This document shows positions 1 through 64,000 of a stretch of DNA of 64,000 nt, one piece after another. Within the stretch, counting starts at the first letter, position 1; each line of letters begins with the position of its first letter. A program made the position numbers and the translations under genes. Below the pieces are notes generated by a model. That model ran no database searches. It saw only the letters and a list, made by a program, of their open reading frames with translations, and was not told the DNA's origin. The DNA comes from a virus (lineage: Duplodnaviria; Caudoviricetes), in IMG/VR virus record IMGVR_UViG_3300026549_000030, positions 177,997-241,996 of that record; one strand, written 5' to 3'.

Positions 1-1614
1 GTAATATTTTCCGCATTTATCACAGATAAATACAGGTTCTCCATGTATTTGTACGCAAACATTTCCGCCGCATTCGCACTTCTCGGGAATTTCATTTCCC
101 TCATCGTTTTTTCTCCTTTTTGATTCCTGTAATGAGCCACCACCAGTAACTGTGCTGCAACTTTTCGAGCCGCCTTCTATGAAAGCAGAGGCAAGATTAC
201 CTCGGCAGTGCCCAACGTCCAACGCCCTGTCTATAAGCATAAGAATATCACCGGGCGACATATTTTCAGAAAACTCCTTTATAATGCTGTAAAGCGGAGT
301 AAGCCCATAGTCACTCCAACCGTCACTTCCGTCAGGAAGCTTAGACCAATCATAAAAGCCCATGCTATCAAGCAGCTTCCATCCGTCCGAGTATCCCTCA
401 ACCTCCTTTCCGAGGACATACTCAACGTCTTCAGAAGGAAAATATGAACTGTGCCCCGCAAATTCGGTTATATATGAAATTGAAAGTGTGTTGTGGATTA
501 CAATGTCAAACCATGACAAGACGGTATTCAACGGAATTCTTGCCATAGCAGGCTCTTGAAGAAATCTTTCACGGATATTCCTGTACTGCTCGAATGGAAT
601 AAGATTCCACCTCTTCTGTGTAATCCCGTTTTCTTTGTCCCTGACAAATTCGCTAAGCAAATCGGCAGGCGAATAATCTTCCATCGCGCTATATAGACGG
701 TCAGAAACCCCCTCATTAAGTCTATGTATTCTTGCAACCTGCCCCTCTTCAACATTTATCCACGCAATATCAGATGTTGGAAGCGTCTCTGAGAAAATTT
801 TCCCTCCGCCTGCGTAATCCTTCGCGCACATTTTTGACGTTGTTATGAAATTTCCGTCAGTAATCGGCTTAGAACTGTAAACGGTTATCCTTCCAGTCTT
901 TAACGCGTCTTCGAGAACGGAGTTGGGAGTATCAGGGTAAGAGGAATATGTTCCGTATTCGTCAAAATCAGCTTTAGCCTCAGCCATTGCTTCCTCAAAT
1001 GTCTTTATATCGTCAACCTTTCGTATCCCCGTATGATAATCGTCAAGCATTGGATTGGTATCATTAATGATACTAAGCTGCGTTTCCTTGTTCTCCGTGA
1101 GGCGGACGTACTTGGCAAATGGTTTTCTTTGGCGATACCCGTCATACAGCCATTTTTTGAATTTATCCAAATTAACTTCCGTTATGTATTTGAATCCTTT
1201 CCAATCTTTTTCGTAATTAGAAAGATACGCTGCTTTTGCCTCTTCTGCCGTATTGAATCCGAGCATAACCTTCGTCTCGTCAAATTCATTTCCGTTGAAC
1301 TGATCAATAGGAAATACCTTTTCAGAGTTAAGGTTCGGTCCAAGGAAAACATCTATCGCGTCGCCATCCTTTCCAACCGTCTTGGTGAAATACCCATAAT
1401 CGTTGTGCATAAGTGTTTTCCACTCGTGCCCGTTCTTATCTTTTCCGCGACGATAGCTCCCCTTCGGATTCTCAATTGTAATCTCAAATCCGAGAACACG
1501 GAAGTGCCCCTTCTTATAATTTCCAGCACGAATTTGTCCGAGTGTTGGATTTGTATCAACACTTCCGCGTGCAAGCTTTATATCATCTGTTATTGTTTCG
1601 TTTATTTTTTGCAT
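1..1614 (-). CDS. Multidomain (polyvalent-type) protein: N-terminal InPase-like domain, further globular domains, zinc ribbon; 3' end runs off the window
   Basis: Translated by hand (missing from the ORF track because no stop lies in the window). Open from ATG 1614 to position 1. GNYKKGH...IENPKGS...DYGY...DGDAIDVFLG...FDETKVMLGF is typical of the inorganic-pyrophosphatase-like domain of phage polyvalent proteins; CECGG...CDKCG zinc ribbon at the window edge. Confidence 0.8.
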   Translation of the reverse strand, partial: MQKINETITDDIKLARGSVDTNPTLGQIRAGNYKKGHFRVLGFEITIENPKGSYRRGKDKNGHEWKTLMHNDYGYFTKTVGKDGDAIDVFLGPNLNSEKVFPIDQFNGNEFDETKVMLGFNTAEEAKAAYLSNYEKDWKGFKYITEVNLDKFKKWLYDGYRQRKPFAKYVRLTENKETQLSIINDTNPMLDDYHTGIRKVDDIKTFEEAMAEAKADFDEYGTYSSYPDTPNSVLEDALKTGRITVYSSKPITDGNFITTSKMCAKDYAGGGKIFSETLPTSDIAWINVEEGQVARIHRLNEGVSDRLYSAMEDYSPADLLSEFVRDKENGITQKRWNLIPFEQYRNIRERFLQEPAMARIPLNTVLSWFDIVIHNTLSISYITEFAGHSSYFPSEDVEYVLGKEVEGYSDGWKLLDSMGFYDWSKLPDGSDGWSDYGLTPLYSIIKEFSENMSPGDILMLIDRALDVGHCRGNLASAFIEGGSKSCSTVTGGGSLQESKRRKNDEGNEIPEKCECGGNVCVQIHGEPVFICDKCGKYY

Positions 1615-1674
1615 TTTTATGCCGTCAAATATATTTATAAATAGTGTTTTATACATTAAAAATAGGCTTTTATA

Positions 1675-2481
1675 ATGAAAAAGACAATAACGGAAAGACA
1701 GATAAAGGGCGCAATAGAAAATGTAATTCTTGAATATTTTAAGTCACCCCGAAACGCAAAGGCTCCTCAACAGCCGACGGCTCAACAAGCTAATGCGGAA
1801 GATGATGACGAAAAATATAATCAAGTCCCAAAGGTTAGAAGTGGAAAGGAATGGCACGAAAAGGGAGGAAATTTCCCAATTGTTAGGGACGGAAAGACCT
1901 TTTATGTGTCACGTTCAGTCGCCGTATCATTCTATGCCTTCTGCCAAGACAGGAATGGGGAATGGTGTGTTCTCGCAAATAAGAGAGGACCAGGTGCCCC
2001 GAATAACAGGGGCAGGTGGAATGTTATCTGCGGATACCTCGATTATGGCGAGACTGCGGAAGAGGCGGCATTAAGGGAGTGTTGGGAAGAATGCGGACTC
2101 AGATTGGACCCATCAGTTGTAAAACAACAGGGTGTCAACTCAAAATCAGAGAACGTAACAATAAGGTTCGCAGCCGTTCTTTCAGGAACAACAGACAACT
2201 ATCCGCTTTCTATGGATAATTGCGAGCCGGGAGAAGTGACTTCCGTTGCTTGGGTTCCGCTATCAAAAGTGCCAATGCTCGAATGGGCGTTTGGACAGGG
2301 ACACAAGATTCTTCCTCAGGCTAAGACTTCTATCGGCTATGATGAAAAAACAATGAAATGCAATACCGACTTAACGTATAAGATTAATGCGCTCAAAAGC
2401 GAACTGAGGGGAAACAACCCATATGCATTCCAATTGTTCTCGCAAATATTACAGGAGCTTAAAGAATACAGAATGTTATGA
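1675..2481 (+). CDS. Nudix hydrolase with an N-terminal ITE/LE leader
   Basis: Nudix box GYLDYGETAEEAALRECWEECGL (GX5EX7REUXEEXGU). Confidence 0.85.
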   Translation: MKKTITERQIKGAIENVILEYFKSPRNAKAPQQPTAQQANAEDDDEKYNQVPKVRSGKEWHEKGGNFPIVRDGKTFYVSRSVAVSFYAFCQDRNGEWCVLANKRGPGAPNNRGRWNVICGYLDYGETAEEAALRECWEECGLRLDPSVVKQQGVNSKSENVTIRFAAVLSGTTDNYPLSMDNCEPGEVTSVAWVPLSKVPMLEWAFGQGHKILPQAKTSIGYDEKTMKCNTDLTYKINALKSELRGNNPYAFQLFSQILQELKEYRML

Positions 2482-2768
2482 TAAAAATTTATTTGACAGA
2501 AGCTCAGTTAAACAACTATCTTAGAACGCTTTGCGAGGAAGAATATAATATCAAAAAGAAAATCGGCCCATTCGCAACACAAGAAGAAGCAGCCGCAGAA
2601 CTTCACAGGCTTAGGAAAGAAAACGGATTCTCTGACAATGACAGCTTCATTGAAGGAAATTATATTGTCCTATACATCGAAATGGACAGATTTGACGACG
2701 ATTACGTTGGAAACCTTTTAACTAATATAGATAAAAAATACGGAAAAGTTGCTGAAAGCCGCGATTAA
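2478..2768 (+). CDS. Hypothetical protein (LTE leader motif)
   Basis: ORF overlapping the upstream stop; MIKIYLTEAQL. Confidence 0.65.
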   Translation: MIKIYLTEAQLNNYLRTLCEEEYNIKKKIGPFATQEEAAAELHRLRKENGFSDNDSFIEGNYIVLYIEMDRFDDDYVGNLLTNIDKKYGKVAESRD

Positions 2769-2809
2769 TTCGCGGTTTTTTTGTATGTTTGGTGAAAACA
2801 TATTGAAGA

Positions 2810-4273
2810 ATGTTAGAACTAAACAGAATTTACAATTGCGATTGCCTTGATGGACTGAAACGGTTAGACGACAATTCAATTGATATGACAGTAACGTCGC
2901 CGCCGTATGACAATCTTCGTACCTACAGTGATAAGAATACGGGAGACGAGTGTATTTGGAACTTCGAAGTGTTCAAGCCAATTGCACAGGAATTATACCG
3001 CGTAACTCGAAAGGGCGGCGTAGTAGTGTGGGTTGTTGGAGACGCGTGCCTTGATAATGGCGAAACAGGAAGTTCTTTCCGTCAGGCGCTCTATTTCCAA
3101 GAGCTTGGATTCAAGATTCACGATACAATGATTTACGAGAAGAACTCGTCGAGTTTTCCCGCAAAACTTACGTCGAAGCGCTATTCCCAAATTTTCGAAT
3201 ATATGTTCGTGTTTTCAAAGGGTAAGATTCGCGGTGACTTGAAACTTATTGCCGACAAACGAAATAAGTGGGCAGGTTGGACAAACTGGGGCGAACATTC
3301 TCAGTACGACGCAGACGGCAACCTCATAAAGACACAGAACATTAAACCAATTGCTGAATTCAGCCTCAGGACAAACATTTGGAGATATCCCGTTTCTTTC
3401 AACGACAAGACAGGACACCCCGCGGTGTTCCCAGAGAAACTTGCAGAAGATCATATCCTCAGTTGGTCAAATGAGGGTGAAACAGTTCTTGATCCATTTA
3501 TGGGAAGCGGTACAACTGCTAAAATGGCAATGATGAACCACAGAAACTACATTGGTTTTGAGGTTAATACCGAATATTTCAAGAACTCTCTTCTTCGTGT
3601 AGAAAAATATGAAGGAAAATTCAACGATAAAGTGCAATCTGTCGATGTTCAGGAGCTGCAGGATATTGATGAGAAGGAAATTGACACGGATTCGTTACAG
3701 CTAAATCCTGTTGACGATAAGGATTTGGAGAAAAAGGCTGAATTATGGAAGGAGCTTACCGCTGAACTAAGCGACTACTTCAACACACAGTCCCTCGGTA
3801 TTCTTAAAAACCTTAAGGTAAGCCTCACATTCGCTTCCAAGGCGAATGACAAGAGAGTGGAGAAGGTACTTCAGGAACGTGGTGAACAACCCGTTCAACA
3901 ACAGAAGGAAACATACGTTCCACCAACCGTTACAGTAGCACCAATAGAGACAGAGCCGCCGATTAAAATTCCAGAGTCAGAGGCTGAGGTTATCTTGCCC
4001 GAGAAGGTGGTTACAAAATTCCGATTAATCGTTAACGAGGAATTGGATAAAAGGATTAGCGAACTCAGAAAGGAACTTCACAAATCCGAGCCAGTGCAGC
4101 TTGAACTGTTTCCGGATTATAAACCCATTACCATAACAGAACAGGATAAGGAAATGCTCCTTTCCGTACCGTCACCAACTCCGCAAAAGAAACGCGGGCG
4201 CCCGAAGGGTTCAAAAAATAAGACTAAGACGGTTATCCCGGAGGATAACGTTCCAATCAATCCAGAAGATTAA
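2810..4273 (+). CDS. N4/N6 DNA methyltransferase (beta class) with a long C-terminal extension containing an AT-hook
   Basis: TSPPY catalytic motif, HPAVFP, DPFMGSGTT SAM-binding motif; KKRGRPKGSKNK near the C-terminus. Confidence 0.9.
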   Translation: MLELNRIYNCDCLDGLKRLDDNSIDMTVTSPPYDNLRTYSDKNTGDECIWNFEVFKPIAQELYRVTRKGGVVVWVVGDACLDNGETGSSFRQALYFQELGFKIHDTMIYEKNSSSFPAKLTSKRYSQIFEYMFVFSKGKIRGDLKLIADKRNKWAGWTNWGEHSQYDADGNLIKTQNIKPIAEFSLRTNIWRYPVSFNDKTGHPAVFPEKLAEDHILSWSNEGETVLDPFMGSGTTAKMAMMNHRNYIGFEVNTEYFKNSLLRVEKYEGKFNDKVQSVDVQELQDIDEKEIDTDSLQLNPVDDKDLEKKAELWKELTAELSDYFNTQSLGILKNLKVSLTFASKANDKRVEKVLQERGEQPVQQQKETYVPPTVTVAPIETEPPIKIPESEAEVILPEKVVTKFRLIVNEELDKRISELRKELHKSEPVQLELFPDYKPITITEQDKEMLLSVPSPTPQKKRGRPKGSKNKTKTVIPEDNVPINPED

Positions 4274-4866
4274 TGAGAAGAGAATCAAATTTTAAGAATG
4301 ATATTAACATTGGGAAAATAGGAGAACAGGATTTTGAGAAATTCCTTTCATCTTCTTCTAAGTGCGAACATTTTGAGAACGTAACAGAAGACGCTTTCTT
4401 TCAATTATTAGATATCGACTACATTCAATTCACAAAACTGAAGGAGGACGGAACTCAGTACACATCTGAGGACGTGAAAGACGCCCTTCTTGGGCACAAG
4501 AAAACGACAGAAAGGGACTTCTGCAACCTTTACGAAGTCAAGACGGATACTCGTTCGGAAAAGACGAGAAATGTCGTCTACGAGCTTATTTCGCACGATA
4601 AAACGGGGTGCGCAGCAGCAACGAGAGCCGACTATTTCTACTATGTATTCACAGACGAGTACAATTTCGGAGAAATTAAAGAAAGGTGGCTGATTGATAT
4701 AAAGAAATGGCGCCGCCTTATAAGAGAAAACGCAGAGAAGGGACAGGACGTGCGCTTGCACAATTTCGACAGAACCAAAGACCACGTTCTCAATTTCCTC
4801 ATCAATATCGAATATATGAAAGAAAACGGCGTAGCAATTAAAATTCAGCCAAGAAGCAATGGGTAA
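4273..4866 (+). CDS. Putative PD-(D/E)XK nuclease-fold protein
   Basis: GKIGE...DID...EVKTD pattern; translationally coupled to the MTase. Confidence 0.55.
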   Translation: MRRESNFKNDINIGKIGEQDFEKFLSSSSKCEHFENVTEDAFFQLLDIDYIQFTKLKEDGTQYTSEDVKDALLGHKKTTERDFCNLYEVKTDTRSEKTRNVVYELISHDKTGCAAATRADYFYYVFTDEYNFGEIKERWLIDIKKWRRLIRENAEKGQDVRLHNFDRTKDHVLNFLINIEYMKENGVAIKIQPRSNG

Positions 4867-5113
4867 CGAGAATTACAGTACGGTAAAACTATTCATACTC
4901 AGAACATTCCTATCAATCGTAGGAATGTTTCGTTGTATTAGGTATAAGAAAGGAAAAACCTATTACGGAGGAAGAAACAAGCGCTACGGAGTCTACATGG
5001 GAAAGAAAACGTTCTATGAACAGTTCACAGTTGAAGGGCTCGGTTACTGTTACTATGATAATAAACCAATCAAATACAAGAATTGGGAACTTGGAATGTG
5101 GAAATGGCTGTAA
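4859..5113 (+). CDS. Hypothetical protein
   Basis: ORF continuing the operon. Confidence 0.5.
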   Translation: MGNENYSTVKLFILRTFLSIVGMFRCIRYKKGKTYYGGRNKRYGVYMGKKTFYEQFTVEGLGYCYYDNKPIKYKNWELGMWKWL

Positions 5114-5164
5114 AATTTGCTTTTCACATTTAAATTTCATATATTTGCCAAAAATTAGCTGAAT

Positions 5165-6454
5165 ATGACAATTAACGTTTATGACATTGTTAAGACATTG
5201 CTGAAATATGCAATTGCCGGCACTGAGTGGGAAGGACACGTCTACACCGTTGGCGGGTGCGAGCGCGACAGGCTTATGGGTAACGAAATCAAGGATATTG
5301 ATATCGTTGTCGATTTGCCCAACGGCGGTATCATGTTCGCGAAGTGGCTTGAAGAGAAGAAACTCACGAAGGGTTCCGTCGTGGTTTATGAGAACTATGG
5401 TACGGCAATGTTTAAGCTCAACGCAATGCCCGATATCGAAATCGAGGCGGTTCAGACGAGAAAAGAGTGCTATCGTGACATTTCCACGAGAAACCCAGAG
5501 ACGGCGTTCGGAACAATTAAAGACGACTGCACGCGCCGCGATTTCACATACAACGCGATTTATTTCGACATTACAAATGGTGTAACGAGAGACTTTTCAG
5601 GTAACGGAATCAAGGATTTGGAAAATAACATTCTTAGAACTTGCGGAGAACCTGAGATTATCTTTAACGAGGATCCTTTGAGAATCCTTCGTGCCGTAAG
5701 ATTCGCAACGAGATTTGGCTCAGAAATTGACAACAGCGTAATAGATGGGATGAAAAAATTCTCCAATAGGCTCGAAATTATTAGCTTAGAGCGCATTCAG
5801 GACGAATTTTTCAAGATTCTAAGGTCAAAAGGCGCCAAGGAAGGACTTGAGTTAATCAACAGCATTGGGGCGAGAAAATACGTCTTGCCATTTGTTGACG
5901 ACGCCAAAATGGAGAATATTATTTCCGTTGCAGACAGATTCGACAAATATGCATTATTGGAAATGCGCCTTGCAGCTATCCTATGGGATGAAGAACTTGC
6001 GAAGAAATCGCTTCTTTACTTGAAATGTTCTAATGAGCTTATCAAGAAAGTTTGCAATATTATTTACATTTCGAAGAAGATAGCCGAACTTAAGGATATG
6101 AATATCTACTCAACGGGTGAGGCTTACGACTACAGGAAGATTCAATGCAAACATGACGAGATTACTGTTTGCCAGAGTGCTACTATACTAACATACGTCA
6201 AGGGAACTCATGAATACTGTTCTCACTTTTACAACATTGCATGTGAAATGAAGAGGAACGGTACCGAAACATACGGATACAAACTTCCTATTGACGGAGA
6301 GGACGTAATGAGGGAAAGGAATATTCCCGCAGGTCCGGATGTTAAGTATTGGCTTGGAGAAGCAATGAAATATGCTTATATGAATCCTAAGATTACAAGG
6401 GACGAACTTCTTAGGATCGTTAGGGAAGGTTTAGTGTCTAGCATTAAAGGATAA
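5165..6454 (+). CDS. cca: CCA-adding tRNA nucleotidyltransferase
   Basis: VGGCERD, KDIDIVV, RRDFTYNA, EDPLRILRAVRF and ERIQDEF class II NTase motifs. Confidence 0.9.
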   Translation: MTINVYDIVKTLLKYAIAGTEWEGHVYTVGGCERDRLMGNEIKDIDIVVDLPNGGIMFAKWLEEKKLTKGSVVVYENYGTAMFKLNAMPDIEIEAVQTRKECYRDISTRNPETAFGTIKDDCTRRDFTYNAIYFDITNGVTRDFSGNGIKDLENNILRTCGEPEIIFNEDPLRILRAVRFATRFGSEIDNSVIDGMKKFSNRLEIISLERIQDEFFKILRSKGAKEGLELINSIGARKYVLPFVDDAKMENIISVADRFDKYALLEMRLAAILWDEELAKKSLLYLKCSNELIKKVCNIIYISKKIAELKDMNIYSTGEAYDYRKIQCKHDEITVCQSATILTYVKGTHEYCSHFYNIACEMKRNGTETYGYKLPIDGEDVMRERNIPAGPDVKYWLGEAMKYAYMNPKITRDELLRIVREGLVSSIKG

Positions 6455-6509
6455 ACGAGGTACATATTTTTATGGATTTAATGGAGTTTTTGCTATCATA
6501 AAAGTATTT

Positions 6510-7640
6510 ATGAATAAAAAAAATGCAAACATGGAAAGCAAAAGACGTTATAGAAAATGGACAAAAGAACTAATAATAGAAGAGGCGAAGAAATACGAGT
6601 ATAGAAGCGACTTTAAAAAGTCAGAGCCTAATCTTTACAAGAAAATAATAAAAGAGGGGTGGACGAGCGATGCCTTCTCGCATATGGTTCACAAGCCAAG
6701 TATGTGGACAAGAGAAGCCTGTTATAACTCAGCCTCAAAATGTAAAACAAAAAGCGAATTTGCCAAAAAGTTTAACGGCGCGTATTCTTCCGCAAAAAAG
6801 CGCGGATGGCTTAACGATATTTCAAAAAAATATTTTACAAAAGTAGGGAGTAGAGGATTTAGGTGTATATACGCATATGAATTTCCTGATAATTGCGTGT
6901 ATGTTGGTTTAACTTTTGACATACAAAAAAGGAATCAATCACACATGCATTCAGACACGAGCGCTGTTTTTAAACATATGAAAAAAACCGGGTTAACGCC
7001 AAAACTTATAATTCTAACAGACTATGTTGATATAAATGAAGCATCAGAATTGGAAGGGGAAAAACTAGAAGAATACGTAAAAAATAATTGGATTCCGCTT
7101 AATCGTGCAAAAACAGGAGGAACTGGCAGTGTAATAACACCAAAGAAAAAACACGAAAAAGCAAAGAAATTCATATGGACAAACGAACTAATTGCTGAAG
7201 AAGCTAAAAAATATAATACGCGTAAAGAATTTTCGAAAAACTCCCCATCGGCATATTCGTGCGCAAGCAAAAAACGAATTCTAGATACCGTGTGCTCCCA
7301 CATGTTGTTACTACAAAGAAGAAAATGGACTAAAAGTGAAGCACAAAAAGAAGCATTAAGATACGAGACAAGGGGAGATTTTGGTAAATATTCAAATGCT
7401 TGTTATATTGTTTCTGCAAGGAATGGATGGCTTGATGATATTTGTAACCACATGAAAGATGGGCATCACATAATATACACCACAGAAATTGTAAAAGATA
7501 CGGTATCAAAGTACGAAAAAATGCAGCATTTAAGAGATTCAGACGACAAATTTGTAAGGGGCTGTTATTGGTGGCTGAAAAAGAAGAAATTAATATATGA
7601 ATATAAAAAATTTTTAAGAAATGGAAAAGTGGACAATTGA
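6510..7640 (+). CDS. GIY-YIG-like homing endonuclease with repeated WT-x-E helical modules
   Basis: CIYAYEF...VYVGLT...R...H core; about five 'WTxE...A.KY' repeats; AT-rich compared with neighbours. Confidence 0.7.
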   Translation: MNKKNANMESKRRYRKWTKELIIEEAKKYEYRSDFKKSEPNLYKKIIKEGWTSDAFSHMVHKPSMWTREACYNSASKCKTKSEFAKKFNGAYSSAKKRGWLNDISKKYFTKVGSRGFRCIYAYEFPDNCVYVGLTFDIQKRNQSHMHSDTSAVFKHMKKTGLTPKLIILTDYVDINEASELEGEKLEEYVKNNWIPLNRAKTGGTGSVITPKKKHEKAKKFIWTNELIAEEAKKYNTRKEFSKNSPSAYSCASKKRILDTVCSHMLLLQRRKWTKSEAQKEALRYETRGDFGKYSNACYIVSARNGWLDDICNHMKDGHHIIYTTEIVKDTVSKYEKMQHLRDSDDKFVRGCYWWLKKKKLIYEYKKFLRNGKVDN

Positions 7641-8829
7641 TTTTTTAAGAAAGAATAGCCTTATCGTTTATGAATATATGCGCGGAAGCCATAGCTACCA
7701 TTTGAATGTTGATACCAGCGATATCGATGTAGGTGGCGTCTTCATTTGCCCTGGTTCATTTTTACTCGGAATGAGGGAATTTTACCCAGAACAAGTTGCA
7801 GACGAGAAGAATGACACCGTTTTCTATGAGTTCGGCAGGTGGGTTGAATTACTTATCAAGTCTAACCCTTCTGCTCTTGAAAGCCTGTTCGCTCCTGACG
7901 ATTGTGTGATTGGCGAGGTTCACCCTATCATTCAGAAGTTCAGGGAGCATAGGGATTTGTTCTTGACAAAGGAATGCTTCAAGCCGTTCTACTCCTACGC
8001 CGCAACGCAGATTCAGAAGTGCAGGGGCTATAACAAGAAGTGCAATATCCCTGAGGATTTCCAAAGGAAAGACATTCTTGACTTCTGCTACACGTTCAAG
8101 AATCAAGGCTCACAACCAATCAAAGACTTCCTTGCTGAGCATTTTCTTGATCAAAAATATTGCGGACTTGTTAACATTCCCAACATGAAGGACGTTTACG
8201 GAGTTTACTATGACTTCGCCGCATATTGGAAATTTGAGAATATTTCCCCGCTTGATAGATACAAATCAGTCAAGTGGTTCGACGACGGCGTAGCAAACAT
8301 GGACGCGTACGTTAGGCGAATGAATAATAAAGAATTCTTCCACTATAACGGAATCGTTCACCCAGACGAGATTACGAAGTCGAACACCGTTCGCCTCTGT
8401 TCGATTCCAAAGGGAGAGAAGCCAATCTGCTTCATGACGTACAACAAGGATGGATATATGTCACACTGCCGCGACTATAAGGAGTGGGCAGAGTGGAAGG
8501 AGAAGCGCAACCCCGTCCGTTACGAGTCGAACCTCGGGCACAACTACGATTCGAAGAACGTAATGCACTGCATGAGACTTGTCCGTATGGCGAAGGAAAT
8601 CGCTCAGGGCAAGGGCTTCAACGTCGTTCGTGACGAGGACAGAGAGTACCTCCTTGATATTCGTAACCATAAATTCGAGTATGAGGAAGTTATTTCACAA
8701 CTCGAGAAGGAGAAGGCTGAGTTCGAGAAAGCCTTTGAGACTTGCACGCTACCTGATAAGGTTGACGTCAACGCAGTTAATGAGGTTCTCAAAGAGTGCC
8801 GTTCCGAATATTACGGATGGAAATACTAA
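7621..8829 (+). CDS. Pol-beta superfamily nucleotidyltransferase (Nuc-transf/RlaP-like)
   Basis: RGSHSYHLNVDTSDIDVGGVF (GS...DxD) and C-terminal YDSKNVMHCMRL. Confidence 0.8.
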   Translation: MEKWTIDFLRKNSLIVYEYMRGSHSYHLNVDTSDIDVGGVFICPGSFLLGMREFYPEQVADEKNDTVFYEFGRWVELLIKSNPSALESLFAPDDCVIGEVHPIIQKFREHRDLFLTKECFKPFYSYAATQIQKCRGYNKKCNIPEDFQRKDILDFCYTFKNQGSQPIKDFLAEHFLDQKYCGLVNIPNMKDVYGVYYDFAAYWKFENISPLDRYKSVKWFDDGVANMDAYVRRMNNKEFFHYNGIVHPDEITKSNTVRLCSIPKGEKPICFMTYNKDGYMSHCRDYKEWAEWKEKRNPVRYESNLGHNYDSKNVMHCMRLVRMAKEIAQGKGFNVVRDEDREYLLDIRNHKFEYEEVISQLEKEKAEFEKAFETCTLPDKVDVNAVNEVLKECRSEYYGWKY

Positions 8830-8868
8830 TCTTGACAATAGCCAATAAAACGTTATTTTTAAGACAGT

Positions 8869-9339
8869 ATGTTTCAGACAAATTACGGAAGTCCAAATAT
8901 AGGTAAGGGGTGCAGCTTCGTAGGAACACCGAATTTCGGCTCGGAGCCGTACCTCATTACTATTGGTGATAAGACAACCGTTTCGTTCGATGTGGCGTTC
9001 GTTACGCACGACGCTGCGACCAGGGTACTCAGAAATCTTCCCGGGCACAACCCTGAGACAGTTATATATGGTACAATCAACGTAGGTAAAAACTGCTTTA
9101 TAGGCTGCAGAAGTGTTATCCTACCAGGCGTAACAATCGGGGATAACACCATTGTCGGCGCAGGAAGTATAGTAAATAGGGATCTTCCGGCAAACAGTGT
9201 TTGCGCGGGGGCTCCATGTAAAGTCATCTGCTCATTGGAAGAGTACGAAAAAAAACACAAAGATGACTTCCTATATATGGTTAGTCTGCCACCTGCGGAA
9301 AAGAAGAAATACCTACTAAACCATTTTAATAGAAAATAA
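8869..9339 (+). CDS. Hexapeptide-repeat (left-handed beta-helix) acyltransferase
   Basis: FGSEPYLITIGD...NCFIGCRSVILPGVTIGDNTIVGAGSIV. Confidence 0.85.
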   Translation: MFQTNYGSPNIGKGCSFVGTPNFGSEPYLITIGDKTTVSFDVAFVTHDAATRVLRNLPGHNPETVIYGTINVGKNCFIGCRSVILPGVTIGDNTIVGAGSIVNRDLPANSVCAGAPCKVICSLEEYEKKHKDDFLYMVSLPPAEKKKYLLNHFNRK

Positions 9340-9363
9340 TTTTTATAGAAAGAATTTTATATT

Positions 9364-9894
9364 ATGAAAGGAAAAGTTATTGACAAATCATTGGAAAATT
9401 ATGGACAAGTCATTGATGTTGTTCTAAACAAGTACATGGGAAAATATACCGACGGAGTAAAGACGTACCCGAAGGATTCTATCTCATTCGACAATGTGGA
9501 CGAGGTTGATAGCAACAAACCTGTCAATAAGGAACTCAATGAGCTTGCTTTCCGAGTGCTTCTAGCAAAGGAATCTGCAACAACAGAGAAGAGCACGGGC
9601 GAGCAAATTACACAAGACATTGATTACGCTTTCGGCGTTGCAAAAATGTTCCAAATTCACGCTGGATGGGTTCAGGAAAACGAGAGACGTGAGAGGGAAC
9701 TGAAAGCAAATCCTTGTGAGGACGAGTGCTGCTGCAAGCCACTTAATGTAGAAGAAGTGCCAACAGAGGAAGTGGCGAAGAAGAAAGAGGAAGCCACCAA
9801 CAAGCGCGGTAAGAAACCCGCCCCCGCCGAGCAAAAACCCGCAGAGGAAGAGGAGAAGGGACTTAACGATTATCTCGCTGAATTGGGCGAATAA
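9364..9894 (+). CDS. Hypothetical protein
   Basis: 176-aa ORF with phage-like codon use. Confidence 0.65.
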   Translation: MKGKVIDKSLENYGQVIDVVLNKYMGKYTDGVKTYPKDSISFDNVDEVDSNKPVNKELNELAFRVLLAKESATTEKSTGEQITQDIDYAFGVAKMFQIHAGWVQENERRERELKANPCEDECCCKPLNVEEVPTEEVAKKKEEATNKRGKKPAPAEQKPAEEEEKGLNDYLAELGE

Positions 9895-10511
9895 TGCTTG
9901 AAGGACACGGTTATCTATTCGGGCAGAGCCTTAGGGCTCAGCCATACAGACTAAGGGAATTACTTGACGCAGGGCTTAGAGTCCTGTGTTTTCCTTGGTA
10001 TGAAGAGGGCGGAACCGAGGAAGATAGGGAAAAGAGTGGCGATATTGCCGTCGCTGAAAAAACGGATAAAAAATACGTTATCAAAATTCGAGGACGGGAA
10101 GAAGAACCGCTTGTTTGTCTTTCAAAGCATTGTTCCGAAAAGGAATTTCACGAGGCGGTTATCAAACACCATATTTTGTTTATTGATATCTACGAACATA
10201 TAAACCACAAGGATATTTTCGATAAAAACGGAAATTTTGACAAGTCTAAGAAAGGTGAAATCCTTGACTATCTTGCACAGTCTGGATTCCTTCGCTCTTA
10301 TGGCAAGGAGGAAGAAGATTGCCAAATGAGCCCGTTCCAAGTATTCGTTCGCGATTATCCGACATTCGGGCAAGACGGTCGTCCGATTATTGGACAATAT
10401 CTATATAAGAAAGGAGACGTTAATTTTGGCGTACAATTCTCGTCAATTATTGACCCATTCTCTTATAGGCAAATGAGTTGGAGAGAATTCTTCTTGTGGC
10501 TTTACGCGTAG
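9894..10511 (+). CDS. Hypothetical protein
   Basis: 205-aa ORF coupled to the upstream gene. Confidence 0.65.
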   Translation: MLEGHGYLFGQSLRAQPYRLRELLDAGLRVLCFPWYEEGGTEEDREKSGDIAVAEKTDKKYVIKIRGREEEPLVCLSKHCSEKEFHEAVIKHHILFIDIYEHINHKDIFDKNGNFDKSKKGEILDYLAQSGFLRSYGKEEEDCQMSPFQVFVRDYPTFGQDGRPIIGQYLYKKGDVNFGVQFSSIIDPFSYRQMSWREFFLWLYA

Positions 10512-10530
10512 GATTGGACAAAATCGGACA

Positions 10531-10560
10531 AAAAAACCCGCCTTTCGAGGCGGGTTCTTT
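10531..10560. terminator. Bidirectional intrinsic terminator
   Basis: AAAAAACCCGCC-TTTCGA-GGCGGGTTCTTT between convergent genes. Confidence 0.8.
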
Positions 10561-10562
10561 GT

Positions 10563-11903
10563 TTATTTTCCGATACCGAAATATTTCATTCCTGCGTCTT
10601 CAATTTCCTGTTTCTTGAAGATATTTCTTCCGTCAACAACTACACTGCAGGACGGAAAGCGTAGTTTGAATGTTTGCCAATCAATGTTCCTGAACTCATT
10701 CCATTCAGTAAGGAGAATTAGCGCGTCAAAATCCTCAACGTCAAATTTCTTATTAATCAAATTGAAGTGCTCTCTTGCGCTTGGGTACGTTACTTCCGTA
10801 TTAATAAACTTGCTGAAATTATCACCGGCAACAGGATCATATCCGTAAACCGTAGCCTGCTCATAGAGAAGACTTGACACCACAACCTGAGATGGGGCTT
10901 CCCTGATATCGTCAGTCTCGGGTTTGAAAGCAAGTCCCCATACGAGAACCTTCTTACCCGCAAGGGCACCAATATAATTACGGAGCTTAACGAGCGGAAT
11001 AGACTTCTGATATTGATTAGCCTCTTCAACGGCAATAAGCACGCGTAGGTCAATGTCATTCTCCTTTCCCGTATTAATGAGAGCCTTAACATCCTTAGGG
11101 AAGCAACTACCGCCGTATCCGCAGCCCGCATAAAGGAACTTGGAGCCAATTCTTGTATCAGTTCCTATGCCCTTCCTTACTGAATCTACGTCTGCGCCAA
11201 CCTTTTCACAGAGGTTTGCAATCTCATTCATAAAGCTGATTCTCGTGGCAAGCATTGAATTACTTGCATACTTCGTCATTTCAGCACTCGGAATTGACAT
11301 TGATAGAATCTTTGAAGGATTGTTGATTGCAAACGGTGCATAGATATCTTCAAGAATTACCCTTGCACGTTCTGTCTTTGTTCCAATGACAATTCTGTCA
11401 GGATTCATAAAGTCCGAAACAGCCTTTCCTTCCTTAAGAAATTCAGGATTGGAGGCTACGTCGAACTGAACGTCAACATTTCTTTCAGCAAGTTCTTTGC
11501 AAATTGCGTCATGAACCTTTTCAGCCGTCCCTACCGGAACGGTGCTCTTGGTAATGAAGACAGTATATTTGTCGATAAGTTTTCCAAATTCGGAAGCTGC
11601 CTGAAGAATATACGTCAAATCGGCGCCACCATCGCCCCTCGGTGGAGTACCTACCGCGCAGAACACAACGTCGCAGTATTTGATAACCTCAGAGAGACTT
11701 GTGTGGAAAGTGAGGCTTCCATTCGCAGTGTTCTTCTTAACGAGTTCCTCAAGACCCGGCTCATAAATCGGAATTCCGCCGTTCTTCAATATCTTTATCT
11801 TTTCTTCATTAACATCTACGCAGTGTACGCGGTGCCCCATTTCAGCAAGGCATGTTCCCGTTACAAGTCCTACGTATCCAGTACCGATAATTGCTATCTT
11901 CAT
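10563..11903 (-). CDS. ugd: UDP-glucose 6-dehydrogenase
   Basis: GTGYVG Rossmann motif, KSTVPVGT, NPEFLKEG, GYGGSCFPKD, GLAFKPETDDIRE. Confidence 0.95.
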   Translation of the reverse strand: MKIAIIGTGYVGLVTGTCLAEMGHRVHCVDVNEEKIKILKNGGIPIYEPGLEELVKKNTANGSLTFHTSLSEVIKYCDVVFCAVGTPPRGDGGADLTYILQAASEFGKLIDKYTVFITKSTVPVGTAEKVHDAICKELAERNVDVQFDVASNPEFLKEGKAVSDFMNPDRIVIGTKTERARVILEDIYAPFAINNPSKILSMSIPSAEMTKYASNSMLATRISFMNEIANLCEKVGADVDSVRKGIGTDTRIGSKFLYAGCGYGGSCFPKDVKALINTGKENDIDLRVLIAVEEANQYQKSIPLVKLRNYIGALAGKKVLVWGLAFKPETDDIREAPSQVVVSSLLYEQATVYGYDPVAGDNFSKFINTEVTYPSAREHFNLINKKFDVEDFDALILLTEWNEFRNIDWQTFKLRFPSCSVVVDGRNIFKKQEIEDAGMKYFGIGK

Positions 11904-11975
11904 ATTCTTTTTTATTTAAAAAATATGCTTACACGTGGATTAATCAATATTTTGTTTGTATATTTGGATTGTATT

Positions 11976-13427
11976 ATGGAGAAAAATAAAGAGAAAAAAT
12001 TAGGGCAGATTAATACCCCAGACAGAATCGTATCTAAAATGTTGGATTTTGGTGCATACAACAAGCCTATCAACATATTAGAAAAGCACATCATGGACAA
12101 TAGCTGCGGGAATGGGCAATTTCTGTCGGAAATAGTTCGCAGGTATATAAAGACTGCACTCGAATACGGGAAAACGGAAAACGATATCACAGGTGAGCTT
12201 TCCAAATATATACACGGAATAGAAATAGATGAGCCAACTTGTAATGAATGCAAGGAGCGGCTTTCTTCTATTGCCGAGCAATTTGGAATAGTTGGTGTAA
12301 ATTGGGATATTATTTGTGCAAACACCCTGCTTGTTCATGAGTATGACGGGAAAATGGATTACGTATTCGGAAACCCGCCATACGTTCGCGTGCATAACGT
12401 TAAGGGCAGTGACAACTATGATATTTTAAAAGGATACACCTTCGCAGAAAAAGGCTCATCTGATTTATATCTGGCATTTTATGAATGTGGGCTGAAATCG
12501 CTTAACGAAAACGGAACCCTGTGCTATATAACGCCGAGTTCTTGGCTATCTTCCGCATCAGGAAAGAAAATGAGGGACTACATACTTGAAAATAGAAACC
12601 TTTACGCGGTAGTTGATTTTGAGCATACACAAGTGTTTGATAATGCGCAAACATATTCGATCATAACATTGTTCTATAATGGAAAGAAAGAGGACGAGGT
12701 TGCGTACAATCTATACGAAAATCATGACTTCAATACCGTATCGTCTGTAACATATGACGAAATCATACATGACGGGGCTTTCAGATTTGTCCCGAAGGAA
12801 TATTCCAAAACCTTCAATAACATTGATAGCTGCAAGATACGAAAAATTCGTGTTAAAAACGGGCTCGCTACACTTAATGACAAGGTATTCATCGATGAGA
12901 TTCCGAAAGATTTTCCGGCAATTTATTATATACCCGTCATTAAGGCTTCCACAGGAAAGTGGGGTAAGTGCCTTTTTCCTTATGAAATCTGTTATGATAG
13001 GAATATTGAATCAATACCGCTTGAAGATATTGAAAGTCGCTACCCTTACTTATACAAGTATATAATGCTTCATGAAGAAGAACTCAAGGCGAGAACCTAC
13101 GATAAGGGAAGCAATTGGTGGGAAATAGGACGCAGACAAGGGCTATCCGACACATTCAAGGATAAGATTGCGATAAATAATTTAACCAAGGGCCCGGGCG
13201 ATATTAAAATTACTGCAGTTCCCGCAGGCTCGCACGTTTACAGCGGATTCTATATTCTCACTGACACGCCATTCAATGACATTAAGGAAGCCCTCCACTC
13301 GAAGCAATTCTTCAATTATGTTAAGGCGCTTAAAAAATATAAGAGTGGAGAATATTACACATTCTCTTCTAAGGACGTTGAAAAATTTTTAAATTATTGG
13401 ATATATGGCAACAAGCAAAATTTATAA
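11976..13427 (+). CDS. N6-adenine DNA methyltransferase (Eco57I/TaqI-like, gamma class)
   Basis: DNSCGNGQF, GIEID and GNPPY motifs; start moved to ATG 11976, just after a TATATTTG promoter element. Confidence 0.9.
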   Translation: MEKNKEKKLGQINTPDRIVSKMLDFGAYNKPINILEKHIMDNSCGNGQFLSEIVRRYIKTALEYGKTENDITGELSKYIHGIEIDEPTCNECKERLSSIAEQFGIVGVNWDIICANTLLVHEYDGKMDYVFGNPPYVRVHNVKGSDNYDILKGYTFAEKGSSDLYLAFYECGLKSLNENGTLCYITPSSWLSSASGKKMRDYILENRNLYAVVDFEHTQVFDNAQTYSIITLFYNGKKEDEVAYNLYENHDFNTVSSVTYDEIIHDGAFRFVPKEYSKTFNNIDSCKIRKIRVKNGLATLNDKVFIDEIPKDFPAIYYIPVIKASTGKWGKCLFPYEICYDRNIESIPLEDIESRYPYLYKYIMLHEEELKARTYDKGSNWWEIGRRQGLSDTFKDKIAINNLTKGPGDIKITAVPAGSHVYSGFYILTDTPFNDIKEALHSKQFFNYVKALKKYKSGEYYTFSSKDVEKFLNYWIYGNKQNL

Positions 13428-13914
13428 GCTATTTAAAGAAGTCAAAGACTGCGAAGGCAAAATTGCCGCGTTAATGAACAAGAAAACAGACGCAAAGAAA
13501 GAACTCGAGGAACTCCTCAAGAAAAACTTCTACAGACTCCGCGACTTTATAGCAAAGGCTCTCTACGAAGAGCTTGGGGACGAGCAGAAGCGAAAAATCG
13601 ACTTGAAAAAACTCGAAGCTCAGAAGAAAGAAGAACAAAGAAAATTATTGAAAGAGCTTGGCGTAAAAGATAATGAAGATTGGCTAAGCGATTCAACGGT
13701 ATATTCATGGAATTCATTGAATTCAGATTTTGATCCATTCGTTGACCAATTTGAAATTTATGATTGCAAACTTTCAGAAGATAAGAAAAGTATGAAGATA
13801 CGTGTCGAGTGTTTAAAGAATCGACAATACCTAGGTATTTCAGGCTGCTGGATTCCGTCAACGTATGAAACAGGGTGGATTTCGATAAAAGAAATTGCAG
13901 AATACGAAAAATAA
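13405..13914 (+). CDS. Hypothetical protein
   Basis: 169-aa ORF. Confidence 0.6.
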   Translation: MATSKIYKLFKEVKDCEGKIAALMNKKTDAKKELEELLKKNFYRLRDFIAKALYEELGDEQKRKIDLKKLEAQKKEEQRKLLKELGVKDNEDWLSDSTVYSWNSLNSDFDPFVDQFEIYDCKLSEDKKSMKIRVECLKNRQYLGISGCWIPSTYETGWISIKEIAEYEK

Positions 13915-13996
13915 AAAAAGAGCGAATCTGCACGATTCGCCCATATGTTCCGTAAGTCTATCGGCAATGTGACTATAAAGCCGTTAAGATGGTGGT

Positions 13997-15076
13997 TTAG
14001 ACAGAGCCAATAAGTCTGTTGGTGTCTGCATTATATTTAACATGAAAGTCGTTCAATCTTCCAACGGCTTTATCGTACCTATCAAACAATGTGGCTGTAA
14101 GTATTTCACTCCGTTCGTCATCCGATAAACCGAATGATGAACCTGCGAATAAATCAAAACACATAATATTCTCTTGCTCATTATTCCAGTTTTCATCGTT
14201 ATATTCAGATTCCCCATCGGGAACAAACCGCTCTTTCAACACTTTCTTTACGCTCTCAGCAACCATCTTCCTGAGGGTGTTTTCGTTTATTTTTACAACA
14301 TTCTTTTTCATATTTTCTTTTAGCTCTTTATTTAATAAATACTTAACAGTTTCGAAAACCCGCTTTTTATTGTTAAAATACGATATTATATCATTCATAA
14401 CCCTTTCAGGGTTGCAACTTTGGTATTGCTGAGAAAAATTCCCAATATTCTTGTTGAATAAATCCAGATAGAGAACATCCCCATAATAAGAATCAAGCAC
14501 CTCCCAAAGTACCTTAGTTTGCTGCGGAGTCGGCTTCTTGCAAATATCAATACTATGATCAAGAACCCTGATATTTCCAAGTTCAATAAAGTGCGACGTA
14601 CCCTTTACGCCTGAAATTCTCGTGCAATTGTTATGCTCTGATTCCGTATAGACGACAACACCGTTTGTGAGAATAAATCCACGGCAGCCCTTGAAATAAT
14701 CTCCGTGACGAAGAACCTTTACAGCCATTGCATTAACCTCGTCAGGGTTGTTCACGTTTATCACGTCATTCTGATACGCAAGAGGCTCAAACGCATGCTC
14801 GCGTCCGTCCATACACTCCCTGAATACATCTGCAGCTACAGCCTCGCCGAAATTCTCTTCAATCTCCTCGAGCGTCATTGTATCGTATTCACCCATTGAA
14901 TGATACGTATCAGAGTCGAAATACTCGATTTCATAATCGCAGTTTTCCTTAATGTAATTTGCCCTTACATCGGGAGAATCCTGAAGTCCGTTATCGGATA
15001 GATATTCCTCATACCAATCTTCATCGAAATTCAACGTACAACGAATTTCTCCTATTTCACTTGGTTCAAATTTCAT
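13997..15076 (-). CDS. Hypothetical protein with an internal KINENTLRKMVAESVKKVLKE motif (probable head-packaged protein)
   Basis: Motif shared with other ORFs in the window. Confidence 0.7.
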   Translation of the reverse strand: MKFEPSEIGEIRCTLNFDEDWYEEYLSDNGLQDSPDVRANYIKENCDYEIEYFDSDTYHSMGEYDTMTLEEIEENFGEAVAADVFRECMDGREHAFEPLAYQNDVINVNNPDEVNAMAVKVLRHGDYFKGCRGFILTNGVVVYTESEHNNCTRISGVKGTSHFIELGNIRVLDHSIDICKKPTPQQTKVLWEVLDSYYGDVLYLDLFNKNIGNFSQQYQSCNPERVMNDIISYFNNKKRVFETVKYLLNKELKENMKKNVVKINENTLRKMVAESVKKVLKERFVPDGESEYNDENWNNEQENIMCFDLFAGSSFGLSDDERSEILTATLFDRYDKAVGRLNDFHVKYNADTNRLIGSV

Positions 15077-15777
15077 TGCTGTACCCCTCTTCTATAATAA
15101 CTATCGAAAACTTCATCTGTAAGTCCGAAATCTATGATAACAAGGTTTTCCTGCCCATTCTCAGATACTACACCCCAAGAAGACAGTCTTGTCAAGTCCC
15201 CGTATGCGCCCGTGCATGTATCGCACAGGTATCCGTGAATAGCTTGGAAGATATTGTAATCGTTAAGAAGTTCTGCCCATTCATTCGAATCAAAGAGAGC
15301 GTCATATGTGTGGTCTCTATATGGCATTTTGGAAGGTGGAGTATAAAGGCTTGCCGTATATTGTATCCAAGCACACATTACTTCCCAATCATATCCGGTA
15401 ATACGCTTGAAATCGCTTGCCTTTGCCCTTCTTGCCGCCTGCATTTCAAGGAATGTCCCGTCCTCAGTAGCGTCATACACTTTTGCAAAGCAATCGTAAT
15501 ATTCTTGCCTCCAATCTTGCATTCCCTCCTGATTCTGCGCAACGCCCTTCTCATTCTTAGCAACTTTCAGAACCTTCTCACCATCAACGGCGAATACAAC
15601 GCGAGAAGAGCCTGCGCCAATCTTCTTAAGGTGCTGCTGGCAATACTTAACGCGCTTGGCATATGAGCCGAGGCTCTTAAGCGTATCAAGGCTGAAACCG
15701 GCAGGGTATGCCATTTCATCCATCACCGATTCGGTAATGATTCTGCAAAGCTCAGAAAGTGTTATATTGTTAGCCAT
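15073..15777 (-). CDS. Protein-kinase-like fold protein with a head-targeting-type leader
   Basis: IGAGSSRVVF (Gly loop), VLKVAK, E in helix C, GDL..SSWG and IIDFG. Confidence 0.6.
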   Translation of the reverse strand: MANNITLSELCRIITESVMDEMAYPAGFSLDTLKSLGSYAKRVKYCQQHLKKIGAGSSRVVFAVDGEKVLKVAKNEKGVAQNQEGMQDWRQEYYDCFAKVYDATEDGTFLEMQAARRAKASDFKRITGYDWEVMCAWIQYTASLYTPPSKMPYRDHTYDALFDSNEWAELLNDYNIFQAIHGYLCDTCTGAYGDLTRLSSWGVVSENGQENLVIIDFGLTDEVFDSYYRRGVQQ

Positions 15778-15792
15778 TGTTTTAATAAATAC

Positions 15793-16236
15793 ATGAAAAA
15801 GTTTGTAAATACCGATTATAATCAGTATATTTACAATATGAGAGAAGATATAATGAATAGAAAAATCGGTCCAAGGGACTTAATGATAGGTGATTACTTC
15901 ATGCTAAAGAGCCTTGACGGTAAGGGGACGGAGGTTATCCAAATCAACGGTATAACGAAGCGCAAGTTCGGATATGTTGCAAAGAACGGGCAGGAAAGGT
16001 ATGTTCGTTTCTGCGAAAATCGCCTTATTCCGATTGAGTACTCTGACGTTATGTGGAAATACTTTGAAACTACGGACTTTGAAGTCCATGGTTGGAAAGG
16101 AGACTTCAAGAGAATGAAGAAAGAGCTTTCACATAGAATGGCGGATATAAAAACGCTTCACGAACTACAACATATTATTAATTTAAAAGACCCGAAAGCG
16201 TGGGTTATTTTTAACGAGCATGGATTCGGACATTAA
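15793..16236 (+). CDS. Hypothetical protein (start may be downstream)
   Basis: ORF; DLMIGD motif also seen in 61813-62220. Confidence 0.55.
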   Translation: MKKFVNTDYNQYIYNMREDIMNRKIGPRDLMIGDYFMLKSLDGKGTEVIQINGITKRKFGYVAKNGQERYVRFCENRLIPIEYSDVMWKYFETTDFEVHGWKGDFKRMKKELSHRMADIKTLHELQHIINLKDPKAWVIFNEHGFGH

Positions 16237-16684
16237 ATTTGAATACAATCCCCCGCTATGGGATGCTTTAAACTTTCAGCCACTCACATTGGCGGAACTC
16301 GAAGCCGCCATGTGGAAAATACAGTACAATGATAAAATTAATTCGTTTGTTCTTGGCTTTACAATAGCAAACGATAACGAGGCATGGGTTGTTGATAGGA
16401 ATTACCGCACGCAGAACGATAAGAGCATTGTTCTCATTAAGGCAAAGGGAACCCTTCACAAGAAACTCGTTGAACTTGAGGAGAAATATGATTTCAAATT
16501 TGACAGGATTAACGAGAAAACAATTGAAGCATTGAGCGGATTCGGACTTACAGACGAAAACGGATATCCGTATCTTCCGAAATTCCTTAAAGAATTTGAT
16601 CCTTCAAATCTGTTCGTTACAGACAAGCAGTTTAACGATTATAAATGTTATGTTAATGACTACCTATGGAAATGGAAAAAGTAA
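16220..16684 (+). CDS. Hypothetical protein
   Basis: 154-aa ORF in operon. Confidence 0.6.
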   Translation: MDSDIKFEYNPPLWDALNFQPLTLAELEAAMWKIQYNDKINSFVLGFTIANDNEAWVVDRNYRTQNDKSIVLIKAKGTLHKKLVELEEKYDFKFDRINEKTIEALSGFGLTDENGYPYLPKFLKEFDPSNLFVTDKQFNDYKCYVNDYLWKWKK

Positions 16685-17013
16685 CTGAGAAATGGTTCAA
16701 GGAACACGGCTGGGAAAAAACCGATACGGGAAATTACGTAGAGGAACCGGGTGTTCAACGCAACGGTACTATATACTGTTTATATGGCAAGAAAGGGCTC
16801 ATTGCAAGATGGGATAGAATTGTCTACACTTATACACACCCAGTGGTCGAAAGGGGTAAGAAAAGTATTTCAAGAACATATATGTTCTACGCACGCGGAG
16901 AGAACGGATTCCAAGTCGAAAACAGACTCAGCCACTTCAATTTTCCCATTGAAACAATTGTTGCCGCATTGAAAGTGGTGGGATATGATGAATTTGGGAA
17001 GAAGAAATTATGA
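16666..17013 (+). CDS. Hypothetical protein
   Basis: 115-aa ORF in operon. Confidence 0.6.
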   Translation: MEMEKVTEKWFKEHGWEKTDTGNYVEEPGVQRNGTIYCLYGKKGLIARWDRIVYTYTHPVVERGKKSISRTYMFYARGENGFQVENRLSHFNFPIETIVAALKVVGYDEFGKKKL

Positions 17014-17033
17014 ACAAAGCAATAGAAAACATT

Positions 17034-17060
17034 AAAACTCGGTAGAAATACCGAGTTTTT
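17034..17060. terminator. Bidirectional terminator
   Basis: AAAACTCGGTA-GAAA-TACCGAGTTTT; a near-identical hairpin lies at 21942-21970. Confidence 0.8.
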
Positions 17061-17063
17061 CTT

Positions 17064-18857
17064 TTAGAATCCGCCGCTTGAATATCCATTAACGAGACAG
17101 GTAATGTTGCTTTCGGGTATTCCGTAATCCCCAAGTGCATCGCCAAGCATTGCGAGCGTCGCGCCGGAGTTCATATCCTCATCGAAGATAATGTACTTCT
17201 TTCCGGCATACCTCGTGAATAGGCTCTTATCCTTGTTAAGCTGCTCGTCGGCAATAACAAACGCACCCTTCAGATACTTTCTTACGTTCTTCGGGAACTT
17301 AGTCACCTTAAAGCTAGTTCCATCAAAATTAGGCGTAAATCCCGTAACTAATGCCTCATGACATGATGCTATAAGCCAAGCCGTTTTTCTTATTGCTGCC
17401 GTGAAATCTTGCAGACAATTCCTGTAAATAATTGTACCTATCTTCTTTGACAGCTTTTCCGTATCGAAGGTGGAGGATTTTGAGTTTATAGTCAATCCGC
17501 TAAGGATCACCTTCGTCGCGTTATCGTCAAGCATCTGCCCGGGAGTGAATATTATTCTCTTTATTTGTTCAAACGCACTATCGGCAATAACCTGATATAC
17601 CTGCCCCTTCTGCGCAACGGAGCCATTGAATTGATTGTATTTAACCTCCTCGGGACGCGGAACAGCGGGCTTTCTTCCCCTGAATGACGGGCGATTGATA
17701 TCGAACTCGATATTGCCAAGTATATCCCAATGCCTATTGACAAAATCCTTAAGCGGTGCTGAAATCTTCCATGAAATTTCTTTCATTGCAGCCTGCTTGA
17801 CATTGTGTTCGAAGCTGTTTATGCTTTCCTCGGAAATTCCTTCTTTTTCCATTCCTTCCCTGTCGAAATGGACGTTGATAAGTTTCTTTGAGAAGAATCC
17901 ATCTATGAACGGAATGCCGGTTTTGTCCTGCAGCCTCTTCGAGTAGTATACATTGAATTTTGAAGAAGATGGGGCGCATACGATATAATCGGCTTGTACA
18001 CCCTCTTTTTTCAATGCATATTGTGCATAATTTATGCTCTTATCAATAAATCTTGCTATTGAATGGTATGCATTGTCAGAAAATCCGTACGATACTCTAT
18101 TGAAGTGATCGGAATCCCCTTCGGTTCCATTCAATGAGAAATTCTTTTCTATATCAGGAGTCTGCCCGTTGTAGGTAATCGGTACGTTTCTGAATGTCGC
18201 CTGCCCTTTTCCTATGTTCGGATTCAATGGCCTTGCGTCTTTGTTTATCCCAAGAACCTTATCAGTAATTTTACCCTGCCTCATATATCCGTTCTTAAGA
18301 ACGTCTGAAATATTGAAATCGTCAAAATCAAACAACGAAATTACTTTTATTGTCGTGCCGGGAACAGTTCCGACATTATATCTCGCTATCTTATCCTCCC
18401 CATTCGCAGAAGATGCCCTATTATATTTGTTTTGCTGAATCTGTTGAAGGGTTTGAATTCTTTCTATTGTACTATCTATCCATTGGAATGCGTCTTCGTC
18501 GCTCGATGAAATTGCGTTCAATAACGCGTTTTTTGCCTTACCCTTGAATGAAGATATATCAGGGGCATTACCCTTCCTACCACCTTCTATCCAAGTACGC
18601 AGCTCTTCCAACTTAGCAATAATGGAATTTCTATATCCCTGTTTATCAGAAAACGAAGTATAATGCCCATTCAAAGTATTATCACCGTTCAGGATGCTGT
18701 TTGCTGTTCCGAAAAGCCTCGTATCAAAGTTCTTATTATCAACATCACGCTGGTTTGAATCTATGTTGACATCAACGCCGAAATTACCCGACTTGGCATA
18801 GTTAATACCCTCGGTTAACATATCGAACTGTCTCTTTGTGATAATAATATTCTTCAT
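17064..18857 (-). CDS. Large protein with a C-terminal phosphoribosyltransferase-like domain and an LTE leader
   Basis: YIVCAPSSS and YIIFDEDMNSGATL (PRPP-binding-like loop). Confidence 0.6.
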   Translation of the reverse strand: MKNIIITKRQFDMLTEGINYAKSGNFGVDVNIDSNQRDVDNKNFDTRLFGTANSILNGDNTLNGHYTSFSDKQGYRNSIIAKLEELRTWIEGGRKGNAPDISSFKGKAKNALLNAISSSDEDAFQWIDSTIERIQTLQQIQQNKYNRASSANGEDKIARYNVGTVPGTTIKVISLFDFDDFNISDVLKNGYMRQGKITDKVLGINKDARPLNPNIGKGQATFRNVPITYNGQTPDIEKNFSLNGTEGDSDHFNRVSYGFSDNAYHSIARFIDKSINYAQYALKKEGVQADYIVCAPSSSKFNVYYSKRLQDKTGIPFIDGFFSKKLINVHFDREGMEKEGISEESINSFEHNVKQAAMKEISWKISAPLKDFVNRHWDILGNIEFDINRPSFRGRKPAVPRPEEVKYNQFNGSVAQKGQVYQVIADSAFEQIKRIIFTPGQMLDDNATKVILSGLTINSKSSTFDTEKLSKKIGTIIYRNCLQDFTAAIRKTAWLIASCHEALVTGFTPNFDGTSFKVTKFPKNVRKYLKGAFVIADEQLNKDKSLFTRYAGKKYIIFDEDMNSGATLAMLGDALGDYGIPESNITCLVNGYSSGGF

Positions 18858-18918
18858 TCCTTAATAAATATCAAATTTATTTGGAATTGTGAATATTATT
18901 TCCTATATTTGCAGTACT

Positions 18919-19140
18919 ATGATTAAGATAGACAAAAATTTTTACACACTTATGATTGCGGGAGCAATCGAAGATGAAAAACTCCCCGGCATTAAAGACG
19001 AAGAAGCGGTTAAGCTGATCGGAGAATCAATCGACGAAACTGTAAAATTCTACGAAGATACCTTCGGCGAGATTGAAGATTGGGAGGTTTTTGAAGACGA
19101 CTTACTTGCGGACGCCAAGAAAAAACTCGGCGTGCAATGA
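18919..19140 (+). CDS. Small acidic hypothetical protein
   Basis: ORF after a Bacteroidetes-type promoter. Confidence 0.55.
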   Translation: MIKIDKNFYTLMIAGAIEDEKLPGIKDEEAVKLIGESIDETVKFYEDTFGEIEDWEVFEDDLLADAKKKLGVQ

Positions 19141-19240
19141 TTTGATCAAAAAAAAAAAGTTTAAGAAAATTTTTGTAAATCGAATTAAACTCTGTATATT
19201 TGCATTGGATAAACACAATAAACCATTTTAATTTAACAAT

Positions 19241-19879
19241 ATGTTTGAAAACATTCAGAATTCCTTTAACGGAATGTTCGGTAAGGTTGCTCCCGGTATG
19301 TGCCGGCTTACCATGAACGGCAATGTCGCCGTCAAATGCAGCAATGGTTACAAGACGTATAACGTCAAGAAGGGTACGCTGACTAATGTCACTAACTTCT
19401 GCTTCAACATCGGTGATGAGATGTTCTTCATCATCCCTACCAACAAGGTTGCTGTTGGCGATATCATTCTCGTCGGCGGTAAGCCCAAGTGCGTTACGGC
19501 TGTTGACAAGAAGTCCATCACCGTAATCGACTACGAGAACAGCGAGGAGCGCAAGGTTATCCCTGAGCGTCACGTGTTCATGGGTAGTACCTATTTCTAC
19601 GGCAAGATTGTCTCCATGTTCGGCAACGCCTTCAAGGGTGGCAAGGGCCTCGGAAACGCTGTCAAGATGATGGTTTTCTCCCAGATGCTTGGCGGTAGTA
19701 AGGATTCCAACAGCAACGGAAACGGCAATGGTGCCAACGGCTTCGGCGCGATGCTTCCTATGATGATGTTCATGGGCGGCGGCAGCAACCCGTTCGAGGG
19801 CATGTTCGAAGGACTCGACTTCGACTTGAATCTCACCGCAGACGCCGACGATGACGAAACAACTAACGAGGAGGAGTAG
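19241..19879 (+). CDS. Hypothetical protein with a Gly/Met-rich C-terminus
   Basis: Strong codon bias; first gene of the vWA/PurA-like operon. Confidence 0.75.
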   Translation: MFENIQNSFNGMFGKVAPGMCRLTMNGNVAVKCSNGYKTYNVKKGTLTNVTNFCFNIGDEMFFIIPTNKVAVGDIILVGGKPKCVTAVDKKSITVIDYENSEERKVIPERHVFMGSTYFYGKIVSMFGNAFKGGKGLGNAVKMMVFSQMLGGSKDSNSNGNGNGANGFGAMLPMMMFMGGGSNPFEGMFEGLDFDLNLTADADDDETTNEEE

Positions 19880-19976
19880 TCATGGGCGTAGTTAACAACA
19901 CGGACTTCAAGTCCTACGGAAAGTCTCTCGAGGAACTCGCAGAGCAGGAAGAGGAAACCGCAAAAACTGAAGAGTA

Positions 19977-20861
19977 ATGGGTTCTGGTTCTTTTTCACTT
20001 AAAAGTTACGCTGATTACAGTACGTCCCGTGGAAAGTTATTTAACGTCACCACGAGCCGTATTGACAGCGGACAGGTGTTCGAGTCAAAGAGACTCGACG
20101 AATCTCTCAATCCGAAGAGGTTCACTGTCAGGGAGTGCGCCAACAGCGATGAACACCCGAACACAATTCCGGTGATTCTCGCCCTTGACGTCACTGGTTC
20201 TATGGGCGACGCCTGCACCGAGACTGCTTCCGCACTCGGCGTCATTATCACCAACCTCTACAAGGAGTTCAAGGATATTGAGTTCTGCGTAATGGGTATC
20301 GGCGACTTGGCATACGACGAAGCCCCCGTTCAGATGAGTCAGTTTGAGTCCGACGTTCGTATCGCCGAGGCTCTTGACAAAATCTACATGGAGCACGGTG
20401 GCGGTGGAAACCGCTTTGAAAGCTACACCGCAGCTTGGTACATGGGACTCAAGCGCACGAAGCTCGACAGCTTCGATAAGCAGGGAAGAAAGGGTATCAT
20501 TATCACAATGGGTGACGAGCCCCTCAACCCTTACCTTCCCGTGAGCCAACTCAACGGAAGCACCAATTCCAAGGAGCAGGCGGACGTTGACACCAATGAT
20601 CTCTATAAGCTTGCAACAGAGAAGTTCGACATCTATCACATTGCCGTTGACAGCCCGCACGATTCCTATCGGTACTACGCCGACGATATCAAGGAGTCTT
20701 TTGGCAAGCTGCTGGGTGACAACTTCAAGGTATCCACAATCAACAACCTTTCCAACACCATTGAAGAGTGCATTAAGAACTCTCTTAATGACGCGCCAGT
20801 CGCTGCCACAGAGGAGCCTTCCAAGACGCTCATCAATGAGAACGGAGAAATCGAATGGTAA
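19977..20861 (+). CDS. vWA-domain protein
   Basis: MIDAS motif DVTGSM; GGGGNRFESY; ITMGDE. Confidence 0.8.
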   Translation: MGSGSFSLKSYADYSTSRGKLFNVTTSRIDSGQVFESKRLDESLNPKRFTVRECANSDEHPNTIPVILALDVTGSMGDACTETASALGVIITNLYKEFKDIEFCVMGIGDLAYDEAPVQMSQFESDVRIAEALDKIYMEHGGGGNRFESYTAAWYMGLKRTKLDSFDKQGRKGIIITMGDEPLNPYLPVSQLNGSTNSKEQADVDTNDLYKLATEKFDIYHIAVDSPHDSYRYYADDIKESFGKLLGDNFKVSTINNLSNTIEECIKNSLNDAPVAATEEPSKTLINENGEIEW

Positions 20862-20864
20862 AAG

Positions 20865-21938
20865 ATGAAAGCGAGAATAGTAATCGGAGCTAATTACGGC
20901 GACGAGGGCAAGGGAACAGTAGTAGCAAACTACACAAAGCTTGCAAATGGCAAGGTTCTTAACGTCCTCACAAACGGCGGAGCTCAGCGCGGGCATTCAA
21001 TCCTGACGAAAGACGGAAGTATTACATTCCAGCACTTCGGCTCAGGAACCTATCACGGCGCAGATAATTACTATTCTCGCTACTTCATTCTCAACCCGAT
21101 GCAGTTCGTTAAGGAGTATGAAACGCTCCTTGTGAAGCCGACTATCTATCGCAGCCAATGGTGCCGTTGGTCCACTCCATACGATTCAATGGCAAACTTA
21201 ATTCTCGAGCAGCAATTGGGGCGCCACGCTTCCTGCTGTATGGGCATTTGGAATACAGTAAGGCGTTACCGCGAGCTCGGTGCAAATGGTACCATGGGTT
21301 TTGACGATTTCGTGAAGGACGAGGCGAAAGCTATTATGCACCTTGCGGACGTCAAGCACTACTATGAGAAACTGATTTTCGTGCCTCAGGAGTGGAAATC
21401 AATTTGGGACAACCCGAACATTATGACACACTTCCTTAACGATTGCCGCTTCATGTCCGAACATACGATTGTCTGCGACAACCTGTATCAACTTGATTAT
21501 GACGAACTTATTTTCGAGAATGGGCAAGGACTGCTGTTGTGCGACAGGGGGTTAGACGAATCGGACAGGACGCCAAGTCAGACAGGCATTCAGTATGCGC
21601 GTGATATGGCGGCTGGAATTATTTTCGACGATATTACAGTCCATTATGTGACCAGGCCTTATCTTACCCGTCACGGCGACGGAAACCTCTCAGGGGAGTC
21701 GAGTAGGAAATTCATTTCTTCAACCGTTCATGAAGATAGGACGAACCACTACAACGAAGGACAGGGTGAGTTCCGATTCGGTAATCTCGATATTGACTCG
21801 CTTAAGGAAAGAGTCGAGGGAGACGCAGGAAAATTCAAATACGAAATTGAACTCACACACTGCGACGAAATGGATAGAGTTGCGGAATTCAAGAAGAAAT
21901 TCGGGGTTGTGAACACATACGACACTCCGCTTGTCTAA
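20865..21938 (+). CDS. purA: Adenylosuccinate-synthetase-like protein (short, divergent)
   Basis: GANYGDEGKG, GGAQRGH, FENGQGLLL, TRPYLTRHGDG; 357 aa. Confidence 0.8.
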   Translation: MKARIVIGANYGDEGKGTVVANYTKLANGKVLNVLTNGGAQRGHSILTKDGSITFQHFGSGTYHGADNYYSRYFILNPMQFVKEYETLLVKPTIYRSQWCRWSTPYDSMANLILEQQLGRHASCCMGIWNTVRRYRELGANGTMGFDDFVKDEAKAIMHLADVKHYYEKLIFVPQEWKSIWDNPNIMTHFLNDCRFMSEHTIVCDNLYQLDYDELIFENGQGLLLCDRGLDESDRTPSQTGIQYARDMAAGIIFDDITVHYVTRPYLTRHGDGNLSGESSRKFISSTVHEDRTNHYNEGQGEFRFGNLDIDSLKERVEGDAGKFKYEIELTHCDEMDRVAEFKKKFGVVNTYDTPLV

Positions 21939-21968
21939 AAAGAAAACTCGGCAGAAATGCCGAGTTTT

Positions 21969-22499
21969 TTATATAGAAAGTAGAACTTTTTTGATTGACT
22001 CCGATACGATTACCCTGAGAGTATCCTCATTAATGGTAACTGTCTCATTTTCAATTCCCTTATTATAGACATCGGGCCAATGATACCTATCGCTAGCAAG
22101 TTTTCCGTTAACCTTAACGCCATTAATGGATTCTACGTAATCCGCGCCATCGCCGTCAATATAGAATACCTTCTTACCGATACACATCTCGTAACTATGC
22201 CCCCCGTTTCCGTGCGCACCCATTGTAACCAAGAGCGCAAATACCGCCCTTGCGTTTTTCGTATCGAACGTTGCCTCAAACGCCCTATCATCATCAACTT
22301 TTTTAAGTTCCAAGTGGCTTATCTTAATGGATGGGAAGAAGAAATCTTCCTCATCAAGCCCATATTCACTTTTCTTGTTGTAATCAATCCTCACAACGAT
22401 ATCCTTCTCAGTAAGTCCGTTGAGGTGCTCCAATACGGCATATACCCCGTCCTCGGGAGAGCCGTCTTTCTTTGTGTAACTTCTAAATCTGACTGTCAT
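21969..22499 (-). CDS. Hypothetical protein with a C-terminal INEDTLRVIVSESIKKVL motif
   Basis: Shared motif; upstream TATTTAT. Confidence 0.65.
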   Translation of the reverse strand: MTVRFRSYTKKDGSPEDGVYAVLEHLNGLTEKDIVVRIDYNKKSEYGLDEEDFFFPSIKISHLELKKVDDDRAFEATFDTKNARAVFALLVTMGAHGNGGHSYEMCIGKKVFYIDGDGADYVESINGVKVNGKLASDRYHWPDVYNKGIENETVTINEDTLRVIVSESIKKVLLSI

Positions 22500-22558
22500 A
22501 ACATTGATAAATACCTTTTTATTCGCGAATAATTAAAATTTTGGAGTATATTTGTCAT

Positions 22559-22732
22559 ATGACAATAGAAGAAATCAGACTACAAGTAGCAATCTCCTGC
22601 ATTCAGGGAGTATTGGAAGCCAAGCACGGCGTTATCGGTGAAGTTGTTCCCGCATTGGCGGTTGAGGAATCGCTCAGAATTGCCGATGAGTTCGTTAAAC
22701 AATGGGAAGAACGGTATGGCATACGAAGCTGA
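22559..22732 (+). CDS. Small hypothetical protein
   Basis: ORF after a TATATTTG promoter element. Confidence 0.5.
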   Translation: MTIEEIRLQVAISCIQGVLEAKHGVIGEVVPALAVEESLRIADEFVKQWEERYGIRS

Positions 22733-22967
22733 GATTCGTGAATTGTATGAGGAATATCTATCACTGCGTGAATGCTTTGATGCTAGCGTAAAAAAAGCCA
22801 ATATAAGTGACGATATACTCGAGCGCGTGTTTTATTTCAGAGCCGCCGCAGAATATGCGCGTAAAATGAATGAAGTGGCGGAAAAACGCTACGGCTATAT
22901 TAAGAGAAAATTCCCAAGTAAGCCAATATCATTAATAGAATATATACAAAAAAAGGAGGACGCTTGA
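22716..22967 (+). CDS. Small hypothetical protein
   Basis: ORF overlapping the upstream gene. Confidence 0.5.
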   Translation: MAYEAEIRELYEEYLSLRECFDASVKKANISDDILERVFYFRAAAEYARKMNEVAEKRYGYIKRKFPSKPISLIEYIQKKEDA

Positions 22968-22999
22968 TCCTCCTTTAATTTTATCCATAATATGTAAGG

Positions 23000-23347
23000 T
23001 TAAAATTTCCAGCTGTTCCTGTCGCCAGACGTGCAGTAAACAAGCGTATTTTCATCATAGTAGTTATTCACACACCCGAATACGCTGAATGAACCGCCCC
23101 TTGTCTCCTGCGCCTTCTTCTTTGCGTCGTTAATCGCGTCCTTCTCAGCATCGTACCCTTCTCCCGTAGAGGTGTAATTCTGAATAACGGCGTCGCAACT
23201 GTCGTCAACGAGAACATAGCTGTCGTAACCGTTCTTCCACTTCAAGTCCCCGAATTCATTTTCAGATAGAACCTTCTGTATTGTTTCAGAAACCATTTCA
23301 CGAAGTTGCGCCTCGTTGATTTTTATAACGTTCTTATTTTTTCTCAT
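23000..23347 (-). CDS. Probable head-packaged protein (KINEAQLREMVSETIQKVLSE leader)
   Basis: Shared leader motif. Confidence 0.7.
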   Translation of the reverse strand: MRKNKNVIKINEAQLREMVSETIQKVLSENEFGDLKWKNGYDSYVLVDDSCDAVIQNYTSTGEGYDAEKDAINDAKKKAQETRGGSFSVFGCVNNYYDENTLVYCTSGDRNSWKF

Positions 23348-23357
23348 AATATTTTCT

Positions 23358-23579
23358 TTATTTCTTATTCCATTTCTTAGCATTCTGAGAGAATGTTGCC
23401 CTTTTCCTTGTAATGGGATTCTTTGAATGTGTAAGTTCCTCAGTACTCTTCCCTGTCCTCTCCTTCGTGGCGTTAAACTTCCCCTTGTTCTTTTCCTTTA
23501 TATGAATACCCCCCTCCCTGAGACTTTCCATGATAACGGAAGATATTATTTCCCTTAATTGCGATTCTGTTATTCTCAT
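23358..23579 (-). CDS. Small basic protein: ITE leader plus an IHIK..NKGKF...KRATF..NAKKW module
   Basis: Start refined to ATG 23579; upstream TATTTAT. Confidence 0.7.
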   Translation of the reverse strand: MRITESQLREIISSVIMESLREGGIHIKEKNKGKFNATKERTGKSTEELTHSKNPITRKRATFSQNAKKWNKK

Positions 23580-24398
23580 GCCTTTGCCTTTTATTTTATA
23601 GATAAATACCTTAATATAAGGTAAAGCAAGTAATATTGTAAACCGATTTTGAGGAAATTGGAATTTTTTTCCGGGAAAATTTTTTGAAAATGGTACCCTT
23701 TGAAAAAAGAAGGGGGTACCCCATGGAAAAATTCGAAAATTTTTCCGGAAATTCATGCGCGGCATTGCCCCCCGCCTTTTGGGTATTGACGGGCAGGGTA
23801 ACATAGGGGGGAGCTTACGTAGGGAGGGGTAGGGGGAGGGGCTCCCTCCGTGTGCCAAGACAGTGGATACGCCTCCACCCGGGTGAATATATTCTTTAAA
23901 ATACTCGAAGGCGCCGCATACGCAAGTGAATCTACAGTTTTTTTGTATCTGCACGAGAGGAGTGTCTTCCCAATCGCAATCCGTGACTGGTTTCTCAGAT
24001 AATCACCCAAATTTAGAAAATGCGGTGAAAAATGTCTTTGTAACATATTGATTTTCAACAACATACAAAACAGAAGAAAAACAGGAAAAATCTCGAAGTT
24101 TTGAACTTTATATTCGTTAAAATAATACAGCAGCGTGCATGGGCAAGTGTTTGTTTCAAAAAGTTAAGAGAAAGTCAGAGTGGGAATGGTTGATAGAGAT
24201 TCTGCGGAGATAATGTCTGAGATACTTGCGAGTGCGACGAACCTTCTTATTTTAAAGAATATATACAGCCATCTGCAGGCTGGCTCGGGCTTCGGAGAAA
24301 TTCAGCGAAAACGAAGAGAATTTTTTGAAAATCGCTGACATTTATTTGCGAATGTAAAACTAATTCACTATCTTTGTATGTAGATAAAGGAAGATATT

Positions 24399-24563
24399 AT
24401 GAAATGGTTATTCAAGACAATCGTTGACGGAGTAGTAAACACTTGCTACGAATTTGATAGTGAGGAGAAAGCCGAGAGGTGGAGAAAGAACTACATTGAG
24501 GAAATGAGAAAAATCGGTTGCTATCCGTTAAAGGGTTTGGAACTGAAAGTTGAACAAGCATAA
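24399..24563 (+). CDS. Small hypothetical protein (54 aa, below the ORF-track cutoff)
   Basis: ATG 24399 after a promoter, TAA 24561. Confidence 0.55.
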   Translation: MKWLFKTIVDGVVNTCYEFDSEEKAERWRKNYIEEMRKIGCYPLKGLELKVEQA

Positions 24564-24574
24564 AATTTATCGTT

Positions 24575-24892
24575 ATGATTAAGGAACACTTTTACGAGGA
24601 CATTGCACGAAAGTATCAGTTCGACAAACACATTTGGGAGGGTTGGACTGTAGGCGATTTCGTTGCAGAGTTGGAACCGAGCCTTGACAACATTATGGAT
24701 TTCAGTGAGAGCCGTGCATATTGTGAACCGAGATTGACTACCAAGGTAGAGATTAAGGATTGGGTGCGCAACAATCTTCCGTACACCACCAAGGCGCTGA
24801 ACGAAGTTACCAAGTATTTCGTGGACAAGTACAATGGAATGGCTATCTTCGATCCTGAAAAGCCGAACTGCATAGGGAAACTGAAACTTTAA
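24575..24892 (+). CDS. Hypothetical early protein
   Basis: Cassette gene followed by a terminator. Confidence 0.7.
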   Translation: MIKEHFYEDIARKYQFDKHIWEGWTVGDFVAELEPSLDNIMDFSESRAYCEPRLTTKVEIKDWVRNNLPYTTKALNEVTKYFVDKYNGMAIFDPEKPNCIGKLKL

Positions 24893-24915
24893 GGGAAACG
24901 ATATTTTTGAGAGAG

Positions 24916-24941
24916 GGCAATCCGAGAGGGTTGCCTTTTTT
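24916..24941 (+). terminator. Intrinsic terminator of the GGCAAYCC-GARA-GGGTTGCC family
   Basis: Related hairpins with T-tails near 27154, 28690, 29633 and 34655. Confidence 0.8.
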
Positions 24942-25265
24942 CGTATCTGTTTCCCATGAGGAGAGTCCTGAGGTGAACTGTAGTATATTCCTTAAAATAG
25001 ATGAAGGCGCCGCACGAGCAAGACTTCGGGGAGAAAATGCTGGGGCAATGGGTGGGTGGCAGTTTCTGAAAAAAAGTGAGCGACAGACTTGTCAGTGTCG
25101 TCGACGTGGATATTTTAAGGAATATATACAGCCAGCTGCAGCTGGTTATCAGGGCAGTCGGGCTTCGGGGCGTTGCTTCCAAAAAAAAGATGAACTTTTT
25201 TGCGCAGGGTATTGCATATGTAAAAAATAATGCGTATCTTTGAATAACAAAAGAAAAGAAAGAAT

Positions 25266-25652
25266 ATGGAAATCGTATCAATGAAGAAAGATTGTCTTGG
25301 GACAATGGAGTTCACGCTCAAGATTGGAAAGATGAAAAAGGCGGAGAGTTTTTGCACTTATCCAATACAAAAGGGCGATAGTGGGGATAAGGTGTATTTG
25401 CAGTCGCATCATCGTTGGGCGGAGTTGAACACGCAGACGGGCGAAATTATAATGTCAGCAAGAAGAGCGCAGTACGCGAACTCAATGTGGCTGCTTGAAT
25501 GTCGCATCAAGGGAACGGATGAAATCGACAAAGCGACAAGCGAACAACTTGAGCAGATGCTTTCAGCAATTCGGAAAACCGCAAGTCCAATGGCAGGTGG
25601 CAACAATATATTGTCAATGTTCTGCGACAATTCCAACGCAGGGTTAGTGTAG
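25266..25652 (+). CDS. Hypothetical early protein
   Basis: Promoter-gene-terminator cassette. Confidence 0.7.
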   Translation: MEIVSMKKDCLGTMEFTLKIGKMKKAESFCTYPIQKGDSGDKVYLQSHHRWAELNTQTGEIIMSARRAQYANSMWLLECRIKGTDEIDKATSEQLEQMLSAIRKTASPMAGGNNILSMFCDNSNAGLV

Positions 25653-26718
25653 GTTACTTCAGTTGGTTGGTAAAGTCCGTGCCGTATGGCGCGGATTTTT
25701 TTGCTACAGTGTTTTCGGGTGAGCCATAGTCGGAGAAAATTTTTGAGAAAGACTTGCGAGTGTCGCCAGGTGAAGTATTTTAAAGAATATATACACCAGC
25801 TGCAGCTGGTTATCAGGGCAGTAGGGCTTCTTTGCTTATAATATTGAGATGACATACCGTGGATACGTCTTTGCTGTCTGGAGTATATTCTTTAAAATAG
25901 CCAGAGGCATCGCATGGGCAAGAAAATAGACGGATAATTTGTGATAAAAAACTTAAATTAAATTTTGTAATGTTGATTATTTTTATTAAATTTGATGTAA
26001 ATTAAAAAGATAATAATATGAAAAAGAACGAGAAACTTTGCAACGAGTTCAAGGGATTGACTATCTACGATTCCGAGAACGAGCAGTTCCCCTACTTCGT
26101 GAAAGAGTGGGACGAGTGCTTCACCTACGAAGAAATTAAGGAACATTGGAGAGAAGATATGGACTTCGCCAACATTGACACGGAGCAGTAGCGCACGAAA
26201 GAAATGCCTTTGGATTACGGGCGACATTTTGGATAAGGTACCAAAATGTAGATAGCCACCCACCAAATCGGTGGGTGGTTTTCTTTTATCAGGGAGAGTA
26301 TCCTGAGTAGAACTGTAGTATATTCTTTAAAATAACAGAAGGCGCCACACGAGCAAGGGTTTGTTCAGAAAAGTGCATTTGGAAGCGTTAGGCGCAGTTT
26401 TTCTGTTCAGGGACTTGCAGATGCGGGTTCTTCATGTATTTTAAAGAATATAATGCGCCGCAGCGAGCGTGCTGAGGCTCTTGGCACAGTTTCACTCGAA
26501 TGACAGACAGAGATTCTTCTGAAATTTCTCGTTCAGCGACTTGCAGGTGTCGTCGATACAGGTATTTTAACGAATATATACAGCTGGCTGCAGGCTGGTT
26601 ATCAGGGATGGTCTGGCTTCATGAATCCGCGTTAAAAAAATTTCGCAAGGGTATTGCATAAGTAAAATATTATACTTATATTTGCATAAGGAAAGTTGAA
26701 CAATTAAATCAAGAGGAA

Positions 26719-27132
26719 ATGAACGTTTTTCAGTATTCTTCAGTAGTTGAGCAAAATTGGAAAGCCAATCTCGGAGATATGACGGATTGGAAACCGAGTT
26801 ACACTTTCTATAGCGATTTTGCTATAGCCGAGTTCTGCCAAGTTTGGCTGCGTGAGAATAACGCAGTCAAAAAAACCTACAACCAAGTTATCAAATCTTG
26901 GGGGAGCAACTACAAGGCTTTGACGGAAATCGTTATGGTGCTTAACCACAAATCGTGGGCATTTGCCAAGCCAAACCGAGTGGACGCAAAGTACCTCAAT
27001 GTCGGGGATTCGTGGGCGGACTATTTCGTAGAACTCTATAGCGAACTCTATAAGAAAGCGGACGCGCTTTACCGAAAGAAGTTTGCAAAGAACGAAACCG
27101 CTATGAGTTACTACTTTGATGTAACTGATTAG
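26719..27132 (+). CDS. Hypothetical early protein
   Basis: Promoter-gene-terminator cassette. Confidence 0.75.
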   Translation: MNVFQYSSVVEQNWKANLGDMTDWKPSYTFYSDFAIAEFCQVWLRENNAVKKTYNQVIKSWGSNYKALTEIVMVLNHKSWAFAKPNRVDAKYLNVGDSWADYFVELYSELYKKADALYRKKFAKNETAMSYYFDVTD

Positions 27133-27794
27133 TACTCGATTGAGTACAAGAAATGGCAATCCGAAAGGGTTGCCTTTTTTCGTTGGTACTACCGACAGAC
27201 TGTGGTGACGGGACTCAGGAGGTATTATATTCTTTAAAATAAGAAGGCTGCCTGCATGTGCAAGAGTTCAGAGAGGAAATCTGTACTCTACTGCCGTCAA
27301 TGCTGTTTTTCTCGTGGAACGACTTGCCGGTGCGGCGTCGTCATCTATTTTAAGGAATATATGGAGGCTGCCAAGACGTCTCGGGCTTCGATAGCGTGGC
27401 TTCCAACAGGGACTTACTGTAAATGCCAAAGAGAGTATCCTGAGGAGCGTGCAATATATTCTTTAAAATAATCCTTCGTCTGACTCATGCAAATTTTTCA
27501 AATGGAATTTTTCCATGAAAAATCTTAAGCGAAAACTTTAGTGGAAATTTGCCCATGCGGCGCCTTCCAGTATTTTAAGGAATATAATAACGGGCTGCCA
27601 CAGAATTGGGCTTCTTGAAAAAAAGTTAAAATTTTTTGAAAGAATCAGAGAGAAAATGGGTATAAATATATGTAAGCAACAAAGAAAAAAAAAACAAAGA
27701 AATTTTGCGCAAGGTATTGTATATGTAAAAATTATTTTGTACCTTTGTTGTCAGAAAGAGATAAGGAAGTATAACCAACAAACACACTACCACT

Positions 27795-28667
27795 ATGGCA
27801 AGAGCAATTGACGTGCGTTGCGGCAGCACCAAGAGCCGCACAATGGCTACCGAACTTTTCATGGCTGAAGCTCGCAAATATAACGTGCTTACGGCTGACG
27901 AAGAGCTTGAGCTTATCAACAAGGCGCAGGCAGGTGATGAATCCGCGAAAACCGCGCTCGTGAACCACAACCTCCGTTTCCTTTTCTCGCTCGCAAGCAA
28001 GTTCGCGAAGGGCGACGAGGCTATGGATTTAGTTTCCTACGCCACGATTGGCATGTACAAGGCAATAGACTCGTATGATGCCACTCGCGGACTACGTTTG
28101 CTTTCTTATGCCGTACATTGGATGCGTGCGGAAATTTCCGAATACTACAACGGTGACGCGCAACTTGTCCGCAATAAGCAGCAGTACAAAGTTGCCGCTC
28201 GCAGTGTACGCGTTAATGACAAGTTTTTCGCGGAAAACGGGCGGTATCCAAGCGAAGCGGAACTCGTTGAGATTCTGAACTCCGAATACAACCTAGAACT
28301 GAAAAAGCGCAGCGATGTCCTTCGCCACTCCTATACCTCCCTCAACTCCAAGATTGACGAGGACGGGGCAACTTTGGAAGAAATTGGAGAGGTTGCTATT
28401 GCTACCGCCTGCCACAATGAGGTGGAGGACTCGATTGAGTCCGAAGATAGGGCGCACACCCTCGAGAAACTCCTTTCCACACTCCCCCTGCGGAATCGTA
28501 TGATTCTCGAAATGTCTGTCGGAATGGGCGACTACGAGGGCATTGAACGCGATGACGATGCAATCGCAGTAGAACTCGGACTTACGAGGGAGAGAGTCCG
28601 TCAGATTCGCCTCAAGAGCCTTGCAACTCTGAAGGATAGAGCAAAGCGTATTCTCGCTACCGCATAG
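27795..28667 (+). CDS. Sigma70-family RNA polymerase sigma factor (regions 1.2-4)
   Basis: VLTADEELEL, LVNHNLRFL, DLVSYATIGMYKAIDSYD..RG.RLLSYAVHW, and region 4 IAVELGLTRERVRQI. Confidence 0.9.
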   Translation: MARAIDVRCGSTKSRTMATELFMAEARKYNVLTADEELELINKAQAGDESAKTALVNHNLRFLFSLASKFAKGDEAMDLVSYATIGMYKAIDSYDATRGLRLLSYAVHWMRAEISEYYNGDAQLVRNKQQYKVAARSVRVNDKFFAENGRYPSEAELVEILNSEYNLELKKRSDVLRHSYTSLNSKIDEDGATLEEIGEVAIATACHNEVEDSIESEDRAHTLEKLLSTLPLRNRMILEMSVGMGDYEGIERDDDAIAVELGLTRERVRQIRLKSLATLKDRAKRILATA

Positions 28668-29004
28668 ACTCGGTTGAGTCTGAAAGAAAGGGCAACCCGA
28701 AAGGGCTGTCTTTTTTTTTATGCTTTAGCTATCGACGGCGGAGTCGTATCCGACGCCTGTTTTATATTCCTTAAAATAACGAAGGAGCCTGCACCTGCAA
28801 GTCGCTCGAACAGAAATATTCATTCTATACACCCGTACTGCGGTTTTTATCAGGAGAGTCTTGTGGATGCGGGTTCACCATGTATATTAAGGAATATAAA
28901 CAGATGGCTACCAGCTTCTTCAACAGTTTGAGGCCATGTTAAAAATAAATTTGCACAATAGAAATATTATTCATATATTTGCAATAGATAAAGAGAAAAG
29001 AGTT

Positions 29005-29244
29005 ATGAAAATCAGAGTTGTTTCTTACAATGCGTACGAAGAATGGCACGAAGAAAAAATGGCTGAAGGTAAAGGAAAAGGTTTGTCCGAACTGACGGAT
29101 AAAGACTTTATGGAAATTTACAAGAAAGATGGCGCAAATTGGGAGTTTGATTCATTTCGAGCATTTGCAGATGAATTCAATTCTGACGGGCCGTTCGCTC
29201 CGACTCCATACGCGCATATTATCAGATTTTTCCCTAACGAATAA
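29005..29244 (+). CDS. Hypothetical early protein
   Basis: Start refined to lie after the promoter. Confidence 0.6.
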   Translation: MKIRVVSYNAYEEWHEEKMAEGKGKGLSELTDKDFMEIYKKDGANWEFDSFRAFADEFNSDGPFAPTPYAHIIRFFPNE

Positions 29245-29256
29245 AATATTTGGGCT

Positions 29257-29595
29257 ATGAAAATTTCATTATACTTTTCAGATAGAATTAAAAATTTGAA
29301 GTACGATTTGATTCGTGCAATTACCTCTTCCGTGCTTGGTAACGAAGGTTCTATTGCTTTCCCCACGAGTGACGAGGAAGAAGAAGATAAGGTAGTGATT
29401 GACGCGCACGTTGATATGTCGGGACAGACTGAACCTTGCACAATCGGTAGCGTGGCAATCAACCACAATTTGAATGCGGAAGTTAATATGTCAGGCAGGT
29501 TTTTTGGGCATTGGACGCTTGAAGTAACTGAATTGTCAATCGAATCGCTTTTCTCCATTGTAGAATACCTTGACAAAAATGGCTACGTTAAGTAG
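29257..29595 (+). CDS. Hypothetical early protein
   Basis: Cassette gene. Confidence 0.65.
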   Translation: MKISLYFSDRIKNLKYDLIRAITSSVLGNEGSIAFPTSDEEEEDKVVIDAHVDMSGQTEPCTIGSVAINHNLNAEVNMSGRFFGHWTLEVTELSIESLFSIVEYLDKNGYVK

Positions 29596-29918
29596 CGTGG
29601 CGAGGTTCATATTTCTTATTTTTCTTTCAAAAGGGCAGCCGTAAGGTTGCCCATTTTTTTTTCGAGTGTTCTGTTGCGTATGCGGCGAGCCCGTTTATTT
29701 TAAGGAATATACATCCTGTTCAGAGGCGTGGTTTCGAGATGATGTCGATTCATGCTTAAGATAATGCATGCATCCAAAACTGTAGGACATGCAATTATAT
29801 TCGTTAAAATACGCTTCCTGACGACACTGACAAATATATCAGGATAAATTTTAGAAGAAAAAATATTTGCATAATTCGCTGAAAATCACTATATTTACAT
29901 AGTTAAAGTTAAGTAATT

Positions 29919-30341
29919 ATGAAAGAATCAGAGATTAAAACCTGCCCTTATTGCGGCTCAGAGAACATTGAGTGGATTAGCGATGATGATTGCTACAACG
30001 AGTACCATTGGCATTGCCACGAGTGCGATTGTTGGTTTGACGCAGACGTTTGTGAACACGAGGAGTATTGGCACCAAATTTCCGCCTTGCTGAATGGAAC
30101 GAGCATTGAGAAGCCATTGGTACTTGGCTCGTATGTTATCCTTCCGTCAGTTGAGGACGAGAGTTGCGGATTGAGCGACTTGGAGAAACTGAACATTGAC
30201 AAGGTACACCAAATTGAGGGTGATGGAACTATGTGGTATCATTTTGAGGGAACTCCGGAAACTGACGACTACTGGTATGATATGTCAGAGTTGGACACAA
30301 GAGATTTGAAGTATCTTCTTGAAGAACTTAGGAACTTATAG
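29919..30341 (+). CDS. Zinc-ribbon acidic protein
   Basis: CPYC...CHEC. Confidence 0.7.
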   Translation: MKESEIKTCPYCGSENIEWISDDDCYNEYHWHCHECDCWFDADVCEHEEYWHQISALLNGTSIEKPLVLGSYVILPSVEDESCGLSDLEKLNIDKVHQIEGDGTMWYHFEGTPETDDYWYDMSELDTRDLKYLLEELRNL

Positions 30342-30619
30342 AGCATATCCTTTGGTGCCGAAACGAAATCCGTGCAGAAATGTACGGATTTTTTTGTTGG
30401 AATACTTGCGAGTGCCGTCGTCTGTAGTTTTTTAATGAATATAAAGACGGGCTGCCACTGTTCTCTCCTGTTGAATTGCCTCAACCTCCTGAGAAGCGTG
30501 CGATGTATTCTTTAAAATAAATCACGCTCTGGCATCCACAAATTTTCTTCTCATGTAAAAATAAATTTGGATATGTGAAATTTAATGTTTATCTTTGCAA
30601 TAGATAAAATAAAAGAAAT

Positions 30620-31090
30620 ATGTGCCTTTACATTTCAACTAAATTTCATCACTCTGTCAATGAAGAGTACAGAGCAAAAAAAGTAGGTAAGAATCCGTTG
30701 TTAGTTTGGAAAGTCCTTGAATACAACTATAGTACGCTAGGATACCAAACTCCTTATGAATATTTACCTATCACTTTCAATAATGGAATGAAAGTGGTAG
30801 ATGGGATAGGATTTCGTCCCGTAAAGCAAAAGTCGTATTCATATATAAACACGGCTGTGAACGAGGGCGTTCACGCATATCACACAAAGGACGATGCAAC
30901 AGATGCCACGATAGAAGCATTAGAGTCTGGGTGGAGATTTAAGCGATTTCCTGCTATAATTCCTTCGGGCGAAAAATATTTCATTGGGATATACGGGGAT
31001 ATTGTTGCAAGCAAGATGATTATCTTCAAGAGTATGAAAAGTCTTAACAAATATCTTAACGGAAAAGAAACAACAACAATTGATGATTGA
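30620..31090 (+). CDS. Hypothetical protein, MCL-family paralog 1
   Basis: MCLYI...K.L.Y...Y.TP...G.HAY...AIIP.G..Y.IG..GDIV shared with 35491 and 45033. Confidence 0.75.
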   Translation: MCLYISTKFHHSVNEEYRAKKVGKNPLLVWKVLEYNYSTLGYQTPYEYLPITFNNGMKVVDGIGFRPVKQKSYSYINTAVNEGVHAYHTKDDATDATIEALESGWRFKRFPAIIPSGEKYFIGIYGDIVASKMIIFKSMKSLNKYLNGKETTTIDD

Positions 31091-31302
31091 AATTTGGTAG
31101 AGTTACCAAGGCAGATAGAGCCACCGAGAAATCGGTGGTTTTTTTATTCCCGTACTTGTGAGTGCGGCTCCTTCTGTTATTTTAAGGAATATAAACAGTT
31201 CAGGATACCTGTTGAACAGCCTCTTCAAAAAAAATGAAAATAAATTTTGATATGTAGAAAATTATGTATATATTTGCAAGTAGATAAATCAAGAAAGAAG
31301 AC

Positions 31303-31524
31303 ATGAAAGCAGAAGAAATTTTTATGACACTTGCGCCTATGATTAGCACCACTGACGGAAAGGTGGCATATTTGCGAATCGGTAAGGGACTTGCCTATGG
31401 AAAGGTTTGGTGCGACTATGTTCGTGCTGACAATGGAGAAAGGATTTATCTTCAAAATAAGTTCTATCCGACTTTGGAAGAATCCATAAGCGCACTCTAC
31501 GATGTAGTAGTAAAAAGCAACTGA
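31303..31524 (+). CDS. Hypothetical early protein
   Basis: Cassette gene. Confidence 0.6.
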   Translation: MKAEEIFMTLAPMISTTDGKVAYLRIGKGLAYGKVWCDYVRADNGERIYLQNKFYPTLEESISALYDVVVKSN

Positions 31525-31525
31525 C

Positions 31526-31837
31526 ATGAAAAAGGCAATCGTTAATGTAGAATATACAAAGAATTGGGCGAATGATGGCTATGACACATATTCTACAAAG
31601 GACTACAAGAAGATCGCTGAACTTGATTTTCCGACAAAGGACAGAAGTGAGTTCCGCGTGTACAAGGGTGACGGATATGGTGCATACGATTTGAACTACA
31701 CAACCTATCCGACTTTGCCTATGGCTATGCAGGGCGCAGAGCAGGCGTGCAAGTCTTTTCTCCTTAACAAGAAACGCTATGTTGAAAAGTTCAACTATCC
31801 GCAGGAAACAAACGAATCGCTCAAAATGGGCGACTAA
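31526..31837 (+). CDS. Hypothetical early protein
   Basis: Cassette gene. Confidence 0.65.
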   Translation: MKKAIVNVEYTKNWANDGYDTYSTKDYKKIAELDFPTKDRSEFRVYKGDGYGAYDLNYTTYPTLPMAMQGAEQACKSFLLNKKRYVEKFNYPQETNESLKMGD

Positions 31838-32241
31838 TACTTTGCGTCTCTATCAAAATGGCACTCCGAGAGGGGTGCTTTTTTTTGCTTGAGTTCTTGC
31901 CCGTGCGACAAACCTGATTATTTTAAAGAATATAATTACAGTGGTTCTCGAAGCATGGACAGGGCTCCTCAGATACGTCGGCGTGATATATTCTTTAATA
32001 TACGCTGCGATCTGGCATGGGCAAATTTTCCACGATGAAAAAAAATGAAAATAATTTTGCAATTGTAAAATAAAACACATATATTTGCAATAAGAAAAAT
32101 ACACAAATATGACACAAGCTGAATTAGATTTTTTAACGAGAACCCCAAGACTTCTCAATGCAATGGTGGATGAGCTTAAAAAGCTTAACGAGAATATCAA
32201 GAAACTCACCGAAAAGGTTGAAAACCTGGAGGATTAACTCT

Positions 32242-32643
32242 ATGTACACCGAGAAATGCAAAAAAGCTATCGCAGCTCTTGAATCAATTACGGGAGCTTT
32301 CGCGAAAACAGAGCAGCTTGCTATCGCCACGCTGAAGGCATTGCTTCTTCCCGTGGGTGAACACGGAGTAACTGTTACGAATCTTGACGAGCTTGCAGAG
32401 AACGAGTTCATCGTTCTCGCGGAGGAAAAGCCGTTTGACTTTAAGCCCGTAACTCTTGTACGTTACAATGAGAAGAAAGACTCAATTGAGGTGTTTGTCT
32501 CCGAGTGGGAAGAATACAAGGTATCCGTCTCCGCAGAGGGCAGGTGGGTTGATATTGAGGACGCGCACGTTGATACGCACTTTCTCCTTGACAACGTTAT
32601 CACCAATCTTGAATGGGCAGACTATTACGATGAAGATGAATAG
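32242..32643 (+). CDS. Hypothetical early protein
   Basis: Start refined. Confidence 0.65.
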   Translation: MYTEKCKKAIAALESITGAFAKTEQLAIATLKALLLPVGEHGVTVTNLDELAENEFIVLAEEKPFDFKPVTLVRYNEKKDSIEVFVSEWEEYKVSVSAEGRWVDIEDAHVDTHFLLDNVITNLEWADYYDEDE

Positions 32644-32866
32644 CAAGATTTGGCTGAACACGGAATACATCAGCCACGCAGGAGAAACAATAGAAACCTG
32701 CATTGTCGGTGGGACGAGAGTTATCTATGTCCACTATGAGAACGGCTACTACTCCCTTATTGAAGGGGTGAAGAATCTGCTGAATTTCCTTCACGGAGAT
32801 ACTACCGAGAGATTCGCTTGCTGCGAAACTATGAGCGAAGTCCTTGATGAACTTGATAAGATATAA
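32636..32866 (+). CDS. Hypothetical early protein
   Basis: Start refined; coupled to the upstream gene. Confidence 0.6.
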   Translation: MNSKIWLNTEYISHAGETIETCIVGGTRVIYVHYENGYYSLIEGVKNLLNFLHGDTTERFACCETMSEVLDELDKI

Positions 32867-33188
32867 TAGACTCGTTTGAGTCCTAAAATAATACCGCCTT
32901 ATGAGAAGTCCGCCCTATTAGATTATTATTCTGATTTTATCTCTAATTTTTAATAATTTTTAGTATAACTTTAACAGCCACCGAGAAATCGGTGGTTTTT
33001 TTTATATCATTACTTGTGGGTGCGAACGTCGTGGTTATTTTAAGGAATATAAACAGAAGAAGCTCAGGACGTTATAATCAATTTTGCTCAATTATCAAAG
33101 CCAATGATATAATGCAAAATGAGTGAAAATAAATTTGGAAATTAGATTTATTCTTCATATCTTTGCATCGAACAAAAGAGAAAGAGAA

Positions 33189-33377
33189 ATGGAAAAAACT
33201 TTCACAATTCACTACGGATACCAAAATGGAAATTCTCGGTATCATTACAAAGTCCGCATTATGTGTGAGGAAAGCAAGGTAAAGGAAATCTCCAAGGCGG
33301 TTGCCAATGGAGAACGTGTCGATTGGTGCTACGTTGAGGGCGAGAACTATCGTTTAACAATTTGTGATTGTATGTAA
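33189..33377 (+). CDS. Small hypothetical protein
   Basis: After a promoter. Confidence 0.55.
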   Translation: MEKTFTIHYGYQNGNSRYHYKVRIMCEESKVKEISKAVANGERVDWCYVEGENYRLTICDCM

Positions 33378-33378
33378 T

Positions 33379-33726
33379 ATGGAAAATCTTAATCGCATAG
33401 AAATCCAAGGTACTCTTGGTAGAATCAGCACCACAATGGTAGGCGGCAAGCTCCACGCAAATTTTGCAGTGGCTACCAACTGTGCATACAAGGATGCAAG
33501 CGGAAATGCCGTACTTGAAACAACGTGGCATAGAATATCAGCCTTTGAGAGCGAAAAAATTTCTGCCGAAACTCTCAATGAAATTCGCAAGAAATATGCG
33601 GAGAAACGCGACTTTGTATATGTAAGGGTTGTGGGCAGACTGCGCCAAATAAGGTATGTTGATACCAATGGTGTCAGTAACTTAACCTATGAGGTAAAAG
33701 CAAACGAGGTGGAAATTTTGAAATAA
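33379..33726 (+). CDS. ssb: Single-stranded DNA-binding protein (OB fold, no acidic tail)
   Basis: LNRIEIQGTLG, ANFAVATN, TTWHRISAFE, VRVVGRLRQ..Y.D..G. Confidence 0.85.
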   Translation: MENLNRIEIQGTLGRISTTMVGGKLHANFAVATNCAYKDASGNAVLETTWHRISAFESEKISAETLNEIRKKYAEKRDFVYVRVVGRLRQIRYVDTNGVSNLTYEVKANEVEILK

Positions 33727-33792
33727 AGCCAAAATAAATTTGCAATTGTCAAAATAAAATCCTATCTTTGTAGTAGAAAAACAATAAGATAT

Positions 33793-34005
33793 ATGGAATA
33801 CGATTTCAAAAGATTAGGCTACGGATTCAAGGGATACCTTGACTGTGATGTGGATGAACTTTGCCACACCGATGTGTACGGAGTTTCCGTGTACGATGCC
33901 GAGAGCGGAGAACACCTCAAGGACATTGACTTCACCGATATCGAAACCATTGGCGATATGACAACCGATGAACTCATCGATTGGCTTGCCGACAACGAAC
34001 TCTAA
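33793..34005 (+). CDS. Small acidic protein
   Basis: Has its own promoter. Confidence 0.6.
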   Translation: MEYDFKRLGYGFKGYLDCDVDELCHTDVYGVSVYDAESGEHLKDIDFTDIETIGDMTTDELIDWLADNEL

Positions 34006-34113
34006 AAAAAGTGAAAAAAAATTGACAAAATGTTTGGATATTTGGAATTAAATCCCTATCTTTGCATTGTAAGAAAAAGAAACCATAAGTCAAACCAAAA
34101 AAAGAGAGAAGAA

Positions 34114-34581
34114 ATGAAGAAATTCAATCTCACGGGCAACACCGCAGTATGGGACGCCCTTCGCGTAGAGGCAACGAACAATGGTAAGGGACGCACCGAG
34201 AAGCTTTCCGCAATCCCCGATGGCAAAGTCCTCACTGTTTCCCTGCTTGACGGGTTCGACCCCGCCAATCCTTCCACCGAGGGAATCTCCGAGAACAATA
34301 GCTCCTACGTTTTCCGCAAGGGACGCAAGCGCAATTTCCTGCTCCGCTACAACGGAGTGTGCGTAGGGTGGGCAACTTTCCACCGCGCAGAGCGCAACTA
34401 TGACGTGGCAGTCAGCGCAACCTTCAGCTCCGTAGTGTCCGTCAAGGCAAAGTCCGCAGAGGAAGCCGAACGCAAGGCGGTTGAGAGCCTTGAATCCGCA
34501 GTCGCAGAGTACAACGCCACCGCAGAGGTTCCGATTACTCTTGACTACTACGAGGTGGACGCAACCGAAAGTTGGGAGTAG
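34114..34581 (+). CDS. Hypothetical early protein (C-terminal V.A.SAEEA module)
   Basis: Start refined; module also seen in 39713, 42575, 44817 and 46874. Confidence 0.7.
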   Translation: MKKFNLTGNTAVWDALRVEATNNGKGRTEKLSAIPDGKVLTVSLLDGFDPANPSTEGISENNSSYVFRKGRKRNFLLRYNGVCVGWATFHRAERNYDVAVSATFSSVVSVKAKSAEEAERKAVESLESAVAEYNATAEVPITLDYYEVDATESWE

Positions 34582-34908
34582 TCCAAAGTCAAACAACCGA
34601 TTGAAGAAAAGTCCTATGTAAAACCAAAATGAAGGCATTTGGCAATCGGCAGAGAGCAACCCGAAAGGGTTGCTTTTTTTTTGTTGATACTTGTGGGTGC
34701 GAGCGCCCCCGTTATTTTAAGGAATATATTCCTCCTTCACCTATGTCACTCTCAGAGAACTCTCAGGACGACGCCGCGTGTATATTCTTTAATAAACTCA
34801 CCTTCGTCACACCGGCAAGGATCTGACCAGGTAAAAAAAAATAAAAATAAATTTGCAAATTAAAATTATTTTCCCTATCTTTGCATTGAACAATAAAAGA
34901 GAATTATT

Positions 34909-35397
34909 ATGGGATACACACATTACTGGGAGTTCAAGGGCAAGGTTGCCCCCTCCAAAATCGAGAACGGAAAAGAAAAGTGGGAGCTTGTCACGAGCAA
35001 GGTGAAGGAAGCGCTCAAGTATGTCAAGGGGAAGGGAATCAGAATCGGCAATTGGGACGGGACAAAAGAAATTCCTACCATTACCGAGAACATCATTTCC
35101 TTCAACGGAATGGGAAAAGATGCCCACGAAACTTTCTGCATCCCTTTCAAGGAGGAGGGATGGCGTTTCTGCAAGACAGCGCGGAAGCCTTACGACCTGC
35201 TCGTCTGCCTTACGCTTCTCGCATTCAAGGAAGCCTTCGGTGACGATTTTGAGTATACATCTGACGGGATAACCAAAGAAGAATATGAGGACAGGGAGAA
35301 CAATGAGTACTGGAAAAGTATCAACTTTGTTCCCGAAGGCCCTGGAAAGGAATGGCAGGAAGCCTACGATGCGTGGGAAAAAATCAACGCAGCATAG
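34909..35397 (+). CDS. Phage hypothetical protein (MGYTHYW...FCKTARKPYD type)
   Basis: Characteristic motifs; cassette context. Confidence 0.75.
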   Translation: MGYTHYWEFKGKVAPSKIENGKEKWELVTSKVKEALKYVKGKGIRIGNWDGTKEIPTITENIISFNGMGKDAHETFCIPFKEEGWRFCKTARKPYDLLVCLTLLAFKEAFGDDFEYTSDGITKEEYEDRENNEYWKSINFVPEGPGKEWQEAYDAWEKINAA

Positions 35398-35490
35398 ACT
35401 CGTTTGAGTTCTAAAAACGCCCTAGAATAAATTTGCAATTTCCAAATTTAATTCCTATCTTTGCGGTGAACCAATAAAATAGAAAAGAAT

Positions 35491-35937
35491 ATGTGTTTAA
35501 TAAAATTAATCAGTACGGGCAAAATGAAAGCCGAAACCGATTTGAAAGTCTATAAGTGTTTGGACTACAATCGGAGCTACGATATGTACTCAACCCCTTT
35601 CCAATTTATGAGGGTTGAATTCGATAAGAATGGCAAGTTTGCCTTCGAAATGGACGCTGACTTGCTGAATGATTTCCCCGGCGTTTGTGGAAAGGTAGTT
35701 TGTAAAATGGTAGAAAAAGGTATGCACGCGTATCGTGCCAAGGCTGCCGCAGACATTATCTCTGCAAAATTCCACAAGGACGATGGTACTAAAACTCACT
35801 ATGCCGTTATCCCGAAAGGCAGCTACTACTACATCGGCAACAAGTGCGACATTGTTTCCAATCGAATGATTATCTTCAAGCGGAAGAAAGATTTCGATGC
35901 GTATGCGAAAGAAAATAAGGTTAAAACCGTAGAATAA
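35491..35937 (+). CDS. Hypothetical protein, MCL-family paralog 2
   Basis: See 30620. Confidence 0.75.
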   Translation: MCLIKLISTGKMKAETDLKVYKCLDYNRSYDMYSTPFQFMRVEFDKNGKFAFEMDADLLNDFPGVCGKVVCKMVEKGMHAYRAKAAADIISAKFHKDDGTKTHYAVIPKGSYYYIGNKCDIVSNRMIIFKRKKDFDAYAKENKVKTVE

Positions 35938-36094
35938 TTTGCATATTAAAAATATTTTCCCTATCTTTGTATCGTAATCAAACAACAACATTATGGAAAA
36001 GAAAAGTGAAAAATTTTTAGAAAAGCTCAGCGAAATCCGCGAACAAATCATTGAGTCAAAAGATGAATCTTTCGACGACTTGGAGGACTAAGCT

Positions 36095-36529
36095 ATGCTG
36101 AAGTACAGTGACAATTGGGGCGGACTGAACGCTATCGACAACCAATGGCACGATGCGATGTACGAAAGGTACGTCCCTGCCTGCGGAAAGTGCAACACCC
36201 TCGGTGGAGAAATCCTTCGCGCCATCAACAGGATTATCTATAAGTTCTACAACGATGGCGACACCGTGAGCCGCTACTACAGCTACTCTTACAACGACAG
36301 TTACGGTGCAGAAAAGTTCCTTTACAAGCACGTTCCCGGCTATGCCCTTATGAGGGATATTGGGTACGATGAAATCTCAAGGTTTGAAGAAGCCGCCTGC
36401 AAAAACCTCAAGCATATCGTGGACTATCTTCGCAACAACCCCGCTCTCTTTGAGGTTGAAAACCACGAGGACTTTCTGGACTTATCGCCCAAAGAGGAAT
36501 GGCCTTGCGAGGACGAGGACGACTGGTAG
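36095..36529 (+). CDS. Hypothetical early protein
   Basis: GEILRAINRIIYKFYNDGD; cassette gene. Confidence 0.7.
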   Translation: MLKYSDNWGGLNAIDNQWHDAMYERYVPACGKCNTLGGEILRAINRIIYKFYNDGDTVSRYYSYSYNDSYGAEKFLYKHVPGYALMRDIGYDEISRFEEAACKNLKHIVDYLRNNPALFEVENHEDFLDLSPKEEWPCEDEDDW

Positions 36530-36838
36530 ACACACTTCTTTTCTATAATAACTCTCTTTTTGAAAGACGCATCCAAATCGGGTGCGTTTTTCTGTTTTAT
36601 CCCTTGCCCGTGCGACGAAGGCATCTATATTAAGGAATATAACGGTGAAGAAGGAGCCAATGGAGCTGGTGGACCGACGGCGGATACCTGTCCTGCGGCG
36701 GGATTATATTCTTTAATAAACTGTCGGATCCGGCATCTGCAAAAATTTCCGCCACAAATATTTTATAAATTTGTGTCAAATAAATTTGCAAATTAAAATA
36801 AAAAGTCCTATCTTTGCATTGAACAAAAAACAGGTATT

Positions 36839-37114
36839 ATGAAAGCCAATCATCAGGACATTATCTATCACCTGCACGAAATCAATGGTGAGGTGAAAAG
36901 CACGCTGAAAATCCTTATCCGCGATATGCTCGAGGAAAAAGAGGGCAAACGCGTAAAACTCAAGGGTACACTTTTCAATGGCACCGAAATTCATTCCGTT
37001 GGGCTTGTGGAGAACGCCCTTTGCTTCAACGATGACTATGATATGCGTGCGTGCAATCTTGCAAGTACAGAGGACTTGTTTTGGGTTGCCGACAATCTTT
37101 CAGGCATCGAATAA
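36839..37114 (+). CDS. Hypothetical early protein
   Basis: After a promoter. Confidence 0.6.
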   Translation: MKANHQDIIYHLHEINGEVKSTLKILIRDMLEEKEGKRVKLKGTLFNGTEIHSVGLVENALCFNDDYDMRACNLASTEDLFWVADNLSGIE

Positions 37115-37116
37115 TC

Positions 37117-37314
37117 ATGGCAAAGTACAATCACACCATAGAAGATTGGTGGCGGCATTTGGGAACTTTTGATAGGCAAAATGCTTCGTGCCTTATATTT
37201 TTTTCAACGCAAGAAGATGCTACCGATTATCTTAAACGGACTGATGAATGGTGGGAATCCCTTACCAACGAGAAAAAAGCAGAAATCTACGAAGAATTTT
37301 TCAGCGAAGAATAG
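37117..37314 (+). CDS. Small hypothetical protein
   Basis: Start refined. Confidence 0.55.
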   Translation: MAKYNHTIEDWWRHLGTFDRQNASCLIFFSTQEDATDYLKRTDEWWESLTNEKKAEIYEEFFSEE

Positions 37315-37504
37315 TATGAAAAAGAAAAACCGTAATTTGGGATTGGCAATATTCCTAATTGTGTGGGTAGTTATTCTCTTCCTGCCGTATTTCGTTATGC
37401 GCCCCACAATCAAAAATATTCAAAAAGATATGGCTGTAAGGGCAGAAAAATTTGCAATTGTCAAATCTAATTCCTATCTTTGCATTGAACAAAAGAGCAA
37501 AGAA

Positions 37505-37936
37505 ATGAGCAAGAAAGAAATGAGAAAGAAAGTCCACGAGCTTATGCTCAAGAACAATGTGGATATGGTTAGCCTCCCTGCCAATGTTGCTATGCTTGTT
37601 GGCTTGGAGTATATCACTTTCAAGGGAAAGAACGACATTCAAGGCATCAACTTTGACGAAGAATACGTTTCCATTCCTGACGATGACATTGAAGATGTGT
37701 ACAATGCAGTCCGTAGGGAACTTTCCGACATTCACCTTTACGAGCTTTCCGAAGCTGAGGTTAAGAAGCTTCAAAGCGAAATCGTGATGGGTAGCTACTA
37801 TCTTGCCGACTATGCCAATTCGCTCGGTGTTTCAGCAACTGAAGTCTCCAACTACGCATATGGCTATCTTGAGGTTGCGGATGAATACGATTATTCATTC
37901 TACGACTATATTCAGAGTGTAGAATTTTGCGAATAA
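37505..37936 (+). CDS. Hypothetical early protein
   Basis: Start refined to the ATG after the promoter at 37451-37483. Confidence 0.65.
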   Translation: MSKKEMRKKVHELMLKNNVDMVSLPANVAMLVGLEYITFKGKNDIQGINFDEEYVSIPDDDIEDVYNAVRRELSDIHLYELSEAEVKKLQSEIVMGSYYLADYANSLGVSATEVSNYAYGYLEVADEYDYSFYDYIQSVEFCE

Positions 37937-38159
37937 AATTATAGCAATATGGACTACAAGGAAAAAATGATTGCCCTTCTTAACGAAATGCATCGGGACA
38001 AAAATGCAGGGCTTATTCCAATGGTTATTGCAGAGGCGGTTAAGGACTGCGAAGCCATTAAAGAGCAGCCCTATCTTGACTACTATGTTGCCTGCGCATT
38101 TTACGGAAAATAGGTTGCCTTATTCAAAAATTTCCATAAGTTTATAGAAAAACAATATT

Positions 38160-38993
38160 ATGGCATATCACAAGATTCTATTCATCGGCACGGACTTGGA
38201 AAAGGCACTTGCCCCTTACGATGAGAACAATACTGACGCACTCGTACCTGTGAATCACACGGAGCATTACCGCTATGAGTATGAGAATCACAAGGACGAT
38301 GAGGAGTTCCGTTCTCAATATCCCGAAGGTACGTTCGAACAATTCATTGACTATTGGGTTGGACTACCCATAGTGGAGAAAAAGGATGAGAAAGCCGCAG
38401 GGGAAAAGAAAGAACACTTTGCGCTGAAAGAGGACGATGGCACAATCAAGGTTATCCTCTTTATTAATCCAAAAACGCAGTTCAACTACTACGAAATTGT
38501 CCACGATTTCAATGGCGATTACAATTATCGCAAAGAGTTGGAAGGCGAAGAAAGGCAGAGAAGAAAGGATTATCAAGAGGCGGTTAAGGCACTCGGACAC
38601 GCACCTCGTTTCGAATCGTGGAATAGCATTATCATCAAGGCGCAGAACGGAGAGCTTGGAGAAGCTGAAAATTCAGAGAATCTTCTGGAGTTGGCGCAGG
38701 ATTACTACTACAATCAGCCCGACAGAAAGAAGCTTGCGGATGTTCTTCCCTACGTTGAAGATTTCATCGGAAACTGCAAGGATGAAAAAGACTACGTTTC
38801 CCACGTTTCGCTTCCCTATTATGCTATCCTTACCGATGAGGGTTGGTTTTCGCAAGTTCAGGGTTCATATTATATGGGCGTTACTGAAGAGCCACTCCCC
38901 GACAAGGAATGGAAAAAGCTCCAAATTGAGTTGGTTAAGAAAGCCACAAGCAAAAAAGGGTACAAAGCTTATATCGTTACCACGAAAATCTAA
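38160..38993 (+). CDS. Hypothetical protein
   Basis: 277-aa ORF followed by a terminator. Confidence 0.75.
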   Translation: MAYHKILFIGTDLEKALAPYDENNTDALVPVNHTEHYRYEYENHKDDEEFRSQYPEGTFEQFIDYWVGLPIVEKKDEKAAGEKKEHFALKEDDGTIKVILFINPKTQFNYYEIVHDFNGDYNYRKELEGEERQRRKDYQEAVKALGHAPRFESWNSIIIKAQNGELGEAENSENLLELAQDYYYNQPDRKKLADVLPYVEDFIGNCKDEKDYVSHVSLPYYAILTDEGWFSQVQGSYYMGVTEEPLPDKEWKKLQIELVKKATSKKGYKAYIVTTKI

Positions 38994-39193
38994 TCGTTCA
39001 TTTCATAGTTACTTTGTTTGGCACGGAGAAATCCGTGCTTTTTTTTGCTACGGCGGACAGACGTCGGTGACGGGTTTATATTCGTTAAAATAACGCTGCG
39101 GCTCGCATCCACAAATTTTTATTCTCGTGCAAAATAAATTTGGAAATGAAATTTATTTTACCTATCTTTGCATTGTAAGAAAAAGGCAAAGTT

Positions 39194-39421
39194 ATGAAAG
39201 AGTTTTATTCAGAGGTTAAATGCGACTACAATAACGATGAGGGTTATTGGTGTGTCGATGCGTGGCGCACAAACTGTGACGATGAGGAAGGCAAGGTTAT
39301 TGCCGCAATCCATGAAACCACAGGGGATGTTTTCTACTGTGAACCCGAAGCTCGTATTTCACCTATGGCGCAGGAAACCATCAAGGCAAAAGTAGAAGAA
39401 ATTAAAAACAATCAAAAATAA
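39194..39421 (+). CDS. Small acidic protein
   Basis: Cassette gene. Confidence 0.6.
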   Translation: MKEFYSEVKCDYNNDEGYWCVDAWRTNCDDEEGKVIAAIHETTGDVFYCEPEARISPMAQETIKAKVEEIKNNQK

Positions 39422-39427
39422 AGTATT

Positions 39428-39646
39428 ATGGAAAGAATTGCTATTATCGACCACGATGAGCACCAACTTTTTGTTGAGGATATTGACGAAACCATCCTCA
39501 ACCGCGACTACGGTGGCGAAGAAGAAGCATATATCAAGGACAATTACAACCTTGAGAATTTCAGTTGGGACTACATTGTCCGAACGGAATATTACCCCGA
39601 AAACGGAGACGACCCTATGGAGGTAGATTTCACGGATTTGCTGTAA
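39428..39646 (+). CDS. Small acidic protein
   Basis: Cassette gene. Confidence 0.6.
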   Translation: MERIAIIDHDEHQLFVEDIDETILNRDYGGEEEAYIKDNYNLENFSWDYIVRTEYYPENGDDPMEVDFTDLL

Positions 39647-39712
39647 AAAAAATTGCATATTCCAAAATTTAATCTTATCTTTGCAATAGAAACCAATTAA
39701 AAACAAAGTATT

Positions 39713-40066
39713 ATGAAAATTACGAAAGAGCAAATCAAGGCGGCAGAACAGGTGCTTATTGACAACGGCATTGAGGCTGACGATGTGAAAACCGTCCTTC
39801 AGGAAATCGGATGCACCCTTCTCGATGAGAAACTCTATCCGGAAGAAGAAACAGAGGACGCACCAAAGACGCAGAAATTCACTTTCCGTTTTCACACTCA
39901 CGGTTGGACTGATATTACCGTTGAGGCGGAGGATGAAGAAGAAGCTGAAGAGCTTGCAAACGACAAATATAACAACGGTGACTACGATGATTCCGATTCG
40001 GATTTTGAGAACACCGATATGGAGAACGTAACCGACTACTACGTTGAGAACAACATTCCACAATAG
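39713..40066 (+). CDS. Very acidic hypothetical protein
   Basis: Cassette gene. Confidence 0.65.
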   Translation: MKITKEQIKAAEQVLIDNGIEADDVKTVLQEIGCTLLDEKLYPEEETEDAPKTQKFTFRFHTHGWTDITVEAEDEEEAEELANDKYNNGDYDDSDSDFENTDMENVTDYYVENNIPQ

Positions 40067-40343
40067 TAAAATTCGCTCTTATGAAAAGTCCGAGGCAGAA
40101 ATGCTTCGGATTTTTTTTGCTTCGGCCTTGCCCGTGCGACGAACCTGAATATTTTAACGAATATACTACGGTTCTGAGAACAGGGGCTGCCGTCGATAAC
40201 CAGCCTGCAGCTGGCTGTTTATATTCCTTAAAATACGCTGCACGCTCGCATCCACAAGAAATTCACTGTAAAAATAAACAAAAATAAATTTGCAAATTAA
40301 AATTATTCTTATTACCTTTGCCATGAACAAAAGAAACAAAGAA

Positions 40344-40862
40344 ATGAGACATTTTGAAAAAATCAACAACGGCGTTACTATCCTCAACACCTTTGTTAAC
40401 GAAGAAGATTACAGGGAAATGTATGAAGATTGGCACGAAGAAGGCGAATCCCTTTTTGACTTCGCGCAGAGGCGTATTGAGTTCGAGTGCGATGATTTTT
40501 GGAACAATCTCCGTGCAGTCAAGGATTCTTCATATATCGACTATTATGTAGTCACTGGCGAGCTTGGACTTTGGAACGGTATTCACACCATTGTTCCCGT
40601 GACTTTCAACAATCTATATGACGCCCTTTCAAAATGCGCCACGGATGCCTACGATATTGTAGTCAAATACGAAGATAATGCCATCAAGTTCGAGTGCCAT
40701 CACCACGATGGCGTAAACTGTTTCGAGGTTCGCAACCTGAGCTTCGACGACTACGACAAAATCGAGTGGTGGGACGATGACAAGGACGGCGACGTTTTTG
40801 AATTCATAAAGAAACACGCAAAGCCTATTTCGTGGGAAATGATTGGACAGGGTGCATTCTAA
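40344..40862 (+). CDS. Hypothetical early protein
   Basis: GELGLWNG...HHDGVN; start refined. Confidence 0.7.
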   Translation: MRHFEKINNGVTILNTFVNEEDYREMYEDWHEEGESLFDFAQRRIEFECDDFWNNLRAVKDSSYIDYYVVTGELGLWNGIHTIVPVTFNNLYDALSKCATDAYDIVVKYEDNAIKFECHHHDGVNCFEVRNLSFDDYDKIEWWDDDKDGDVFEFIKKHAKPISWEMIGQGAF

Positions 40863-40874
40863 AAGTTTAAAGAT

Positions 40875-41198
40875 ATGGCAAAGAAACTTACAAACATTAC
40901 ATTCGTGACAAAGACTAACAACTGGTTTGCTCCCACGAAGGAACTCAAGGAAAAATACAAATCAGTTATCGACACGGAGCTTATGGATACGACTTCTTCC
41001 GCAGGAGATTGGAGTGGATTCATAATTCAGAAGATAGGAAAGAATACTTTTGTCGCAATCGGATTCAGTCAGTACAACAATTATCCCCACGATGGATTCT
41101 GCCTTATGACTTGTGAACATCCTTTCTATCGCGGAAAACTCGACAAGAAGAATTGGATGGAAAATGTCAGGAGTTGTTGGCTTCAGTTTGACAATTAA
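40875..41198 (+). CDS. Hypothetical early protein
   Basis: Cassette gene. Confidence 0.65.
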   Translation: MAKKLTNITFVTKTNNWFAPTKELKEKYKSVIDTELMDTTSSAGDWSGFIIQKIGKNTFVAIGFSQYNNYPHDGFCLMTCEHPFYRGKLDKKNWMENVRSCWLQFDN

Positions 41199-41468
41199 AA
41201 ATAAATTTGGATATTAAAAATATTATCACTATATTTGCAGTACAATAGACTCGGTTGAGTATAAATTAACAACTAAATACTATGTTTGGCGAAGATTTAT
41301 TGATAACAATTTGTGGCATTATCGTAATAGTTTTAATTGCTTTAATATTCGCTTCGCCAATTATTATAACGGAGTATAAAATTAGAAAGCGGAAAAAGCA
41401 AAATCCAAACTATACCGATTTGGACGCATTTAATGAATTTTTTAAGTAACAATTAAAACAATAAAATT

Positions 41469-41915
41469 ATGGCACTGTTTTTTATCGGATTTGCTCTTAT
41501 CATTATCGGACTTGTTTGCGTTTCTCTTGCTATCGGACGCGGCAGGGGACTCAAGTGGGCTAAAACAATCAATTTCACTACCGATGTCGACGAAGCGAAA
41601 AAGGTTGTATCAGACATCAACGCAAAATATCAAGAAAGAATTTCTAACGAGAACGGACAAAACGGAGATACGTTATATCCGTTAGGCTGGTTCCTTCTAT
41701 GGATTGGAATTATGGTTTTCGTACCCAGCTTAGCCCTTCTTCGTGAACGCTATGTCAAGCAATATTGCGACGGAAAATATGAGTGGGAACAGGTCGCGTA
41801 TGTCAATGAACGCGGAGAGGTGCGCCCTGTGGAAAGCAAGACACTCGTAAGGGTTAAGGATTTCTCGGACAGGAAAACCTTCTACCTACAGAAAGATACA
41901 ACTTCAACGGAATAA
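41469..41915 (+). CDS. Membrane protein (2 TM)
   Basis: Two hydrophobic segments. Confidence 0.65.
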   Translation: MALFFIGFALIIIGLVCVSLAIGRGRGLKWAKTINFTTDVDEAKKVVSDINAKYQERISNENGQNGDTLYPLGWFLLWIGIMVFVPSLALLRERYVKQYCDGKYEWEQVAYVNERGEVRPVESKTLVRVKDFSDRKTFYLQKDTTSTE

Positions 41916-41923
41916 AAATCAAA

Positions 41924-41985
41924 GGGGCACTCTAACTCAGGAGTAATAATAATGAAGCGGGAATGAGTGAAACCGCGAAGCCCCC
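41924..41985 (+). ncRNA. Candidate three-way-junction RNA with a loop-loop pseudoknot (hammerhead-like topology)
   Basis: GGGGC/GCCCC, ACTC/GAGT and GCGG/CCGC stems; loops ACTCA and TGAGT are complementary. Confidence 0.4.
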
Positions 41986-42184
41986 GAGAGAAACCACGTC
42001 GAAAGGCGTGGTTTTTTTGTTGATTTGCTTGCCCGTGCCAGCAGGCGAAATATATTAAGGAATATAAACAGCCGGATCCTCGTTCAATGTCCTGATCGAA
42101 ATAAATTTCATAATAAAAGTTAAATAAATTTGGATGTTAATTTTATTTTCCCTATATTTGCATTGAAACAAAAAACAAAGTAAT

Positions 42185-42562
42185 ATGAAACACAGAAAAT
42201 GGTTTTTAATTAAGGTTATCTACGATATCATTTCACAGGAAATGGTGGAGTATGTAGACATTAAGGGCGGTGGGCTCGCTATGCAGGCAAATGTGGGATT
42301 CCGAGCCGCTTTTACCGCAACGCTCAAAAGGGTTTTCCTCCCTATTGTCACCACTCCCATAATTGGAGAGTATGGTATGCTTCTCGACATTGAGAACGAG
42401 GACGGAGAGGTAGAGCAGCACACCTATTATGCAGAGGACTTTGGAGAGCAGACACTCCTCGACATCGCTCGTGCAGTCTATGAAACAATGTGGACTCCTG
42501 CCTACAAGACTTGGAAAGAGTACCTGGTCTGGGAAGAGGAGAAATACAAGAACATTTTTTAA
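42185..42562 (+). CDS. Hypothetical early protein
   Basis: Cassette gene. Confidence 0.65.
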   Translation: MKHRKWFLIKVIYDIISQEMVEYVDIKGGGLAMQANVGFRAAFTATLKRVFLPIVTTPIIGEYGMLLDIENEDGEVEQHTYYAEDFGEQTLLDIARAVYETMWTPAYKTWKEYLVWEEEKYKNIF

Positions 42563-42574
42563 AAAAATAAACTA

Positions 42575-42763
42575 ATGGCTAAATTTTCTGTTAAAGTGCA
42601 CTACGAAACTTTCTGCTATCGCGAGGTTGAGGCAGAAAACCGCAATGAAGCCTACGACAAGGCTTGTACAGCTATCGACGCGTCCACTGATGAGGAATTC
42701 GAGAAAGAAATCGTACGTAACCTCACCAACGTTCACGACCCAGAAATCTACAAAATAATCTAA
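42575..42763 (+). CDS. Small hypothetical protein
   Basis: Cassette gene. Confidence 0.6.
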   Translation: MAKFSVKVHYETFCYREVEAENRNEAYDKACTAIDASTDEEFEKEIVRNLTNVHDPEIYKII

Positions 42764-43287
42764 TGTAATTTATTGTACAAATCAATTTGACTAATGCTAA
42801 ATCCGTAAAAAGTTTCACCTCGCTTCATCGCCTTCATTAAATGTTCGCGTTTGCATCCGAAAAATTGCTCAGCAATGTATTGGTTATCGAATTTAATTTC
42901 AACACCTTCTTTCTTACAAATTATATGCTTTTCAGCAATTTTTCTTTGAGATTTTTTTACATGTTCCAAACTTAACGAATTATTTGAATTTTCTTTTGGC
43001 GATACCCATCTTAAGTTATCAACTGAATTATTTAAAATATCAGTATCAATATGATCAACGTTTGGCTTATTTTCCGGATTTGGTATGAAATATTGAGCAA
43101 CAAGACGATGTATTAAATGCCTTTCTACTACTTTCCCTTTTTTATACAATGCAATTTGTAAATATCCTTGAGATTGTTTTGCACCTTTAAGTTTTTTTAA
43201 ACCGCGATTTTTACCGCACATCTTATATACAAATCCATCATTCCCGATGTAATAATTTGTAAACCCAGTTATTTGTTTTATTTCCAT
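42760..43287 (-). CDS. HNH homing endonuclease (NUMOD4/HNH_3 type), antisense insertion
   Basis: IHRLVAQYFIPNPENKPNVDHIDTDILNNSVDNLRWV; AT-rich; the only minus-strand CDS in the block. Confidence 0.9.
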   Translation of the reverse strand: MEIKQITGFTNYYIGNDGFVYKMCGKNRGLKKLKGAKQSQGYLQIALYKKGKVVERHLIHRLVAQYFIPNPENKPNVDHIDTDILNNSVDNLRWVSPKENSNNSLSLEHVKKSQRKIAEKHIICKKEGVEIKFDNQYIAEQFFGCKREHLMKAMKRGETFYGFSISQIDLYNKLH

Positions 43288-43351
43288 AACATATCAAATA
43301 TACTAATAAATATCTAATTAAATCAAAATAAACTAATAAAATTTCACGAAT

Positions 43352-44221
43352 ATGGATACAATGTTACATTTCAACAACGATTCGCTTCACCGTCCTATGA
43401 CTAAGGACGAAATCCGTCAGAAGGCTCCCTACATTTTCGCAGAAGGTGCCACCAACCCCGGCGTGTCCGACAGGTACGTTTTCGCCAACACCGAGACGAT
43501 TATCGACGATATGGAGAAACTCGGGTGGGACGTGGTAGACTGCAAACAGCAGCGTCCGAACAAGCGCAGCAGTGTGCGAAGCTTCCATATGGTTGCCTTC
43601 CAGAACAAGAACGTCTATATCACCAAGACGAATGCCGACGGTACTGAGAGCATTGATTGCTTCCCTCGTATCATCCTCACCAACTCACACGACGGATTCA
43701 ACTCCTTTAAATTTATGGTAGGACTCTTCCGCCTCGTGTGCTCCAACGGACTCGTGGTTGCCACCGAAACCTTCGCCAACGTCGCAATCAGGCATATCAA
43801 CTATACCTTCGACGAACTCCGCGAAATCGTCGCCAAGGCAATCTTCAACGTTTCCGACAACATTAAGGTGATGAACGAAATGCAGAACACCGTTCTTACC
43901 TATGAGCAGAAACGCGCTCTCGCTAACGAGGCAATGCGTATCCGCAACAACAGTAGCGACGACGAGGACGAGAAGCCTGTCGAGCTCTCCGACGAGGACG
44001 CCGAGGATATCCTCTCTCCTCTCCGCGAAGAGGACAAGGGCGACGACCTGTGGACAGTGTTCAACCTCCTGCAGGAGAAAATCATCAAGGGCAGCTTCAA
44101 AATGCTCTCCCCCACCAACGGCAAGACGCGTAAAGCACGCCCTATCACGGGAGTCGCTCGTGACATTGAAATCAATCAGGCTCTGTTCCTGTATGCCTCC
44201 GAGCTCCGCCTCGCAGCATAA
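43352..44221 (+). CDS. DUF932/DUF945-family protein
   Basis: SDRYVF..TETII, PRIILTNSHDG..SFKF..GLFRLVCSNGLV, DLWTVFN..QE. Confidence 0.8.
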   Translation: MDTMLHFNNDSLHRPMTKDEIRQKAPYIFAEGATNPGVSDRYVFANTETIIDDMEKLGWDVVDCKQQRPNKRSSVRSFHMVAFQNKNVYITKTNADGTESIDCFPRIILTNSHDGFNSFKFMVGLFRLVCSNGLVVATETFANVAIRHINYTFDELREIVAKAIFNVSDNIKVMNEMQNTVLTYEQKRALANEAMRIRNNSSDDEDEKPVELSDEDAEDILSPLREEDKGDDLWTVFNLLQEKIIKGSFKMLSPTNGKTRKARPITGVARDIEINQALFLYASELRLAA

Positions 44222-44494
44222 CTCTCTCTACCTCAACCGAATTGGACTGCAGAAATGCAGTCCTTTTTTTTTTTTGTTGCCAAGCTTGCCGGTGTCGCCG
44301 CGAAGGTTTTATTATAGAATGTAGAAGCTGGTGACCCGAGCCTCTCCTCCTGGTGGTCTGCACGCTGTACATTCTATAAAAAAACAGAACAGTTCGCATC
44401 CACAAATAAATTTTCCTGTAAAAAAAAAATCGAAATAAATTTGGATATTAAATTTATTATCCCTATCTTTGCAACGTAATCAAAGAGAAACATT

Positions 44495-44815
44495 ATGAAG
44501 ACAATTACAGTTAAAATCAGTAAGGAAAAGAATTGGGCGGGTAACGAATACCTTATCTATTCTTCCGAACAGCACGGCAAGCTCGCAGAGGTTGACTATC
44601 CTATCAAGAGCGACCCGTACAGAAAACGTCCGCGTGTTTACGGTACAGAAGAAAACCCTGTCATTATCGAGGGTGCCAACGGTTGCAACTTCGTCGAATT
44701 TAGCGGTGTACCTCAGGCACTGGTTGGTGCCGAAACCCTGTGCAAGGGTATTCTCCATGGACGTGGCTACGAAACTGTAGTCTTCGACTATCCCCGAACC
44801 ATTAAAATGAAATAA
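44495..44815 (+). CDS. Hypothetical early protein
   Basis: Cassette gene. Confidence 0.65.
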   Translation: MKTITVKISKEKNWAGNEYLIYSSEQHGKLAEVDYPIKSDPYRKRPRVYGTEENPVIIEGANGCNFVEFSGVPQALVGAETLCKGILHGRGYETVVFDYPRTIKMK

Positions 44816-44816
44816 T

Positions 44817-45020
44817 ATGGCAAAGTTCAGAGTAACGCGCCCCGTAATTGTCACTACCACTGACATTTGGGAAGCAGAAAACGAGCAGGAAATTTGGGAC
44901 AGGCTCAACAATAAAAAGTCCCTCGCAGGTGAAATTTCAGAGTTGGGAATCGGAAATGTCCCTGACAGAACTGTCAAATACGAATTCCTCAACGACAAAG
45001 TAGAAAAGTTAAGCAATTAA
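44817..45020 (+). CDS. Small hypothetical protein
   Basis: Cassette gene. Confidence 0.55.
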   Translation: MAKFRVTRPVIVTTTDIWEAENEQEIWDRLNNKKSLAGEISELGIGNVPDRTVKYEFLNDKVEKLSN

Positions 45021-45032
45021 TTTTCGAATATT

Positions 45033-45452
45033 ATGTGCCTCTACATTAAAAAGGATACCAAGAGAATGCGTGCTGAGAATGACATTCTCGTATACAAGAA
45101 CCTCGACTACAGCCGCCGTACCGGGTATTGCACCCCTTATCAGTACATGCGTGTTGAATTCAACGAACTTGGGCGGGCTAAACTCACGAGCAAGATTGAA
45201 CGCATCAAGGGCGTTATCGACAGGGCTATCCACTCGTACTACAACGAAAAGATTGCAAAAGAAACTTCACTCGAGTCTAAGTACGATTACGGCACTCGTA
45301 CCAAGCTCGCAGTGATTCCCAAGGGTTCGCTCTACTACATAGGCGACGACGGAGATGTAGCCTCAACGCAGCTTTACATCTTCAAGACAAAGAAAGCCCT
45401 TGACGAGTGGAAAGAGGGAAGGGATCCGGGATTTGACAAAATTCCTGCATAA
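45033..45452 (+). CDS. Hypothetical protein, MCL-family paralog 3
   Basis: See 30620. Confidence 0.75.
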   Translation: MCLYIKKDTKRMRAENDILVYKNLDYSRRTGYCTPYQYMRVEFNELGRAKLTSKIERIKGVIDRAIHSYYNEKIAKETSLESKYDYGTRTKLAVIPKGSLYYIGDDGDVASTQLYIFKTKKALDEWKEGRDPGFDKIPA

Positions 45453-45528
45453 AAATTTGGATATTAAAAATTAATTCCCTATCTTTGCACCCGTAGACTC
45501 GAATGAGTATATTTTAAAGATTATTAAT

Positions 45529-45789
45529 ATGGAAAAGTTATATTCAGTCAAATTACCCTCAACAGGCAAGTATATACTGTGGTGCGATGAGCACTGGTAT
45601 GAAACCACCCCTGAGCCGTATCCTTTCTTTGAAAAGGAGCAGGCGGAAGCAATTGTCAAGCAGCTTCGGAACCACTACACATACAACGCTGTCGTGGTTG
45701 ACGCACAGGGCAACGAAATCAACAAACCCAAGGTATCTCCCATTAAGGAGTTCACCGAGGAAAAGAAATCATTCTTCAGGAAATTTTAA
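45529..45789 (+). CDS. Hypothetical early protein
   Basis: After a promoter. Confidence 0.6.
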   Translation: MEKLYSVKLPSTGKYILWCDEHWYETTPEPYPFFEKEQAEAIVKQLRNHYTYNAVVVDAQGNEINKPKVSPIKEFTEEKKSFFRKF

Positions 45790-45810
45790 CAATTAAAAAA
45801 ATTAAGCAAT

Positions 45811-46668
45811 ATGGAAACCAACAAGACTACCAAAAAGGACATTTATCAGATTGACCCGCGCAACATCGTCGTGCAGGAAGGCTTCAACTCCCGTGTCGAT
45901 TTCGGCGACATTGACGAGCTTGCCTCCCAGATTCGTGAACAGGGCGTTCTGAACCCTATCACCGTCATTCCTTTCACCACGGAAGATGGAGCCGAGAAAT
46001 ATCGCCTTGTGGATGGAGAGCGCCGCTACCGCGCAACTATGAAACTCATTGAAAGCGGATTCGAGATCCCGCGCATCCCCGCGCTCTTCCAGCCCAAGTC
46101 AACTTCCAAGGAGGATATGTTCATTCAGCAGCTTATGCGAAACGAGGGCAAGCCTTTCTCCGAGTACGAGTACGGTATCGCGTTCCAGAAGTTCCAGAAG
46201 TTCGGCTACAGCAACGCAGACATTGCCAAGAAGCTCGGCGTCAAGCAGTGGAAGGTTGACTGCTTCCTTGCCCACCTCAACCGTGACGAGAAGGTGCAGG
46301 AGCTTATGAAGGACGGGCGTATCACCGGTGTTGACGTGCGTCATATCTACCAGGCCGCCAAGAACGAGCAGGCAGCCGTCAAGGAAATCCTCAAGCTGGT
46401 TGACAAAGCTGAGGGTAAGGGTGAGAAGAAGGTATCCCTGAAGGACTTGGATATGGATTCCGCCTACAGTGTCGCCAAGGAAACCGCCGCCGTAAAGAAG
46501 GGCCTGGGCATTCTGTTCAACTACATTAAGACATACACCCACAACGGTGCTATCAACCTCGGTATCGGAGTGGACGATGTGTACACCGCAATCACAAAGG
46601 GCGGAAAGAACCTCAAAGAAGTGTTTGAGTCCGCACAGAGAACTGCAATGCAAAAGAAGGCAGAGTAA
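45811..46668 (+). CDS. ParB/Srx-family protein with an HTH
   Basis: IDELASQIREQGVLNPITV...YRLVDGERRYRA; SNADIAKKLGV HTH. Confidence 0.85.
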   Translation: METNKTTKKDIYQIDPRNIVVQEGFNSRVDFGDIDELASQIREQGVLNPITVIPFTTEDGAEKYRLVDGERRYRATMKLIESGFEIPRIPALFQPKSTSKEDMFIQQLMRNEGKPFSEYEYGIAFQKFQKFGYSNADIAKKLGVKQWKVDCFLAHLNRDEKVQELMKDGRITGVDVRHIYQAAKNEQAAVKEILKLVDKAEGKGEKKVSLKDLDMDSAYSVAKETAAVKKGLGILFNYIKTYTHNGAINLGIGVDDVYTAITKGGKNLKEVFESAQRTAMQKKAE

Positions 46669-47056
46669 AAGCTACTGATTAATCAGGAAAAGGAAGGTAT
46701 CACTACAGTGGTGCCTTTTTTTGTTTCCTGAAACTCGAAGTCGGTGAAGCCCTATATTCGTTAAAATACGCCGCACGCTCGCATCTGCAAATAAATCGAC
46801 GGTAAAAAAAAATGAAAATAAATTTTGATATTAAATTTATTTCATCTATCTTTGCATCAAATAAAGCAATATTATGAAAACATTTGAAGTAACACTTTTC
46901 GTATTGGGGCTGCCTTTTTCAAAGGAAAACACAAGGACAGTTGAAATAGAAGCTAATTCGCAGGAAGAAGCTGAACAGAAAGCCCACGATTGGTATGTAT
47001 CCGATGGGTGGGGAGTTTACGATTCCAAAGAAATAACCGAATAAAACAATAGTATT

Positions 47057-47560
47057 ATGAAAGAAAAAGCTGTACCTGTTGGTATATTCCAAAACGAAAT
47101 TTTCATTGCCCGTTATAAGGATGGAGAACTTTCTGCACTACCGTTCAATTTCGACGTTATCCGTCCTGTTGAGGCGAGCGTCCTCCAGGATCTCCGCGAC
47201 CCTGATTCTTACCAGGACTATTGCGAGGACTTGTGGAAAGGCGCAGTCCAAGCAGGGGCTACAAAGCTGGGACTTCGCGAATACGCGGAGCAGTGCATAG
47301 ACGAAGCAGATTGTCTAAACGACGATGAAGCTTTCCCTGGTAAGGACGATAGCGGTTGCGAGTATCTTACCCCGGAACTCAGAGAGGAAGCCGACAACTA
47401 CCTTTTGAACGAGTGCGGCGTTGAGGTTGGAACGTGGGAATGTTCAGGCTCTTTCTGCCCCAACTCTTTCTACAAGAACTTCAAGAAGTTCGACTATGTG
47501 TTCGACAACGATGCCGCCCGTAAAGCTGCAGAGGACTACTACAAGAAAATAGCTAAATAG
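47057..47560 (+). CDS. Hypothetical early protein
   Basis: Cassette gene. Confidence 0.7.
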   Translation: MKEKAVPVGIFQNEIFIARYKDGELSALPFNFDVIRPVEASVLQDLRDPDSYQDYCEDLWKGAVQAGATKLGLREYAEQCIDEADCLNDDEAFPGKDDSGCEYLTPELREEADNYLLNECGVEVGTWECSGSFCPNSFYKNFKKFDYVFDNDAARKAAEDYYKKIAK

Positions 47561-47850
47561 TGTTTTCCATATTTTTTGTTCAAAGAAGCAGTCTCATAAA
47601 TGAGGCTGTTTTTTTTGCTTCAGTACTTGCGGGTGCGGAGCCCGTGTATTTTTTAAGGAATATAATTACCTGGTTTACAGATAAAACCGTCTTGGCTACA
47701 GAACCAGCTTCCGCTGTCTACAGTATATTCGTTAAAATACGCCTCGACGCCGCACTGGCAAATTTAACTCATGAAATTAAATTGCAAAATAAATTTGGAT
47801 ATGAAATTTATTCTTCTTATATTTGCATTGAACAAAACACACATAGCAAT

Positions 47851-48093
47851 ATGGAAAAGGAAATTCAGAACATTTTAAGCGGCTACAAACGCATTGGTGC
47901 CACAAAGGTTAGCACGAGTAATAGCGGAGTTACAATCAACGCCCATGAAGCCACAAATGAGGTTATGGGGCTTGCATCCACTAAAATTCTCAACAAGTAT
48001 CCAGACTTTGAAATTATCTATTGGACGGGGCAGTTTCAGACTTGGGTATTCACCCGTAGGACACTTCGTTACGCAGGATATAACGTAAAATAA
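47851..48093 (+). CDS. Small hypothetical protein
   Basis: Start refined to lie after the promoter. Confidence 0.6.
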   Translation: MEKEIQNILSGYKRIGATKVSTSNSGVTINAHEATNEVMGLASTKILNKYPDFEIIYWTGQFQTWVFTRRTLRYAGYNVK

Positions 48094-48104
48094 CAAACAA
48101 GGCT

Positions 48105-48365
48105 ATGACAAAAGAAGAAACCCTTCAGGTAATCAACGAGATTATCGATGAATCCACAAAGGCTATGAAAGCCGAGGCAAAGCAGCTCCTTGACGCGCAG
48201 GAATGGGACTTTGACACTTTCAACGATAGGAACACCTTCGCCCGTACTGCAATGGAAGTTATCTTTGATAAGGAAAAGGCTCAGTACGCCGCTATCAACA
48301 ACACAAAGGCATACAAGCAGTTGAAAGCTAATCTCGCTTACGAACTCGCCTTTATCCACGTATAA
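48105..48365 (+). CDS. Small hypothetical protein
   Basis: Cassette gene. Confidence 0.6.
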   Translation: MTKEETLQVINEIIDESTKAMKAEAKQLLDAQEWDFDTFNDRNTFARTAMEVIFDKEKAQYAAINNTKAYKQLKANLAYELAFIHV

Positions 48366-48710
48366 CCTATTCCACAACCATTGAAATCCTGTACAAAAGT
48401 GCAGGATTTTTTTGTACCCGTACTTGCCGGTGCGACGAAGACAAGTTTATTAAGGAATATAAACCCGCGATCCATGCTGGTATCATCGCCTGCAGACCAG
48501 CGATCCATGCTGGTTGATATATTCGTTAAAATAACGCTTCCTCCCGCACCTGCAAGTATCCTCTCAATAAAGTGTTAAATTCTACACATTAGCCCCTGTT
48601 TTTGCCATTAACAGGTGTTTTTCTACACGTTATAAATTTCCTGAAATAAATTTGCAAATTAGAATTTAATTCACTATCTTTGTACTACAAGCAAGCAATA
48701 CTATGGAACC

Positions 48711-48840
48711 ACCTCAGTAGATAGTCATAGGGTATAAGGGGCTTAAAGGCGTCCCGAAAAGGGCTGGACGATTTAATCGTAATAGGAAGGAGTACACTCC
48801 AACCTACAAAAATCGGACGGGAGAGTAGACTCCAACCTGG
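48711..48840 (+). ncRNA. Candidate structured ncRNA, copy 1
   Basis: Homologous to 50639-50767; follows a TAtcTTTG promoter; no ORF. Confidence 0.6.
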
Positions 48841-48982
48841 TCATAACTCAACAAAAAAATTAAATTTCATTGTCGAATTTATTTGTCCGATCAGTCGTTC
48901 AATAATAAAAAAGTTCATAATTTTGCTTATTAAGGAAAAACGCCTATCTTTGCATTGTTAAACAAGTAAAGCAATACAATAT

Positions 48983-49210
48983 ATGGAAGATATTAAATTT
49001 CTCGACGTGGTTAAGTGGAACCACCCTATGAGCAAGCCTGAGAAGGACGACGTTATGGTAGTAGAGGACACAGACAAGGACGCTATCACCGTACGCCACC
49101 TGCAGGACAATAACATAACAACTGTTTTCGCCCGCGATTTGCGCGTTGTCGGACACTGCACTGCCTATGAGCCAATCGCCGATATCGTCGCCCGCTACGT
49201 GAGCAAATAG
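48983..49210 (+). CDS. Small hypothetical protein
   Basis: After a promoter. Confidence 0.6.
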   Translation: MEDIKFLDVVKWNHPMSKPEKDDVMVVEDTDKDAITVRHLQDNNITTVFARDLRVVGHCTAYEPIADIVARYVSK

Positions 49211-49257
49211 ACTCTTCTGAGTATATATTCCAAATAATATAACATAAATTTTAATAA

Positions 49258-49575
49258 ATGGATAAAAACACATTAATTAATCATATCAAAACAAGACTCC
49301 CAGAAAATCATACAGGAAGATTACATGCACTAATGCTGTTCTTCACAGAAGTAGAACTCGGCTATTCAAATACACCTAACAAATGGGTTAATACTTCAAA
49401 TATCGTGTACTTCAACGGAATCGACGCACTCAATGCCTATGCAAATACCCGGTGCCCCGCAAGCCAACTCGTAGAAGGAGATACACCTGAAGAACTAGCC
49501 GACAATATGATCCAAATGGTTCATAACTTCAACAACGAAGCCTGGCTCGAAACAGAACTCTACCCATATATGTAA
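49258..49575 (+). CDS. Hypothetical protein
   Basis: ORF flanked by ACTC-N4-GAGT motifs. Confidence 0.6.
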   Translation: MDKNTLINHIKTRLPENHTGRLHALMLFFTEVELGYSNTPNKWVNTSNIVYFNGIDALNAYANTRCPASQLVEGDTPEELADNMIQMVHNFNNEAWLETELYPYM

Positions 49576-49965
49576 TAGACTCGATTGAGTATAAATTTTA
49601 AATTTACAATATTATGACAGAACAAGAAATCAAACAGAAGGCAATTGAGATAGTCAAAAGTTACGGCTATCATGAGGGAGAAATAATCGACTACGACTAC
49701 GCCGTAGAAATGGTTGCCGAAGCCCTGTCAAAATAGCTGACTTTCATATTCCATATTGTTTCTTTCCCCACCGTTATTGCCCAATATAAATTTCGGTGGG
49801 ATTTTTTTTAATAAAAACCTGATAATAATAAATTATCTAATATTTTCCTGATAAATTAATTTCAGAGATTGCTCTTTCCCCATAGACTCGTTTGAGTATA
49901 TTTATACCCGAATACTGTATTTTTTTAAAATTATTTGTATATTCATTATAAAATGAATATAATAT

Positions 49966-50538
49966 ATGGAATGGAAAGAACACCCTACAATAGTAGGATA
50001 TTTGGCTAATGAAAATGGAGAAATTGCAAGAATTGATGAAACAAGTTTATTTCCTCTCGACACTTTAAATATCGTAAAACAAACACTAAATTCTAATGGA
50101 TATTTAATGTTTACATGCCATAAAAAATCAAAAATAGCACATAGATTTATTTATGAATGCTTTTACGGGCCAATAGAAAAAGGATTGGTAATAGGCCACA
50201 TTAATTGCAACAGAACTGATAATAGAATCGAAAATTTAAGAAAAGTCACGGCAAAAGAAAATAACTCTAATCCAATAACTGTTAAACGACAATTAGAAAT
50301 AAAGAGAGAAAAAAACGGGAAGAAAGTTTTAAAACGCGATAAAAAAACGGGAGAAATTCTTGGATACTACGAAAGCGTAAGACAAGCCGCAGAAGAAAAC
50401 GGTACTTTGCCTCAATATATCAGATGGGTATGCAACGGTAAAAAAGGATACTATAGCTCCGCAGGATATAAATGGGAATGGGCAAAATATAGATACTCCT
50501 GTAAATGGGGAAAATGGTGGATTAGTGGAGACTTATAA
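49966..50538 (+). CDS. HNH homing endonuclease with a C-terminal NUMOD1-like DNA-binding module
   Basis: AHRFIYECF...IGHINCNRTDNRIENLR; YESVRQAAEE...GYKW. Confidence 0.85.
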   Translation: MEWKEHPTIVGYLANENGEIARIDETSLFPLDTLNIVKQTLNSNGYLMFTCHKKSKIAHRFIYECFYGPIEKGLVIGHINCNRTDNRIENLRKVTAKENNSNPITVKRQLEIKREKNGKKVLKRDKKTGEILGYYESVRQAAEENGTLPQYIRWVCNGKKGYYSSAGYKWEWAKYRYSCKWGKWWISGDL

Positions 50539-50638
50539 AATTTTATCACATTGAAATACAACGTGATTTTTTTTTGCTTTTCTGAAATTTTCTTCCTATC
50601 TTTGTATTGCTGAACAGAAAGACAGTAGCTGTGAAGAA

Positions 50639-50767
50639 ACCTTGGTAAACAGTTATAGGGTATAAGGAATTTAAAGGCATTCCGAAAAGGGCTGGGTGAT
50701 TTTAATCGCATAGGAAGGAGTATACTCCGTCACGATTGATCACGCTGGAGCGTAGACTCCAATCTGG
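50639..50767 (+). ncRNA. Candidate structured ncRNA, copy 2
   Basis: Homologous to 48711-48840; follows a TAtcTTTG promoter; no ORF. Confidence 0.6.
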
Positions 50768-50873
50768 CCTAAAAAAAAATATAACATTTTCGGCAATAAA
50801 TCCGTTTTCCTGCCAATAATGTATAAATTTATATATAAAAAAATCCTCAGTAAAATTTACTGAAGATTCTATG

Positions 50874-50955
50874 TAGCGGGTGAGGGACTCGAACCCCCGA
50901 GGCTTGCGCATAGGCTTATGAGGCCTACAAGATGACCAACTTCTTACAACCCGCA
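50874..50955 (-). tRNA. tRNA with CAU anticodon (Met or Ile2), atypical; no encoded CCA
   Basis: TAGGC-CTCATAA-GCCTA anticodon arm; GGGGG-TTCGAGT-CCCTC T arm; GCGGGT/ACCCGC acceptor stem. Confidence 0.85.
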
Positions 50956-50967
50956 ATGTTATTTCTG

Positions 50968-51041
50968 AGCCGGTGGAGGGATTCGAACCCCCGACCCTCG
51001 CATTACAAGTGCGACGCTCTGGCCAACTGAGCTACACCGGC
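50968..51041 (-). tRNA. tRNA-Thr(UGU); no encoded CCA
   Basis: Canonical cloverleaf GCCGGTG...TCGCA-CTTGTAA-TGCGA...TTCGAAT...CACCGGC; Bacteroidetes-type promoter at about 51118-51150 (minus strand). Confidence 0.95.
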
Positions 51042-51748
51042 ATTCGTATGATCTTCCCAAACATTCTATTCTGAAATATATAATCGAATAATAAATATTC
51101 AACACTTTTATTTTCGACTACAAATATACGAAATTTTTTTGACTCCTGCAAATTTTTCTGAATTTTTTTTTGACAAATTTAATTTGTTAAATCAAATTTT
51201 AGCAAATTTTGACATTTGATTATAATCTATTACTTGCGCCCCCGCGCTGAAAAATCAAATCGAAAGTAAATTGCTGAATTTAATTTCAAACTGTAAGCAA
51301 TCGACTGATTTTATATCGTGGAACAAAATGTTCCACAGTTTAATTTGGAATTTTTAAAATTTTTTAAAAATTTGGCATGCGCGGCAGTCTGAATCGGGAT
51401 AAAGGGCACTTTTCTCCTGAGGAACTCTCCCTCTTTTTCCACTTTTTTCCATTTTCTTCCCCGGCACTCACGTTAACACACGGGAAATTGCGGAATTTAT
51501 TTACCAATCCCAGCCCCTAATTCACCTTATTTTGCAACTATTTAATACCCAACAACTTACCAAATCCCTAATAAATATCCAAATATAATTTCACTAAATG
51601 GACTAACGAGGGGGACTTTCCCAGACTTCTAACTCCTTAAAACACAGCAGAATACAAACAAAAAATGGCGGACAAGCCGCCAAAATTAGGGAAAGTAATT
51701 CAAAAACGTACATTCCTCCGGGTTATCTTATGATAAAAAAACGTGGGG

Positions 51749-52036
51749 TTAAATTCCCACGTTACCTATCTGATTAATTCCCTTGAGTTGACTATTATTT
51801 GCCATTGGTTTATTAAACGTACTATTATCTGTATGGACTTTTATCTTTGATTTCCATTGCGGATATTTTTCAAGGGTATCATAGAATGCTGTTACGTCCG
51901 GTAATGATTTATTTCTGATCATAACGTCTATTACAGTAATGCAGTTAAAAGCGCCGGATATATCGTTACTATTGGAAAACATTCTATCTTCTGCTTGTGA
52001 ATAAAAATCCCCGCAATATTTGCAGGGATTAGTCAC
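51749..52036 (-). CDS. Hypothetical protein
   Basis: ORF. Confidence 0.5.
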   Translation of the reverse strand: MTNPCKYCGDFYSQAEDRMFSNSNDISGAFNCITVIDVMIRNKSLPDVTAFYDTLEKYPQWKSKIKVHTDNSTFNKPMANNSQLKGINQIGNVGI

Positions 52037-52050
52037 TATTTTCGAGTTTG

Positions 52051-52500
52051 TTACTCCTTCACGTACTTATCGAAATCCTCATATTTTTCGATCCATTTAT
52101 GTTCAACTAGGTCATATTCTCCGACTATCCAGTTGCCGACATAATTGCAGGGAATCTTGAAATACTTATCGACAAAATCTTTCCAAGCCTTTTCAGCTTC
52201 TTCAATGTTACGGACTCTTACTTCCTCGTCGTCGTCGATTGCGTTTATGCAGTAGAAGGAATCTGTCATCTCGTCGCAGATACTATCAAGTGACGGGGCG
52301 AAGTCATAGGGTGAATACTTTCTTACGGTTCCGACGAAGATAACGCCTGAATAGTCAACGTCCTCGTCGAACGGGTTTCCGTCCTTATTGTCCCATGAAT
52401 ACTGAGCGTACTCAATGAGTTCCTCCACGGTGTCAAACGTATCTGGTTCACAGATATCTTGATCTACTCCGAATCCGAATTTAACTTTATCCTTTTCCAT
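52051..52500 (-). CDS. Acidic hypothetical protein
   Basis: 149-aa ORF. Confidence 0.65.
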   Translation of the reverse strand: MEKDKVKFGFGVDQDICEPDTFDTVEELIEYAQYSWDNKDGNPFDEDVDYSGVIFVGTVRKYSPYDFAPSLDSICDEMTDSFYCINAIDDDEEVRVRNIEEAEKAWKDFVDKYFKIPCNYVGNWIVGEYDLVEHKWIEKYEDFDKYVKE

Positions 52501-52512
52501 TGTATTGTTATT

Positions 52513-52713
52513 TTATTTATTTGGTTTATCGAGCTCTTTGTCTATTTGTTTCTTACAACCACCTAGTGTACTTGTGTGGGCGAATCCGCAGTTATACTCG
52601 TCTACTGCTTCCCATATATATCTGGCTTTACCAAGTAATCCTTCTGCAGCATATTTTCTTATTTCATATCCCCTATAGATATAATGTCCGCTACTGATTC
52701 TTTTTGCATGCAT
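52513..52713 (-). CDS. Small hypothetical protein
   Basis: ORF. Confidence 0.55.
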   Translation of the reverse strand: MHAKRISSGHYIYRGYEIRKYAAEGLLGKARYIWEAVDEYNCGFAHTSTLGGCKKQIDKELDKPNK

Positions 52714-52770
52714 ACCTACTCTTGACTACTACTCTTTCTAGGTTGAAATTTTTAATCTTAAAATTTTCTG

Positions 52771-53058
52771 TCATTTCTTTGCCTGTTTTACCGGCAGGAT
52801 TTCGTGAACCATTACAGAAGCGTATTTTGCTTCCGGGTACTGTGCCTCGAGTCGCTTGATTTGAGCATTAAGAGATTCCACTTCCTTATGGATACGGATT
52901 TCCGTCATAGCATCCTCGCAATCGCAGTGATAATACTCACACACTTCGTTATGATCGATTTCTGTATCAGGATGAATTTCTCTACCACAGTAAGAACAAT
53001 ATACCTTATGATTGCAATGGATGTTCTTTGTGTTATATGGTAATTTTGCGTAAATCAT
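52771..53058 (-). CDS. Small Cys-rich (zinc-binding) protein
   Basis: CSYC...HCDC. Confidence 0.6.
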   Translation of the reverse strand: MIYAKLPYNTKNIHCNHKVYCSYCGREIHPDTEIDHNEVCEYYHCDCEDAMTEIRIHKEVESLNAQIKRLEAQYPEAKYASVMVHEILPVKQAKK

Positions 53059-53100
53059 ACTACTTTAATTTTATTTGTTTTTAATATAGTCGGTAAGTTG

Positions 53101-53245
53101 CCGGCCAGGTTTCTTTTTCAGTGAACGCCGCATGGCGTTTTCTATGATTAGCATAGGGAACGATATACCTGTTGGCTACCCAACAAGGATTTACTATCTT
53201 GACATTCGTTATTCACTCCTGCCCGTAATCCCGCTTCCCGACGGG
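53101..53245 (-). ncRNA. Putative TnpB omega-RNA/reRNA (scaffold plus about 20-nt guide)
   Basis: Overlaps the tnpB 3' end; terminal hairpin AACGCC-ATGC-GGCGTT followed by CAC, resembling an IS200/IS605 right end at 53121; putative guide TGAAAAAGAAACCTGGCCGG. Confidence 0.55.
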
Positions 53246-54396
53246 ATGTTTGTTATATTTTCTACTTTCAATTCCTTGGCAACCAACGCCTGAGGGTGTA
53301 AACCCATTTTCTTTATGTTGATTGCCGCATTAATGTCCCTGTCATGTTCGGCGCCGCAGTGCGGGCACACCCACTGACGGTCATCTAATTTGAGTTCGTG
53401 GTTTACATAACCACAGTTGGAGCAGGTTTTCGAAGAAGGCTCATACTGCCCAATGAAAACAACATTCTTACCATACATATCAGCCTTGTAAGCAAGTTGC
53501 CTTGTAAATTCGTTCCACGCGGCACTTCGAATACTATTAGCAAGGCGGTGATTTTGTGTCATTCCTGTAATATTCAAGTTCTCAAGGCATACCGTATCGT
53601 AATCCCTAATAATTAAGGTTGATAACTTATGGAGGAAATCGCTTCTCCTGTTCGCTATCTTACGATGCAATTTTGCAATTTGAAGGCGTTTTTTCTCGTG
53701 CCTTTTACTCCCCTTCTGTGTTTTTGCAAATCCCTGTTGAAGTCCTGCAAGTCTTTTTTGCCCTTTTTCAAGGAATTTAGGGTTTCCGTACTTTATTCCA
53801 TTGGAAAGAATTGCATAATCTTTGATACCTAAGTCGATACCTACGGTTGTTTCCTCACATACCTTGGTTTTCGGCATGTTTGGTTTTCCGTCATCAACCA
53901 GTATTGTACACCAATAATCTCCACAATGGTCTTTGCTTACGGTAAGAGTACCCATTCTGAGCGTGGTATCAAAAACCCTATTTTCACAGAACTTTACCCA
54001 CCCTATAGTTGGAACAAACACCCAATTTGTTTCGAAATTAAATTTTGCCCCCTGAGGTAGGCGGAAGGAATCTGTGGAGTTCTTTCTCGATTTAAACTTT
54101 GGATAACCTTTCTTCGCTTTAAAAAAACGAGTAAAGGCATTATCCAAATTCCTAAGTGATTGTTGCAGTGACGCAGCGGAGGACAGTTTTAGCCATTCGT
54201 GTTCACCGTCCTTTTTGAGTTTTGTAAGTTCGCCACAAAGTTGGACACAGGAGATTGATTTCCTTTCTTCCTCCCACACCTTCTTTTTCATGTCAAGCCC
54301 CCAGTTATAAACGAATCGAGCATTGCCGAAGGCTTGGGACAATGACTTGCATTGTTTAACCGTCGGTTTTAATTTGTATTTGTATGCTCTCATCAT
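53209..54396 (-). CDS. tnpB: TnpB/Cas12f-like RNA-guided RuvC nuclease (395 aa), no adjacent TnpA
   Basis: MRAYKYKLKPT HTH start; RuvC motifs GIDLG, CLENL and DRDINAAINI intact; CSNC/CPHC zinc ribbon. The ORF-track extension to 54606 is only the translated repeat array. Confidence 0.92.
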   Translation of the reverse strand: MMRAYKYKLKPTVKQCKSLSQAFGNARFVYNWGLDMKKKVWEEERKSISCVQLCGELTKLKKDGEHEWLKLSSAASLQQSLRNLDNAFTRFFKAKKGYPKFKSRKNSTDSFRLPQGAKFNFETNWVFVPTIGWVKFCENRVFDTTLRMGTLTVSKDHCGDYWCTILVDDGKPNMPKTKVCEETTVGIDLGIKDYAILSNGIKYGNPKFLEKGQKRLAGLQQGFAKTQKGSKRHEKKRLQIAKLHRKIANRRSDFLHKLSTLIIRDYDTVCLENLNITGMTQNHRLANSIRSAAWNEFTRQLAYKADMYGKNVVFIGQYEPSSKTCSNCGYVNHELKLDDRQWVCPHCGAEHDRDINAAINIKKMGLHPQALVAKELKVENITNIPSGSGITGRSE

Positions 54397-54458
54397 TTTA
54401 TAAAAAATCTTTTTTATTATAAATAGTTGCTTGTCTGAAAAAGTTCGAAGGGAATCGG

Positions 54459-54560
54459 GGTGTCGGTTTACTATAAATTCAATGGATTTACAACTTTCCA
54501 TTATATATTCAATTGGTAGTAGCAGGTGTTGGTTCACCACAAATTCAATGGATTTACAAC
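54459..54560. CRISPR. Mini CRISPR array: 36-bp repeat, 30-bp spacer, 36-bp repeat
   Basis: GGTGTCGGTTTACTATAAATTCAATGGATTTACAAC (54459-54494); spacer TTTCCATTATATATTCAATTGGTAGTAGCA; GGTGTTGGTTCACCACAAATTCAATGGATTTACAAC (54525-54560); 32/36 identical. Confidence 0.75.
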
Positions 54561-54857
54561 CTTCTCGTTCTATCTTATTGATTTTCCGAGCAATACACGC
54601 GCACACCGACGCGCAAAATTCCTAAAATTATATTGCATTATGTCATATTTGTTCATTTTTTAGCCAACAGGTATATCATTTCCTTAGCATATATACATTA
54701 TATCTTTCCTCAAAAGGCATGGACGTTTGTAGGAGTTTGTCAACAGTCAGATTCAGTACGTTGTCCAACTTCTCATATTCTTTTTTAGAAAGGATGCCCT
54801 TCGCCTTGGCTTCAAGGCTGTACAGTTTGTTATTTAATATTTCAGGAGAGGGACGCA

Positions 54858-55547
54858 TTAATCTGTCTCCTCTCCCTTCAACTGAGCAAGCACCTTCTCA
54901 AGTTTCTGAATCATCAAATCCTTGAACGGCACCTTTCTTACACCAAAGAATGAACCATTGTCGGGAACGTATGCCTCAATCTCAGTAGTAACCTTCTCGT
55001 CGCAGGAAGCCACAAGCTCCACGATATCCTTTGCCATCATCAGGGTTTCTCCGTTAATGATAGAGGAAATGACGGCAATGCCGCTCTCGGTATCCTCTAC
55101 GTCCTGAGAGAATGAGAGCCCGCCGAAGCTGCTGACGATAGAGACAGTATCGTTGTCAAAATTATCCTTGACGCTGAATGACAGCCTGAACACCGGTCCA
55201 ATGCTTCTTGTATAGGTGTCTGCCGTCCATCCGTCCTTGCTGCGCTCGAATCCGAACTTTTCCTCCATATGGTAGATAATCTGTGAGGAGATACGGCAAC
55301 CTTTTCTCATTAACGGATTGTATGTATCCACAGGATAAGGAAGTGATTTCTCCCATTCGAGAAGTGCATTGTTCAACTCCTCAACGGTAGAATATGATTT
55401 ACCGTTGAAAATAGCCTTGCCATTCTTGAGGGCAATGTTGCCACAATAACCTACACCATAGGTGAACTCTCCACTCTTGCGATAGAGTGAAATATCCTTG
55501 TTGTCACCGAGGATGTTAAACTTCTCTTTTAAATCTTGTCTTGTCAT
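54858..55547 (-). CDS. Hypothetical protein
   Basis: ORF after a minus-strand Bacteroidetes-type promoter (about 55571-55603). Confidence 0.7.
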   Translation of the reverse strand: MTRQDLKEKFNILGDNKDISLYRKSGEFTYGVGYCGNIALKNGKAIFNGKSYSTVEELNNALLEWEKSLPYPVDTYNPLMRKGCRISSQIIYHMEEKFGFERSKDGWTADTYTRSIGPVFRLSFSVKDNFDNDTVSIVSSFGGLSFSQDVEDTESGIAVISSIINGETLMMAKDIVELVASCDEKVTTEIEAYVPDNGSFFGVRKVPFKDLMIQKLEKVLAQLKGEETD

Positions 55548-55628
55548 AATTTCGTTATTTTTATTACAACGCAAATGTAGGGAGAATTTTTTTAATTTGC
55601 AAGTCAGATTATTCTGATTTTTTGTGTT

Positions 55629-55901
55629 CTACGTGTCAATACCTTCCACTTTACCGCCGCACATTACGATACCGTTAACCAGACCCTCGAAGAGTGCGTT
55701 CTCATATATTTGGAAACTTCTCTTAAAAGCTTTGGGATGTTTCATATCGAAGCGAGACAATGACAAATGTAACTCATTGTTGTCGATTTTTTGTTGTATA
55801 TGTTCGTGAACGAAATTTTCTAATTGTTCTGTGGTAAAAATTTTATTTTCTTTCATGGTGTTTGATATAATTGGTAAGGCGAATTTTGTAATTGTCTTCA
55901 T
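55629..55901 (-). CDS. Small hypothetical protein
   Basis: ORF. Confidence 0.5.
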   Translation of the reverse strand: MKTITKFALPIISNTMKENKIFTTEQLENFVHEHIQQKIDNNELHLSLSRFDMKHPKAFKRSFQIYENALFEGLVNGIVMCGGKVEGIDT

Positions 55902-56112
55902 TGCTCAAATTTCTTATAGCGTCGAGATAGATAGATTCGTACGCCAGGAATTTTCTATAAAGTGGGTAATTTTTTCTGAGACATTCATGGGCAATTATGG
56001 AAAAATTTAAGTCTACGTCCTTACGGAATTTTTGATATTGTGAACGGGTGAGGTTATTCTCGGCCCATTCTTCATATTCATTAAGCCTTTGGCAAAATTC
56101 ACGCTCTGTCAT
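55843..56112 (-). CDS. Small hypothetical protein
   Basis: ORF. Confidence 0.5.
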   Translation of the reverse strand: MTEREFCQRLNEYEEWAENNLTRSQYQKFRKDVDLNFSIIAHECLRKNYPLYRKFLAYESIYLDAIRNLSNEDNYKIRLTNYIKHHERK

Positions 56113-56526
56113 GGTTCTTTATATAATCAGTAAGTCTTATAGGGGAATCCTGGGAACGCCCCCTTATGGTAAACGTTGTAGTAATCTTATCTGGTAGGTA
56201 CGGGGTTGCGTTGAAATGGAGGGTTACTGTCTTATTCGCATATTTAGACTTCACTGTTCCTATCATAAATTTTGGAAATTATACATGCGTTTGATCCTGA
56301 ACACAGGGATTGTTTTCTTCCTGTTCCATGCTTTTTTTGCTTACAATTCGTACTCTCTAATGGTTTTAAGCGGATATAGACGAATCTTATCAGAACAGTT
56401 GTCCGTTGTTATAATAAGGTCTATGAATTCAGCCTTCTTTAATTTCCTATATTGCTCGGGAGATACCTTCTCCCGTATCCACATTCCGTCCATATGTTTA
56501 CTTTATTAAATTTTCAAAACAGTATT

Positions 56527-56769
56527 TTATTCGTTCCTGATTTTCTGTGCCTCTTTCCAGTTCCGTTTATATCCAATCTTACCGGCAATATTTTCTTCTG
56601 TAATAGTAATCAACCCCAAGGTATCATTTACGCCATAACCGGAGTAAAAAATCGTAGTAAATATTCCAACCCGATATATATTATCAACTGCAAATTCAGA
56701 CCCGGCATTGGTCCTCAAAATATCGCCTCTCTTGTATTTCGCCTTTTTTATCTTGTGTAATGTTTCCAT
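56527..56769 (-). CDS. Small hypothetical protein
   Basis: ORF. Confidence 0.55.
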   Translation of the reverse strand: METLHKIKKAKYKRGDILRTNAGSEFAVDNIYRVGIFTTIFYSGYGVNDTLGLITITEENIAGKIGYKRNWKEAQKIRNE

Positions 56770-56772
56770 ACT

Positions 56773-57159
56773 CTAAATCAAATTTTCAAGACAATACTTT
56801 ATTGCTGCTTCTGCTGCCTTTTCATAAGAATCATAACCACACAATTCTGTAACAAGTCCATCCTTCTTGATATATCCAACATCTGCTGTCCACCAATATC
56901 CTTCACCGCTTCCAAAATCTACAAAAGGTTCAATAGAAATATTGTGTACTTCTCTAAACCACTTCATTGCCGTTTGGAGAGTTGGAACATTTAGGTAATT
57001 AGTATTAGGCTGTGCTCTATGTGGATATTTTCTCCATAGTTTTAAATCCTTTCCATCATTGTCATAGAATATATTATAGTAAGCATAACATTGTTCATCA
57101 AACCCCTTTTCCTTCAGGAGTTTGGCAGTCTTAAAGCTAACGTAATCTTCAGTAATCAT
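56773..57159 (-). CDS. Phage hypothetical protein (EDYVSF.TAKLLKEKGFD type)
   Basis: PTLQTAMKWFRE; YEKAAEAAIKYCLENLI. Confidence 0.7.
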   Translation of the reverse strand: MITEDYVSFKTAKLLKEKGFDEQCYAYYNIFYDNDGKDLKLWRKYPHRAQPNTNYLNVPTLQTAMKWFREVHNISIEPFVDFGSGEGYWWTADVGYIKKDGLVTELCGYDSYEKAAEAAIKYCLENLI

Positions 57160-57347
57160 TTTGCATGCAAATTAGCATATTTTTTGACAAGTTCTTCAAT
57201 ATCAACCATTCTTGCGCGTTTTGGGGTTTGCTCGTCTATTTGGGATAAAATGTCAGATACGAGATATTCGGGCAGTTTACTGTCCGCATAGTTTTTAATA
57301 AGATCACGAAAATCTTCTACGTCTGCTTGTGGAATGTAAATAATCAT
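57156..57347 (-). CDS. Small hypothetical protein
   Basis: ORF coupled to the downstream gene. Confidence 0.5.
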   Translation of the reverse strand: MIIYIPQADVEDFRDLIKNYADSKLPEYLVSDILSQIDEQTPKRARMVDIEELVKKYANLHAK

Positions 57348-57426
57348 TTTATTTTATTTTATATGGTTACGCGCCGATACCGAAAAGCCTTTTTATAAAG
57401 TTTCTTCTTTGCATATCTTTAATTTT

Positions 57427-57660
57427 TTAAACATCTTCCATCCAGTTGCCCTCATTCCACGAATAACCGCTCATCCAATCTCCCAAGACAAATAGCCCGT
57501 GTCCAAGTTTCATGATAAGCCAACAAAGCCCAAGCCACAACATTATAAACGGGAATGTTACTACATACAGTATCTGCTTCCATAACGGATAGAACCACCA
57601 ATCTCCACGGCCCTCATCGTGGTACCTCTGTATTTTTTCTAATTCGGTTTCTTTTTTCAT
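57427..57660 (-). CDS. Small membrane protein
   Basis: Hydrophobic segment. Confidence 0.55.
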   Translation of the reverse strand: MKKETELEKIQRYHDEGRGDWWFYPLWKQILYVVTFPFIMLWLGLCWLIMKLGHGLFVLGDWMSGYSWNEGNWMEDV

Positions 57661-57686
57661 AATGAGTTGATTATATCCAGCACAAA

Positions 57687-58196
57687 TTATTCCGCCTTGT
57701 ACATTCCTTCAGGTGCTTCGAGTGCAAGTCCCTTTGGAATTAAGCAACGATAGTCAAAATGATGAGCATTGAGCCAATCAATAGAAACCTGATGTGATTT
57801 TCCAAAATAATAAGGAGCGAGTTCTTCTGCTTTATCTTCATCATCAATTTCGTTTAATTTATCTAATTCTAAATTAAATAAATCAGCCCACTCTTCTCTT
57901 TCCTTATCTGTCATGCTTGACATTAAGCGAAGGTAAGGCCTTACATTGCACTCATCAATATCAAAACCACCACATCTTACATTATATTGAGCGATTGGTT
58001 CACTAAGCTCATCTATAATTACTCTATTTTCTTGTGGATATACAGCGTATAAGATGCCGGTGAGAAATCTACCATCTCTGTAAGAAAATTCACTGGCAGA
58101 AGCATCTCTTTCTGTTTCAGTTAAAGAAATTCTAACACCATACGGCAATCTAACACAAAGTTCTTTAAGCAATAGTTGTTTTTCTTCTTGTGTCAT
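57687..58196 (-). CDS. QEEKQLLL-family paralog 1
   Basis: Conserved N-terminus, PYLR.MSSMT and DYR.LIP.GLALEA. Confidence 0.75.
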   Translation of the reverse strand: MTQEEKQLLLKELCVRLPYGVRISLTETERDASASEFSYRDGRFLTGILYAVYPQENRVIIDELSEPIAQYNVRCGGFDIDECNVRPYLRLMSSMTDKEREEWADLFNLELDKLNEIDDEDKAEELAPYYFGKSHQVSIDWLNAHHFDYRCLIPKGLALEAPEGMYKAE

Positions 58197-58427
58197 AATT
58201 CAAGTAAACGTTTTATTATTTCCTCTTTTTTATTTTGTTCCAAGATACATCGAACTCCGTCTTTCAATAACAATACGCACTCAGTATATTCCCTAAATTC
58301 TCCAATAGGTATAAGTTTTACCTTTTTATATTCCTCTATTCTGTCAATCTCATCAGTATTTACAATGAAACGCCTTACTGTACATTGCCCACTAAAATGG
58401 AAATATATTTCTACAAACTTTGTCATA

Positions 58428-58730
58428 TTAATTTTCAATTGTCTCTCCCTGTTTCGCCATCCACTCTGCTCCGGCTTTGAAACCATCAAAGAATAAGAAT
58501 CCAACTGGATGTTCTTTTGGCTTTACAGCAGTTTTTACATCATATTCTTTGTACGCTTTCTTCGCCGCCTCGTCCAGATTGGAGGGAAGGGAAGGCTGAG
58601 ATAAGTTATAAGTCGCTAAAATGTGCTCCCAAAATGTATCATCCGAGTTGTATATTATTGTTGCGGCGTCCCGTTCGCTGCGGAAATTGTCATAAATTTG
58701 GCAGATTTGTTTTATATCTTCTTTTGTCAT
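58428..58730 (-). CDS. Hypothetical protein
   Basis: ORF; PSNLDEAA...GFKAGAEW. Confidence 0.55.
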   Translation of the reverse strand: MTKEDIKQICQIYDNFRSERDAATIIYNSDDTFWEHILATYNLSQPSLPSNLDEAAKKAYKEYDVKTAVKPKEHPVGFLFFDGFKAGAEWMAKQGETIEN

Positions 58731-58733
58731 AAT

Positions 58734-59168
58734 CTATTCAGTTTTATACATATCTTCTGGTGCTTCAAGAGCAAGTCCCATAGGAATAAGACCACGGTAA
58801 TCAAAATAATGAGAATTGAGCCAATCGATTGTTCTCACCATTACCCTTTCAGTAATAATGGAATTCCCCCACTCAGGTAAATGATTGGAAAAATACTCTC
58901 CATCTTTCCGAAGACCGCTTATCTTACGGAACTCATAGTACTCCTCCTCGGTCATACTTGACATTGGACGGAGATATGGTTTGACATTGTCTATATATAC
59001 TTTTGCGTCGTCATCATTTGGAATATCCAGATTAATAGCATTAGTATATAAATCAATTCCAATGCATTTTATATCAATGCATTCATTGTACCAAGTATGA
59101 ACAATTATGCCGTATGGTAATCTTGCACAAAGATCAGTAAGCAATAGTTGTTTTTCTTCTTGTGTCAT
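58734..59168 (-). CDS. QEEKQLLL-family paralog 2
   Basis: As paralog 1. Confidence 0.75.
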   Translation of the reverse strand: MTQEEKQLLLTDLCARLPYGIIVHTWYNECIDIKCIGIDLYTNAINLDIPNDDDAKVYIDNVKPYLRPMSSMTEEEYYEFRKISGLRKDGEYFSNHLPEWGNSIITERVMVRTIDWLNSHYFDYRGLIPMGLALEAPEDMYKTE

Positions 59169-59179
59169 AAAGGTTACTT

Positions 59180-59392
59180 TTAAATTTTAGAATTAAGCCA
59201 GGCGTTGAGCTTATGGCTTGATTTGGAGTAGAACACAAAGGATGTTATGAGCGCCAGACAAATAGGGTTTGTAAGTATCAATGCTTCGTTACCCCATATA
59301 AACATTGAGACGACGTTAACTATAAGCCATATGGTTGCCATTACCCATACGGAGGCGTCTCTCTTTGTTTTAACCAATTTACTTAAGTTCAT
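59180..59392 (-). CDS. Small membrane protein
   Basis: Two hydrophobic segments. Confidence 0.55.
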   Translation of the reverse strand: MNLSKLVKTKRDASVWVMATIWLIVNVVSMFIWGNEALILTNPICLALITSFVFYSKSSHKLNAWLNSKI

Positions 59393-59405
59393 ATTGTTGT
59401 GTTTT

Positions 59406-59726
59406 TTAGTGAGAAGAATTAAAGACGAATTCGTTGTTATGGAAATTAATGAATATATTGCCGTTTAAGATAAAATCCCATAACAGTTTACTCACCCTTA
59501 TATGTTCTGATGGTTGTAGTTGAGGCGACTGATAGAAAATCTCAGGGTCGGCTCCTACTAGACGATTGTTAATAACGGCATCATTAATTAAATTACGGCA
59601 AAGATGATTATATGTAGGAAACTCTTCTTTTTTAACATAAGACAAAATAAACTCCTTTAGTTCATTATCAGTATAAGATGTTTCAAAATAAACATCTCCA
59701 TAAATTGTGTGATTGTATTGCTGCAT
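59406..59726 (-). CDS. Hypothetical protein
   Basis: ORF with its own promoter (about 59762-59793). Confidence 0.6.
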   Translation of the reverse strand: MQQYNHTIYGDVYFETSYTDNELKEFILSYVKKEEFPTYNHLCRNLINDAVINNRLVGADPEIFYQSPQLQPSEHIRVSKLLWDFILNGNIFINFHNNEFVFNSSH

Positions 59727-60109
59727 ATATCATTAAATTTTATACATTCATTATAAACGTCGCAAAGATAAGTAATTAATCCAATATATACAAATTATTT
59801 ACATTTGCAACAAGATCGAATTTTTTAATAATATAATTAATCAAAATGTATCTCAATGAACCGTCATGTTACAGTAAAGCCTCTATGTGCACACAAAGTT
59901 TCCTAAAATACATCTTTTCTTCCTGTGTCATAATTACTAATCATCCAATAAAAAATGAGACATAAGAGTGATTGGCCAGAAGGCAATCAGTATTCCTCCT
60001 ATTACATTATCCAACATATCATTTTCATTCAACATATTAAGAACATCTATCTTATAACAGATAAATGTTCCAAATATAGAATATGCAATAAGCGCCAATA
60101 CAATCCAAA

Positions 60110-60442
60110 TCATAATCTGTACATTCCTTCTGGGGCTTCAATTGCAAGTCCTTTATTAATTAAACCTCTATAATCTAAATTATGCGCATTGAATAAATCA
60201 AATATGTCTGAAAGAATATTCATATGACAGATAATAATCTTTTCTTCCTCTGTAATACTTGATAATGGACGGAGATAAGGCTTATAATCATAATACTCAT
60301 AGCCGTTTTGGATTTCGTGGAGAATGTCCGTCGTTAAAAAGCACTTGTAATCAGTATCGCTGTCTGTACAGCGAACAACAACATTATAAGGCAACCTTGC
60401 ACAAAGATCAGTCAGCAACAGTTGTTTATCTTCCTGTATCAT
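60110..60442 (-). CDS. QEEKQLLL-family paralog 3
   Basis: As paralog 1. Confidence 0.75.
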   Translation of the reverse strand: MIQEDKQLLLTDLCARLPYNVVVRCTDSDTDYKCFLTTDILHEIQNGYEYYDYKPYLRPLSSITEEEKIIICHMNILSDIFDLFNAHNLDYRGLINKGLAIEAPEGMYRL

Positions 60443-60452
60443 ATAGATTGTT

Positions 60453-61103
60453 TTAAATCATAATTATTGGTAGTAAATTTCCGCCAAACCACTCATTCAT
60501 ATATTCCTTTTTATAAAAAAACACATTCCCTGTATGATTCACATAATCACCATCAATCTTAATGTTAGTAGTGTCTTTTACTAACCAACTATGTCCATTT
60601 TTATATAATATTTTGCCATTTTCATCTTTAATGAAATTTACAAATGGATGGCATATAAGATAATACCCATCATATAATTTATTTTCAGAACTAACCATAA
60701 AAGAGAACATAGCAATATGGTCTATCTTCTCTGGAAATTCGGTGCATATTGTAATGAATGCATCGAACCATTCTTTAGGAGAAACATTGTTGCAATACTC
60801 CAAAGTTGGCATAAACACATCATCCGGAACTGTTTTCACAAGCCCATTATATTCTGGTTCAGAATGCTGTATAACATAATGACCAAAGTTTTTTCTTGGA
60901 TAGTTATCTTCCCTACACAGTTCATATGGTGCATTTAATGGAAGATAATATCCTATCCCTCCTTCCTCCTTCAAGAGAACACAGACCTGTGTACGACGGC
61001 CTTTATTATATGTTGTTTCAACCCAATGATAACCATACTTATCAGATTTGTCTTGTTTGTTTAATAAGAGATCTGGAAACTTTATTTTACATATCTTATC
61101 CAT
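60453..61103 (-). CDS. Hypothetical protein
   Basis: 216-aa ORF. Confidence 0.65.
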   Translation of the reverse strand: MDKICKIKFPDLLLNKQDKSDKYGYHWVETTYNKGRRTQVCVLLKEEGGIGYYLPLNAPYELCREDNYPRKNFGHYVIQHSEPEYNGLVKTVPDDVFMPTLEYCNNVSPKEWFDAFITICTEFPEKIDHIAMFSFMVSSENKLYDGYYLICHPFVNFIKDENGKILYKNGHSWLVKDTTNIKIDGDYVNHTGNVFFYKKEYMNEWFGGNLLPIIMI

Positions 61104-61114
61104 ATTTCAATTAT

Positions 61115-61540
61115 TTAATTATACAACCATTCCTTCGCCTCCAAGGCTAGGCCCATGGGAATCAAACCTCTGTAATCAAATCCTTTCTTATTGAGCCAAT
61201 CGACAGACAGGTGACAGTGTTCCATGGGCAGTGTGGGTTCAGGCTTAAACTCGCAATCATAATCTACCTTGCTCTGCCTGTACCAATCCTTTTTTTCCTC
61301 TTCAGTCATACTTGACATTGGACGAAGATATGGTTTAACTTCTGCCATCGCACAAAAATTATATTTTCCATCAGGCTTATTAAACCCGACTGTATGAAAT
61401 GTTTCTCCGTTCAATTTATCACCCATTTCGGTGTCAATATCAAGGAGCGTACATATATAACCACCAACACATATTTTTAATCCATATGGCAGCCTTGCAC
61501 AAAGATCAGTCAGCAATAGTTGTTTTTCTTCTTGTTCCAT
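61115..61540 (-). CDS. QEEKQLLL-family paralog 4
   Basis: As paralog 1. Confidence 0.75.
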   Translation of the reverse strand: MEQEEKQLLLTDLCARLPYGLKICVGGYICTLLDIDTEMGDKLNGETFHTVGFNKPDGKYNFCAMAEVKPYLRPMSSMTEEEKKDWYRQSKVDYDCEFKPEPTLPMEHCHLSVDWLNKKGFDYRGLIPMGLALEAKEWLYN

Positions 61541-61558
61541 ATTAATTTTTATTTTTCA

Positions 61559-61816
61559 TTATTCATCTTTTCTTGCGTTAAGTCCAAGTTTGTAGAAGTA
61601 GCAGGCGATTTCAATAGCGGACGGATATTCGCCACTATTTTCATGGGCATAGTATCCAGTGAAACCTGATAGTACTTTCTCCAAATCTACCTCTGGCTGC
61701 TCCTGCTGGAGAGAGGTGATAATTCCTTTTATTTCGACAAGAAGACTTAATGTAAGTTTCCCATCACTCCACTTTTCTATCTCGGCAATCAATTTTTCGG
61801 AATCAATGTATTTCAT
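61559..61816 (-). CDS. YID.EKLIA/LQQEQP-family protein
   Basis: Motifs shared with 62445 and 63651. Confidence 0.65.
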   Translation of the reverse strand: MKYIDSEKLIAEIEKWSDGKLTLSLLVEIKGIITSLQQEQPEVDLEKVLSGFTGYYAHENSGEYPSAIEIACYFYKLGLNARKDE

Positions 61817-62220
61817 AACTCAATTTCTTTATCAATTCCACAAAGGCGAAAGGCGTGATGGAGTTCGTGGACATACTTAAAGTACATTTCATCCATACAT
61901 CCATTTTTCCCGTTAATATGAATCCCAATAACATCACCACCATAACTTTGAGCATAGCACAAATCGTCGTTACAATAGTCAGCACTAAACCCGTTCTTCT
62001 CCAAGATTTCTGCCGTGAGGGGAATAGGCTTTACGCTTGAAGCGTGCACGAATAGGATTTCATTATTTGGCCCTGCCAATTTGAATGTGTATCCTTCTCT
62101 TGATCCCAATCCCTCCATTGGGTCAATTCCAATCACCTTACAAGGCTTACTGATACTCTTGGAGAATACCCAGTCGCCAAGCATCAATTCGTTGGCTTTA
62201 ATTTCTACTTCAGTTTTCAT
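61813..62220 (-). CDS. Hypothetical protein
   Basis: ELMLGDWV...PIPLTAEILEKNGF...YVHEL. Confidence 0.65.
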   Translation of the reverse strand: MKTEVEIKANELMLGDWVFSKSISKPCKVIGIDPMEGLGSREGYTFKLAGPNNEILFVHASSVKPIPLTAEILEKNGFSADYCNDDLCYAQSYGGDVIGIHINGKNGCMDEMYFKYVHELHHAFRLCGIDKEIEL

Positions 62221-62223
62221 GGG

Positions 62224-62442
62224 CTATCTATCTTTCACGAAATGATAAGTAACTGTTGTGTCTTGTTGGTGTATCGTATAGATTGTATCTATGCGCACTT
62301 TTGGATTATTGAGCACCTTATCGGCACATTCAATGCCAAAACCTGTTGCATTTGTGGCTGTCATACTTATCATTAACATAACAAAAATAATCCCAACTAC
62401 AGACCCAATCCATAAACCAAATAATAATGCGGGTTTATCCAT
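62224..62442 (-). CDS. Small membrane protein
   Basis: N-terminal TM segment. Confidence 0.55.
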   Translation of the reverse strand: MDKPALLFGLWIGSVVGIIFVMLMISMTATNATGFGIECADKVLNNPKVRIDTIYTIHQQDTTVTYHFVKDR

Positions 62443-62444
62443 AA

Positions 62445-63644
62445 CTATAACTTTTTAATATCGTTGTAAAGTGACTCCAATTCTTCCATATGTTTATAAC
62501 CATCATGCCTGAGGTTAGATAAAGCATCCCACAGAATACCAATCTGTACCTTGCTTGGCTTCCAATGAGGCTGGGTACGAAGACGAAGGGATTCAAACCA
62601 ACAGACATCACTATTTAAATTATTAAAACCTTTCTCCATTTGTTTACCCTGTACGTCTTCTAAAACATTCAAAATATGCTTAAAATGATTTTCATCTTCC
62701 TCGCTCCATTCTGATGGCTTGCATAAACCATATTCTTCTGGGTTGTCAACTACTTGTTTCCTGCCTTCAATCACTCCACTTCTTCGCCCATTATCTATCA
62801 TAAGAGCAATTTGCCGGCTATCTCGCATCTCTGCGGACTTCTGCTCTTCCATACCAAGCCTAACACCCTCTTCCATTGCCTTGACAATATCCTTCATATC
62901 GGTTTTTACAACCGTGTCAGCAATAAAGTGTCTAGCAACATCTCTAACAGTAGTATCTCTATCCATATCTTCCCGTTGGTAGCGGATTATCTCCTTCTCC
63001 AAATCTACCTCCGACTTTTTGTCCAGTGAAGAAGGTAAGCCAAGTTGTTTTGCTGGAACATGTGCATCTTTTCTACCCTTAATATAACCTTCGTTATGGC
63101 CGAGAATAAGATAATGGGTTGCAAATTCCTTTGCTTGTCTTGGCGTTATGTTTATACCGTTGTCAAAGCAATATAATACTGCATCTCTTTCAATATCTTT
63201 CAGTACTTCAACTTCTTTCTCCGCCTCCAGCTGCTCCTGCTTTAACATAATATCGGTAAAAGAGGTCATTCCTTTCTTTTCGCAGTAGGCACGGAATACA
63301 GTCCACATCATATCATCATCAAGTTTGGAATCAGTAAATTCTCTTCCAGTATCTTCACAACGATAATACTTCCGAAGAATCTTTACCTTTTCTCCTCTAA
63401 ATGTAACTTCTTCTTCTTTCGATAGAATTGCTACCTTACCACCTGTAAATGGGGACTTTATATCATTTTCTGGCTGTTCTTGCTGGAGAAAGGTAATAAT
63501 AGAAAGAGCTGTCTCATATCCCTTTACTTCTGCTTCCCATTCTTTATAATTAGTCGCATAATAAAATTTGGTCATTAGAGACTTAAGCCCGTTTTTCACC
63601 TTTTCTATTTTGGCAATCAGTTTGTCTGCATCAATGTACCTCAT
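62445..63644 (-). CDS. Mosaic protein: LQQEQP modules plus an MqsA-like ribbon domain
   Basis: KSPFTGG...EVTFRGEKV...YYRCEDTGREFT; repeated EQPE/EVDLEKE linkers. Confidence 0.7.
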   Translation of the reverse strand: MRYIDADKLIAKIEKVKNGLKSLMTKFYYATNYKEWEAEVKGYETALSIITFLQQEQPENDIKSPFTGGKVAILSKEEEVTFRGEKVKILRKYYRCEDTGREFTDSKLDDDMMWTVFRAYCEKKGMTSFTDIMLKQEQLEAEKEVEVLKDIERDAVLYCFDNGINITPRQAKEFATHYLILGHNEGYIKGRKDAHVPAKQLGLPSSLDKKSEVDLEKEIIRYQREDMDRDTTVRDVARHFIADTVVKTDMKDIVKAMEEGVRLGMEEQKSAEMRDSRQIALMIDNGRRSGVIEGRKQVVDNPEEYGLCKPSEWSEEDENHFKHILNVLEDVQGKQMEKGFNNLNSDVCWFESLRLRTQPHWKPSKVQIGILWDALSNLRHDGYKHMEELESLYNDIKKL

Positions 63645-63650
63645 GCTATT

Positions 63651-64000
63651 TTACTTTTTCTCAAATTCTTTATAGAATGAATCTTTTTCACGAGCAAACA
63701 TTTCAAATTCATTTTCGTACAATGGTGCATATATTACACAATCAATCCATTTTCCGTCTGAATCTTTTAGTCTTGCCTTATCTGAAATAATTTTATATTC
63801 TCTATTATATTTCTTGTGAATCCAAATACAATCAGGCTGCTCCTGCTGGAGAGAGGCGATGGTTTCCTGGATAACGTGTAACTCTCCAATTCTCGCCGAC
63901 GCGTGATCTGCAAGGTTAAAGCATTCGACCTCAATCGCATCGGACCGCTGCTTTTCACAAATACTAATCTTCTGTTCTATCTTGGCAAGCAGTTTATCTG
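63651..64000 (-). CDS. LQQEQP-family protein, 5' end outside the window
   Basis: Translated by hand: DKLLAKIE...SLQQEQP...VIYAPLY...MFAREKDSF; stop TAA at 63651. Confidence 0.6.
   Translation of the reverse strand, partial: DKLLAKIEQKISICEKQRSDAIEVECFNLADHASARIGELHVIQETIASLQQEQPDCIWIHKKYNREYKIISDKARLKDSDGKWIDCVIYAPLYENEFEMFAREKDSFYKEFEKK

What the first reader, a model, noticed from the sequence alone, without database searches (positions are those of the whole stretch)
23888..48557. 39 copies of a rigid 40-bp bipartite intergenic motif punctuate a 25-kb gene-cassette array
Seen: TTGY-N2-RTGY, then exactly 12 variable bp, then TATTTTAAGGAATATA-like. There are 20 forward and 19 reverse copies, all between a terminator and the next host-type promoter, and I found none outside 23.9-48.6 kb. 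Most occur as inverted pairs 44-93 bp apart. The fixed 12-bp spacer with free sequence implies protein recognition of two half-sites. Hypotheses (inference): site-specific recombination sites that shuffle cassettes (integron-like); centromere-like sites for the ParB-like protein at 45811; promoters for the sigma factor at 27795 (TTG-hexamer, 16 bp, TATTTT); or docking sites used during DNA entry or protection.
Basis: partly seen in the sequence, partly recalled or inferred. Interest (0 to 1): 0.88.

Follow-up and report, generated by a model that had tools for sequence, protein, structure and literature searches.

The report
Phage-specific promoter-like motif in early-gene array
A giant phage of Bacteroidota punctuates its 25-kb early-gene array with 39 copies of a 40-bp two-part motif that looks like a promoter class for the phage's own sigma factor; half of the copies point against the genes, which is unexplained.

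Summary
A weight-matrix scan of the whole 242-kb phage contig finds 39 sites, 20 forward and 19 reverse. All lie at window 23888-48557 and none lie elsewhere.

The motif is a T-tract, then aCTTGCnnGTGCG, then 11 free GC-rich bases, then TATTTTAAnGAATATA. It has the architecture of a Bacteroidota promoter (TTG, 19 bp, TAnnTT). It differs from the host -7 element TAnnTTTG at -6/-5 and is conserved on to about +4.

It follows a strict grammar. Forward copies sit 5-11 bp after each terminator. Reverse copies sit 22-40 bp back-to-back with the host-type promoter of the next unit.

The motif recurs around homologues of the array's RpoD-like sigma factor (39-96% identical) on seven kinds of related metagenomic contig, with lineage-specific changes. 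Orthologous sites evolve about nine times slower at the conserved positions than in the spacer.

Best reading (0.58): promoters for a phage-encoded sigma factor, in sense and antisense.

Integron-like recombination, ParB centromeres and hairpin sites are not supported. The repeats do serve as crossover points for homologous cassette shuffling, like T4 PeSLs. No transcription data could be obtained.

The parts
23888..48557 (+). Early-gene array of about 20 transcription units, all genes on +, each with a host-type (Bacteroidota) promoter and an intrinsic terminator; all 39 motif copies lie here
27795..28667 (+). RpoD-like sigma factor (290 aa; regions 1.2, 2 and 4), the candidate reader of the motif
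   Evidence: Pfam and PHROG hits; homologues flanked by the motif family; region 2.4 and 4.2 comparison
23888..23927 (-). motif copy R
   Evidence: 49.9 bits
24109..24148 (-). motif copy R
   Evidence: 42.0 bits
24224..24263 (+). motif copy F
   Evidence: 47.9 bits
24984..25023 (-). motif copy R
   Evidence: 46.2 bits
25087..25126 (+). motif copy F
   Evidence: 41.6 bits
25752..25791 (+). motif copy F
   Evidence: 47.0 bits
25884..25923 (-). motif copy R; crossover partner of 26319 in a cassette indel against L131
   Evidence: 46.0 bits
26319..26358 (-). motif copy R; crossover partner of 25884
   Evidence: 43.8 bits
26413..26452 (+). motif copy F
   Evidence: 46.4 bits
26539..26578 (+). motif copy F
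   Evidence: 43.7 bits
27226..27265 (-). motif copy R
   Evidence: 43.3 bits
27322..27361 (+). motif copy F (upstream of the sigma gene)
   Evidence: 51.7 bits
27455..27494 (-). motif copy R
   Evidence: 33.0 bits
27547..27586 (+). motif copy F (upstream of the sigma gene)
   Evidence: 49.7 bits
28763..28802 (-). motif copy R
   Evidence: 48.2 bits
28859..28898 (+). motif copy F
   Evidence: 42.0 bits
29672..29711 (+). motif copy F, 11 bp after a terminator
   Evidence: 44.5 bits
29796..29835 (-). motif copy R, 30 bp from a host-type promoter
   Evidence: 39.1 bits
30404..30443 (+). motif copy F
   Evidence: 39.9 bits
30504..30543 (-). motif copy R
   Evidence: 39.0 bits
31154..31193 (+). motif copy F (no R partner)
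   Evidence: 46.1 bits
31895..31934 (+). motif copy F
   Evidence: 47.9 bits
31987..32026 (-). motif copy R
   Evidence: 43.0 bits
33012..33051 (+). motif copy F (no R partner)
   Evidence: 45.7 bits
34689..34728 (+). motif copy F
   Evidence: 51.9 bits
34781..34820 (-). motif copy R
   Evidence: 42.1 bits
36602..36641 (+). motif copy F
   Evidence: 44.9 bits
36705..36744 (-). motif copy R
   Evidence: 37.1 bits
39077..39116 (-). motif copy R (no F partner)
   Evidence: 45.3 bits
40126..40165 (+). motif copy F
   Evidence: 47.5 bits
40220..40259 (-). motif copy R
   Evidence: 45.8 bits
42027..42066 (+). motif copy F (no R partner)
   Evidence: 43.4 bits
44284..44323 (+). degenerate motif copy F
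   Evidence: 28.1 bits
44368..44407 (-). degenerate motif copy R
   Evidence: 26.2 bits
46753..46792 (-). motif copy R (no F partner)
   Evidence: 47.1 bits
47625..47664 (+). motif copy F
   Evidence: 46.0 bits
47724..47763 (-). motif copy R
   Evidence: 49.2 bits
48422..48461 (+). motif copy F
   Evidence: 46.8 bits
48518..48557 (-). motif copy R
   Evidence: 46.1 bits
32976..33051 (+). Example of the fused terminator-F module (hairpin, T-run, then the motif 6 bp later)
   Evidence: (family D4)
31987..32087 (.). Example of the back-to-back R / host-type promoter module (29 bp between them, shared A/T tract)

Best explanation
The 40-bp motif is a second, phage-specific class of promoter in the early-gene array of a Bacteroidota jumbo phage. 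It is most likely read by host RNA polymerase core carrying the phage-encoded RpoD-like sigma factor at 27795-28667, which is itself made from a host-type promoter in the array. The TTG at motif positions 3-5 would be the -33/-35 element. TATTTT at positions 25-30 would be the -12..-7 element, so transcription would start near position 37. The upstream T-tract would act like an UP element. Forward copies, fused 5-11 bp behind each terminator, would restart sense transcription of the next unit once the phage sigma factor is present. Reverse copies sit back-to-back, 22-40 bp from the host-type promoter of the next unit. They would fire against the genes, giving RNAs antisense to the 3' end of the previous unit, and would compete with the neighbouring host-type promoter or with the facing forward copy. 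What the reverse copies achieve is inferred, not shown. As repeated sequences, the motif, the host-type promoters and the terminators also serve as crossover points for homologous recombination that shuffles cassettes. Shown here: the anatomy, the grammar, the purifying selection, the co-occurrence with the sigma clade and the recombination footprints. Inferred: that it is a promoter, which sigma factor reads it, and what the reverse copies do.
For: (1) Architecture. TTG, 19 bp, then T-12 A-11 T T T-8 T-7 matches the Bacteroidota -33/-7 layout TTTG/TAnnTTTG (PMC6847099) and the host-type promoters of this same array, which use 20-bp spacing. It differs exactly at -6/-5, AA in place of TG, so the two classes are discrete.
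(2) A T-tract at -14..-8 is present in both orientations.
(3) The gene at 27795 is a bona fide sigma-70 family protein with regions 1.2, 2 and 4. No phage RNA polymerase was found in 242 kb, but four sigma-like genes were.
(4) Co-occurrence. Contigs encoding homologues of this sigma factor at 96, 68, 67, 51, 51, 42 and 39% identity all carry the motif family around the gene, with lineage-specific changes: GTGCG, GAGYC, TTGCG, TwCCA or TTACCA in the upstream block, and AAnG, ATAG or AnnY in the core. The skeleton TTG-N19-TwTwTTA-N3-AAT is kept.
(5) Sigma region 4.2 (RERVRQ) is conserved, as is the TTG. Region 2.4 of all motif-bearing lineages reads YAVH[WY]MRAEISEY, against YAVWWIRQAI in cellular Bacteroidota sigma factors. 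This parallels a -10-like block that differs from the host's but is shared among the lineages.
(6) Purifying selection. Conserved positions show 0.017 substitutions per site, against 0.146 in the spacer and 0.148 in the flanks, across 12 orthologous sites (Fisher p = 8e-8 against the spacer and 5e-12 against the flanks).
(7) Grammar. F lies 5-11 bp after terminators in 12 of 13 cases, as expected of a restart promoter at each operon boundary. Motif copies occur only at operon boundaries, not before internal genes, which have host-type promoters only.
(8) The sigma gene itself has two F copies upstream.
Against: There are no transcript data. Nineteen of 39 copies point against all genes and have no minus-strand gene to serve. 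The motif is absent from the other 217 kb of the contig. A sigma factor that reads only promoters inside its own array would be unusual, although 32% of the genome is missing. Conservation runs over 16 bp from -12 to +4, longer than a usual -10 element. The lineage-specific block at positions 7-14 lies where T4 MotA boxes lie, so an activator rather than sigma may set specificity. In 7 of 39 copies the -11 position is T rather than A.
Confidence: 0.58

Rival explanations
1. The motif is an operator or upstream regulatory site for a phage DNA-binding protein other than sigma, such as a repressor, an activator or a MotA-like co-activator. This protein would act on the adjacent host-type promoters or terminators largely independently of orientation. 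The promoter resemblance would be partial or coincidental.
For: Both orientations are used about equally. R sits at a fixed 22-40 bp from host-type promoters. The lineage-specific block at positions 7-14 changes faster than the sigma-like elements. The motif is confined to the array it would regulate.
Against: No DNA-binding domain other than sigma and the ParB-like protein was found among about 33 of the 44 array proteins scanned. Sigma is the only protein shared by all motif-bearing fragments. The two blocks have promoter spacing and -12/-11/-8/-7 identities. F and R are distinct directional subtypes with orientation-specific positions, which is not what an orientation-free site predicts.
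Confidence: 0.2
2. The motif is a recombination signal: integron-like, a transposon-end-like terminal inverted repeat, or an RSS-like bipartite signal with a fixed spacer. A dedicated enzyme would cut or exchange it to move cassettes.
For: The layout is bipartite with a fixed free spacer. In the right-hand part of the array each unit is flanked by outward-facing inverted copies. Cassette content and order are mosaic between relatives. One clean indel has its crossover inside the motif.
Against: No tyrosine or serine recombinase and no rve or DDE_Tnp_1 transposase occurs in 242 kb. Homology-block ends are not enriched at the motif (5 of 50 against 8.8% coverage), but are enriched at host-type promoters (8 of 50 against 4.6%) and terminators (4 of 50 against 2.5%). 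The closest strain differs by an indel bounded by two host-type promoters, not by motifs. No inversions appear on any of about 25 related contigs. In the left-hand part of the array the copies face inward. Ordinary homologous recombination between repeats explains all the footprints.
Confidence: 0.07
3. Forward and reverse partners pair in RNA or single-stranded DNA to form long hairpins. These could be RNase III processing sites as in T7 early mRNA, attC-like folded sites, or Frpo-like single-strand promoters.
For: Most copies occur as inverted pairs. The gene content resembles plasmid leading regions: SSB, ParB-like, DUF932 and DpnD/PcfM.
Against: Partners are no more alike at the variable positions than random F x R combinations, 0.24 against 0.31. 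Position 33 differs systematically between F and R. Several copies have no partner within 140 bp, and pairs come in both convergent and divergent order. Terminators precede F, so little read-through RNA would contain both arms. No covariation exists within the motif and there is no Rfam match.
Confidence: 0.05
4. The motif copies are centromere-like or clamp-loading sites for the ParB-like protein at 45811-46668.
For: A ParB_N + HTH_ParB protein is encoded in the array. KorB-type ParB proteins regulate many promoters on plasmids (my own knowledge, not tested here).
Against: The site is strongly asymmetric and bipartite, not a parS-like palindrome. The copies are spread over 25 kb. No homologue of the ParB-like protein was found on the six motif-bearing related fragments, though these are partial.
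Confidence: 0.03

Closest known systems
Promoters of phage-encoded sigma-70-family factors that redirect host RNA polymerase (SPO1 gp28 and gp33/34, T4 gp55, phiEco32/7-11 gp36; PMC8948821 for the last, the others from my own knowledge)
   Same: The phage lacks its own polymerase in the known 68% of the genome and carries several sigma genes. The motif is a discrete consensus, distinct from the host's, with two blocks at promoter spacing. It changes together with the sigma lineage.
   Different: Known phage sigma factors switch on middle or late genes elsewhere in the genome. Here the motif is confined to the early array that encodes the sigma factor. Half of the copies are antisense, and they are arranged in strict convergent or divergent pairs. 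The sigma factor is a homologue of the unusual Bacteroidota primary sigma type, not a minimal factor like gp28 or gp55.
PeSLs, the promoter-early stem-loop cassettes of T4-type phages (PMC2839356, PMC4122927)
   Same: Both are composite terminator-plus-promoter modules between small ORFan genes in a hyperplastic region. Both are repeated tens of times. Both are used as crossover points for homologous recombination that inserts, deletes and reorders cassettes.
   Different: PeSL promoters are host sigma-70 early promoters in the sense orientation only. Here the host-type promoter is a separate element, and the 40-bp motif is an additional, non-host consensus present in both orientations. Mini-circles were not tested.
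Face-to-face convergent promoters with transcriptional interference (coliphage 186 pR/pL, 62 bp apart; my own knowledge, not checked in a paper here)
   Same: Here two promoter-like sites face each other 44-93 bp apart, on the reading that both are promoters. The two members are of different subtypes, as expected if their strengths differ.
   Different: In phage 186 this is a single developmental switch. Here there are 11 such pairs in one array plus 6 divergent pairs, and no lysogeny decision is evident.
Integron attC cassette arrays
   Same: Both are arrays of small, same-strand cassettes separated by imperfect inverted repeats of 120-170 bp overall.
   Different: Here there is no integrase. 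Partner arms are not selected for complementarity. Every cassette has its own promoter and terminator, and breakpoints are not specific to the motif.

Membership tests
Sigma-70-family (Bacteroidota-type) promoter | Two conserved blocks at -33/-35 and -12..-7 with fixed spacing | tested here: met
   TTG at positions 3-5 and TATTTT at 25-30 are separated by 19 bp in all 39 copies. The host-type promoters of the same array use 20 bp.
Sigma-70-family (Bacteroidota-type) promoter | T-12, A-11 and T-7 identities of the -10/-7 element | tested here: met
   T25 occurs in 39/39 copies, A26 in 32/39, T29 in 39/39 and T30 in 39/39. The host positions T-12 A-11 T-8 T-7 T-6 G-5 are taken from PMC6847099.
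Sigma-70-family (Bacteroidota-type) promoter | Host -7 element ends in TG at -6/-5, required for host sigma recognition | tested here: not met
   The motif has AA at -6/-5 in W, and A at -6 in all lineages. It is therefore not a host-type promoter but a distinct class.
Sigma-70-family (Bacteroidota-type) promoter | Lies upstream of a gene in the sense orientation | tested here: inconclusive
   The 20 F copies meet this; the 19 R copies do not.
Sigma-70-family (Bacteroidota-type) promoter | Transcription starts 6-8 nt downstream of the -10 element | not testable with these tools
Sigma-70-family (Bacteroidota-type) promoter | A cognate sigma factor is encoded and co-varies with the motif | tested here: met
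PeSL regulatory cassettes | Terminator stem-loop fused to a promoter in intergenic spaces of a plastic region | tested here: met
   The T-to-F gap is 5-11 bp in 12 of 13 cases.
PeSL regulatory cassettes | The promoter is a strong host sigma-70-type early promoter | tested here: not met
   The motif differs from the host consensus. The host-type promoter is a separate element 50-130 bp downstream.
PeSL regulatory cassettes | Crossovers between copies generate cassette indels | tested here: met
   The R site of L131 is chimeric between W 25884 and W 26319. A P-P indel separates W from L228.
Integron (attC/attI with IntI) | Adjacent tyrosine-recombinase integrase | tested here: not met
   PF00589 is absent from 242 kb, and the control genomes gave matches.
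Integron (attC/attI with IntI) | Imperfect palindrome that folds, with arms complementary | tested here: not met
   Partner identity at variable positions is 0.24, against a 0.31 background.
Integron (attC/attI with IntI) | Promoterless cassettes expressed from one Pc | tested here: not met
   Each unit has its own promoter and terminator.
parS / ParB centromere | Short palindromic site | tested here: not met
   The 40-bp site is asymmetric.
Invertible promoter switch (inverton) | Inverted repeats with a site-specific recombinase, and both orientations present in the population | tested here: not met
   No recombinase was found. No inverted segments appear on related contigs, including a 96-98% identical strain.

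The most novel reading that the evidence does not exclude
Each boundary of the early-gene array carries a matched pair of phage-sigma promoters of two subtypes. One restarts sense transcription directly behind the terminator. The other fires backwards from a fixed position beside the host-type promoter. Once the phage sigma factor appears, about 19 antisense RNAs and head-on polymerases would simultaneously silence host-sigma-driven early expression while the forward copies take it over. This would be an array-wide, sigma-triggered sense/antisense switch that has not been described for any phage.
Probability: 0.25. Interest if true: 0.75.

Novelty: new variant of a known kind. Interest (0 to 1): 0.52.

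Why it matters
Transcription programmes of Bacteroidota phages, and of uncultured jumbo phages generally, are almost unknown. This finding gives a concrete and testable sigma-promoter pair: a 290-aa phage homologue of the unusual Bacteroidota primary sigma factor, and a 40-bp consensus that differs from the host promoter at defined positions (-6/-5 and -3..+4). It comes with natural specificity variants from seven related lineages (eight with this phage). That could yield orthogonal expression parts for Bacteroides or Prevotella. It could also show how sigma-AB-type factors read the -7 element. The strict pairing of sense and antisense copies at every operon boundary would, if transcriptionally active, be a new way of timing early-gene expression. 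The array also shows PeSL-like modular shuffling outside the T4 group. Its cargo resembles plasmid leading regions and anti-defence loci.

Tried and rejected
- An exact 16-mer scan of IMG/VR gave only single chance hits. The full bipartite pattern found two unrelated single hits. megablast of the array against GenBank phages found nothing. A single-protein locus search with sigma in IMG/VR found nothing. A profile search gave only relatives at or below 35% identity, without the motif. Close relatives exist only on ENA, Logan and JGI metagenome contigs.
- A hairpin within the motif is rejected: no covarying, complementary column pairs.
- Pairing between F and R partners is rejected.
- A conserved small RNA between partners is not supported. 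The downstream segments are mostly unrelated, with 93 singletons of 159. In L137 the 72-nt linkers do fall into two conserved families. Rfam found nothing.
- T7-like RNA polymerase (PF00940) was not found, but the control genomes gave no match either, so that search is uninformative. The multisubunit polymerase domain PF00562 is absent, with valid controls.
- Pfam, PHROG and Atlas searches of the small array proteins gave almost no annotation.

Full report
**Where the window lies.** The window is the last 64 kb of a 241,996-bp IMG/VR virus contig that CheckV rates 68% complete.

The host is a member of the Bacteroidota. This is inferred from the gene-proximal promoters, which read AAATAAATTTGCA, then about 17 bases, then CTATCTTTGCA. 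That is the -33/-7 consensus TTTG/TAnnTTTG, and no Shine-Dalgarno sequence is present. Both are documented traits of the phylum (PMC6847099). Strict matches to this promoter concentrate at contig 200-230 kb, which marks the region as the early, host-transcribed part of the genome.

Elsewhere, genes are preceded by a different short motif, nTATTTATA. It occurs in 26 of 204 upstream regions, against 1.9 expected.

**Checking the observation.** The 16-bp core occurs 45 times with up to 3 mismatches, against 2.2 expected. A 40-column weight matrix scanned over the whole contig returns exactly 39 sites, 20 on + and 19 on -, at window 23888-48557. Nothing else scores above 15 bits.

Column statistics show these features:
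- TTG at positions 3-5, G at position 11, and TATTTTAA.GAATATA at positions 25-40 are invariant or nearly so.
- An 11-12-bp spacer is free in sequence but GC-rich.
- A T-tract lies at -14..-8 in both orientations.
- Conservation ends sharply after position 40.
- No column pair shows complementary covariation, so the motif itself is not a hairpin.

**Surroundings and grammar.** All genes of the array are on the + strand, and they have strong + strand intrinsic terminators. The order of elements is strictly regular over about 20 transcription units:

| Transition | Gap (bp) | Consistency |
|---|---|---|
| terminator to F | 5-11 | 12 of 13 |
| R to host-type promoter | 22-40 | 12 of 13 |
| terminator to R | 28-43 | |
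| R to F | 52-75 | |
| F to R | 44-93 | |

In the left part of the array (23.9-29 kb) the order is T-R-F-P-gene. In the right part it is T-F-R-P-gene. Internal genes of multi-gene units have a host-type promoter only. The motif therefore marks operon boundaries, not every gene.

F and R are not the same site flipped. In each genome they are distinct subtypes. In this window F reads aCTTGc..GTGCggc and R reads a.TTGc..aTGcg.g. In L137, F reads TTTGgaaTTACcA and R reads TTTGtTTTTaCC.

**The sigma factor.** The ORF at 27795-28667 has sigma-70 regions 1.2, 2 and 4 and matches PHROG sigma families. Its closest cellular homologues are sigma-70-family proteins of about 290 aa from Bacteroidota, at 31-32% identity.

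The contig encodes three further sigma-like proteins. No multisubunit RNA polymerase domain was found. The search for a T7-like polymerase had no valid control.

**Relatives.** Homologues of the sigma factor from metagenome assemblies were traced to their contigs.

| Contig | Sigma identity | Motif variant |
|---|---|---|
| L131 | 96% | same motif as the window |
| L222 | 67% | aCTTGYnnrTGYg..TTTwTTATAGAATrTA |
| L132 | 68% | CTTGYnnGAGYC..TwTTTTATAGAATrTA |
| L133-136 | 51% | TTTGCTTTTGCG..TATTTTAnnyAATA |
| L140 | 51% | ATTTGsAnATwCCA..TATTTTAkAGAATATA |
| L137 | 42% | ATTTGkwwTTACCA..TATTTTAAkGAATATA |
| L221 | 39% | ATTTGGyAATsTCGG..TATATTAAkCAATrTa |

Both orientations and the terminator-F fusion recur in these lineages. 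The skeleton TTG-N19-TwTwTTA-N3-AAT is constant.

Two more distant sigma homologues (39% and 37%) sit in different gene contexts and have no motif on the fragments available. IMG/VR relatives at or below 35% identity also lack it.

In the sigma alignment, region 4.2 (RERVRQ) is conserved, in parallel with the constant TTG. Region 2.4 reads YAVH[WY]MRAEISEY in every motif-bearing lineage, against YAVWWIRQAI in cellular Bacteroidota sigma factors. That parallels a -10-like block shared by these phages but different from the host's.

Sigma is the only protein shared by all motif-bearing fragments.

**Selection.** For 12 orthologous sites between the window and L131, the conserved positions changed at 0.017 per site. 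The spacer changed at 0.146 and the flanks at 0.148. The two half-sites are therefore under strong purifying selection, while the spacer drifts at the neutral intergenic rate. This is the signature of protein recognition with a length-constrained linker.

**Recombination.** Cassette content and order are mosaic. Protein identities between the same two contigs range from under 40% to 96%, and the order of homologues is swapped in places.

A crude count of the ends of long homology blocks gives these figures:

| Element | Block ends (of 50) | Share of the region |
|---|---|---|
| motif | 5 | 8.8% |
| host-type promoters | 8 | 4.6% |
| terminators | 4 | 2.5% |

The motif is therefore not a privileged breakpoint.

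Two clean events were resolved:
- A 96-98% identical strain (L228) lacks window 31278-32039. The junction lies in two host-type promoters.
- L131 has a chimeric R site. Its left flank matches window 25884 and its right flank matches window 26319, so the crossover lies inside the motif.

No contig shows an inversion relative to the window. The 242-kb contig has no tyrosine or serine recombinase and no rve or DDE_Tnp_1 transposase. All four searches had valid controls.

This is the pattern described for PeSL cassettes of T4-type phages, where repeated promoter-terminator modules serve as sites of homologous exchange (PMC2839356; PMC4122927).

**Hairpin models.** Partners of a pair are no more alike at the variable positions than random F x R combinations, 0.24 against 0.31. 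Several copies have no partner within 140 bp. Terminators stand in front of F. Rfam finds nothing. RNase III-type, attC-type and Frpo-type readings are therefore unlikely.

**Interpretation.** The best-supported reading is a phage-specific promoter class. It is derived from the Bacteroidota promoter layout and most likely read by the array-encoded sigma factor. Forward copies would be restart promoters fused to terminators.

The reverse copies remain unexplained. If active, they would give RNAs antisense to the 3' end of the preceding unit. They would also face the forward copy, as the convergent pR/pL pair does in coliphage 186 (my own knowledge). And they would share an A/T tract with the divergent host-type promoter. 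Antisense transcription used for temporal control has been reported in a virulent phage, though there it is directed against late genes (PMC4933390).

No transcript data could be obtained.

A regulator-binding site is the main rival. Site-specific recombination, ParB binding and hairpin formation are each disfavoured by tests done here.

**Verdict.** The feature is real, highly non-random and conserved. It is a new variant of known kinds: phage sigma-dependent promoters embedded in PeSL-like regulatory cassettes. It has one unusual and unexplained property, the strict sense/antisense pairing. Another window of this scan noted the same element on this same stretch (finding e1-5708664).

Noticed in passing
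window 24300-49000 (for example 34844-34885, 36777-36827, 40281-40320): About 28 near-identical host-type promoters (AAATAAATTTGCAAATT..N..CCTATCTTTGCATTGAAC) stand in front of almost every gene of the array. This is far more uniform than a consensus needs, and it suggests concerted evolution or recombination between them.
   Followed up: partly
whole contig outside the array (for example G000:C1 42093, 74735, 105241, 163609): A second promoter-like motif, nTATTTATA, lies 10-40 nt before start codons, with no -35-like partner. It occurs in 26 of 204 upstream regions, against 1.9 expected. It is the reverse complement of the T4 late box TATAAATA and probably serves one of the other phage sigma factors.
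   Followed up: partly
G000:C1 7405-8268 (-), 17485-18198 (-), 131643-132356 (+): Three more sigma-like genes. One is a second RpoD-like protein of 287 aa whose region 4.2 has lost the RERVRQ motif. One is a 237-aa protein with regions 2 and 4. One is a weak hit to region 2 only.
   Followed up: partly
window 33364-33726, 34030-34581, 39713-40066, 43352-44221, 45811-46668: The few annotatable array genes are an SSB, two DpnD/PcfM-like proteins, a DUF932 protein and a ParB-like protein. Relatives carry an EcoRI-type methylase and a GmrSD_N protein at the corresponding place (L133, L137). This cargo resembles the leading regions of conjugative plasmids and anti-defence islands.
   Followed up: no
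window 42760-43287 (-): An HNH_3 endonuclease gene is the only minus-strand gene inside the array. It is likely a homing endonuclease insertion.
   Followed up: no
L137 644-748, 1445-1549, 5646-5750, 14053-14157 and 841-944, 3725-3827, 12605-12707: In the 42% sigma lineage the segment between the F and R cores is almost always 71-73 nt. These segments fall into two sequence families conserved between copies. A related segment occurs in the opposite orientation in this window (30444-30503). No function is known.
   Followed up: partly
window 24575-24892, 25266-25855, 26719-27159: Long open reading frames run on both strands over the same stretches (105/85, 128/148 and 137/139 aa). GC skew here is unusually high (+0.25). 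The minus-strand frames lack promoters and terminators and are probably not genes.
   Followed up: no
window 23800-23870 (minus strand): An odd C-rich tract (...ggagggagcccctccccctacccctccc...) lies just downstream of the leftmost R copy, at the boundary with minus-strand genes.
   Followed up: no

Follow-up and report, generated by a model that had tools for sequence, protein, structure and literature searches.

The Salmonella leader ORFs mgtL and mgtP, which belong to mgtA and mgtCBR, carry consecutive proline codons ahead of competing helices and a terminator; the ribosome that translates them overlaps the switching helices, and the regulated genes lie in the same transcript. The bar minigenes of phage lambda consist of two codons and act through peptidyl-tRNA and the ribosome, with no conserved folded domain. 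Phage HK022 carries putL and putR, two homologous two-hairpin RNAs located just downstream of early promoters, which contain no mini-ORF and act on the RNA polymerase that made them. CreT, from the type I-F CreTA of Pseudomonas aeruginosa, is a small RNA with a 15-nt mini-ORF, in which two proline codons are followed by an immediate stop codon; both proline codons are required, synonymous codons work, and a 3-nt deletion that removes the codon after ATG is tolerated (bioRxiv 10.64898/2026.06.02.729485). The CreT RNA blocks translation in vitro and arrests growth, and its downstream hairpin has the sole role of stabilising the RNA (bioRxiv 10.64898/2026.06.02.729485). The CreT RNAs of haloarchaea sequester one tRNA species via tandem rare Arg or Ile codons (PMC8501985).

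We compare with these systems two RNA copies, RNA-A and RNA-B, found in a 64,000-nt stretch of viral DNA (hereafter the window), which is the right end, positions 177997-241996, of a 242-kb IMG/VR virus record with a CheckV completeness of 68%.

Two RNA gene copies and their relatives

RNA-A and RNA-B are set in a block of small + strand genes with their own promoters, bounded on the left by a parB-like gene (45811-46668; Pfam ParB_N and HTH_ParB) and on the other side by two - strand tRNA genes. They were originally predicted to be homologous, and they are indeed paralogous units of ~130 nt each, with 77-79% identity. When copy A is compared by BLAST with the phage record, it is recovered at 100% together with copy B at 77% over 130 nt (E 1.7e-20), and no third copy is found in the 242 kb. 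All the sequence blocks that had been listed as shared are present in both copies.

The promoters announced directly ahead of each copy are also found. That of RNA-A (48651..48682, + strand) is composed of a -33 TTTG (48651-48654), a 20-nt spacer and the -7 box TATCTTTG (48675-48682), and that of RNA-B (50573..50604, + strand) of a -33 TTTG (50573-50576) and, again after 20 nt, the same -7 box (50597-50604). Both have the -33 TTTG and -7 TAnnTTTG typical of Bacteroidota promoters, and the two boxes occur at a fixed distance upstream of nearly all homologues, the following gene having its own promoter. Judging from these sequence features, the best explanation is that the two segments are small RNA genes, each transcribed on its own, of a large gut or rumen phage of Bacteroidota; the predicted RNA would measure about 150-190 nt between its start site and the last base of the conserved tail. 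Most copies of the family have a U-run at their 3' end; RNA-A and RNA-B have none, so that transcription of the window copies, and of RNA-A in particular, could possibly read through into the genes F5 and F4.

Relatives were searched for in JGI and ENA metagenome contigs with a pattern of the P2 hairpin (see below), which yielded 18 loci. A covariance model (R1), built from the 18-sequence alignment A3, found 30 copies, including more diverged ones in the same loci, and 9 more came from loci fetched via the neighbouring protein F4. The family totals 39 copies, in the window and in 28 metagenome loci of related phages, all of the latter from animal gut or rumen assemblies; as the homologues belong to related phages, these copy counts are not independent events. 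In the window, the model matches the structured domain of RNA-A at 48728..48852 (+ strand, 125 nt; 140 bits, E 5e-42) and the 125-nt domain of RNA-B at 50656..50779 (+ strand; 109.8 bits, E 2.4e-32).

Gene order is kept across loci, as DUF932 - small genes - ParB - (RNA1) - F3 - (RNA1') - F5 - F4 - small ORF(s) - RNA2, with syntenic proteins of ~167 aa (F3), ~75 aa (F5) and ~105 aa (F4). RNA2 is present in nearly all loci and is the best-conserved copy, a second RNA copy being found in about one third of them; in two relatives (L040 and L034), F4 is present and the RNA is absent. Between the two RNA genes of the window lie, on the + strand, F5 (48983-49210, 75 aa), F4 (49258-49575, 105 aa) and a 40-aa ORF (49614-49736), all three of which keep their synteny with the RNA in related phages, as shown by tblastn. 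Searches assigned F3, F4 and F5 to no Pfam or PHROG family and gave no Atlas lead, and a structure model of F4 (pLDDT 91) matched no PDB fold. The gene of an HNH_3 homing-type endonuclease (49966..50538, + strand; Pfam PF13392, E 2e-17) is an insertion outside the conserved module, since most relatives have no syntenic homologue of it and HNH genes occur near RNA2 at varying places.

The RNA had been presented as structured and of an unrecognised family, and both points are supported. A search of Rfam 15 at gathering and permissive thresholds matched no family on the RNA, only tRNAs passing the threshold and the best sub-threshold match on the RNA reaching 13.6 bits (E 8); covariation holds in 30 sequences, above the level of 500 shuffles (see below). 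BLAST against phage and plasmid collections and exact-pattern scans of IMG/VR gave no match. The sole match of the pattern scan in GTDB species genomes, in Polaromonas, was not confirmed by the covariance model and is attributed to chance. We hold it for very likely that this is a real RNA gene family, and the conclusion that it had not been described before, and is a candidate for Rfam submission, is well supported.

The folded 125-nt domain and its variable insert

The folded domain of RNA-A is composed, along the + strand, of hairpin P2 (48738-48742 with 48751-48755; loop TTAAAGGC), the junction GAAAAGGGCTGG (48756-48767), hairpin P3 (48768-48772 with 48776-48780), the GGAG/CTCC hairpin H1 (48789-48800), a variable segment (48801-48819), a second GGAG/CTCC hairpin, H2 (48820-48833), and a tail (48834-48842). 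Across the family, P2 has a conserved loop, UUAAAGGC, and is followed by the invariant junction GAAAAGGGCUG, P3 and the near-identical GGAG...CUCC hairpins H1 and H2. In an alignment of 30 sequences (A4), P2, P3, H1 and H2 are paired in 99% of cells, compared with 29-49% in slid controls. Both sides change in six pairs, three in P2 and three in P3, and the covariation score of 0.163, versus 0.083 in shuffles, was reached by none of 500 shuffles. The compensatory change between the two copies noticed in the original prediction (ACGAT/ATCGT versus GTGAT/ATCGC) is real and corresponds to P3; a stronger one, which it did not list, lies in P2 (GGGGC/GTCCC versus GGAAT/ATTCC).

H1 and H2 are invariant, so that covariation cannot separate two GGAG/CUCC hairpins from one long H1:H2 helix, of which 6 of the 10 pairs never vary and whose score was reached by 45 of 500 shuffles. 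A further helix, P1, would close the domain and give it a terminator-like end; it can pair the junction GAAAAGGGCUG with the tail and, in most relatives, also with the U-run (mean -8.4 kcal/mol, versus -4.9 with shuffled tails). Single-sequence MFE folding is uninformative by energy alone, with z-scores from +0.4 to -1.7. Two other pairings were considered and rejected: a pseudoknot between the P2 loop and the junction, taken from the L025 copy, as three copies (L044b, L046 and L048b) change the loop and not its partner; and a pairing of the mini-ORF described below with the segment before H2, which reaches 7 bp in some copies and is inconsistent across the family.

The insert between ACTCC and GGAG had been described as freely variable. 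It does differ between RNA-A and RNA-B, but it is not free: in most of the 30 homologues, the H1-H2 insert shows complementarity to the 3' arm of P3, with the 5' arm taking this place in some lineages, and it changes together with the P3 arm: ACGAU, ACGGUUA and CGGUC, for instance, are each shared by the P3 5' arm and the insert. The inserts pair with their own P3 partners at -5.68 kcal/mol versus -4.94 with permuted ones, a result reached by none of 2000 permutations in a test that relatedness inflates. This is suggestive of an internal alternative pairing, rather than of a guide. The thermodynamic folding ensemble is split between the alternative pairings, P2 having no alternative partner, and the sensor role that had been proposed for the insert may apply, in the sense of a switching RNA.

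The other role proposed for the insert, that of a guide, fared less well. The RNA would then be an omega-RNA or crRNA-like guide RNA for TnpB or another phage nuclease, with the insert or the 3' flank as the guide, a reading to which a conserved scaffold around a varying inner segment does lend itself. A TnpB-type ORF (53209-54606, - strand; Pfam OrfB_IS605 and Cas12f1-like TNB) is moreover located 2.4 kb from the RNA, adjoined by the sole repeat-spacer unit of the window (repeat-spacer-repeat). However, this ORF is on the opposite strand and not adjacent to the RNA, the related loci are without any TnpB homologue or Cas gene, and the variable segment is complementary to the P3 arms of the RNA itself. 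The spacer next to TnpB was also examined as a CreA-like repressor of the RNA promoters and rejected, as it matches them at 17 of 30 positions at most, a level expected by chance. The guide-RNA reading is thus extremely improbable and close to refuted; the RNAs probably act on ribosomes instead.

The Pro-Pro mini-ORF

Both segments had been taken for non-coding, a view that is not supported for their 5' part. A mini-ORF of 3-7 codons is present there in 39 of the 39 copies, in the form of ATG or GTG, 0-2 codons, CCN CCN, 0-2 codons and a stop codon, and all but RNA-B (38/39) contain Pro-Pro. The mini-ORF of RNA-A (48703..48720, + strand) reads ATG GAA CCA CCT CAG TAG, or M-E-P-P-Q-stop; it is identical in the closest relative, L044, and becomes MEPPQQ-stop in L045. 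That of RNA-B (50631..50648, + strand), GTG AAG AAA CCT TGG TAA or M-K-K-P-W-stop, is degenerate and has lost the first Pro codon, which its orthologues retain (MEPPW-stop in L044b; VNPPW-stop in L025, L046 and L048b). Products found in the family include MPP, MKPP, MRPP, MIPP, MVPP, MRDPP, MRSPP and MRGPP, as well as MEPPQ, MEPPW, VNPPW and VTPPD. The stop codon directly follows Pro-Pro in 27 of the 39 copies, and 1-2 codons lie in between in 11.

The first 55-60 nt of the RNA show little conservation and no common fold, and the four C's of the Pro codons are their only invariant bases: entropy in a Pro-anchored alignment is 0 bits for these C's and 1.0-1.2 bits for the two wobble bases, and the flanking positions range from 0.4 to 1.9 bits. 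CCA, CCG and CCT are used as the first Pro codon and CCG and CCT as the second. Arg codons also switch synonymously between AGA and AGG and Asp codons between GAC and GAT, and each of the three stop codons is used; there is no clear sign that TGA or TAG is recoded (coverage by ORFs of 0.83 with the standard code versus 0.88 with either alternative). The distance from start to Pro is 0, 3 or 6 nt, and length changes are multiples of 3. As read from the aligned sequences, such a coding-type signature, made of invariant C's, free wobble bases, synonymous changes and triplet length differences, is one of selection on Pro-Pro, and there is a good probability that the mini-ORF is functional.

The mini-ORF is positioned ~20-27 nt past the -7 box and its stop codon 12-23 nt before P2, the distance from the Pro codons to P2 being a constant 22-26 nt wherever the stop sits. 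GGAGG is found 6 nt before ATG in 5 copies; in the remaining ones the leader is A-rich and 20-27 nt long, one copy being nearly leaderless. A-rich leaders without Shine-Dalgarno sequence are usual in Bacteroidota. In E. coli, Pro-Pro followed by W or D is a strong EF-P-dependent stall context, and such contexts are seen in several copies. The context of PP motifs is described as setting the strength of pausing (PMC8129111).

The coding signature also bears on the idea that the repeats work as DNA and make no RNA, for example as a recombination or cassette boundary or as a binding site for ParB or another protein. Two direct repeats do flank a gene module beside the parB-like gene, the H1 of copy B forms a 12-bp palindrome, and the last copy of a 40-bp intergenic motif (48518-48558) lies just upstream. 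Such a role is nevertheless highly improbable in view of the triplet periodicity of the Pro-Pro codons, of a promoter kept at a fixed distance in nearly all copies and of the single copy found in many relatives. The compensatory changes further speak for RNA, as they include G-U pairs in P2 and P3 that fit the + strand only and are C-A mismatches on the other strand.

Possible modes of action and relation to known systems

By analogy with CreT, we propose that the host ribosome would initiate on the mini-ORF and stall on Pro-Pro at or beside the stop codon, as with P. aeruginosa CreT, and that each RNA would hold one ribosome. Expressed early, the RNA could in this way let the phage slow or reprogramme translation, or read out the state of translation, i.e. 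EF-P or termination capacity. The folded 3' domain would protect the RNA and, as P3 can alternatively pair with the variable segment, it may add a switch. That an RNA with a Pro-Pro mini-ORF stalls one ribosome in this manner, resulting in translation arrest or sensing, is a tentative reading, which we hold at a little below even confidence, and with slightly more caution as the main mechanism; we infer here the translation of the mini-ORF, the stalling and any effect on the host. Against a stalling design, the window copies are non-canonical, with PP-Q-stop in RNA-A and one Pro in RNA-B, and early production of an RNA that arrests translation would harm protein synthesis of the phage as well. 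Neither EF-P nor a release factor, peptidyl-tRNA hydrolase or bS21, any of which would tie the phage to ribosome stalling, was found in the phage record, which is 68% complete.

The domain is more strongly conserved than the mini-ORF, and far beyond the need of a stabilising hairpin. The main function of the RNA may therefore lie beyond stalling and be carried by the 125-nt domain, in the form of protein binding, contact with the ribosome or a switch driven by a ligand or a factor. One form of this idea, that of a trans-acting structured RNA (protein-binding or decoy RNA, or base-pairing regulator), would leave the mini-ORF incidental or make it a 5' stabiliser via a parked ribosome. It would account for the long stretches that are unpaired and invariant, namely loop UUAAAGGC and junction CCGAAAAGGGCUG, which, together with two identical GGAG/CUCC hairpins, are typical of protein or tertiary contacts, and for RNA-B and the L007a copy, in which one part decays while the other is kept. 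The GAGU/ACUC core of H1/H2 recurs, in addition, in an intergenic hairpin that is interspersed among the early genes of all these phages, but the arms of this hairpin do not co-vary with H1/H2. Furthermore, the phage genome shows no enrichment of sequences complementary to the conserved loops, no RNA-binding lead came from the neighbouring proteins, and the retention of Pro-Pro in 38 of 39 copies, with wobble bases that vary freely, is not incidental. We consider a trans-acting role of this kind unlikely.

The domain and the Pro-Pro mini-ORF could also work jointly, the fold holding or remodelling a ribosome stalled 22-26 nt upstream. We regard this as rather improbable. If true, the RNA would be an RNA-only device for host translation shut-off, translation-capacity sensing or counter-defence, and CreT-type mini-ORFs would represent the simplest version of a broader, mobile strategy, used by phages and hosts.

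Alternatively, the RNA could be a cis-acting leader (leader-peptide attenuator, orphan riboswitch or put-like antitermination RNA) that sets read-through of a terminator. Such a leader would need a mini-ORF that contains stall codons, pairings that exclude one another and a U-run, all of which are present: the 3' arm of P3 can pair either with its own 5' arm or with the variable segment, with a split ensemble, and a U-run ends most copies, whereas those of the window, without it, could read into F5-F4. The Pro-codon leaders mgtP and mgtL are a precedent. Another one is EF-P-dependent transcription-translation coupling (PMC5021804). However, the stop codon lies 12-23 nt before P2, which has no alternative partner, and the switching P3/P4 arms are over 50 nt downstream, so that a ribosome translating the mini-ORF has no access to the helices that switch. 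RNA2 is, moreover, mostly followed by convergent genes, unrelated genes or a fresh promoter, and RNA1 by a new promoter. Both the helices out of ribosome reach and the lack of a conserved gene downstream of RNA2 weaken a leader or attenuator role, which we consider doubtful.

Ribosome stalling on the mini-ORF, the reading that we tentatively favour, brings the phage RNA close to CreT. Both are small and promoter-driven, with a mini-ORF made of a start codon, 0-1 codon, Pro-Pro and a stop codon (an immediate one in 27 of the 39 phage copies), followed by a downstream fold; in CreT, two consecutive prolines are needed and codon identity is free, and conservation in the phage family follows this pattern. 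The RNA-stabilising downstream structure of CreTA is represented in the phage RNA by the 125-nt domain with its covarying P2 and P3. This domain is a conserved multi-helix one, whereas the structure of CreT is a simple GC hairpin. Most phage copies are without the Shine-Dalgarno sequence that is canonical in CreT, and 11 of the 39 have 1-2 codons between Pro-Pro and a stop codon that is immediate in CreT. Finally, the phage RNA is phage-borne and has neither a CreA guide nor a type I Cas partner, cas genes being absent from the related loci. In the absence of guide and effector, it is no member of CreTA, although it may work like CreT.

Haloarchaeal CreT RNAs share with it a mini-ORF that acts via the ribosome translating it rather than by way of a protein product, as we propose for the phage RNA. 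They target one tRNA, however, whereas the Pro codons of the phage family vary (CCA, CCG, CCT), so that no single isoacceptor is targeted. The likeness to mgtL and mgtP lies in a short ORF with consecutive Pro codons, followed by competing helices and a terminator, and the difference in a phage mini-ORF that ends well before the helices and in the lack of a conserved downstream gene. Similarly, lambda bar is a phage-encoded minigene working on the ribosome, as proposed for the phage RNA, and HK022 put consists of two homologous hairpin RNAs behind early promoters. Neither has any sequence or structure similarity to the phage RNA, which has no match in Rfam.

All these comparisons describe a new RNA family, the novelty of which is to be a phage-borne, structurally elaborated variant of proline-codon mini-ORF RNAs. 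The first report of proline-codon RNA toxins dates from 2026, and they were believed to be restricted to CRISPR loci of P. aeruginosa. If the same logic operates, joined to a large conserved fold, in early RNAs of Bacteroidota phages, ribosome-stalling mini-genes would also be used by phages, and an RNA of ~170 nt would be tractable for studying Pro-Pro-stop arrest in a phylum largely without Shine-Dalgarno initiation.

Intergenic elements upstream of and between the RNA genes

A 7-bp hairpin, NNNACTC-N4-GAGTNNN, punctuates the early genes of the window, where its copies (27131, 28426, 28665, 32867, 35395, 41246, 45494, 49208, 49576 and 49883) are all on the plus strand and lie directly 3' of stop codons or of promoters. 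The last five of these copies have the form TAGACTC-N4-GAGTATA, found 5 times against 0.01 expected. The hairpin recurs several times per locus in nearly all related loci, mostly as GGTACTC-GATY-GAGTACC, with a loop in which G comes first on the sense strand. Its role could be that of a terminator, an RNA stabiliser or a protein site. Its GAGU/ACUC core is common to H1 and H2, the two GGAG/CTCC hairpins inside the 125-nt RNA domain, but its arms show no co-variation with H1 and H2.

Another intergenic element, a 40-bp bipartite motif (TATATTCGTTAAAATA...GCA..TGCAA), has its last copy at 48518-48558, about 90 nt upstream of the promoter of RNA-A, the first of the two paralogous RNA genes; further copies are found at 46753 and 47724.

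TnpB unit and tRNA genes

A TnpB-type ORF is located on the minus strand (53209-54606), together with a repeat-spacer-repeat unit (36-30-36; 54459-54564), whose repeats are overlapped by the longest TnpB ORF call (465 aa, GTG start). Elsewhere in G000, the whole 242-kb phage record, the spacer is matched exactly over 16 nt at one site (about 70832-70847), and it has no match at the RNA genes.

A tRNA-Met (CAU) gene whose variable region is unusually long, and which scores low against Rfam (35.8 bits), is present on the minus strand of the window (50873-50955), adjoining a normal tRNA-Thr (UGU), and the related locus L005 likewise carries two tRNA genes, just past its RNA2, the copy of the RNA family that ends the syntenic gene order. 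A tRNA of the 'SeC' type (anticodon UCA), which could be a UGA suppressor, is predicted by ARAGORN outside the window (G000 109477-109566, minus strand). Recoding is not evident from ORF coverage under the standard, TGA=W and TAG=Q codes, as coverage is already 0.83 with the standard code vs 0.88 with either alternative.

Variation around the RNA genes among relatives

HNH_3 homing-type endonuclease genes are found in the window (49966-50538) and in four related loci (L028:5820-6350, L030:7356-7850, L044:4770-5321 and L048:3211-3735), and their position and orientation around RNA2 vary from relative to relative. The RNA2 neighbourhood looks like a hot spot for HNH_3 endonuclease insertions.

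In the relative L040, the small neighbour genes F3-F5-F4 are present and the RNA family is absent. At the equivalent place are two copies of another short unit (L040:6130-6230 and 6395-6470), in each of which a promoter-like TTTGG...TTATTTTATGCAAT precedes a GC-rich stretch. These units may represent a non-homologous replacement.

Follow-up and report, generated by a model that had tools for sequence, protein, structure and literature searches.

A TnpB gene and a CRISPR-like array on an IS1595-type transposon of a jumbo phage: a putative TranC-like system

In a 64-kb stretch of jumbo-phage DNA (hereafter the window), a gene for the nuclease TnpB lies directly downstream of a short repeat-spacer-repeat unit. 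This arrangement raises the question of whether nuclease and array belong to one RNA-guided system or are neighbors by accident, and, if they belong together, how a TnpB came by an array. An initial annotation of the locus had read the pair as an intermediate between TnpB and Cas12 that the phage had domesticated. Here we follow the locus from the nuclease and its transposon to the array, its leader and its relatives, and weigh what the array is likely to do.

TnpB and its transposon

The initial annotation described a 395-aa TnpB with three acidic RuvC residues and no accompanying TnpA, and both observations stand. Pfam assigns HTH_OrfB_IS605, OrfB_IS605 and Cas12f1-like_TNB domains to the protein (E 1e-15 to 1e-25), D188, E272 and D354 are invariant in the 26 homologs compared, and the combination of HTH, OrfB_IS605 RuvC, Zn-ribbon (TNB) and D-E-D triad is that of a TnpB (OMEGA nuclease). 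ISDra2 TnpB (8bf8/8h1j) aligns with the phage protein over its full length (E 4e-74), whereas LaTranC aligns with the C-terminal half only (E 1e-36). No tnpA was found within the element or in the 64-kb window. The sole Y1 TnpA of this phage belongs to a separate, canonical IS605 located 166 kb away, outside the window, where it adjoins a second TnpB (42% identical). Relatives with at least 53% identity were found exclusively on large phage contigs, the best match in a cellular genome being 50% identical, and the clade receives support of 100/100 in our tree. The unresolved backbone inside the terminal inverted repeat (TIR) clade is compatible with one or several array origins; L008, whose array is cut by the contig start, was entered in this tree as arrayless. 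All relatives, array present or absent, keep the ACTATTTATAAT...AAAAAG motif 5' of tnpB, and comparison with the promoter consensus yields a weak match in this region of the window (54423-54395).

tnpB is the only ORF inside a discrete element of 1,528 bp (53156-54683) that ends in 23-nt inverted repeats and is flanked by an 8-bp direct repeat, TATGCTAA. The range first assigned to the unit, 53101-54684, roughly coincides with this element (table 1). In the near-identical phage L304, which was reached via a flanking 95-aa protein, the site is empty, with one TATGCTAA between identical flanks; a search of IMG/VR for the exact empty-site sequence returned no match. Perfect 8-bp duplications were also found at four other TnpB elements and at L280, and the flanks of the element share no fixed motif. 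In other phages, the same ends flank IS1595-family DDE transposase genes (L280, L281 and other loci). In L280, for example, perfect 25-bp ends (GGGAACTATATACCTGTTG...) surround a transposase with PF12762 and PF12760 (DDE_Tnp_IS1595 and Zn_ribbon_IS1595), and an IS1595-type transposase is present in 7 of the 46 TIR loci. MITE-size and cargo variants of IS1595-type ends are abundant in the same phages.

The element therefore has the shared terminal inverted repeats and the 8-bp duplication of the IS1595 family and lacks a DDE transposase gene of its own. Because tnpB is its only ORF and PF12762 finds no match in the 242-kb record, we regard it as non-autonomous. The hallmarks of IS200/IS605, that is, ends without inverted repeats, insertion without duplication and a Y1 TnpA that works on subterminal hairpins in cis or in trans, are not those of this element. 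At the more distant phage TnpBs L004, L029 and L032, no inverted ends were found. Judged from its sequence, a non-autonomous IS1595-type transposon recently inserted here, at an intergenic site of a jumbo phage. This does not agree with domestication of TnpB by the phage, as the insertion is recent, brings its own 3' omega RNA and is missing from a near-identical phage. Our literature search found no paper linking TnpB to IS1595.

Table 1. Features of the element and its borders, in window coordinates
Feature	Position	Strand	Remarks
Right TSD copy, 8 bp TATGCTAA	53148..53155	(-)	would also be the start of the flank-derived guide, should this guide start at the end of the transposon
Right terminal inverted repeat	53156..53178	(-)	inner half = CCAACAGG
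3' part of canonical omega-RNA scaffold	53169..53247	(-)	covers the last 13 tnpB codons and enters the right inverted repeat
tnpB	53209..54396	(-)	395 aa; RuvC D188/E272/D354 intact
tnpB 5' region, 62 nt	54397..54458	(-)	conserved ACTATTTATAAT...AAAAAG motif; probable tnpB promoter
Repeat R2, 36 nt, TnpB-proximal	54459..54494	(-)	4 mismatches, weakened hairpin
Spacer, 30 nt	54495..54524	(-)	occupies the guide position of an omega RNA
Repeat R1, 36 nt, leader-proximal, canonical copy	54525..54560	(-)	3' end of the covariance-model match
Conserved leader, second omega-RNA-like scaffold	54561..54615	(-)	hairpin P1, stem P2, AAGGUUG linker
Promoter-like site TGAACA-17-TATAAT	54627..54655	(-)	faces leader, array and tnpB; consensus match only
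Left terminal inverted repeat GGAAATGATATACCTGTTGGCTA	54661..54683	(-)	IS1595-family type; 92% complementary to 53155-53178
Left TSD copy, 8 bp TATGCTAA	54684..54691	(-)	identical to 53148-53155

Array, leader and omega RNA

The unit of 36, 30 and 36 bp was correctly recognized at the outset, with ends that read GTTGTA...ACACC on the minus strand, a distance of 62 nt from the end of R2 to the tnpB ATG, and two repeat copies that agree at 32 of 36 positions (89%). With two repeats and one spacer this is an array in its minimal form. R1 equals the single repeat copy of the 90%-identical element L007 save for two hairpin positions, and the spacer, which occurs once in the 242-kb phage, is missing from L007. 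The window array could be a relic, given that it has only one spacer, that R2 is decaying and that its closest relative is spacerless. Upstream of the leader, the promoter-like site matches the consensus at 10 of 12 positions, the best match in the region, yet such matches are as frequent as expected by chance; by eye, the site is kept in L007 and L189. Folds of the single repeat are no more stable than those of shuffled sequences, and the repeat hairpin has its support in conservation and covariation only.

The same leader, followed by one to four repeats, is present in 12 distinct loci of the TnpB clade (the window, L008, L011, L023, L027, L189, L194, L197, L198, L250, L204 and L246). The arrays take one position relative to tnpB across TnpB identities of 53-100%, and their leaders and repeats (36-37 nt) are near-identical. 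From these loci we extracted at least 23 spacers, no two of which are alike, with 0-3 per element; 18 of 23 are 29-30 nt long and 21 of 23 begin with T. The spacers of L189, L011, L023, L027 and others differ from that of the window, and spacer number varies even among elements whose TnpBs are at least 90% identical (none in L007, one in the window, two in L189). Every related array has the same polarity, in that the TnpB-proximal repeat is degenerate or truncated and the conserved leader lies at the distal side, and the best promoter-like site points in the direction of this polarity. L007 and L009 conserve the scaffold and a single repeat without any spacer, and array-less members of the same TIR clade lack the left-end unit. 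Two orphan arrays were also seen, one joined to a right-end-like terminus (L204) and one without tnpB nearby (L197). With direct repeats of constant length, a leader, a distal repeat that is degenerate, and spacers that are all unique and hardly vary in length, these loci have the layout of a CRISPR array. The initial annotation had named the co-occurrence of the repeat with different spacers in homologs as a test of its proposal, and the outcome favors it: homologs carry this repeat at the corresponding position, and their zero to three spacers all differ.

What the leader is became apparent from the omega RNA at the other end of the element. The 3' part of the canonical omega-RNA scaffold can be aligned over the whole TIR clade (covariance model R1, 87 bits; fold z = -2.25), and CCAACAGG, the inner half of the right inverted repeat, provides the 3' arm of its last hairpin. 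Sequence and structure thus indicate an omega RNA (reRNA) at the 3' end of the gene that reaches the right end of the element. No omega-RNA family of Rfam matches, the only Rfam matches in the window being two tRNAs, and when the final 7 nt of the right end were examined for long-range pairing to omega-RNA sequence farther upstream, no consistent partner emerged across the clade. Although covariance model R1 was built solely from 3' omega-RNA scaffolds, it matches the leader and repeat R1 full length on the tnpB strand (54526-54615, minus; 21 bits; E 3.8e-5 when 4 kb are searched and 1.3e-3 when 139 kb are searched). The same full-length match on the tnpB strand was obtained in the window and 10 other loci (E 2e-6 to 0.03), and the end of the model coincides with the end of the repeat. 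The left end therefore holds a second omega-RNA-like scaffold with the spacer in guide position. Compensatory pairs occur in P1 over 12 loci, and pairing in the repeat hairpin is likewise maintained. One difference between the copies counts against the guide reading: the 3' copy has 13 nt of inverted repeat between the homologous scaffold end and the flank, and at the left end nothing intervenes before the spacer. Because homologs share the repeat with differing spacers and the scaffold lies on the tnpB strand, the proposed coupling of TnpB and array, of the TnpB-to-Cas12 (TranC) type, is well supported both physically and in evolution.

A further group, L198/L228/L250, encodes an intact TnpB (P0122, D-E-D) with scaffold and array upstream and has neither inverted ends nor a 3' omega RNA. 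By this comparison, the L198 sub-lineage lost the 3' omega RNA and keeps scaffold and array alone, and the left-end unit is therefore the sole candidate guide there.

Function of the array and rival explanations

Based on this evidence we consider it probable that the locus is a transposon-borne RNA-guided nuclease module with two guide sources, in which TnpB would load an RNA composed of scaffold, R1 and spacer. The anatomy of the element, its insertion, the turnover of spacers among relatives, the homology and strand of the scaffold, and a lineage with scaffold and array only are direct observations. Transcription, TnpB loading, cleavage, targets and adaptation machinery are predicted. In this reading, the cargo comprises a TnpB of ISDra2 type whose RuvC site is intact, together with the usual omega RNA 3' of tnpB, the last hairpin of which is supplied by the right inverted repeat. 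The left end, with its own promoter-like site, holds a second, diverged version of the omega-RNA 3' scaffold (P1, P2, linker and terminal hairpin module) that arose by duplication; its terminal module is the 36-nt repeat, and the 30-nt spacer and the decaying second repeat follow. This unit would be transcribed in the direction of tnpB, TnpB would load the RNA of scaffold, R1 and spacer as it does an omega RNA, and the loaded nuclease would cut spacer-matching DNA beside a TAM. In the longer arrays of relatives, downstream repeat-spacer units may use the scaffold in trans, which would correspond to the "functional RNA split" of TranC. New spacers would enter at the leader-proximal repeat and duplicate it, most likely through host Cas1-Cas2 acting in trans, and the likely use would be in conflict among co-infecting mobile elements or phages.

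More tentatively, and with slightly less than even confidence, we propose that this one phage-restricted TnpB clade keeps all steps from a transposon nuclease to a CRISPR effector, on a DDE (IS1595) transposon rather than on IS605/IS607. IS1595 ends would have captured TnpB with its omega RNA; the omega-RNA 3' scaffold would then have been duplicated into the left end, giving rise to "leader + first repeat"; spacers would have been gained while the unit was still hopping among jumbo phages, as exemplified by the window and by the sister phage in which the site is empty; and loss of the ends and the 3' omega RNA would finally have left a fixed scaffold, array and nuclease.

Target searches gave no protospacer. 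The window spacer has no protospacer in IMG/VR, in its own genome or in 36 related phage records (at most 3 mismatches), the L023 and L027 spacers match only themselves in IMG/VR, the L023 array has no protospacer in INPHARED, and none of the 23 spacers has one in the ~1.8 Mb of assembled comparison loci. One spacer has a partial match (20/21) in another jumbo phage. A 16-nt spacer identity at G000:70832-70847 was dismissed as chance, since the overall agreement is 17/30 and the coding context is unrelated. With no spacer target found in these searches, the suggestion that the system is directed against competing phages is still a guess.

We think it unlikely that the left-end unit serves the transposon as a structured RNA or DNA with no guiding role, its spacers being by-products that target nothing. 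Candidate roles of this kind would be a decoy or regulator that titrates TnpB, control through the tnpB 5'-UTR, or a binding site for the transposase or a host factor. The location of the unit in the tnpB 5' region fits such roles, as do the uniformly negative target searches, the orphan arrays without tnpB (L204, L197) and the conserved scaffold with a single spacerless repeat in L009 and in L007, the closest relative. Regulation, however, leaves unexplained why unrelated 29-30-nt segments were precisely and repeatedly inserted, with duplication of the 36-nt repeat, at no fewer than 12 loci, and the L198 lineage has no other guide-like RNA for its intact nuclease. Furthermore, array-less members of the TIR clade do without the unit, which is therefore dispensable for transposition and tnpB expression. 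If 66 bp had been duplicated by chance or replication slippage in this phage only, two copies would be expected, as seen in the window, where the second is 89% identical; but tandem duplication should have copied the intervening segment as well, and those 30 nt occur only once. This explanation is refuted by the same architecture, with other spacers, in many phages: because relatives carry the conserved leader and repeats with differing spacers, the repeat is not a chance duplication.

It is also quite improbable, in our judgment, that the array serves a host CRISPR effector and is processed by host Cas proteins (a mini-array or solitary-repeat hijack), with TnpB as a mere neighbor or transposon-mate, and the version raised in the initial annotation, a host-effector array beside TnpB by chance, is accordingly unlikely. 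In favor of such a role, host class 1 and type II/VI arrays often combine 36-nt repeats with 30-nt spacers and have repeat ends resembling GTTG...CAAC. Moreover, the phage has no adaptation module, with no match to Cas1 or Cas2 (PF01867, PF09827) in the 242-kb record, which is 68% complete, and host machinery would therefore be needed at least for spacer uptake. Yet the resemblance to Bacteroidetes type II/VI-B repeats noted initially is not supported: in 401 Bacteroidales genomes the repeat pattern (23 fixed positions, at most 3 mismatches) gave single matches at chance level (7 against 7 in the reversed control), and it gave none in the four genomes with the nearest cellular TnpBs. An exact repeat 20-mer had one match in IMG/VR, inside a giant-virus coding region, which we attribute to chance. 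Metagenome arrays of type I (Cas6/Cas3) share the first 12-14 nt of the repeat (L187, L191 and L240, of which L191 and L240 begin with the same 12-mer), but we rejected them as relatives because the search pattern forced the similarity and their leader polarity is opposite. Finally, in lineages whose identity ranges from 53% to 100%, the phage array is always located either inside the tnpB element or immediately upstream of the gene, and its leader is an omega-RNA paralogue, unlike a host-type leader.

Known systems and significance

TnpB-lineage nucleases coupled to CRISPR arrays have been described as TranC, transposon-CRISPR intermediates (Jin et al., Cell 2025, as covered in PMC13565253, PMC13639567 and bioRxiv 10.64898/2026.03.27.714800; LaTranC structures, PDB 9jfo/9jfq). 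In TranC systems, crRNA and reRNA both serve as guides, and one phage member of TnpB size is active (10.64898/2026.03.27.714800; PMC13565253); viral TnpBs beside arrays have also been noted (PMC12607003). The conserved coupling of TnpB and array in 12 loci makes the phage locus, on sequence grounds, a TranC-like system, with the TnpB-sized, phage-encoded clade 9 (CauTranC9) as its probable nearest counterpart. The concept of a TnpB with an array has thus been known since 2025; what is new is that the carrier is of IS1595 type and that a single clade holds the staged series.

The passage from TnpB to Cas12 is now explained by "functional RNA splitting" (TranC). The present clade offers a testable answer to where the first repeat and leader came from, namely a cis-duplicate of the omega-RNA 3' scaffold. 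This duplicated scaffold sits in a transposon that is demonstrably still inserting, with sister elements of 0, 1, 2 and 3 spacers and one derivative without transposon features. If this is true, type V CRISPR arrays can arise by cis-duplication of a guide scaffold, and a mobile, self-contained "transposon-borne CRISPR-TnpB" would be a horizontally spreading inter-phage weapon. Additionally, a prokaryotic TnpB on a DDE cut-and-paste transposon (IS1595), to which the capture of Fanzor by eukaryotic transposons is a parallel, breaks the link between TAM and insertion site that TnpA dictates, and this break may be the pressure favoring a programmable guide source. In practical terms, the clade would provide nucleases of 375-395 aa with two predicted natural guide formats.

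Compared with TranC as portrayed in the sources above, the phage system likewise places a TnpB-like RuvC nuclease without domain expansion beside a short CRISPR array lacking cas1/cas2, encodes both a transposon-type right-end RNA and CRISPR-type guides, has a repeat related to the 3' end of the reRNA scaffold, and is carried by a phage. The phage element contains both RNA genes, and its repeat shows homology to the 3' module of the scaffold, but the first unit is unsplit: its first repeat is fused in cis to the duplicated scaffold, and the first guide would therefore need no RNA split. The phage TnpB is also far closer to ISDra2 TnpB than to LaTranC, its array lies inside a still-mobile IS1595-type transposon instead of IS605/IS607, its repeats are 36-37 nt long as against 38 nt in CauTranC9, the arrays of its clade hold 0-3 spacers only, and its activity is a prediction.

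ISDra2-type TnpBs (IS200/IS605 and IS1341-like tnpB-only elements) have the same domains, catalytic triad and size, and their omega RNA similarly extends from within the 3' end of the gene to the right end of the transposon. In IS200/IS605 elements the ends are not inverted repeats, insertion leaves no target duplication, and movement is by a Y1 TnpA beside a fixed TAM-like motif (PMC13565253), whereas the phage element ends in 23-nt inverted repeats, is flanked by an 8-bp duplication and possesses a second guide locus. With IS1595 derivatives (transporter IS and MITE-like cassettes) it shares the terminal inverted repeats of IS1595 transposase elements and the 8-bp duplication, which has been reported for the IS1016 group of the family (PMC10045372); it differs in that it lacks a transposase and that the omega RNA of its cargo nuclease incorporates the right inverted repeat. 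Hypercompact type V systems of huge phages (Cas12j/CasPhi, Cas-lambda and type V-U/Cas12f-like) also combine mini-arrays lacking an adaptation module with a single RuvC effector. Their effectors, however, are diverged, larger or crRNA-only and lie outside transposons, whereas that of the phage element is an unmodified TnpB that retains its omega RNA.

The tnpB element and its IS1595-type carrier

The tnpB locus is genuine and clearly delimited. It lies in the window, which forms the final 64 kb of an IMG/VR virus record of 242 kb (68% complete). The initial annotation had correctly described an intact 395-aa TnpB and, ending 62 nt before its ATG, two 36-nt copies around a 30-nt unique segment. 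The protein contains HTH_OrfB_IS605, OrfB_IS605 and Cas12f1-like TNB domains and aligns over its whole length with ISDra2 TnpB (8bf8/8h1j; E 4e-74), and D188, E272 and D354 do not vary in an alignment of 26 homologs. Two neighboring tRNA genes lie approximately 2 kb from the element.

Features of the tnpB element and its surroundings in the window
Feature	Position	Strand	Remark
Inverted repeats, 23 nt	54661-54683 + 53156-53178	(-)	bracket the element
Promoter-like site	54655-54627	(-)	TGAACA-17-TATAAT
Scaffold match to leader + repeat	54526-54615	(-)	21 bits
Repeat copies, 36 nt each	54525-54560 + 54459-54494	(-)	32/36 identical
Unique segment between repeats	54495-54524	(-)	30 nt
tnpB	53209-54396	(-)	395-aa protein
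ORF upstream of element	54676-54858	(-)	60 aa
Two tRNA genes	50875-51041	(-)	Rfam, 72.9 + 35.8 bits

The element is flanked on both sides by TATGCTAA, an 8-bp duplication, and perfect 8-bp duplications also surround the elements in L009, L018, L022/L024, and L026. In the phage contig L304, the flanks are identical to those in the window, TATGCTAA occurs once, and the element is absent; L304 therefore represents the empty site. The window's phage, which carries the element, recurs in another sample (L301) with identical insertion and spacer. The insertion is recent. The 60-aa ORF upstream now terminates within the target duplication and the left inverted repeat, so that the insertion replaced its original C-terminus, which is seen in L304.

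A scan of IMG/VR with the end sequences recovered 46 phage stretches. In a 147-kb phage contig (L280:2685-4884), identical ends (25-bp perfect; 8-bp duplication TTATTATC) enclose a 331-aa transposase with Zn_ribbon_IS1595 and DDE_Tnp_IS1595 domains and a BspA-type LRR passenger gene. This is an autonomous IS1595-family element. An IS1595-type transposase is present in six further loci, and many other end pairs are MITE-sized. The latter, 165-615 bp apart, are common in jumbo-phage contigs (L256, L262, L265, L271, L275, L276, L284, and L300), and pairs 1.3-2.8 kb apart (L260, L261, L269, L294, and L298) may hold other cargo. The IS1016 group of the IS1595 family is reported to generate 8-bp duplications (PMC10045372). 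The carrier of the window element is an IS1595-type transposon, and it is non-autonomous given that no IS1595 transposase is encoded in the 242-kb phage record (68% complete). The clade is supported at 100/100 in the tree; its more distant members share the ends and the 3' omega RNA and have no left-end unit, and inverted ends were not found in still more distant phage TnpBs. In L017:1290-1420, two copies of the left-end inverted repeat, separated by 75 nt, precede a single tnpB, which points to tandem or nested insertions of related elements.

Leader, repeats, and spacers among relatives

Relatives of the window TnpB number in the thousands in a large protein search, the nearest being 90%, 85%, 75%, and ~68% identical. 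Those with at least 53% identity were found only in large phage contigs, and the top match from a cellular genome, a Bacteroidales MAG sequence, is 50% identical. Array loci were drawn from the contexts of these relatives and from scans of IMG/VR and metagenomes. Twelve distinct loci carry a strongly conserved 55-nt leader followed by one to four 36-nt repeats of the same family, immediately upstream of tnpB. In L007, the 90%-identical element, the leader precedes a single repeat and there is no spacer; the window array has one spacer, the L189 array (TnpB N-terminus 96% identical to that of the window) has two, and each of L011, L023, L027, L204, and L246 contains two or three. No two of the 23 spacers extracted by script are alike; 18 are 29-30 nt long and 21 begin with T. 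In all arrays the 3' part of the TnpB-proximal repeat is either degenerate or truncated, and leader-proximal repeats are intact. The conserved leader, differing spacers, and decayed TnpB-proximal repeat argue for a CRISPR array growing at its leader end rather than a tandem duplication. The proposal of a TnpB-to-Cas12 intermediate would have been undermined by homologs lacking the repeat or carrying an invariant spacer; instead, relatives keep the repeat and all spacers differ.

At L204:1312-1640 there is no tnpB: the array comprises the leader and three spacers, and its final repeat fuses with a terminus resembling the right end (hairpin and GTATAT...). Either this is an array cassette devoid of tnpB, or recombination of the repeat with the right-end module produced a deletion. 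In L197, too, an array stands with no TnpB in its vicinity.

No target was found for any spacer in IMG/VR, INPHARED, the phage itself, related phages, or the comparison loci, the scope varying by spacer. Of the 21 nucleotides at L270:5599-5619, 20 agree with positions 10-30 of the window spacer, whose first 9 nt have no match there. The site covers the start codon of a 117-aa ORF in a 317-kb jumbo phage, together with the sequence immediately before that codon, and could be either a diverged homolog of the actual protospacer or a chance match. Neither Cas1 nor Cas2 is encoded in the 242-kb record (68% complete), and no array with the window repeat occurs among 401 sampled Bacteroidales genomes. 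Given the tight 29-30-nt ruler and precise repeat duplication, an economical guess is that host Cas1-Cas2 would supply spacer uptake in trans. Type I arrays from the metagenome scan were considered as kin of the repeat and rejected, as the likeness was confined to where the search pattern forced it. Two such arrays, with Cas6 and Cas3-HD (L191:1300-1820 and L240:1100-3090), have 36-nt repeats and 30-nt spacers and start on the reverse strand with GTTGTAATTCCATT; they are unrelated to the TnpB arrays and surfaced solely through the search pattern.

A predicted second omega-RNA scaffold

All clade members share a structured 3' region consisting of hairpin P1 (CCCGYYGG..CGGG), a second stem, AAGAUAG, GUAAAUCC, a variable hairpin, and the right end. 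A covariance model built from six 3' scaffolds, trimmed of the final 13 nt of the inverted repeat, scores 26-87 bits on all 3' omega RNAs. It also matches the leader plus first repeat over its full length on the tnpB strand, both in the window (E 1.3e-3 for a search space of 139 kb and, with filters off, 3.8e-5 for one of 4 kb) and in L009, L027, L011, L023, L189, L007, L204, L250, and L198. Across the 12 left-end units, P1 pairing is retained where G:C is replaced by A:U and C:G by G:C, and that of the repeat hairpin through U:A, U:G, and C:G; the second stem also covaries by eye (CUCG/CGAG, CUCA/UGAG, CUU/AAG). Judged from these alignments, the leader and first repeat are a predicted second omega-RNA scaffold. 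Because the model ends at the 3' end of the repeat, the spacer sits in the guide position. In the 3' omega RNA, 13 nt of inverted repeat separate the homologous scaffold end from the flank, and both repeat and right end finish with CC followed by T. The left-end unit and 3' scaffold are collinear for ~90 nt, and the sole good promoter-like site is oriented toward the leader, array, and tnpB. Based on this collinearity, the array polarity, and the promoter-like site's direction, we favor direct homology and sense transcription of the left-end unit over a reading in which the sequence likeness reflects anti-repeat pairing with the array's other strand.

The strongest indirect argument that TnpB uses left-end RNAs comes from L198:2335-3670, L228, and L250. 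Their intact 375-aa TnpB (P0122) has the catalytic motifs and is preceded by scaffold and array 49 nt before its ATG; the next gene begins 12 nt past the stop. These loci have no inverted ends, and the covariance model with filters off detects no 3' omega RNA, so that the upstream scaffold and array would be the only guide source if the P0122 nuclease works. They represent an immobilized CRISPR-only stage of the same clade. We consider it likely that the window TnpB uses the left-end spacer RNA.

Relation to known systems

IS200/IS605 elements have neither inverted ends nor duplications (PMC13565253), whereas the window element has both. Although it encodes a TnpB, this element falls outside the IS605 family. 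A canonical IS605 resides elsewhere in the same phage, beyond the window (G000:C1:11246-12705; loci L004 and L306). It has no inverted ends, and its Y1 TnpA (132-aa frame; PF01797 at E 1e-42) immediately precedes another TnpB, which shares 42% identity with that of the window.

TnpB-lineage nucleases with CRISPR arrays that use both reRNA and crRNA were described as TranC in 2025, their coupling being explained as the outcome of functional reRNA splitting (PMC13565253, PMC13639567), and viral TnpBs adjoining arrays are on record (PMC12607003). The category is therefore already known. In the literature we found no paper linking TnpB and IS1595, and no description of an array within a still-mobile DDE transposon, of a leader and first repeat as a cis-duplicate of the scaffold, or of a graded series within one clade (no unit, single repeat, one to three spacers, transposon features lost). 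A TnpB-sized member of TranC clade 9 from a Caudoviricetes genome is active (10.64898/2026.03.27.714800); the repeats of this member, CauTranC9, are 38 bp, whereas those of the window array are 36 nt. Very probably, the window locus is a TranC-like module that is functional or was so until recently.

Follow-up and report, generated by a model that had tools for sequence, protein, structure and literature searches.

The window (the whole 64-kb stretch of DNA analysed here) is the last part of a 242-kb IMG/VR virus record estimated to be 68% complete, and the sequencing runs that contain the locus are of bovine rumen origin. On its minus strand lies a unit of 1528 bp (53156..54683) made up of a left end, a leader, a mini-array, a tnpB gene (53209..54396), an omega RNA and a right end. 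Inverted ends and a target duplication mark this unit as a mobile element. A 23-nt terminal inverted repeat (GGGAAT.ATATAC...) is present at both ends, the left copy (54661..54683, minus strand) reading GGAAATGATATACCTGTTGGCTA on the tnpB strand, and the unit is enclosed by two identical copies of an 8-bp target-site duplication, TTAGCATA on the plus strand (53148..53155 at the right end, 54684..54691 at the left end). The homology with a 90% identical unit in a different genomic context, with other flanking genes (L003), begins and ends exactly at the unit ends. Exact 8-bp duplications flank 10 insertions (those of the window, L006, L012, L019, L023, L024, L053, L093, L097 and L099), and every one of the ten duplicated targets has T as its first base and A just ahead of it, which suggests an A in front of a T-initial target for the omega guides.

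No transposase gene, tnpA included, was found inside the unit. Elements of the IS200/IS605 group possess neither inverted ends nor target duplications and are mobilised by Y1 TnpA (PMC13565253), and the unit lacks this combination of features (no inverted repeats, no target duplication, hairpin ends, Y1 TnpA). It is probably moved in trans by a DDE-type enzyme; TnpBs in transposons with symmetrical ends mobilised by DDE transposases have been described (PMC10691335). A contig of run X2 joins position 53149 to position 54690 and represents an allele without the unit, the occupied allele being present in the same rumen sample. At its junction, this empty allele has TGTG in place of the AGCATA expected of a clean empty site, so that the 8-bp target and the first bases of the putative omega guide target differ; an excision scar, an escape variant and a polymorphism between strains are all conceivable origins.

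The TnpB protein (394-395 amino acids, minus strand) contains the Pfam domains HTH_OrfB_IS605, OrfB_IS605 and Cas12f1-like_TNB, and among solved structures ISDra2 TnpB comes closest, over the full length (E 4.5e-74); the match to LaTranC covers only the C-terminal third (E 1e-36). The RuvC triad (D187, E271, D353) is invariant in 30 relatives, and with this domain set and an intact D-E-D triad the protein has the makeup of a TnpB/OMEGA nuclease. A protein search returned thousands of relatives, many of them on contigs of 350-415 kb, and about 100 loci were fetched. The TnpBs that are accompanied by an array form a single clade (support 100/99) nested among array-less relatives, which possess the inverted ends and the downstream omega RNA and lack the leader module. 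This monophyly supports the proposal, made in an earlier reading of the sequence alone, that the array is mechanistically linked to TnpB.

A second TnpB gene of the phage record, outside the window (G000:C1:11246-12337), encodes a protein 42% identical to that of the window. On another viral contig (L078:1240-1500), three copies of an unrelated repeat of ~40 nt with a period of 73 precede a TnpB of 48% identity, and may be an independent array-like structure beside a TnpB. At 54400-54430 of the window, 20-40 nt before the start of tnpB, there is a palindrome-like motif, CTATTTAT(A/T)AATAGAAAA, which is conserved at the equivalent place in all related loci of the array-bearing and array-less clades and may be a promoter or operator of tnpB.

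Repeated sequences occur elsewhere in the window as well. Two 90-nt segments that are 79% identical (48711-48800 and 50639-50728) lie 1.9 kb apart, the latter overlapping a small open reading frame beside the genes for tRNA-Met and tRNA-Thr (50873-51041). Between 57681 and 59935, small minus-strand genes contain diverged repeated blocks (102 nt, 77%; 61 nt, 87%) and have the start region TTTTCTTCTTGTGTCAT in common; they look like a tandem family of paralogous small genes.

The omega RNA at the 3' end of tnpB

The omega RNA scaffold module (53156..53249, minus strand; 87-bit model hit) overlaps the last 39 nt of tnpB, including the stop codon, and reaches the end of the unit. In an alignment of 30 modules from three clades, the loop of hairpin 1 (GGGAA in the window, 53239..53235) is paired in 99.3% of cells with the five nucleotides that close the element (UUCCC, 53160..53156). 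The two partners vary together among the 30 loci (GGGAA/TTCCC, GGTAA/TTACC, GGAAG/CTTCC, GGCAA/TTGCC and GGTGA/TCACC): both-side changes are seen at three of the five pairs, and one position of the pseudoknot is GC in 15 cases, UA in 9, AU in 2 and CG in 2. The covariation score is 0.366 versus 0.147 for shuffles (none of 500 as high), and controls with slid partners reach at most 0.08.

Because this pseudoknot extends to the last base of the unit, the scaffold would end there and the guide would be the flanking DNA directly 3' of it (53136..53155, minus strand). The same is suggested by the precedent of the ISDra2 omega RNA, which has a guide-adjacent pseudoknot in which nucleotides -5 to -3 pair with nucleotides -103 to -105 (PMC10097598). 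A guide within the right inverted repeat, by which the element would target its own left end, was considered and rejected, since the pseudoknot occupies the sequence up to the last base. An omega RNA that overlaps the 3' end of the gene and carries a guide-adjacent pseudoknot, with the flank as its predicted guide, is in keeping with a TnpB/OMEGA nuclease.

RNAalifold adds a hairpin 2 and a short stem (GAUA/UAUC) around a GUAAAU sequence and a hairpin 3. The stem of hairpin 3, which the sequence-only reading had noticed as a hairpin of the segment on its own, differs in sequence from locus to locus (UGUUGG/CCAACA, CCUG/CAGG, CUUG/CAAG), its pairing being maintained through covariation. A scan of the window at the Rfam gathering thresholds returned two tRNAs only and no known omega or tracr family, and blastn of the locus against a phage database returned nothing.

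An upstream array homologous to the omega scaffold

About 60 nt upstream of the tnpB start codon, the window contains two 36-nt direct repeats separated by 30 nt, with a period of 66 nt. Repeat 1 (54525..54560, minus strand), which adjoins the leader and was called repeat 2 when the array was first described on the plus strand, consists of a GUU stem, a GUAAAU loop, a hairpin, AAC and the tail ACACC (54529..54525). It is followed by the single 30-nt spacer (54495..54524, minus strand) and by repeat 2 (54459..54494, minus strand), which adjoins tnpB and is degenerate in its hairpin. The leader (54561..54617, minus strand) duplicates the 5' portion of the omega scaffold, with a hairpin 1' (loop GGUGU, 54607..54603) and a hairpin 2', and is a candidate for a tracr-like part; its stem covaries across loci (CGCG/CGCG, CCCG/CGGG, CCCA/TGGG).

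The same layout is found in every locus with intact upstream sequence in the clade defined by at least ~65% TnpB identity: the left end, a conserved leader of ~57 nt and between one and 4-5 copies of the 36-nt repeat (GTTGTAAnTCC...ACACC), the last of them degenerate. The repeats recur at exactly 66 nt, a period shortened to 65 nt by spacers of 29 nt. There is one repeat in L003, L006 and L097, and degenerate copies adjoining tnpB are found in L098 and L099; in L003, the closest relative, the single repeat is accompanied by no spacer. In all, 18 distinct spacers occur in the clade, 15 of them with a length of 29-30 nt; the first base is T in 15, as it is in nearly all flanks past the omega end. 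Their mean G+C content is 38% (window, 41%). The spacers might be captured flanks of earlier insertion sites. L093 and L094/L095, which come from different samples and share both the insertion site and an identical TnpB, have the tnpB-proximal spacer in common and differ on the leader side, a comparison of limited weight since one L093 spacer holds fragments of the repeat.

The array thus has constant-length repeats and unique spacers of constant length (two repeats and one spacer in the window), as well as the polarity (a leader and a degenerate last repeat) and the spacer turnover of a CRISPR array. As to an adaptation module (cas1/cas2), no Cas1 was found in the 242-kb record, at its estimated 68% completeness, and no spacer was found to match foreign DNA; many V-U and TranC arrays are likewise reported to be without cas genes (PMC10691335; TranC work). 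No protospacers were found for the seven spacers tried: exact 20-23-nt pieces of six spacers matched only the arrays themselves in IMG/VR, the window spacer had no second site in its own 242-kb record at up to three mismatches, and the whole arrays of L095 and L028 found nothing among plasmids and phages. Matches to a 20-nt seed of the window spacer in six metagenome contigs and three genome contigs were rejected as targets, being about as numerous as expected by chance and showing no extension beyond the seed (22-24 of 30 positions identical). The first 20 nt of the spacer are found exactly in a sequence conserved across Bacteroidota-like contigs (L108, L109, L111, L113 and L114), where the match ends; a seed of 20 nt could be sufficient for a TnpB-type nuclease.

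By eye, nothing convincing as a Bacteroidota-type promoter was seen before the leader. Two bovine-rumen metatranscriptome runs contain the locus as contigs, which carry no information on strand, ends or level and may stem from DNA carry-over, and these are therefore not counted as evidence of expression. The X2 contigs break off where the array lies, as contigs commonly do at repeats, and this is uninformative.

An inert origin for these sequences, in which the repeats would be debris of tandem duplications of an omega-like end and the spacers junk between them, is unlikely. It would fit arrays as tiny as these (0-3 spacers), the absence of cas1 from the record, the empty protospacer search, the single repeat of the nearest relative and the repeat fragments in one L093 spacer. 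Against it, the leader and the repeat are conserved throughout the clade, among TnpBs down to about 65% identity, with compensatory changes in their stems; every one of the 18 spacers differs from the rest, while 15 keep a length of 29-30 nt and 15 start with T like the omega guides; and debris would hardly account for a period of exactly 66 nt, or 65 nt with a 29-nt spacer.

Sequence features favour the tnpB strand as the one on which the array is read. The repeat fold (pairs 1-3/27-29 and 10-13/21-24) is 93.9% paired; it shows three double changes and, in eight cells, a U-G pair, which can exist on the tnpB strand only. Indirect evidence for this strand comes from these U-G pairs, from the position of the leader at the far end and of the degenerate repeat beside tnpB, and from the paralogy with the omega RNA, which holds on that same strand. 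Since array and omega RNA would then be read from one strand, the two RNAs would be alike and not complementary.

The omega modules (83-95 nt) and the modules composed of leader and repeat 1 (92-93 nt) are colinear from end to end, sharing the order of hairpin 1, hairpin 2, the motif AAG.T.GTAA.TCC, hairpin 3 and a tail of ~12 nt that ends in CC. Within the omega scaffold, the counterpart of the 36-nt repeat is the 3'-terminal ~36 nt, with the closing stem, the GUAAAU loop, the hairpin and the tail. A covariance model built from 11 omega modules alone (R1) matches leader plus repeat 1 in 13 of 13 array-bearing loci over its full length (positions 1-86), ending at the last base of the repeat. 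These hits are always second-best and score 21-33 bits (E 2e-4 to 0.04, rough values from a shortened calibration, for 13 hits that are mutually related and not independent); that of the window (54525-54616, minus strand) scores 25 bits (E 0.0076) and that of the best locus 33 bits (E 2e-4). Genuine omega RNAs of distant clades fall in the same range with this model (26-31 bits).

The correspondence extends to the pseudoknot. The leader loop is GGTGT in 12 of 12 leaders, and the tail ACACC is present in every non-degenerate repeat; the tail is complementary to the leader loop GGUGU and not to the omega loop GGGAA. Compared with the omega pair GGGAA/UUCCC, GGUGU/ACACC carries three coupled changes in both partners, and as loop and tail are invariant within the clade, the predicted leader pseudoknot depends on this single comparison of paralogs. 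The colinear alignment, the model built from omega modules alone and the matching logic of the pseudoknots bear out one of two explanations offered by the sequence-only reading, namely that the repeat is derived from the omega scaffold. We give a probability of about 70% to the reading that the match between the repeat and the omega RNA is same-strand homology and no anti-repeat, that the array arose from a duplicated omega scaffold, and that TnpB is loaded in two ways. The locus looks like a CRISPR array early in its formation.

Under the proposed sequence of events, a duplication of the ~90 nt at the 3' end of the omega scaffold, in an ancestor within the TnpB lineage, would have put a second copy upstream of the gene. 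Hairpins 1' and 2', the first ~55 nt of this copy, would have turned into the fixed leader. Its last 36 nt would have given rise to the repeat of a small CRISPR-like array that is read on the strand of tnpB, has 30-nt spacers and places a 5-nt tail beside each guide. Both pseudoknot partners would have been re-coded in the copy, as ACACC and GGUGU. With the omega RNA and its flank-derived guide, TnpB would cut the element's own empty insertion site; among the repeat-spacer RNAs with which it would also be loaded, the first unit would pair its ACACC tail in cis with the leader loop GGUGU, and later units would pair theirs in trans, the leader then acting like a tracrRNA. The motif GUAAAUCC, conserved in both scaffolds, probably constitutes a protein-contact loop and the first pairs of hairpin 3. 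Probable targets for cutting by way of the array would be competing phages or other mobile DNA, a role already suggested for other arrays that phages carry. That one TnpB should thus serve two insulated guide channels in a unit of 1.5 kb, the omega RNA acting on its own insertion site in selfish maintenance and a re-coded scaffold having grown into an upstream array, is a tentative proposal that falls somewhat short of even odds.

The array may also function with no leader in trans, either because only the first unit, fused to the leader, is used or because each 36-nt repeat is a self-contained handle as in Cas12a. The repeat alone folds into a stem, a loop and a hairpin, the leader is physically fused to repeat 1, and condensed omega copies have been proposed as the origin of tracr-independent Cas12 guides (PMC10097598). 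There would be little reason, though, for the internal repeats to keep ACACC strictly, and for this tail to match the leader loop, if they formed no pseudoknot with it; such an arrangement is quite improbable.

Complementarity between the omega segment and the repeat

The segment that had drawn attention to the locus (53170..53194, minus strand) comprises the conserved GUAAAUCC motif (53194..53187) and hairpin 3 of the omega RNA (53185..53170). Read from 53194 to 53170 it is GTAAATCCTTGTTGGGTAGCCAACA, and it starts 15 nt past the tnpB stop codon (53211-53209). On the plus strand, GGATTTAC occurs only at 53187, 54484 and 54550, that is, in the omega region and the two repeats, and its complement has one further occurrence in the 64-kb window. 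Duplexfold pairs nearly all 25 nt of the segment with the plus-strand repeat (54525-54564), at -26.2 kcal/mol, in agreement with the earlier description of the segment and of a pairing of up to about 25 bp. Shuffles that preserve the composition of the repeat have a mean of -10.1 kcal/mol (sd 2.6), with none of 2000 reaching -26.2, and of 40-nt pieces drawn at random from the window only 0.1% attain this value. Within the window, then, the complementarity is genuine and exceeds chance; its source is the likeness of the two DNA segments on one and the same strand. The hairpin that the segment forms by itself, UGUUGG-GUAG-CCAACA, also folds as had been described (-6.9 kcal/mol), and relatives of differing sequence likewise keep a hairpin at this position.

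Across homologous loci, the duplex is not maintained. Among the 10 loci compared, it is strong only in the window (-26.2 kcal/mol) and L004 (-20.1) and moderate in L003 (-16.0) and L097 (-15.3), and it beats shuffles significantly in only 3-4 of the 10; the duplexes of L006, L012 and L013 do not beat shuffles (p 0.2-0.7), and those of L008, L093 and L098 do so only marginally (p 0.06-0.11). The 8-mer is identical in only two of the loci, and in the other eight 6-7 of the 8 positions match, with no compensation. Position 8 of the repeat (motif GTAAnTCC) may be A, C, G or T, while the omega RNA stays GTAAATC(C/T). The complementarity and covariation across loci that mark a tracrRNA anti-repeat are thus missing, and the proposal that the omega RNA doubles as a tracrRNA through an anti-repeat fails by a test that the sequence-only reading had itself named, covariation of repeat and anti-repeat across homologs. 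Two other candidates for a partner of GUAAAUCC, GGGUUUAC in the Gly-Leu-His codons and GGGAUUAC after hairpin 1, were discarded, as neither is kept in L003 or L006.

The sequence GTAAATCC, the TTG that follows it and CCAACA recur in the omega RNA and in the repeat because both are homologous on the same strand, and to judge by these shared motifs, a cross-strand reading of same-strand homology mimics an anti-repeat. Reading the array from the opposite strand would accommodate the strong duplexes of the window and L004 and the weaker one of L003, all of them better than shuffles, and plus-strand repeats would end in ...GGATTTACAAC, which we take to resemble the repeat ends of type V-F. Transcription of the array from the plus strand, with GUAAAUCC and the next ~17 nt serving as an anti-repeat and making a tracrRNA of the omega RNA, is nevertheless highly improbable, given a duplex that is indistinguishable from shuffles in three loci and marginal in three more, motif changes that go uncompensated, the 16 of 25 nt (53185..53170) that belong to hairpin 3 at a position where a hairpin is kept across loci, the U-G pairs of the repeat fold, the conserved far-end leader and the degenerate repeat beside tnpB, all of which point to the tnpB strand, and an omega pseudoknot loop (GGGAA) that is unable to pair with the repeat tail when a dedicated leader loop can.

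Relation to known systems and significance

The cassette is closest to TranC (transposon-CRISPR intermediate) and type V-U systems, LaTranC being the sole TranC protein compared. As described in TranC reports, that group includes the phage-borne CauTranC9, and its systems use both crRNA and transposon RNA (PMC13565253; bioRxiv 10.64898/2026.03.27.714800). By the same accounts, the cassette resembles TranC in having a TnpB-sized RuvC nuclease beside a short array, repeats of 32-38 nt and no cas1/cas2 nearby, and in a guide RNA that comes from the right-end (omega) RNA of a transposon, split into tracr-like and crRNA-like parts. The clade-wide linkage of nuclease and array, together with the omega-derived repeat and leader, agrees with the stable array linkage of a compact nuclease and the split right-end-derived guide that characterise TranC. 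Unlike TranC, the protein is much nearer to ISDra2 TnpB (E 4.5e-74) than to LaTranC (E 1e-36, C-terminal part), an intact omega RNA with its own pseudoknot stands beside the second, re-coded copy of the scaffold, and the array lies upstream of the gene in a cassette inside a mobile unit with inverted ends.

The resemblance to the ISDra2 TnpB/omega complex (PDB 8h1j, 8bf8) consists in a scaffold that overlaps the 3' end of tnpB, a flank that would serve as the guide, and a pseudoknot between pre-guide nucleotides and a region about 100 nt upstream. Unlike ISDra2, an IS200/IS605 element, this family has 23-nt inverted ends, 8-bp duplications, no tnpA and, in one clade, an array.

Type V-U* candidates are many independent associations of TnpB with arrays and without cas genes (Altae-Tran et al., PNAS 2023, PMC10691335), for which an origin of the array "by serial duplication of omega RNA segments" was proposed (PMC10691335). 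In that survey, the arrays are almost always downstream of the nuclease gene (PMC10691335), whereas here the array is upstream; and unlike the V-U* and DDE-associated branches, the duplication origin is visible here in sequence and structure, and the unit contains no DDE transposase gene. Cas9 and Cas12b/e/f, with their crRNA:tracrRNA pairs, offer a further parallel in the short guide-adjacent RNA-RNA contact that is predicted between leader loop and repeat tail, and this contact would act as repeat:anti-repeat 1, the pseudoknot, does in Cas12f. In contrast to the anti-repeats of those enzymes, the predicted contact has 5 bp and is located in the leader, not in the 25-nt omega segment.

Associations of TnpB with arrays lacking cas genes, and arrays arising from duplicated omega segments, are thus already published. 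Distinct in this lineage are the intact omega RNA beside its re-coded copy, the upstream array, the unit with inverted ends and target duplication, and a plain ISDra2-like TnpB.

Type V arrays have been proposed to arise from the omega RNA of TnpB by duplication and splitting (PMC10691335, PMC10097598, TranC work). The proposed steps stand side by side in one locus: an intact omega RNA, a copy with a re-coded pseudoknot, and the 36-nt end of that copy iterated with 30-nt spacers. The splitting model thereby becomes directly testable in a natural system, and the locus may yield a 394-amino-acid nuclease with two orthogonal guide formats. It also carries the lesson that a plausible anti-repeat can be paralogy read on the wrong strand. 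If TnpB does use both guide channels, the locus would be a natural record of the birth of an array from omega duplication, inside an active transposon hopping among huge rumen phages.
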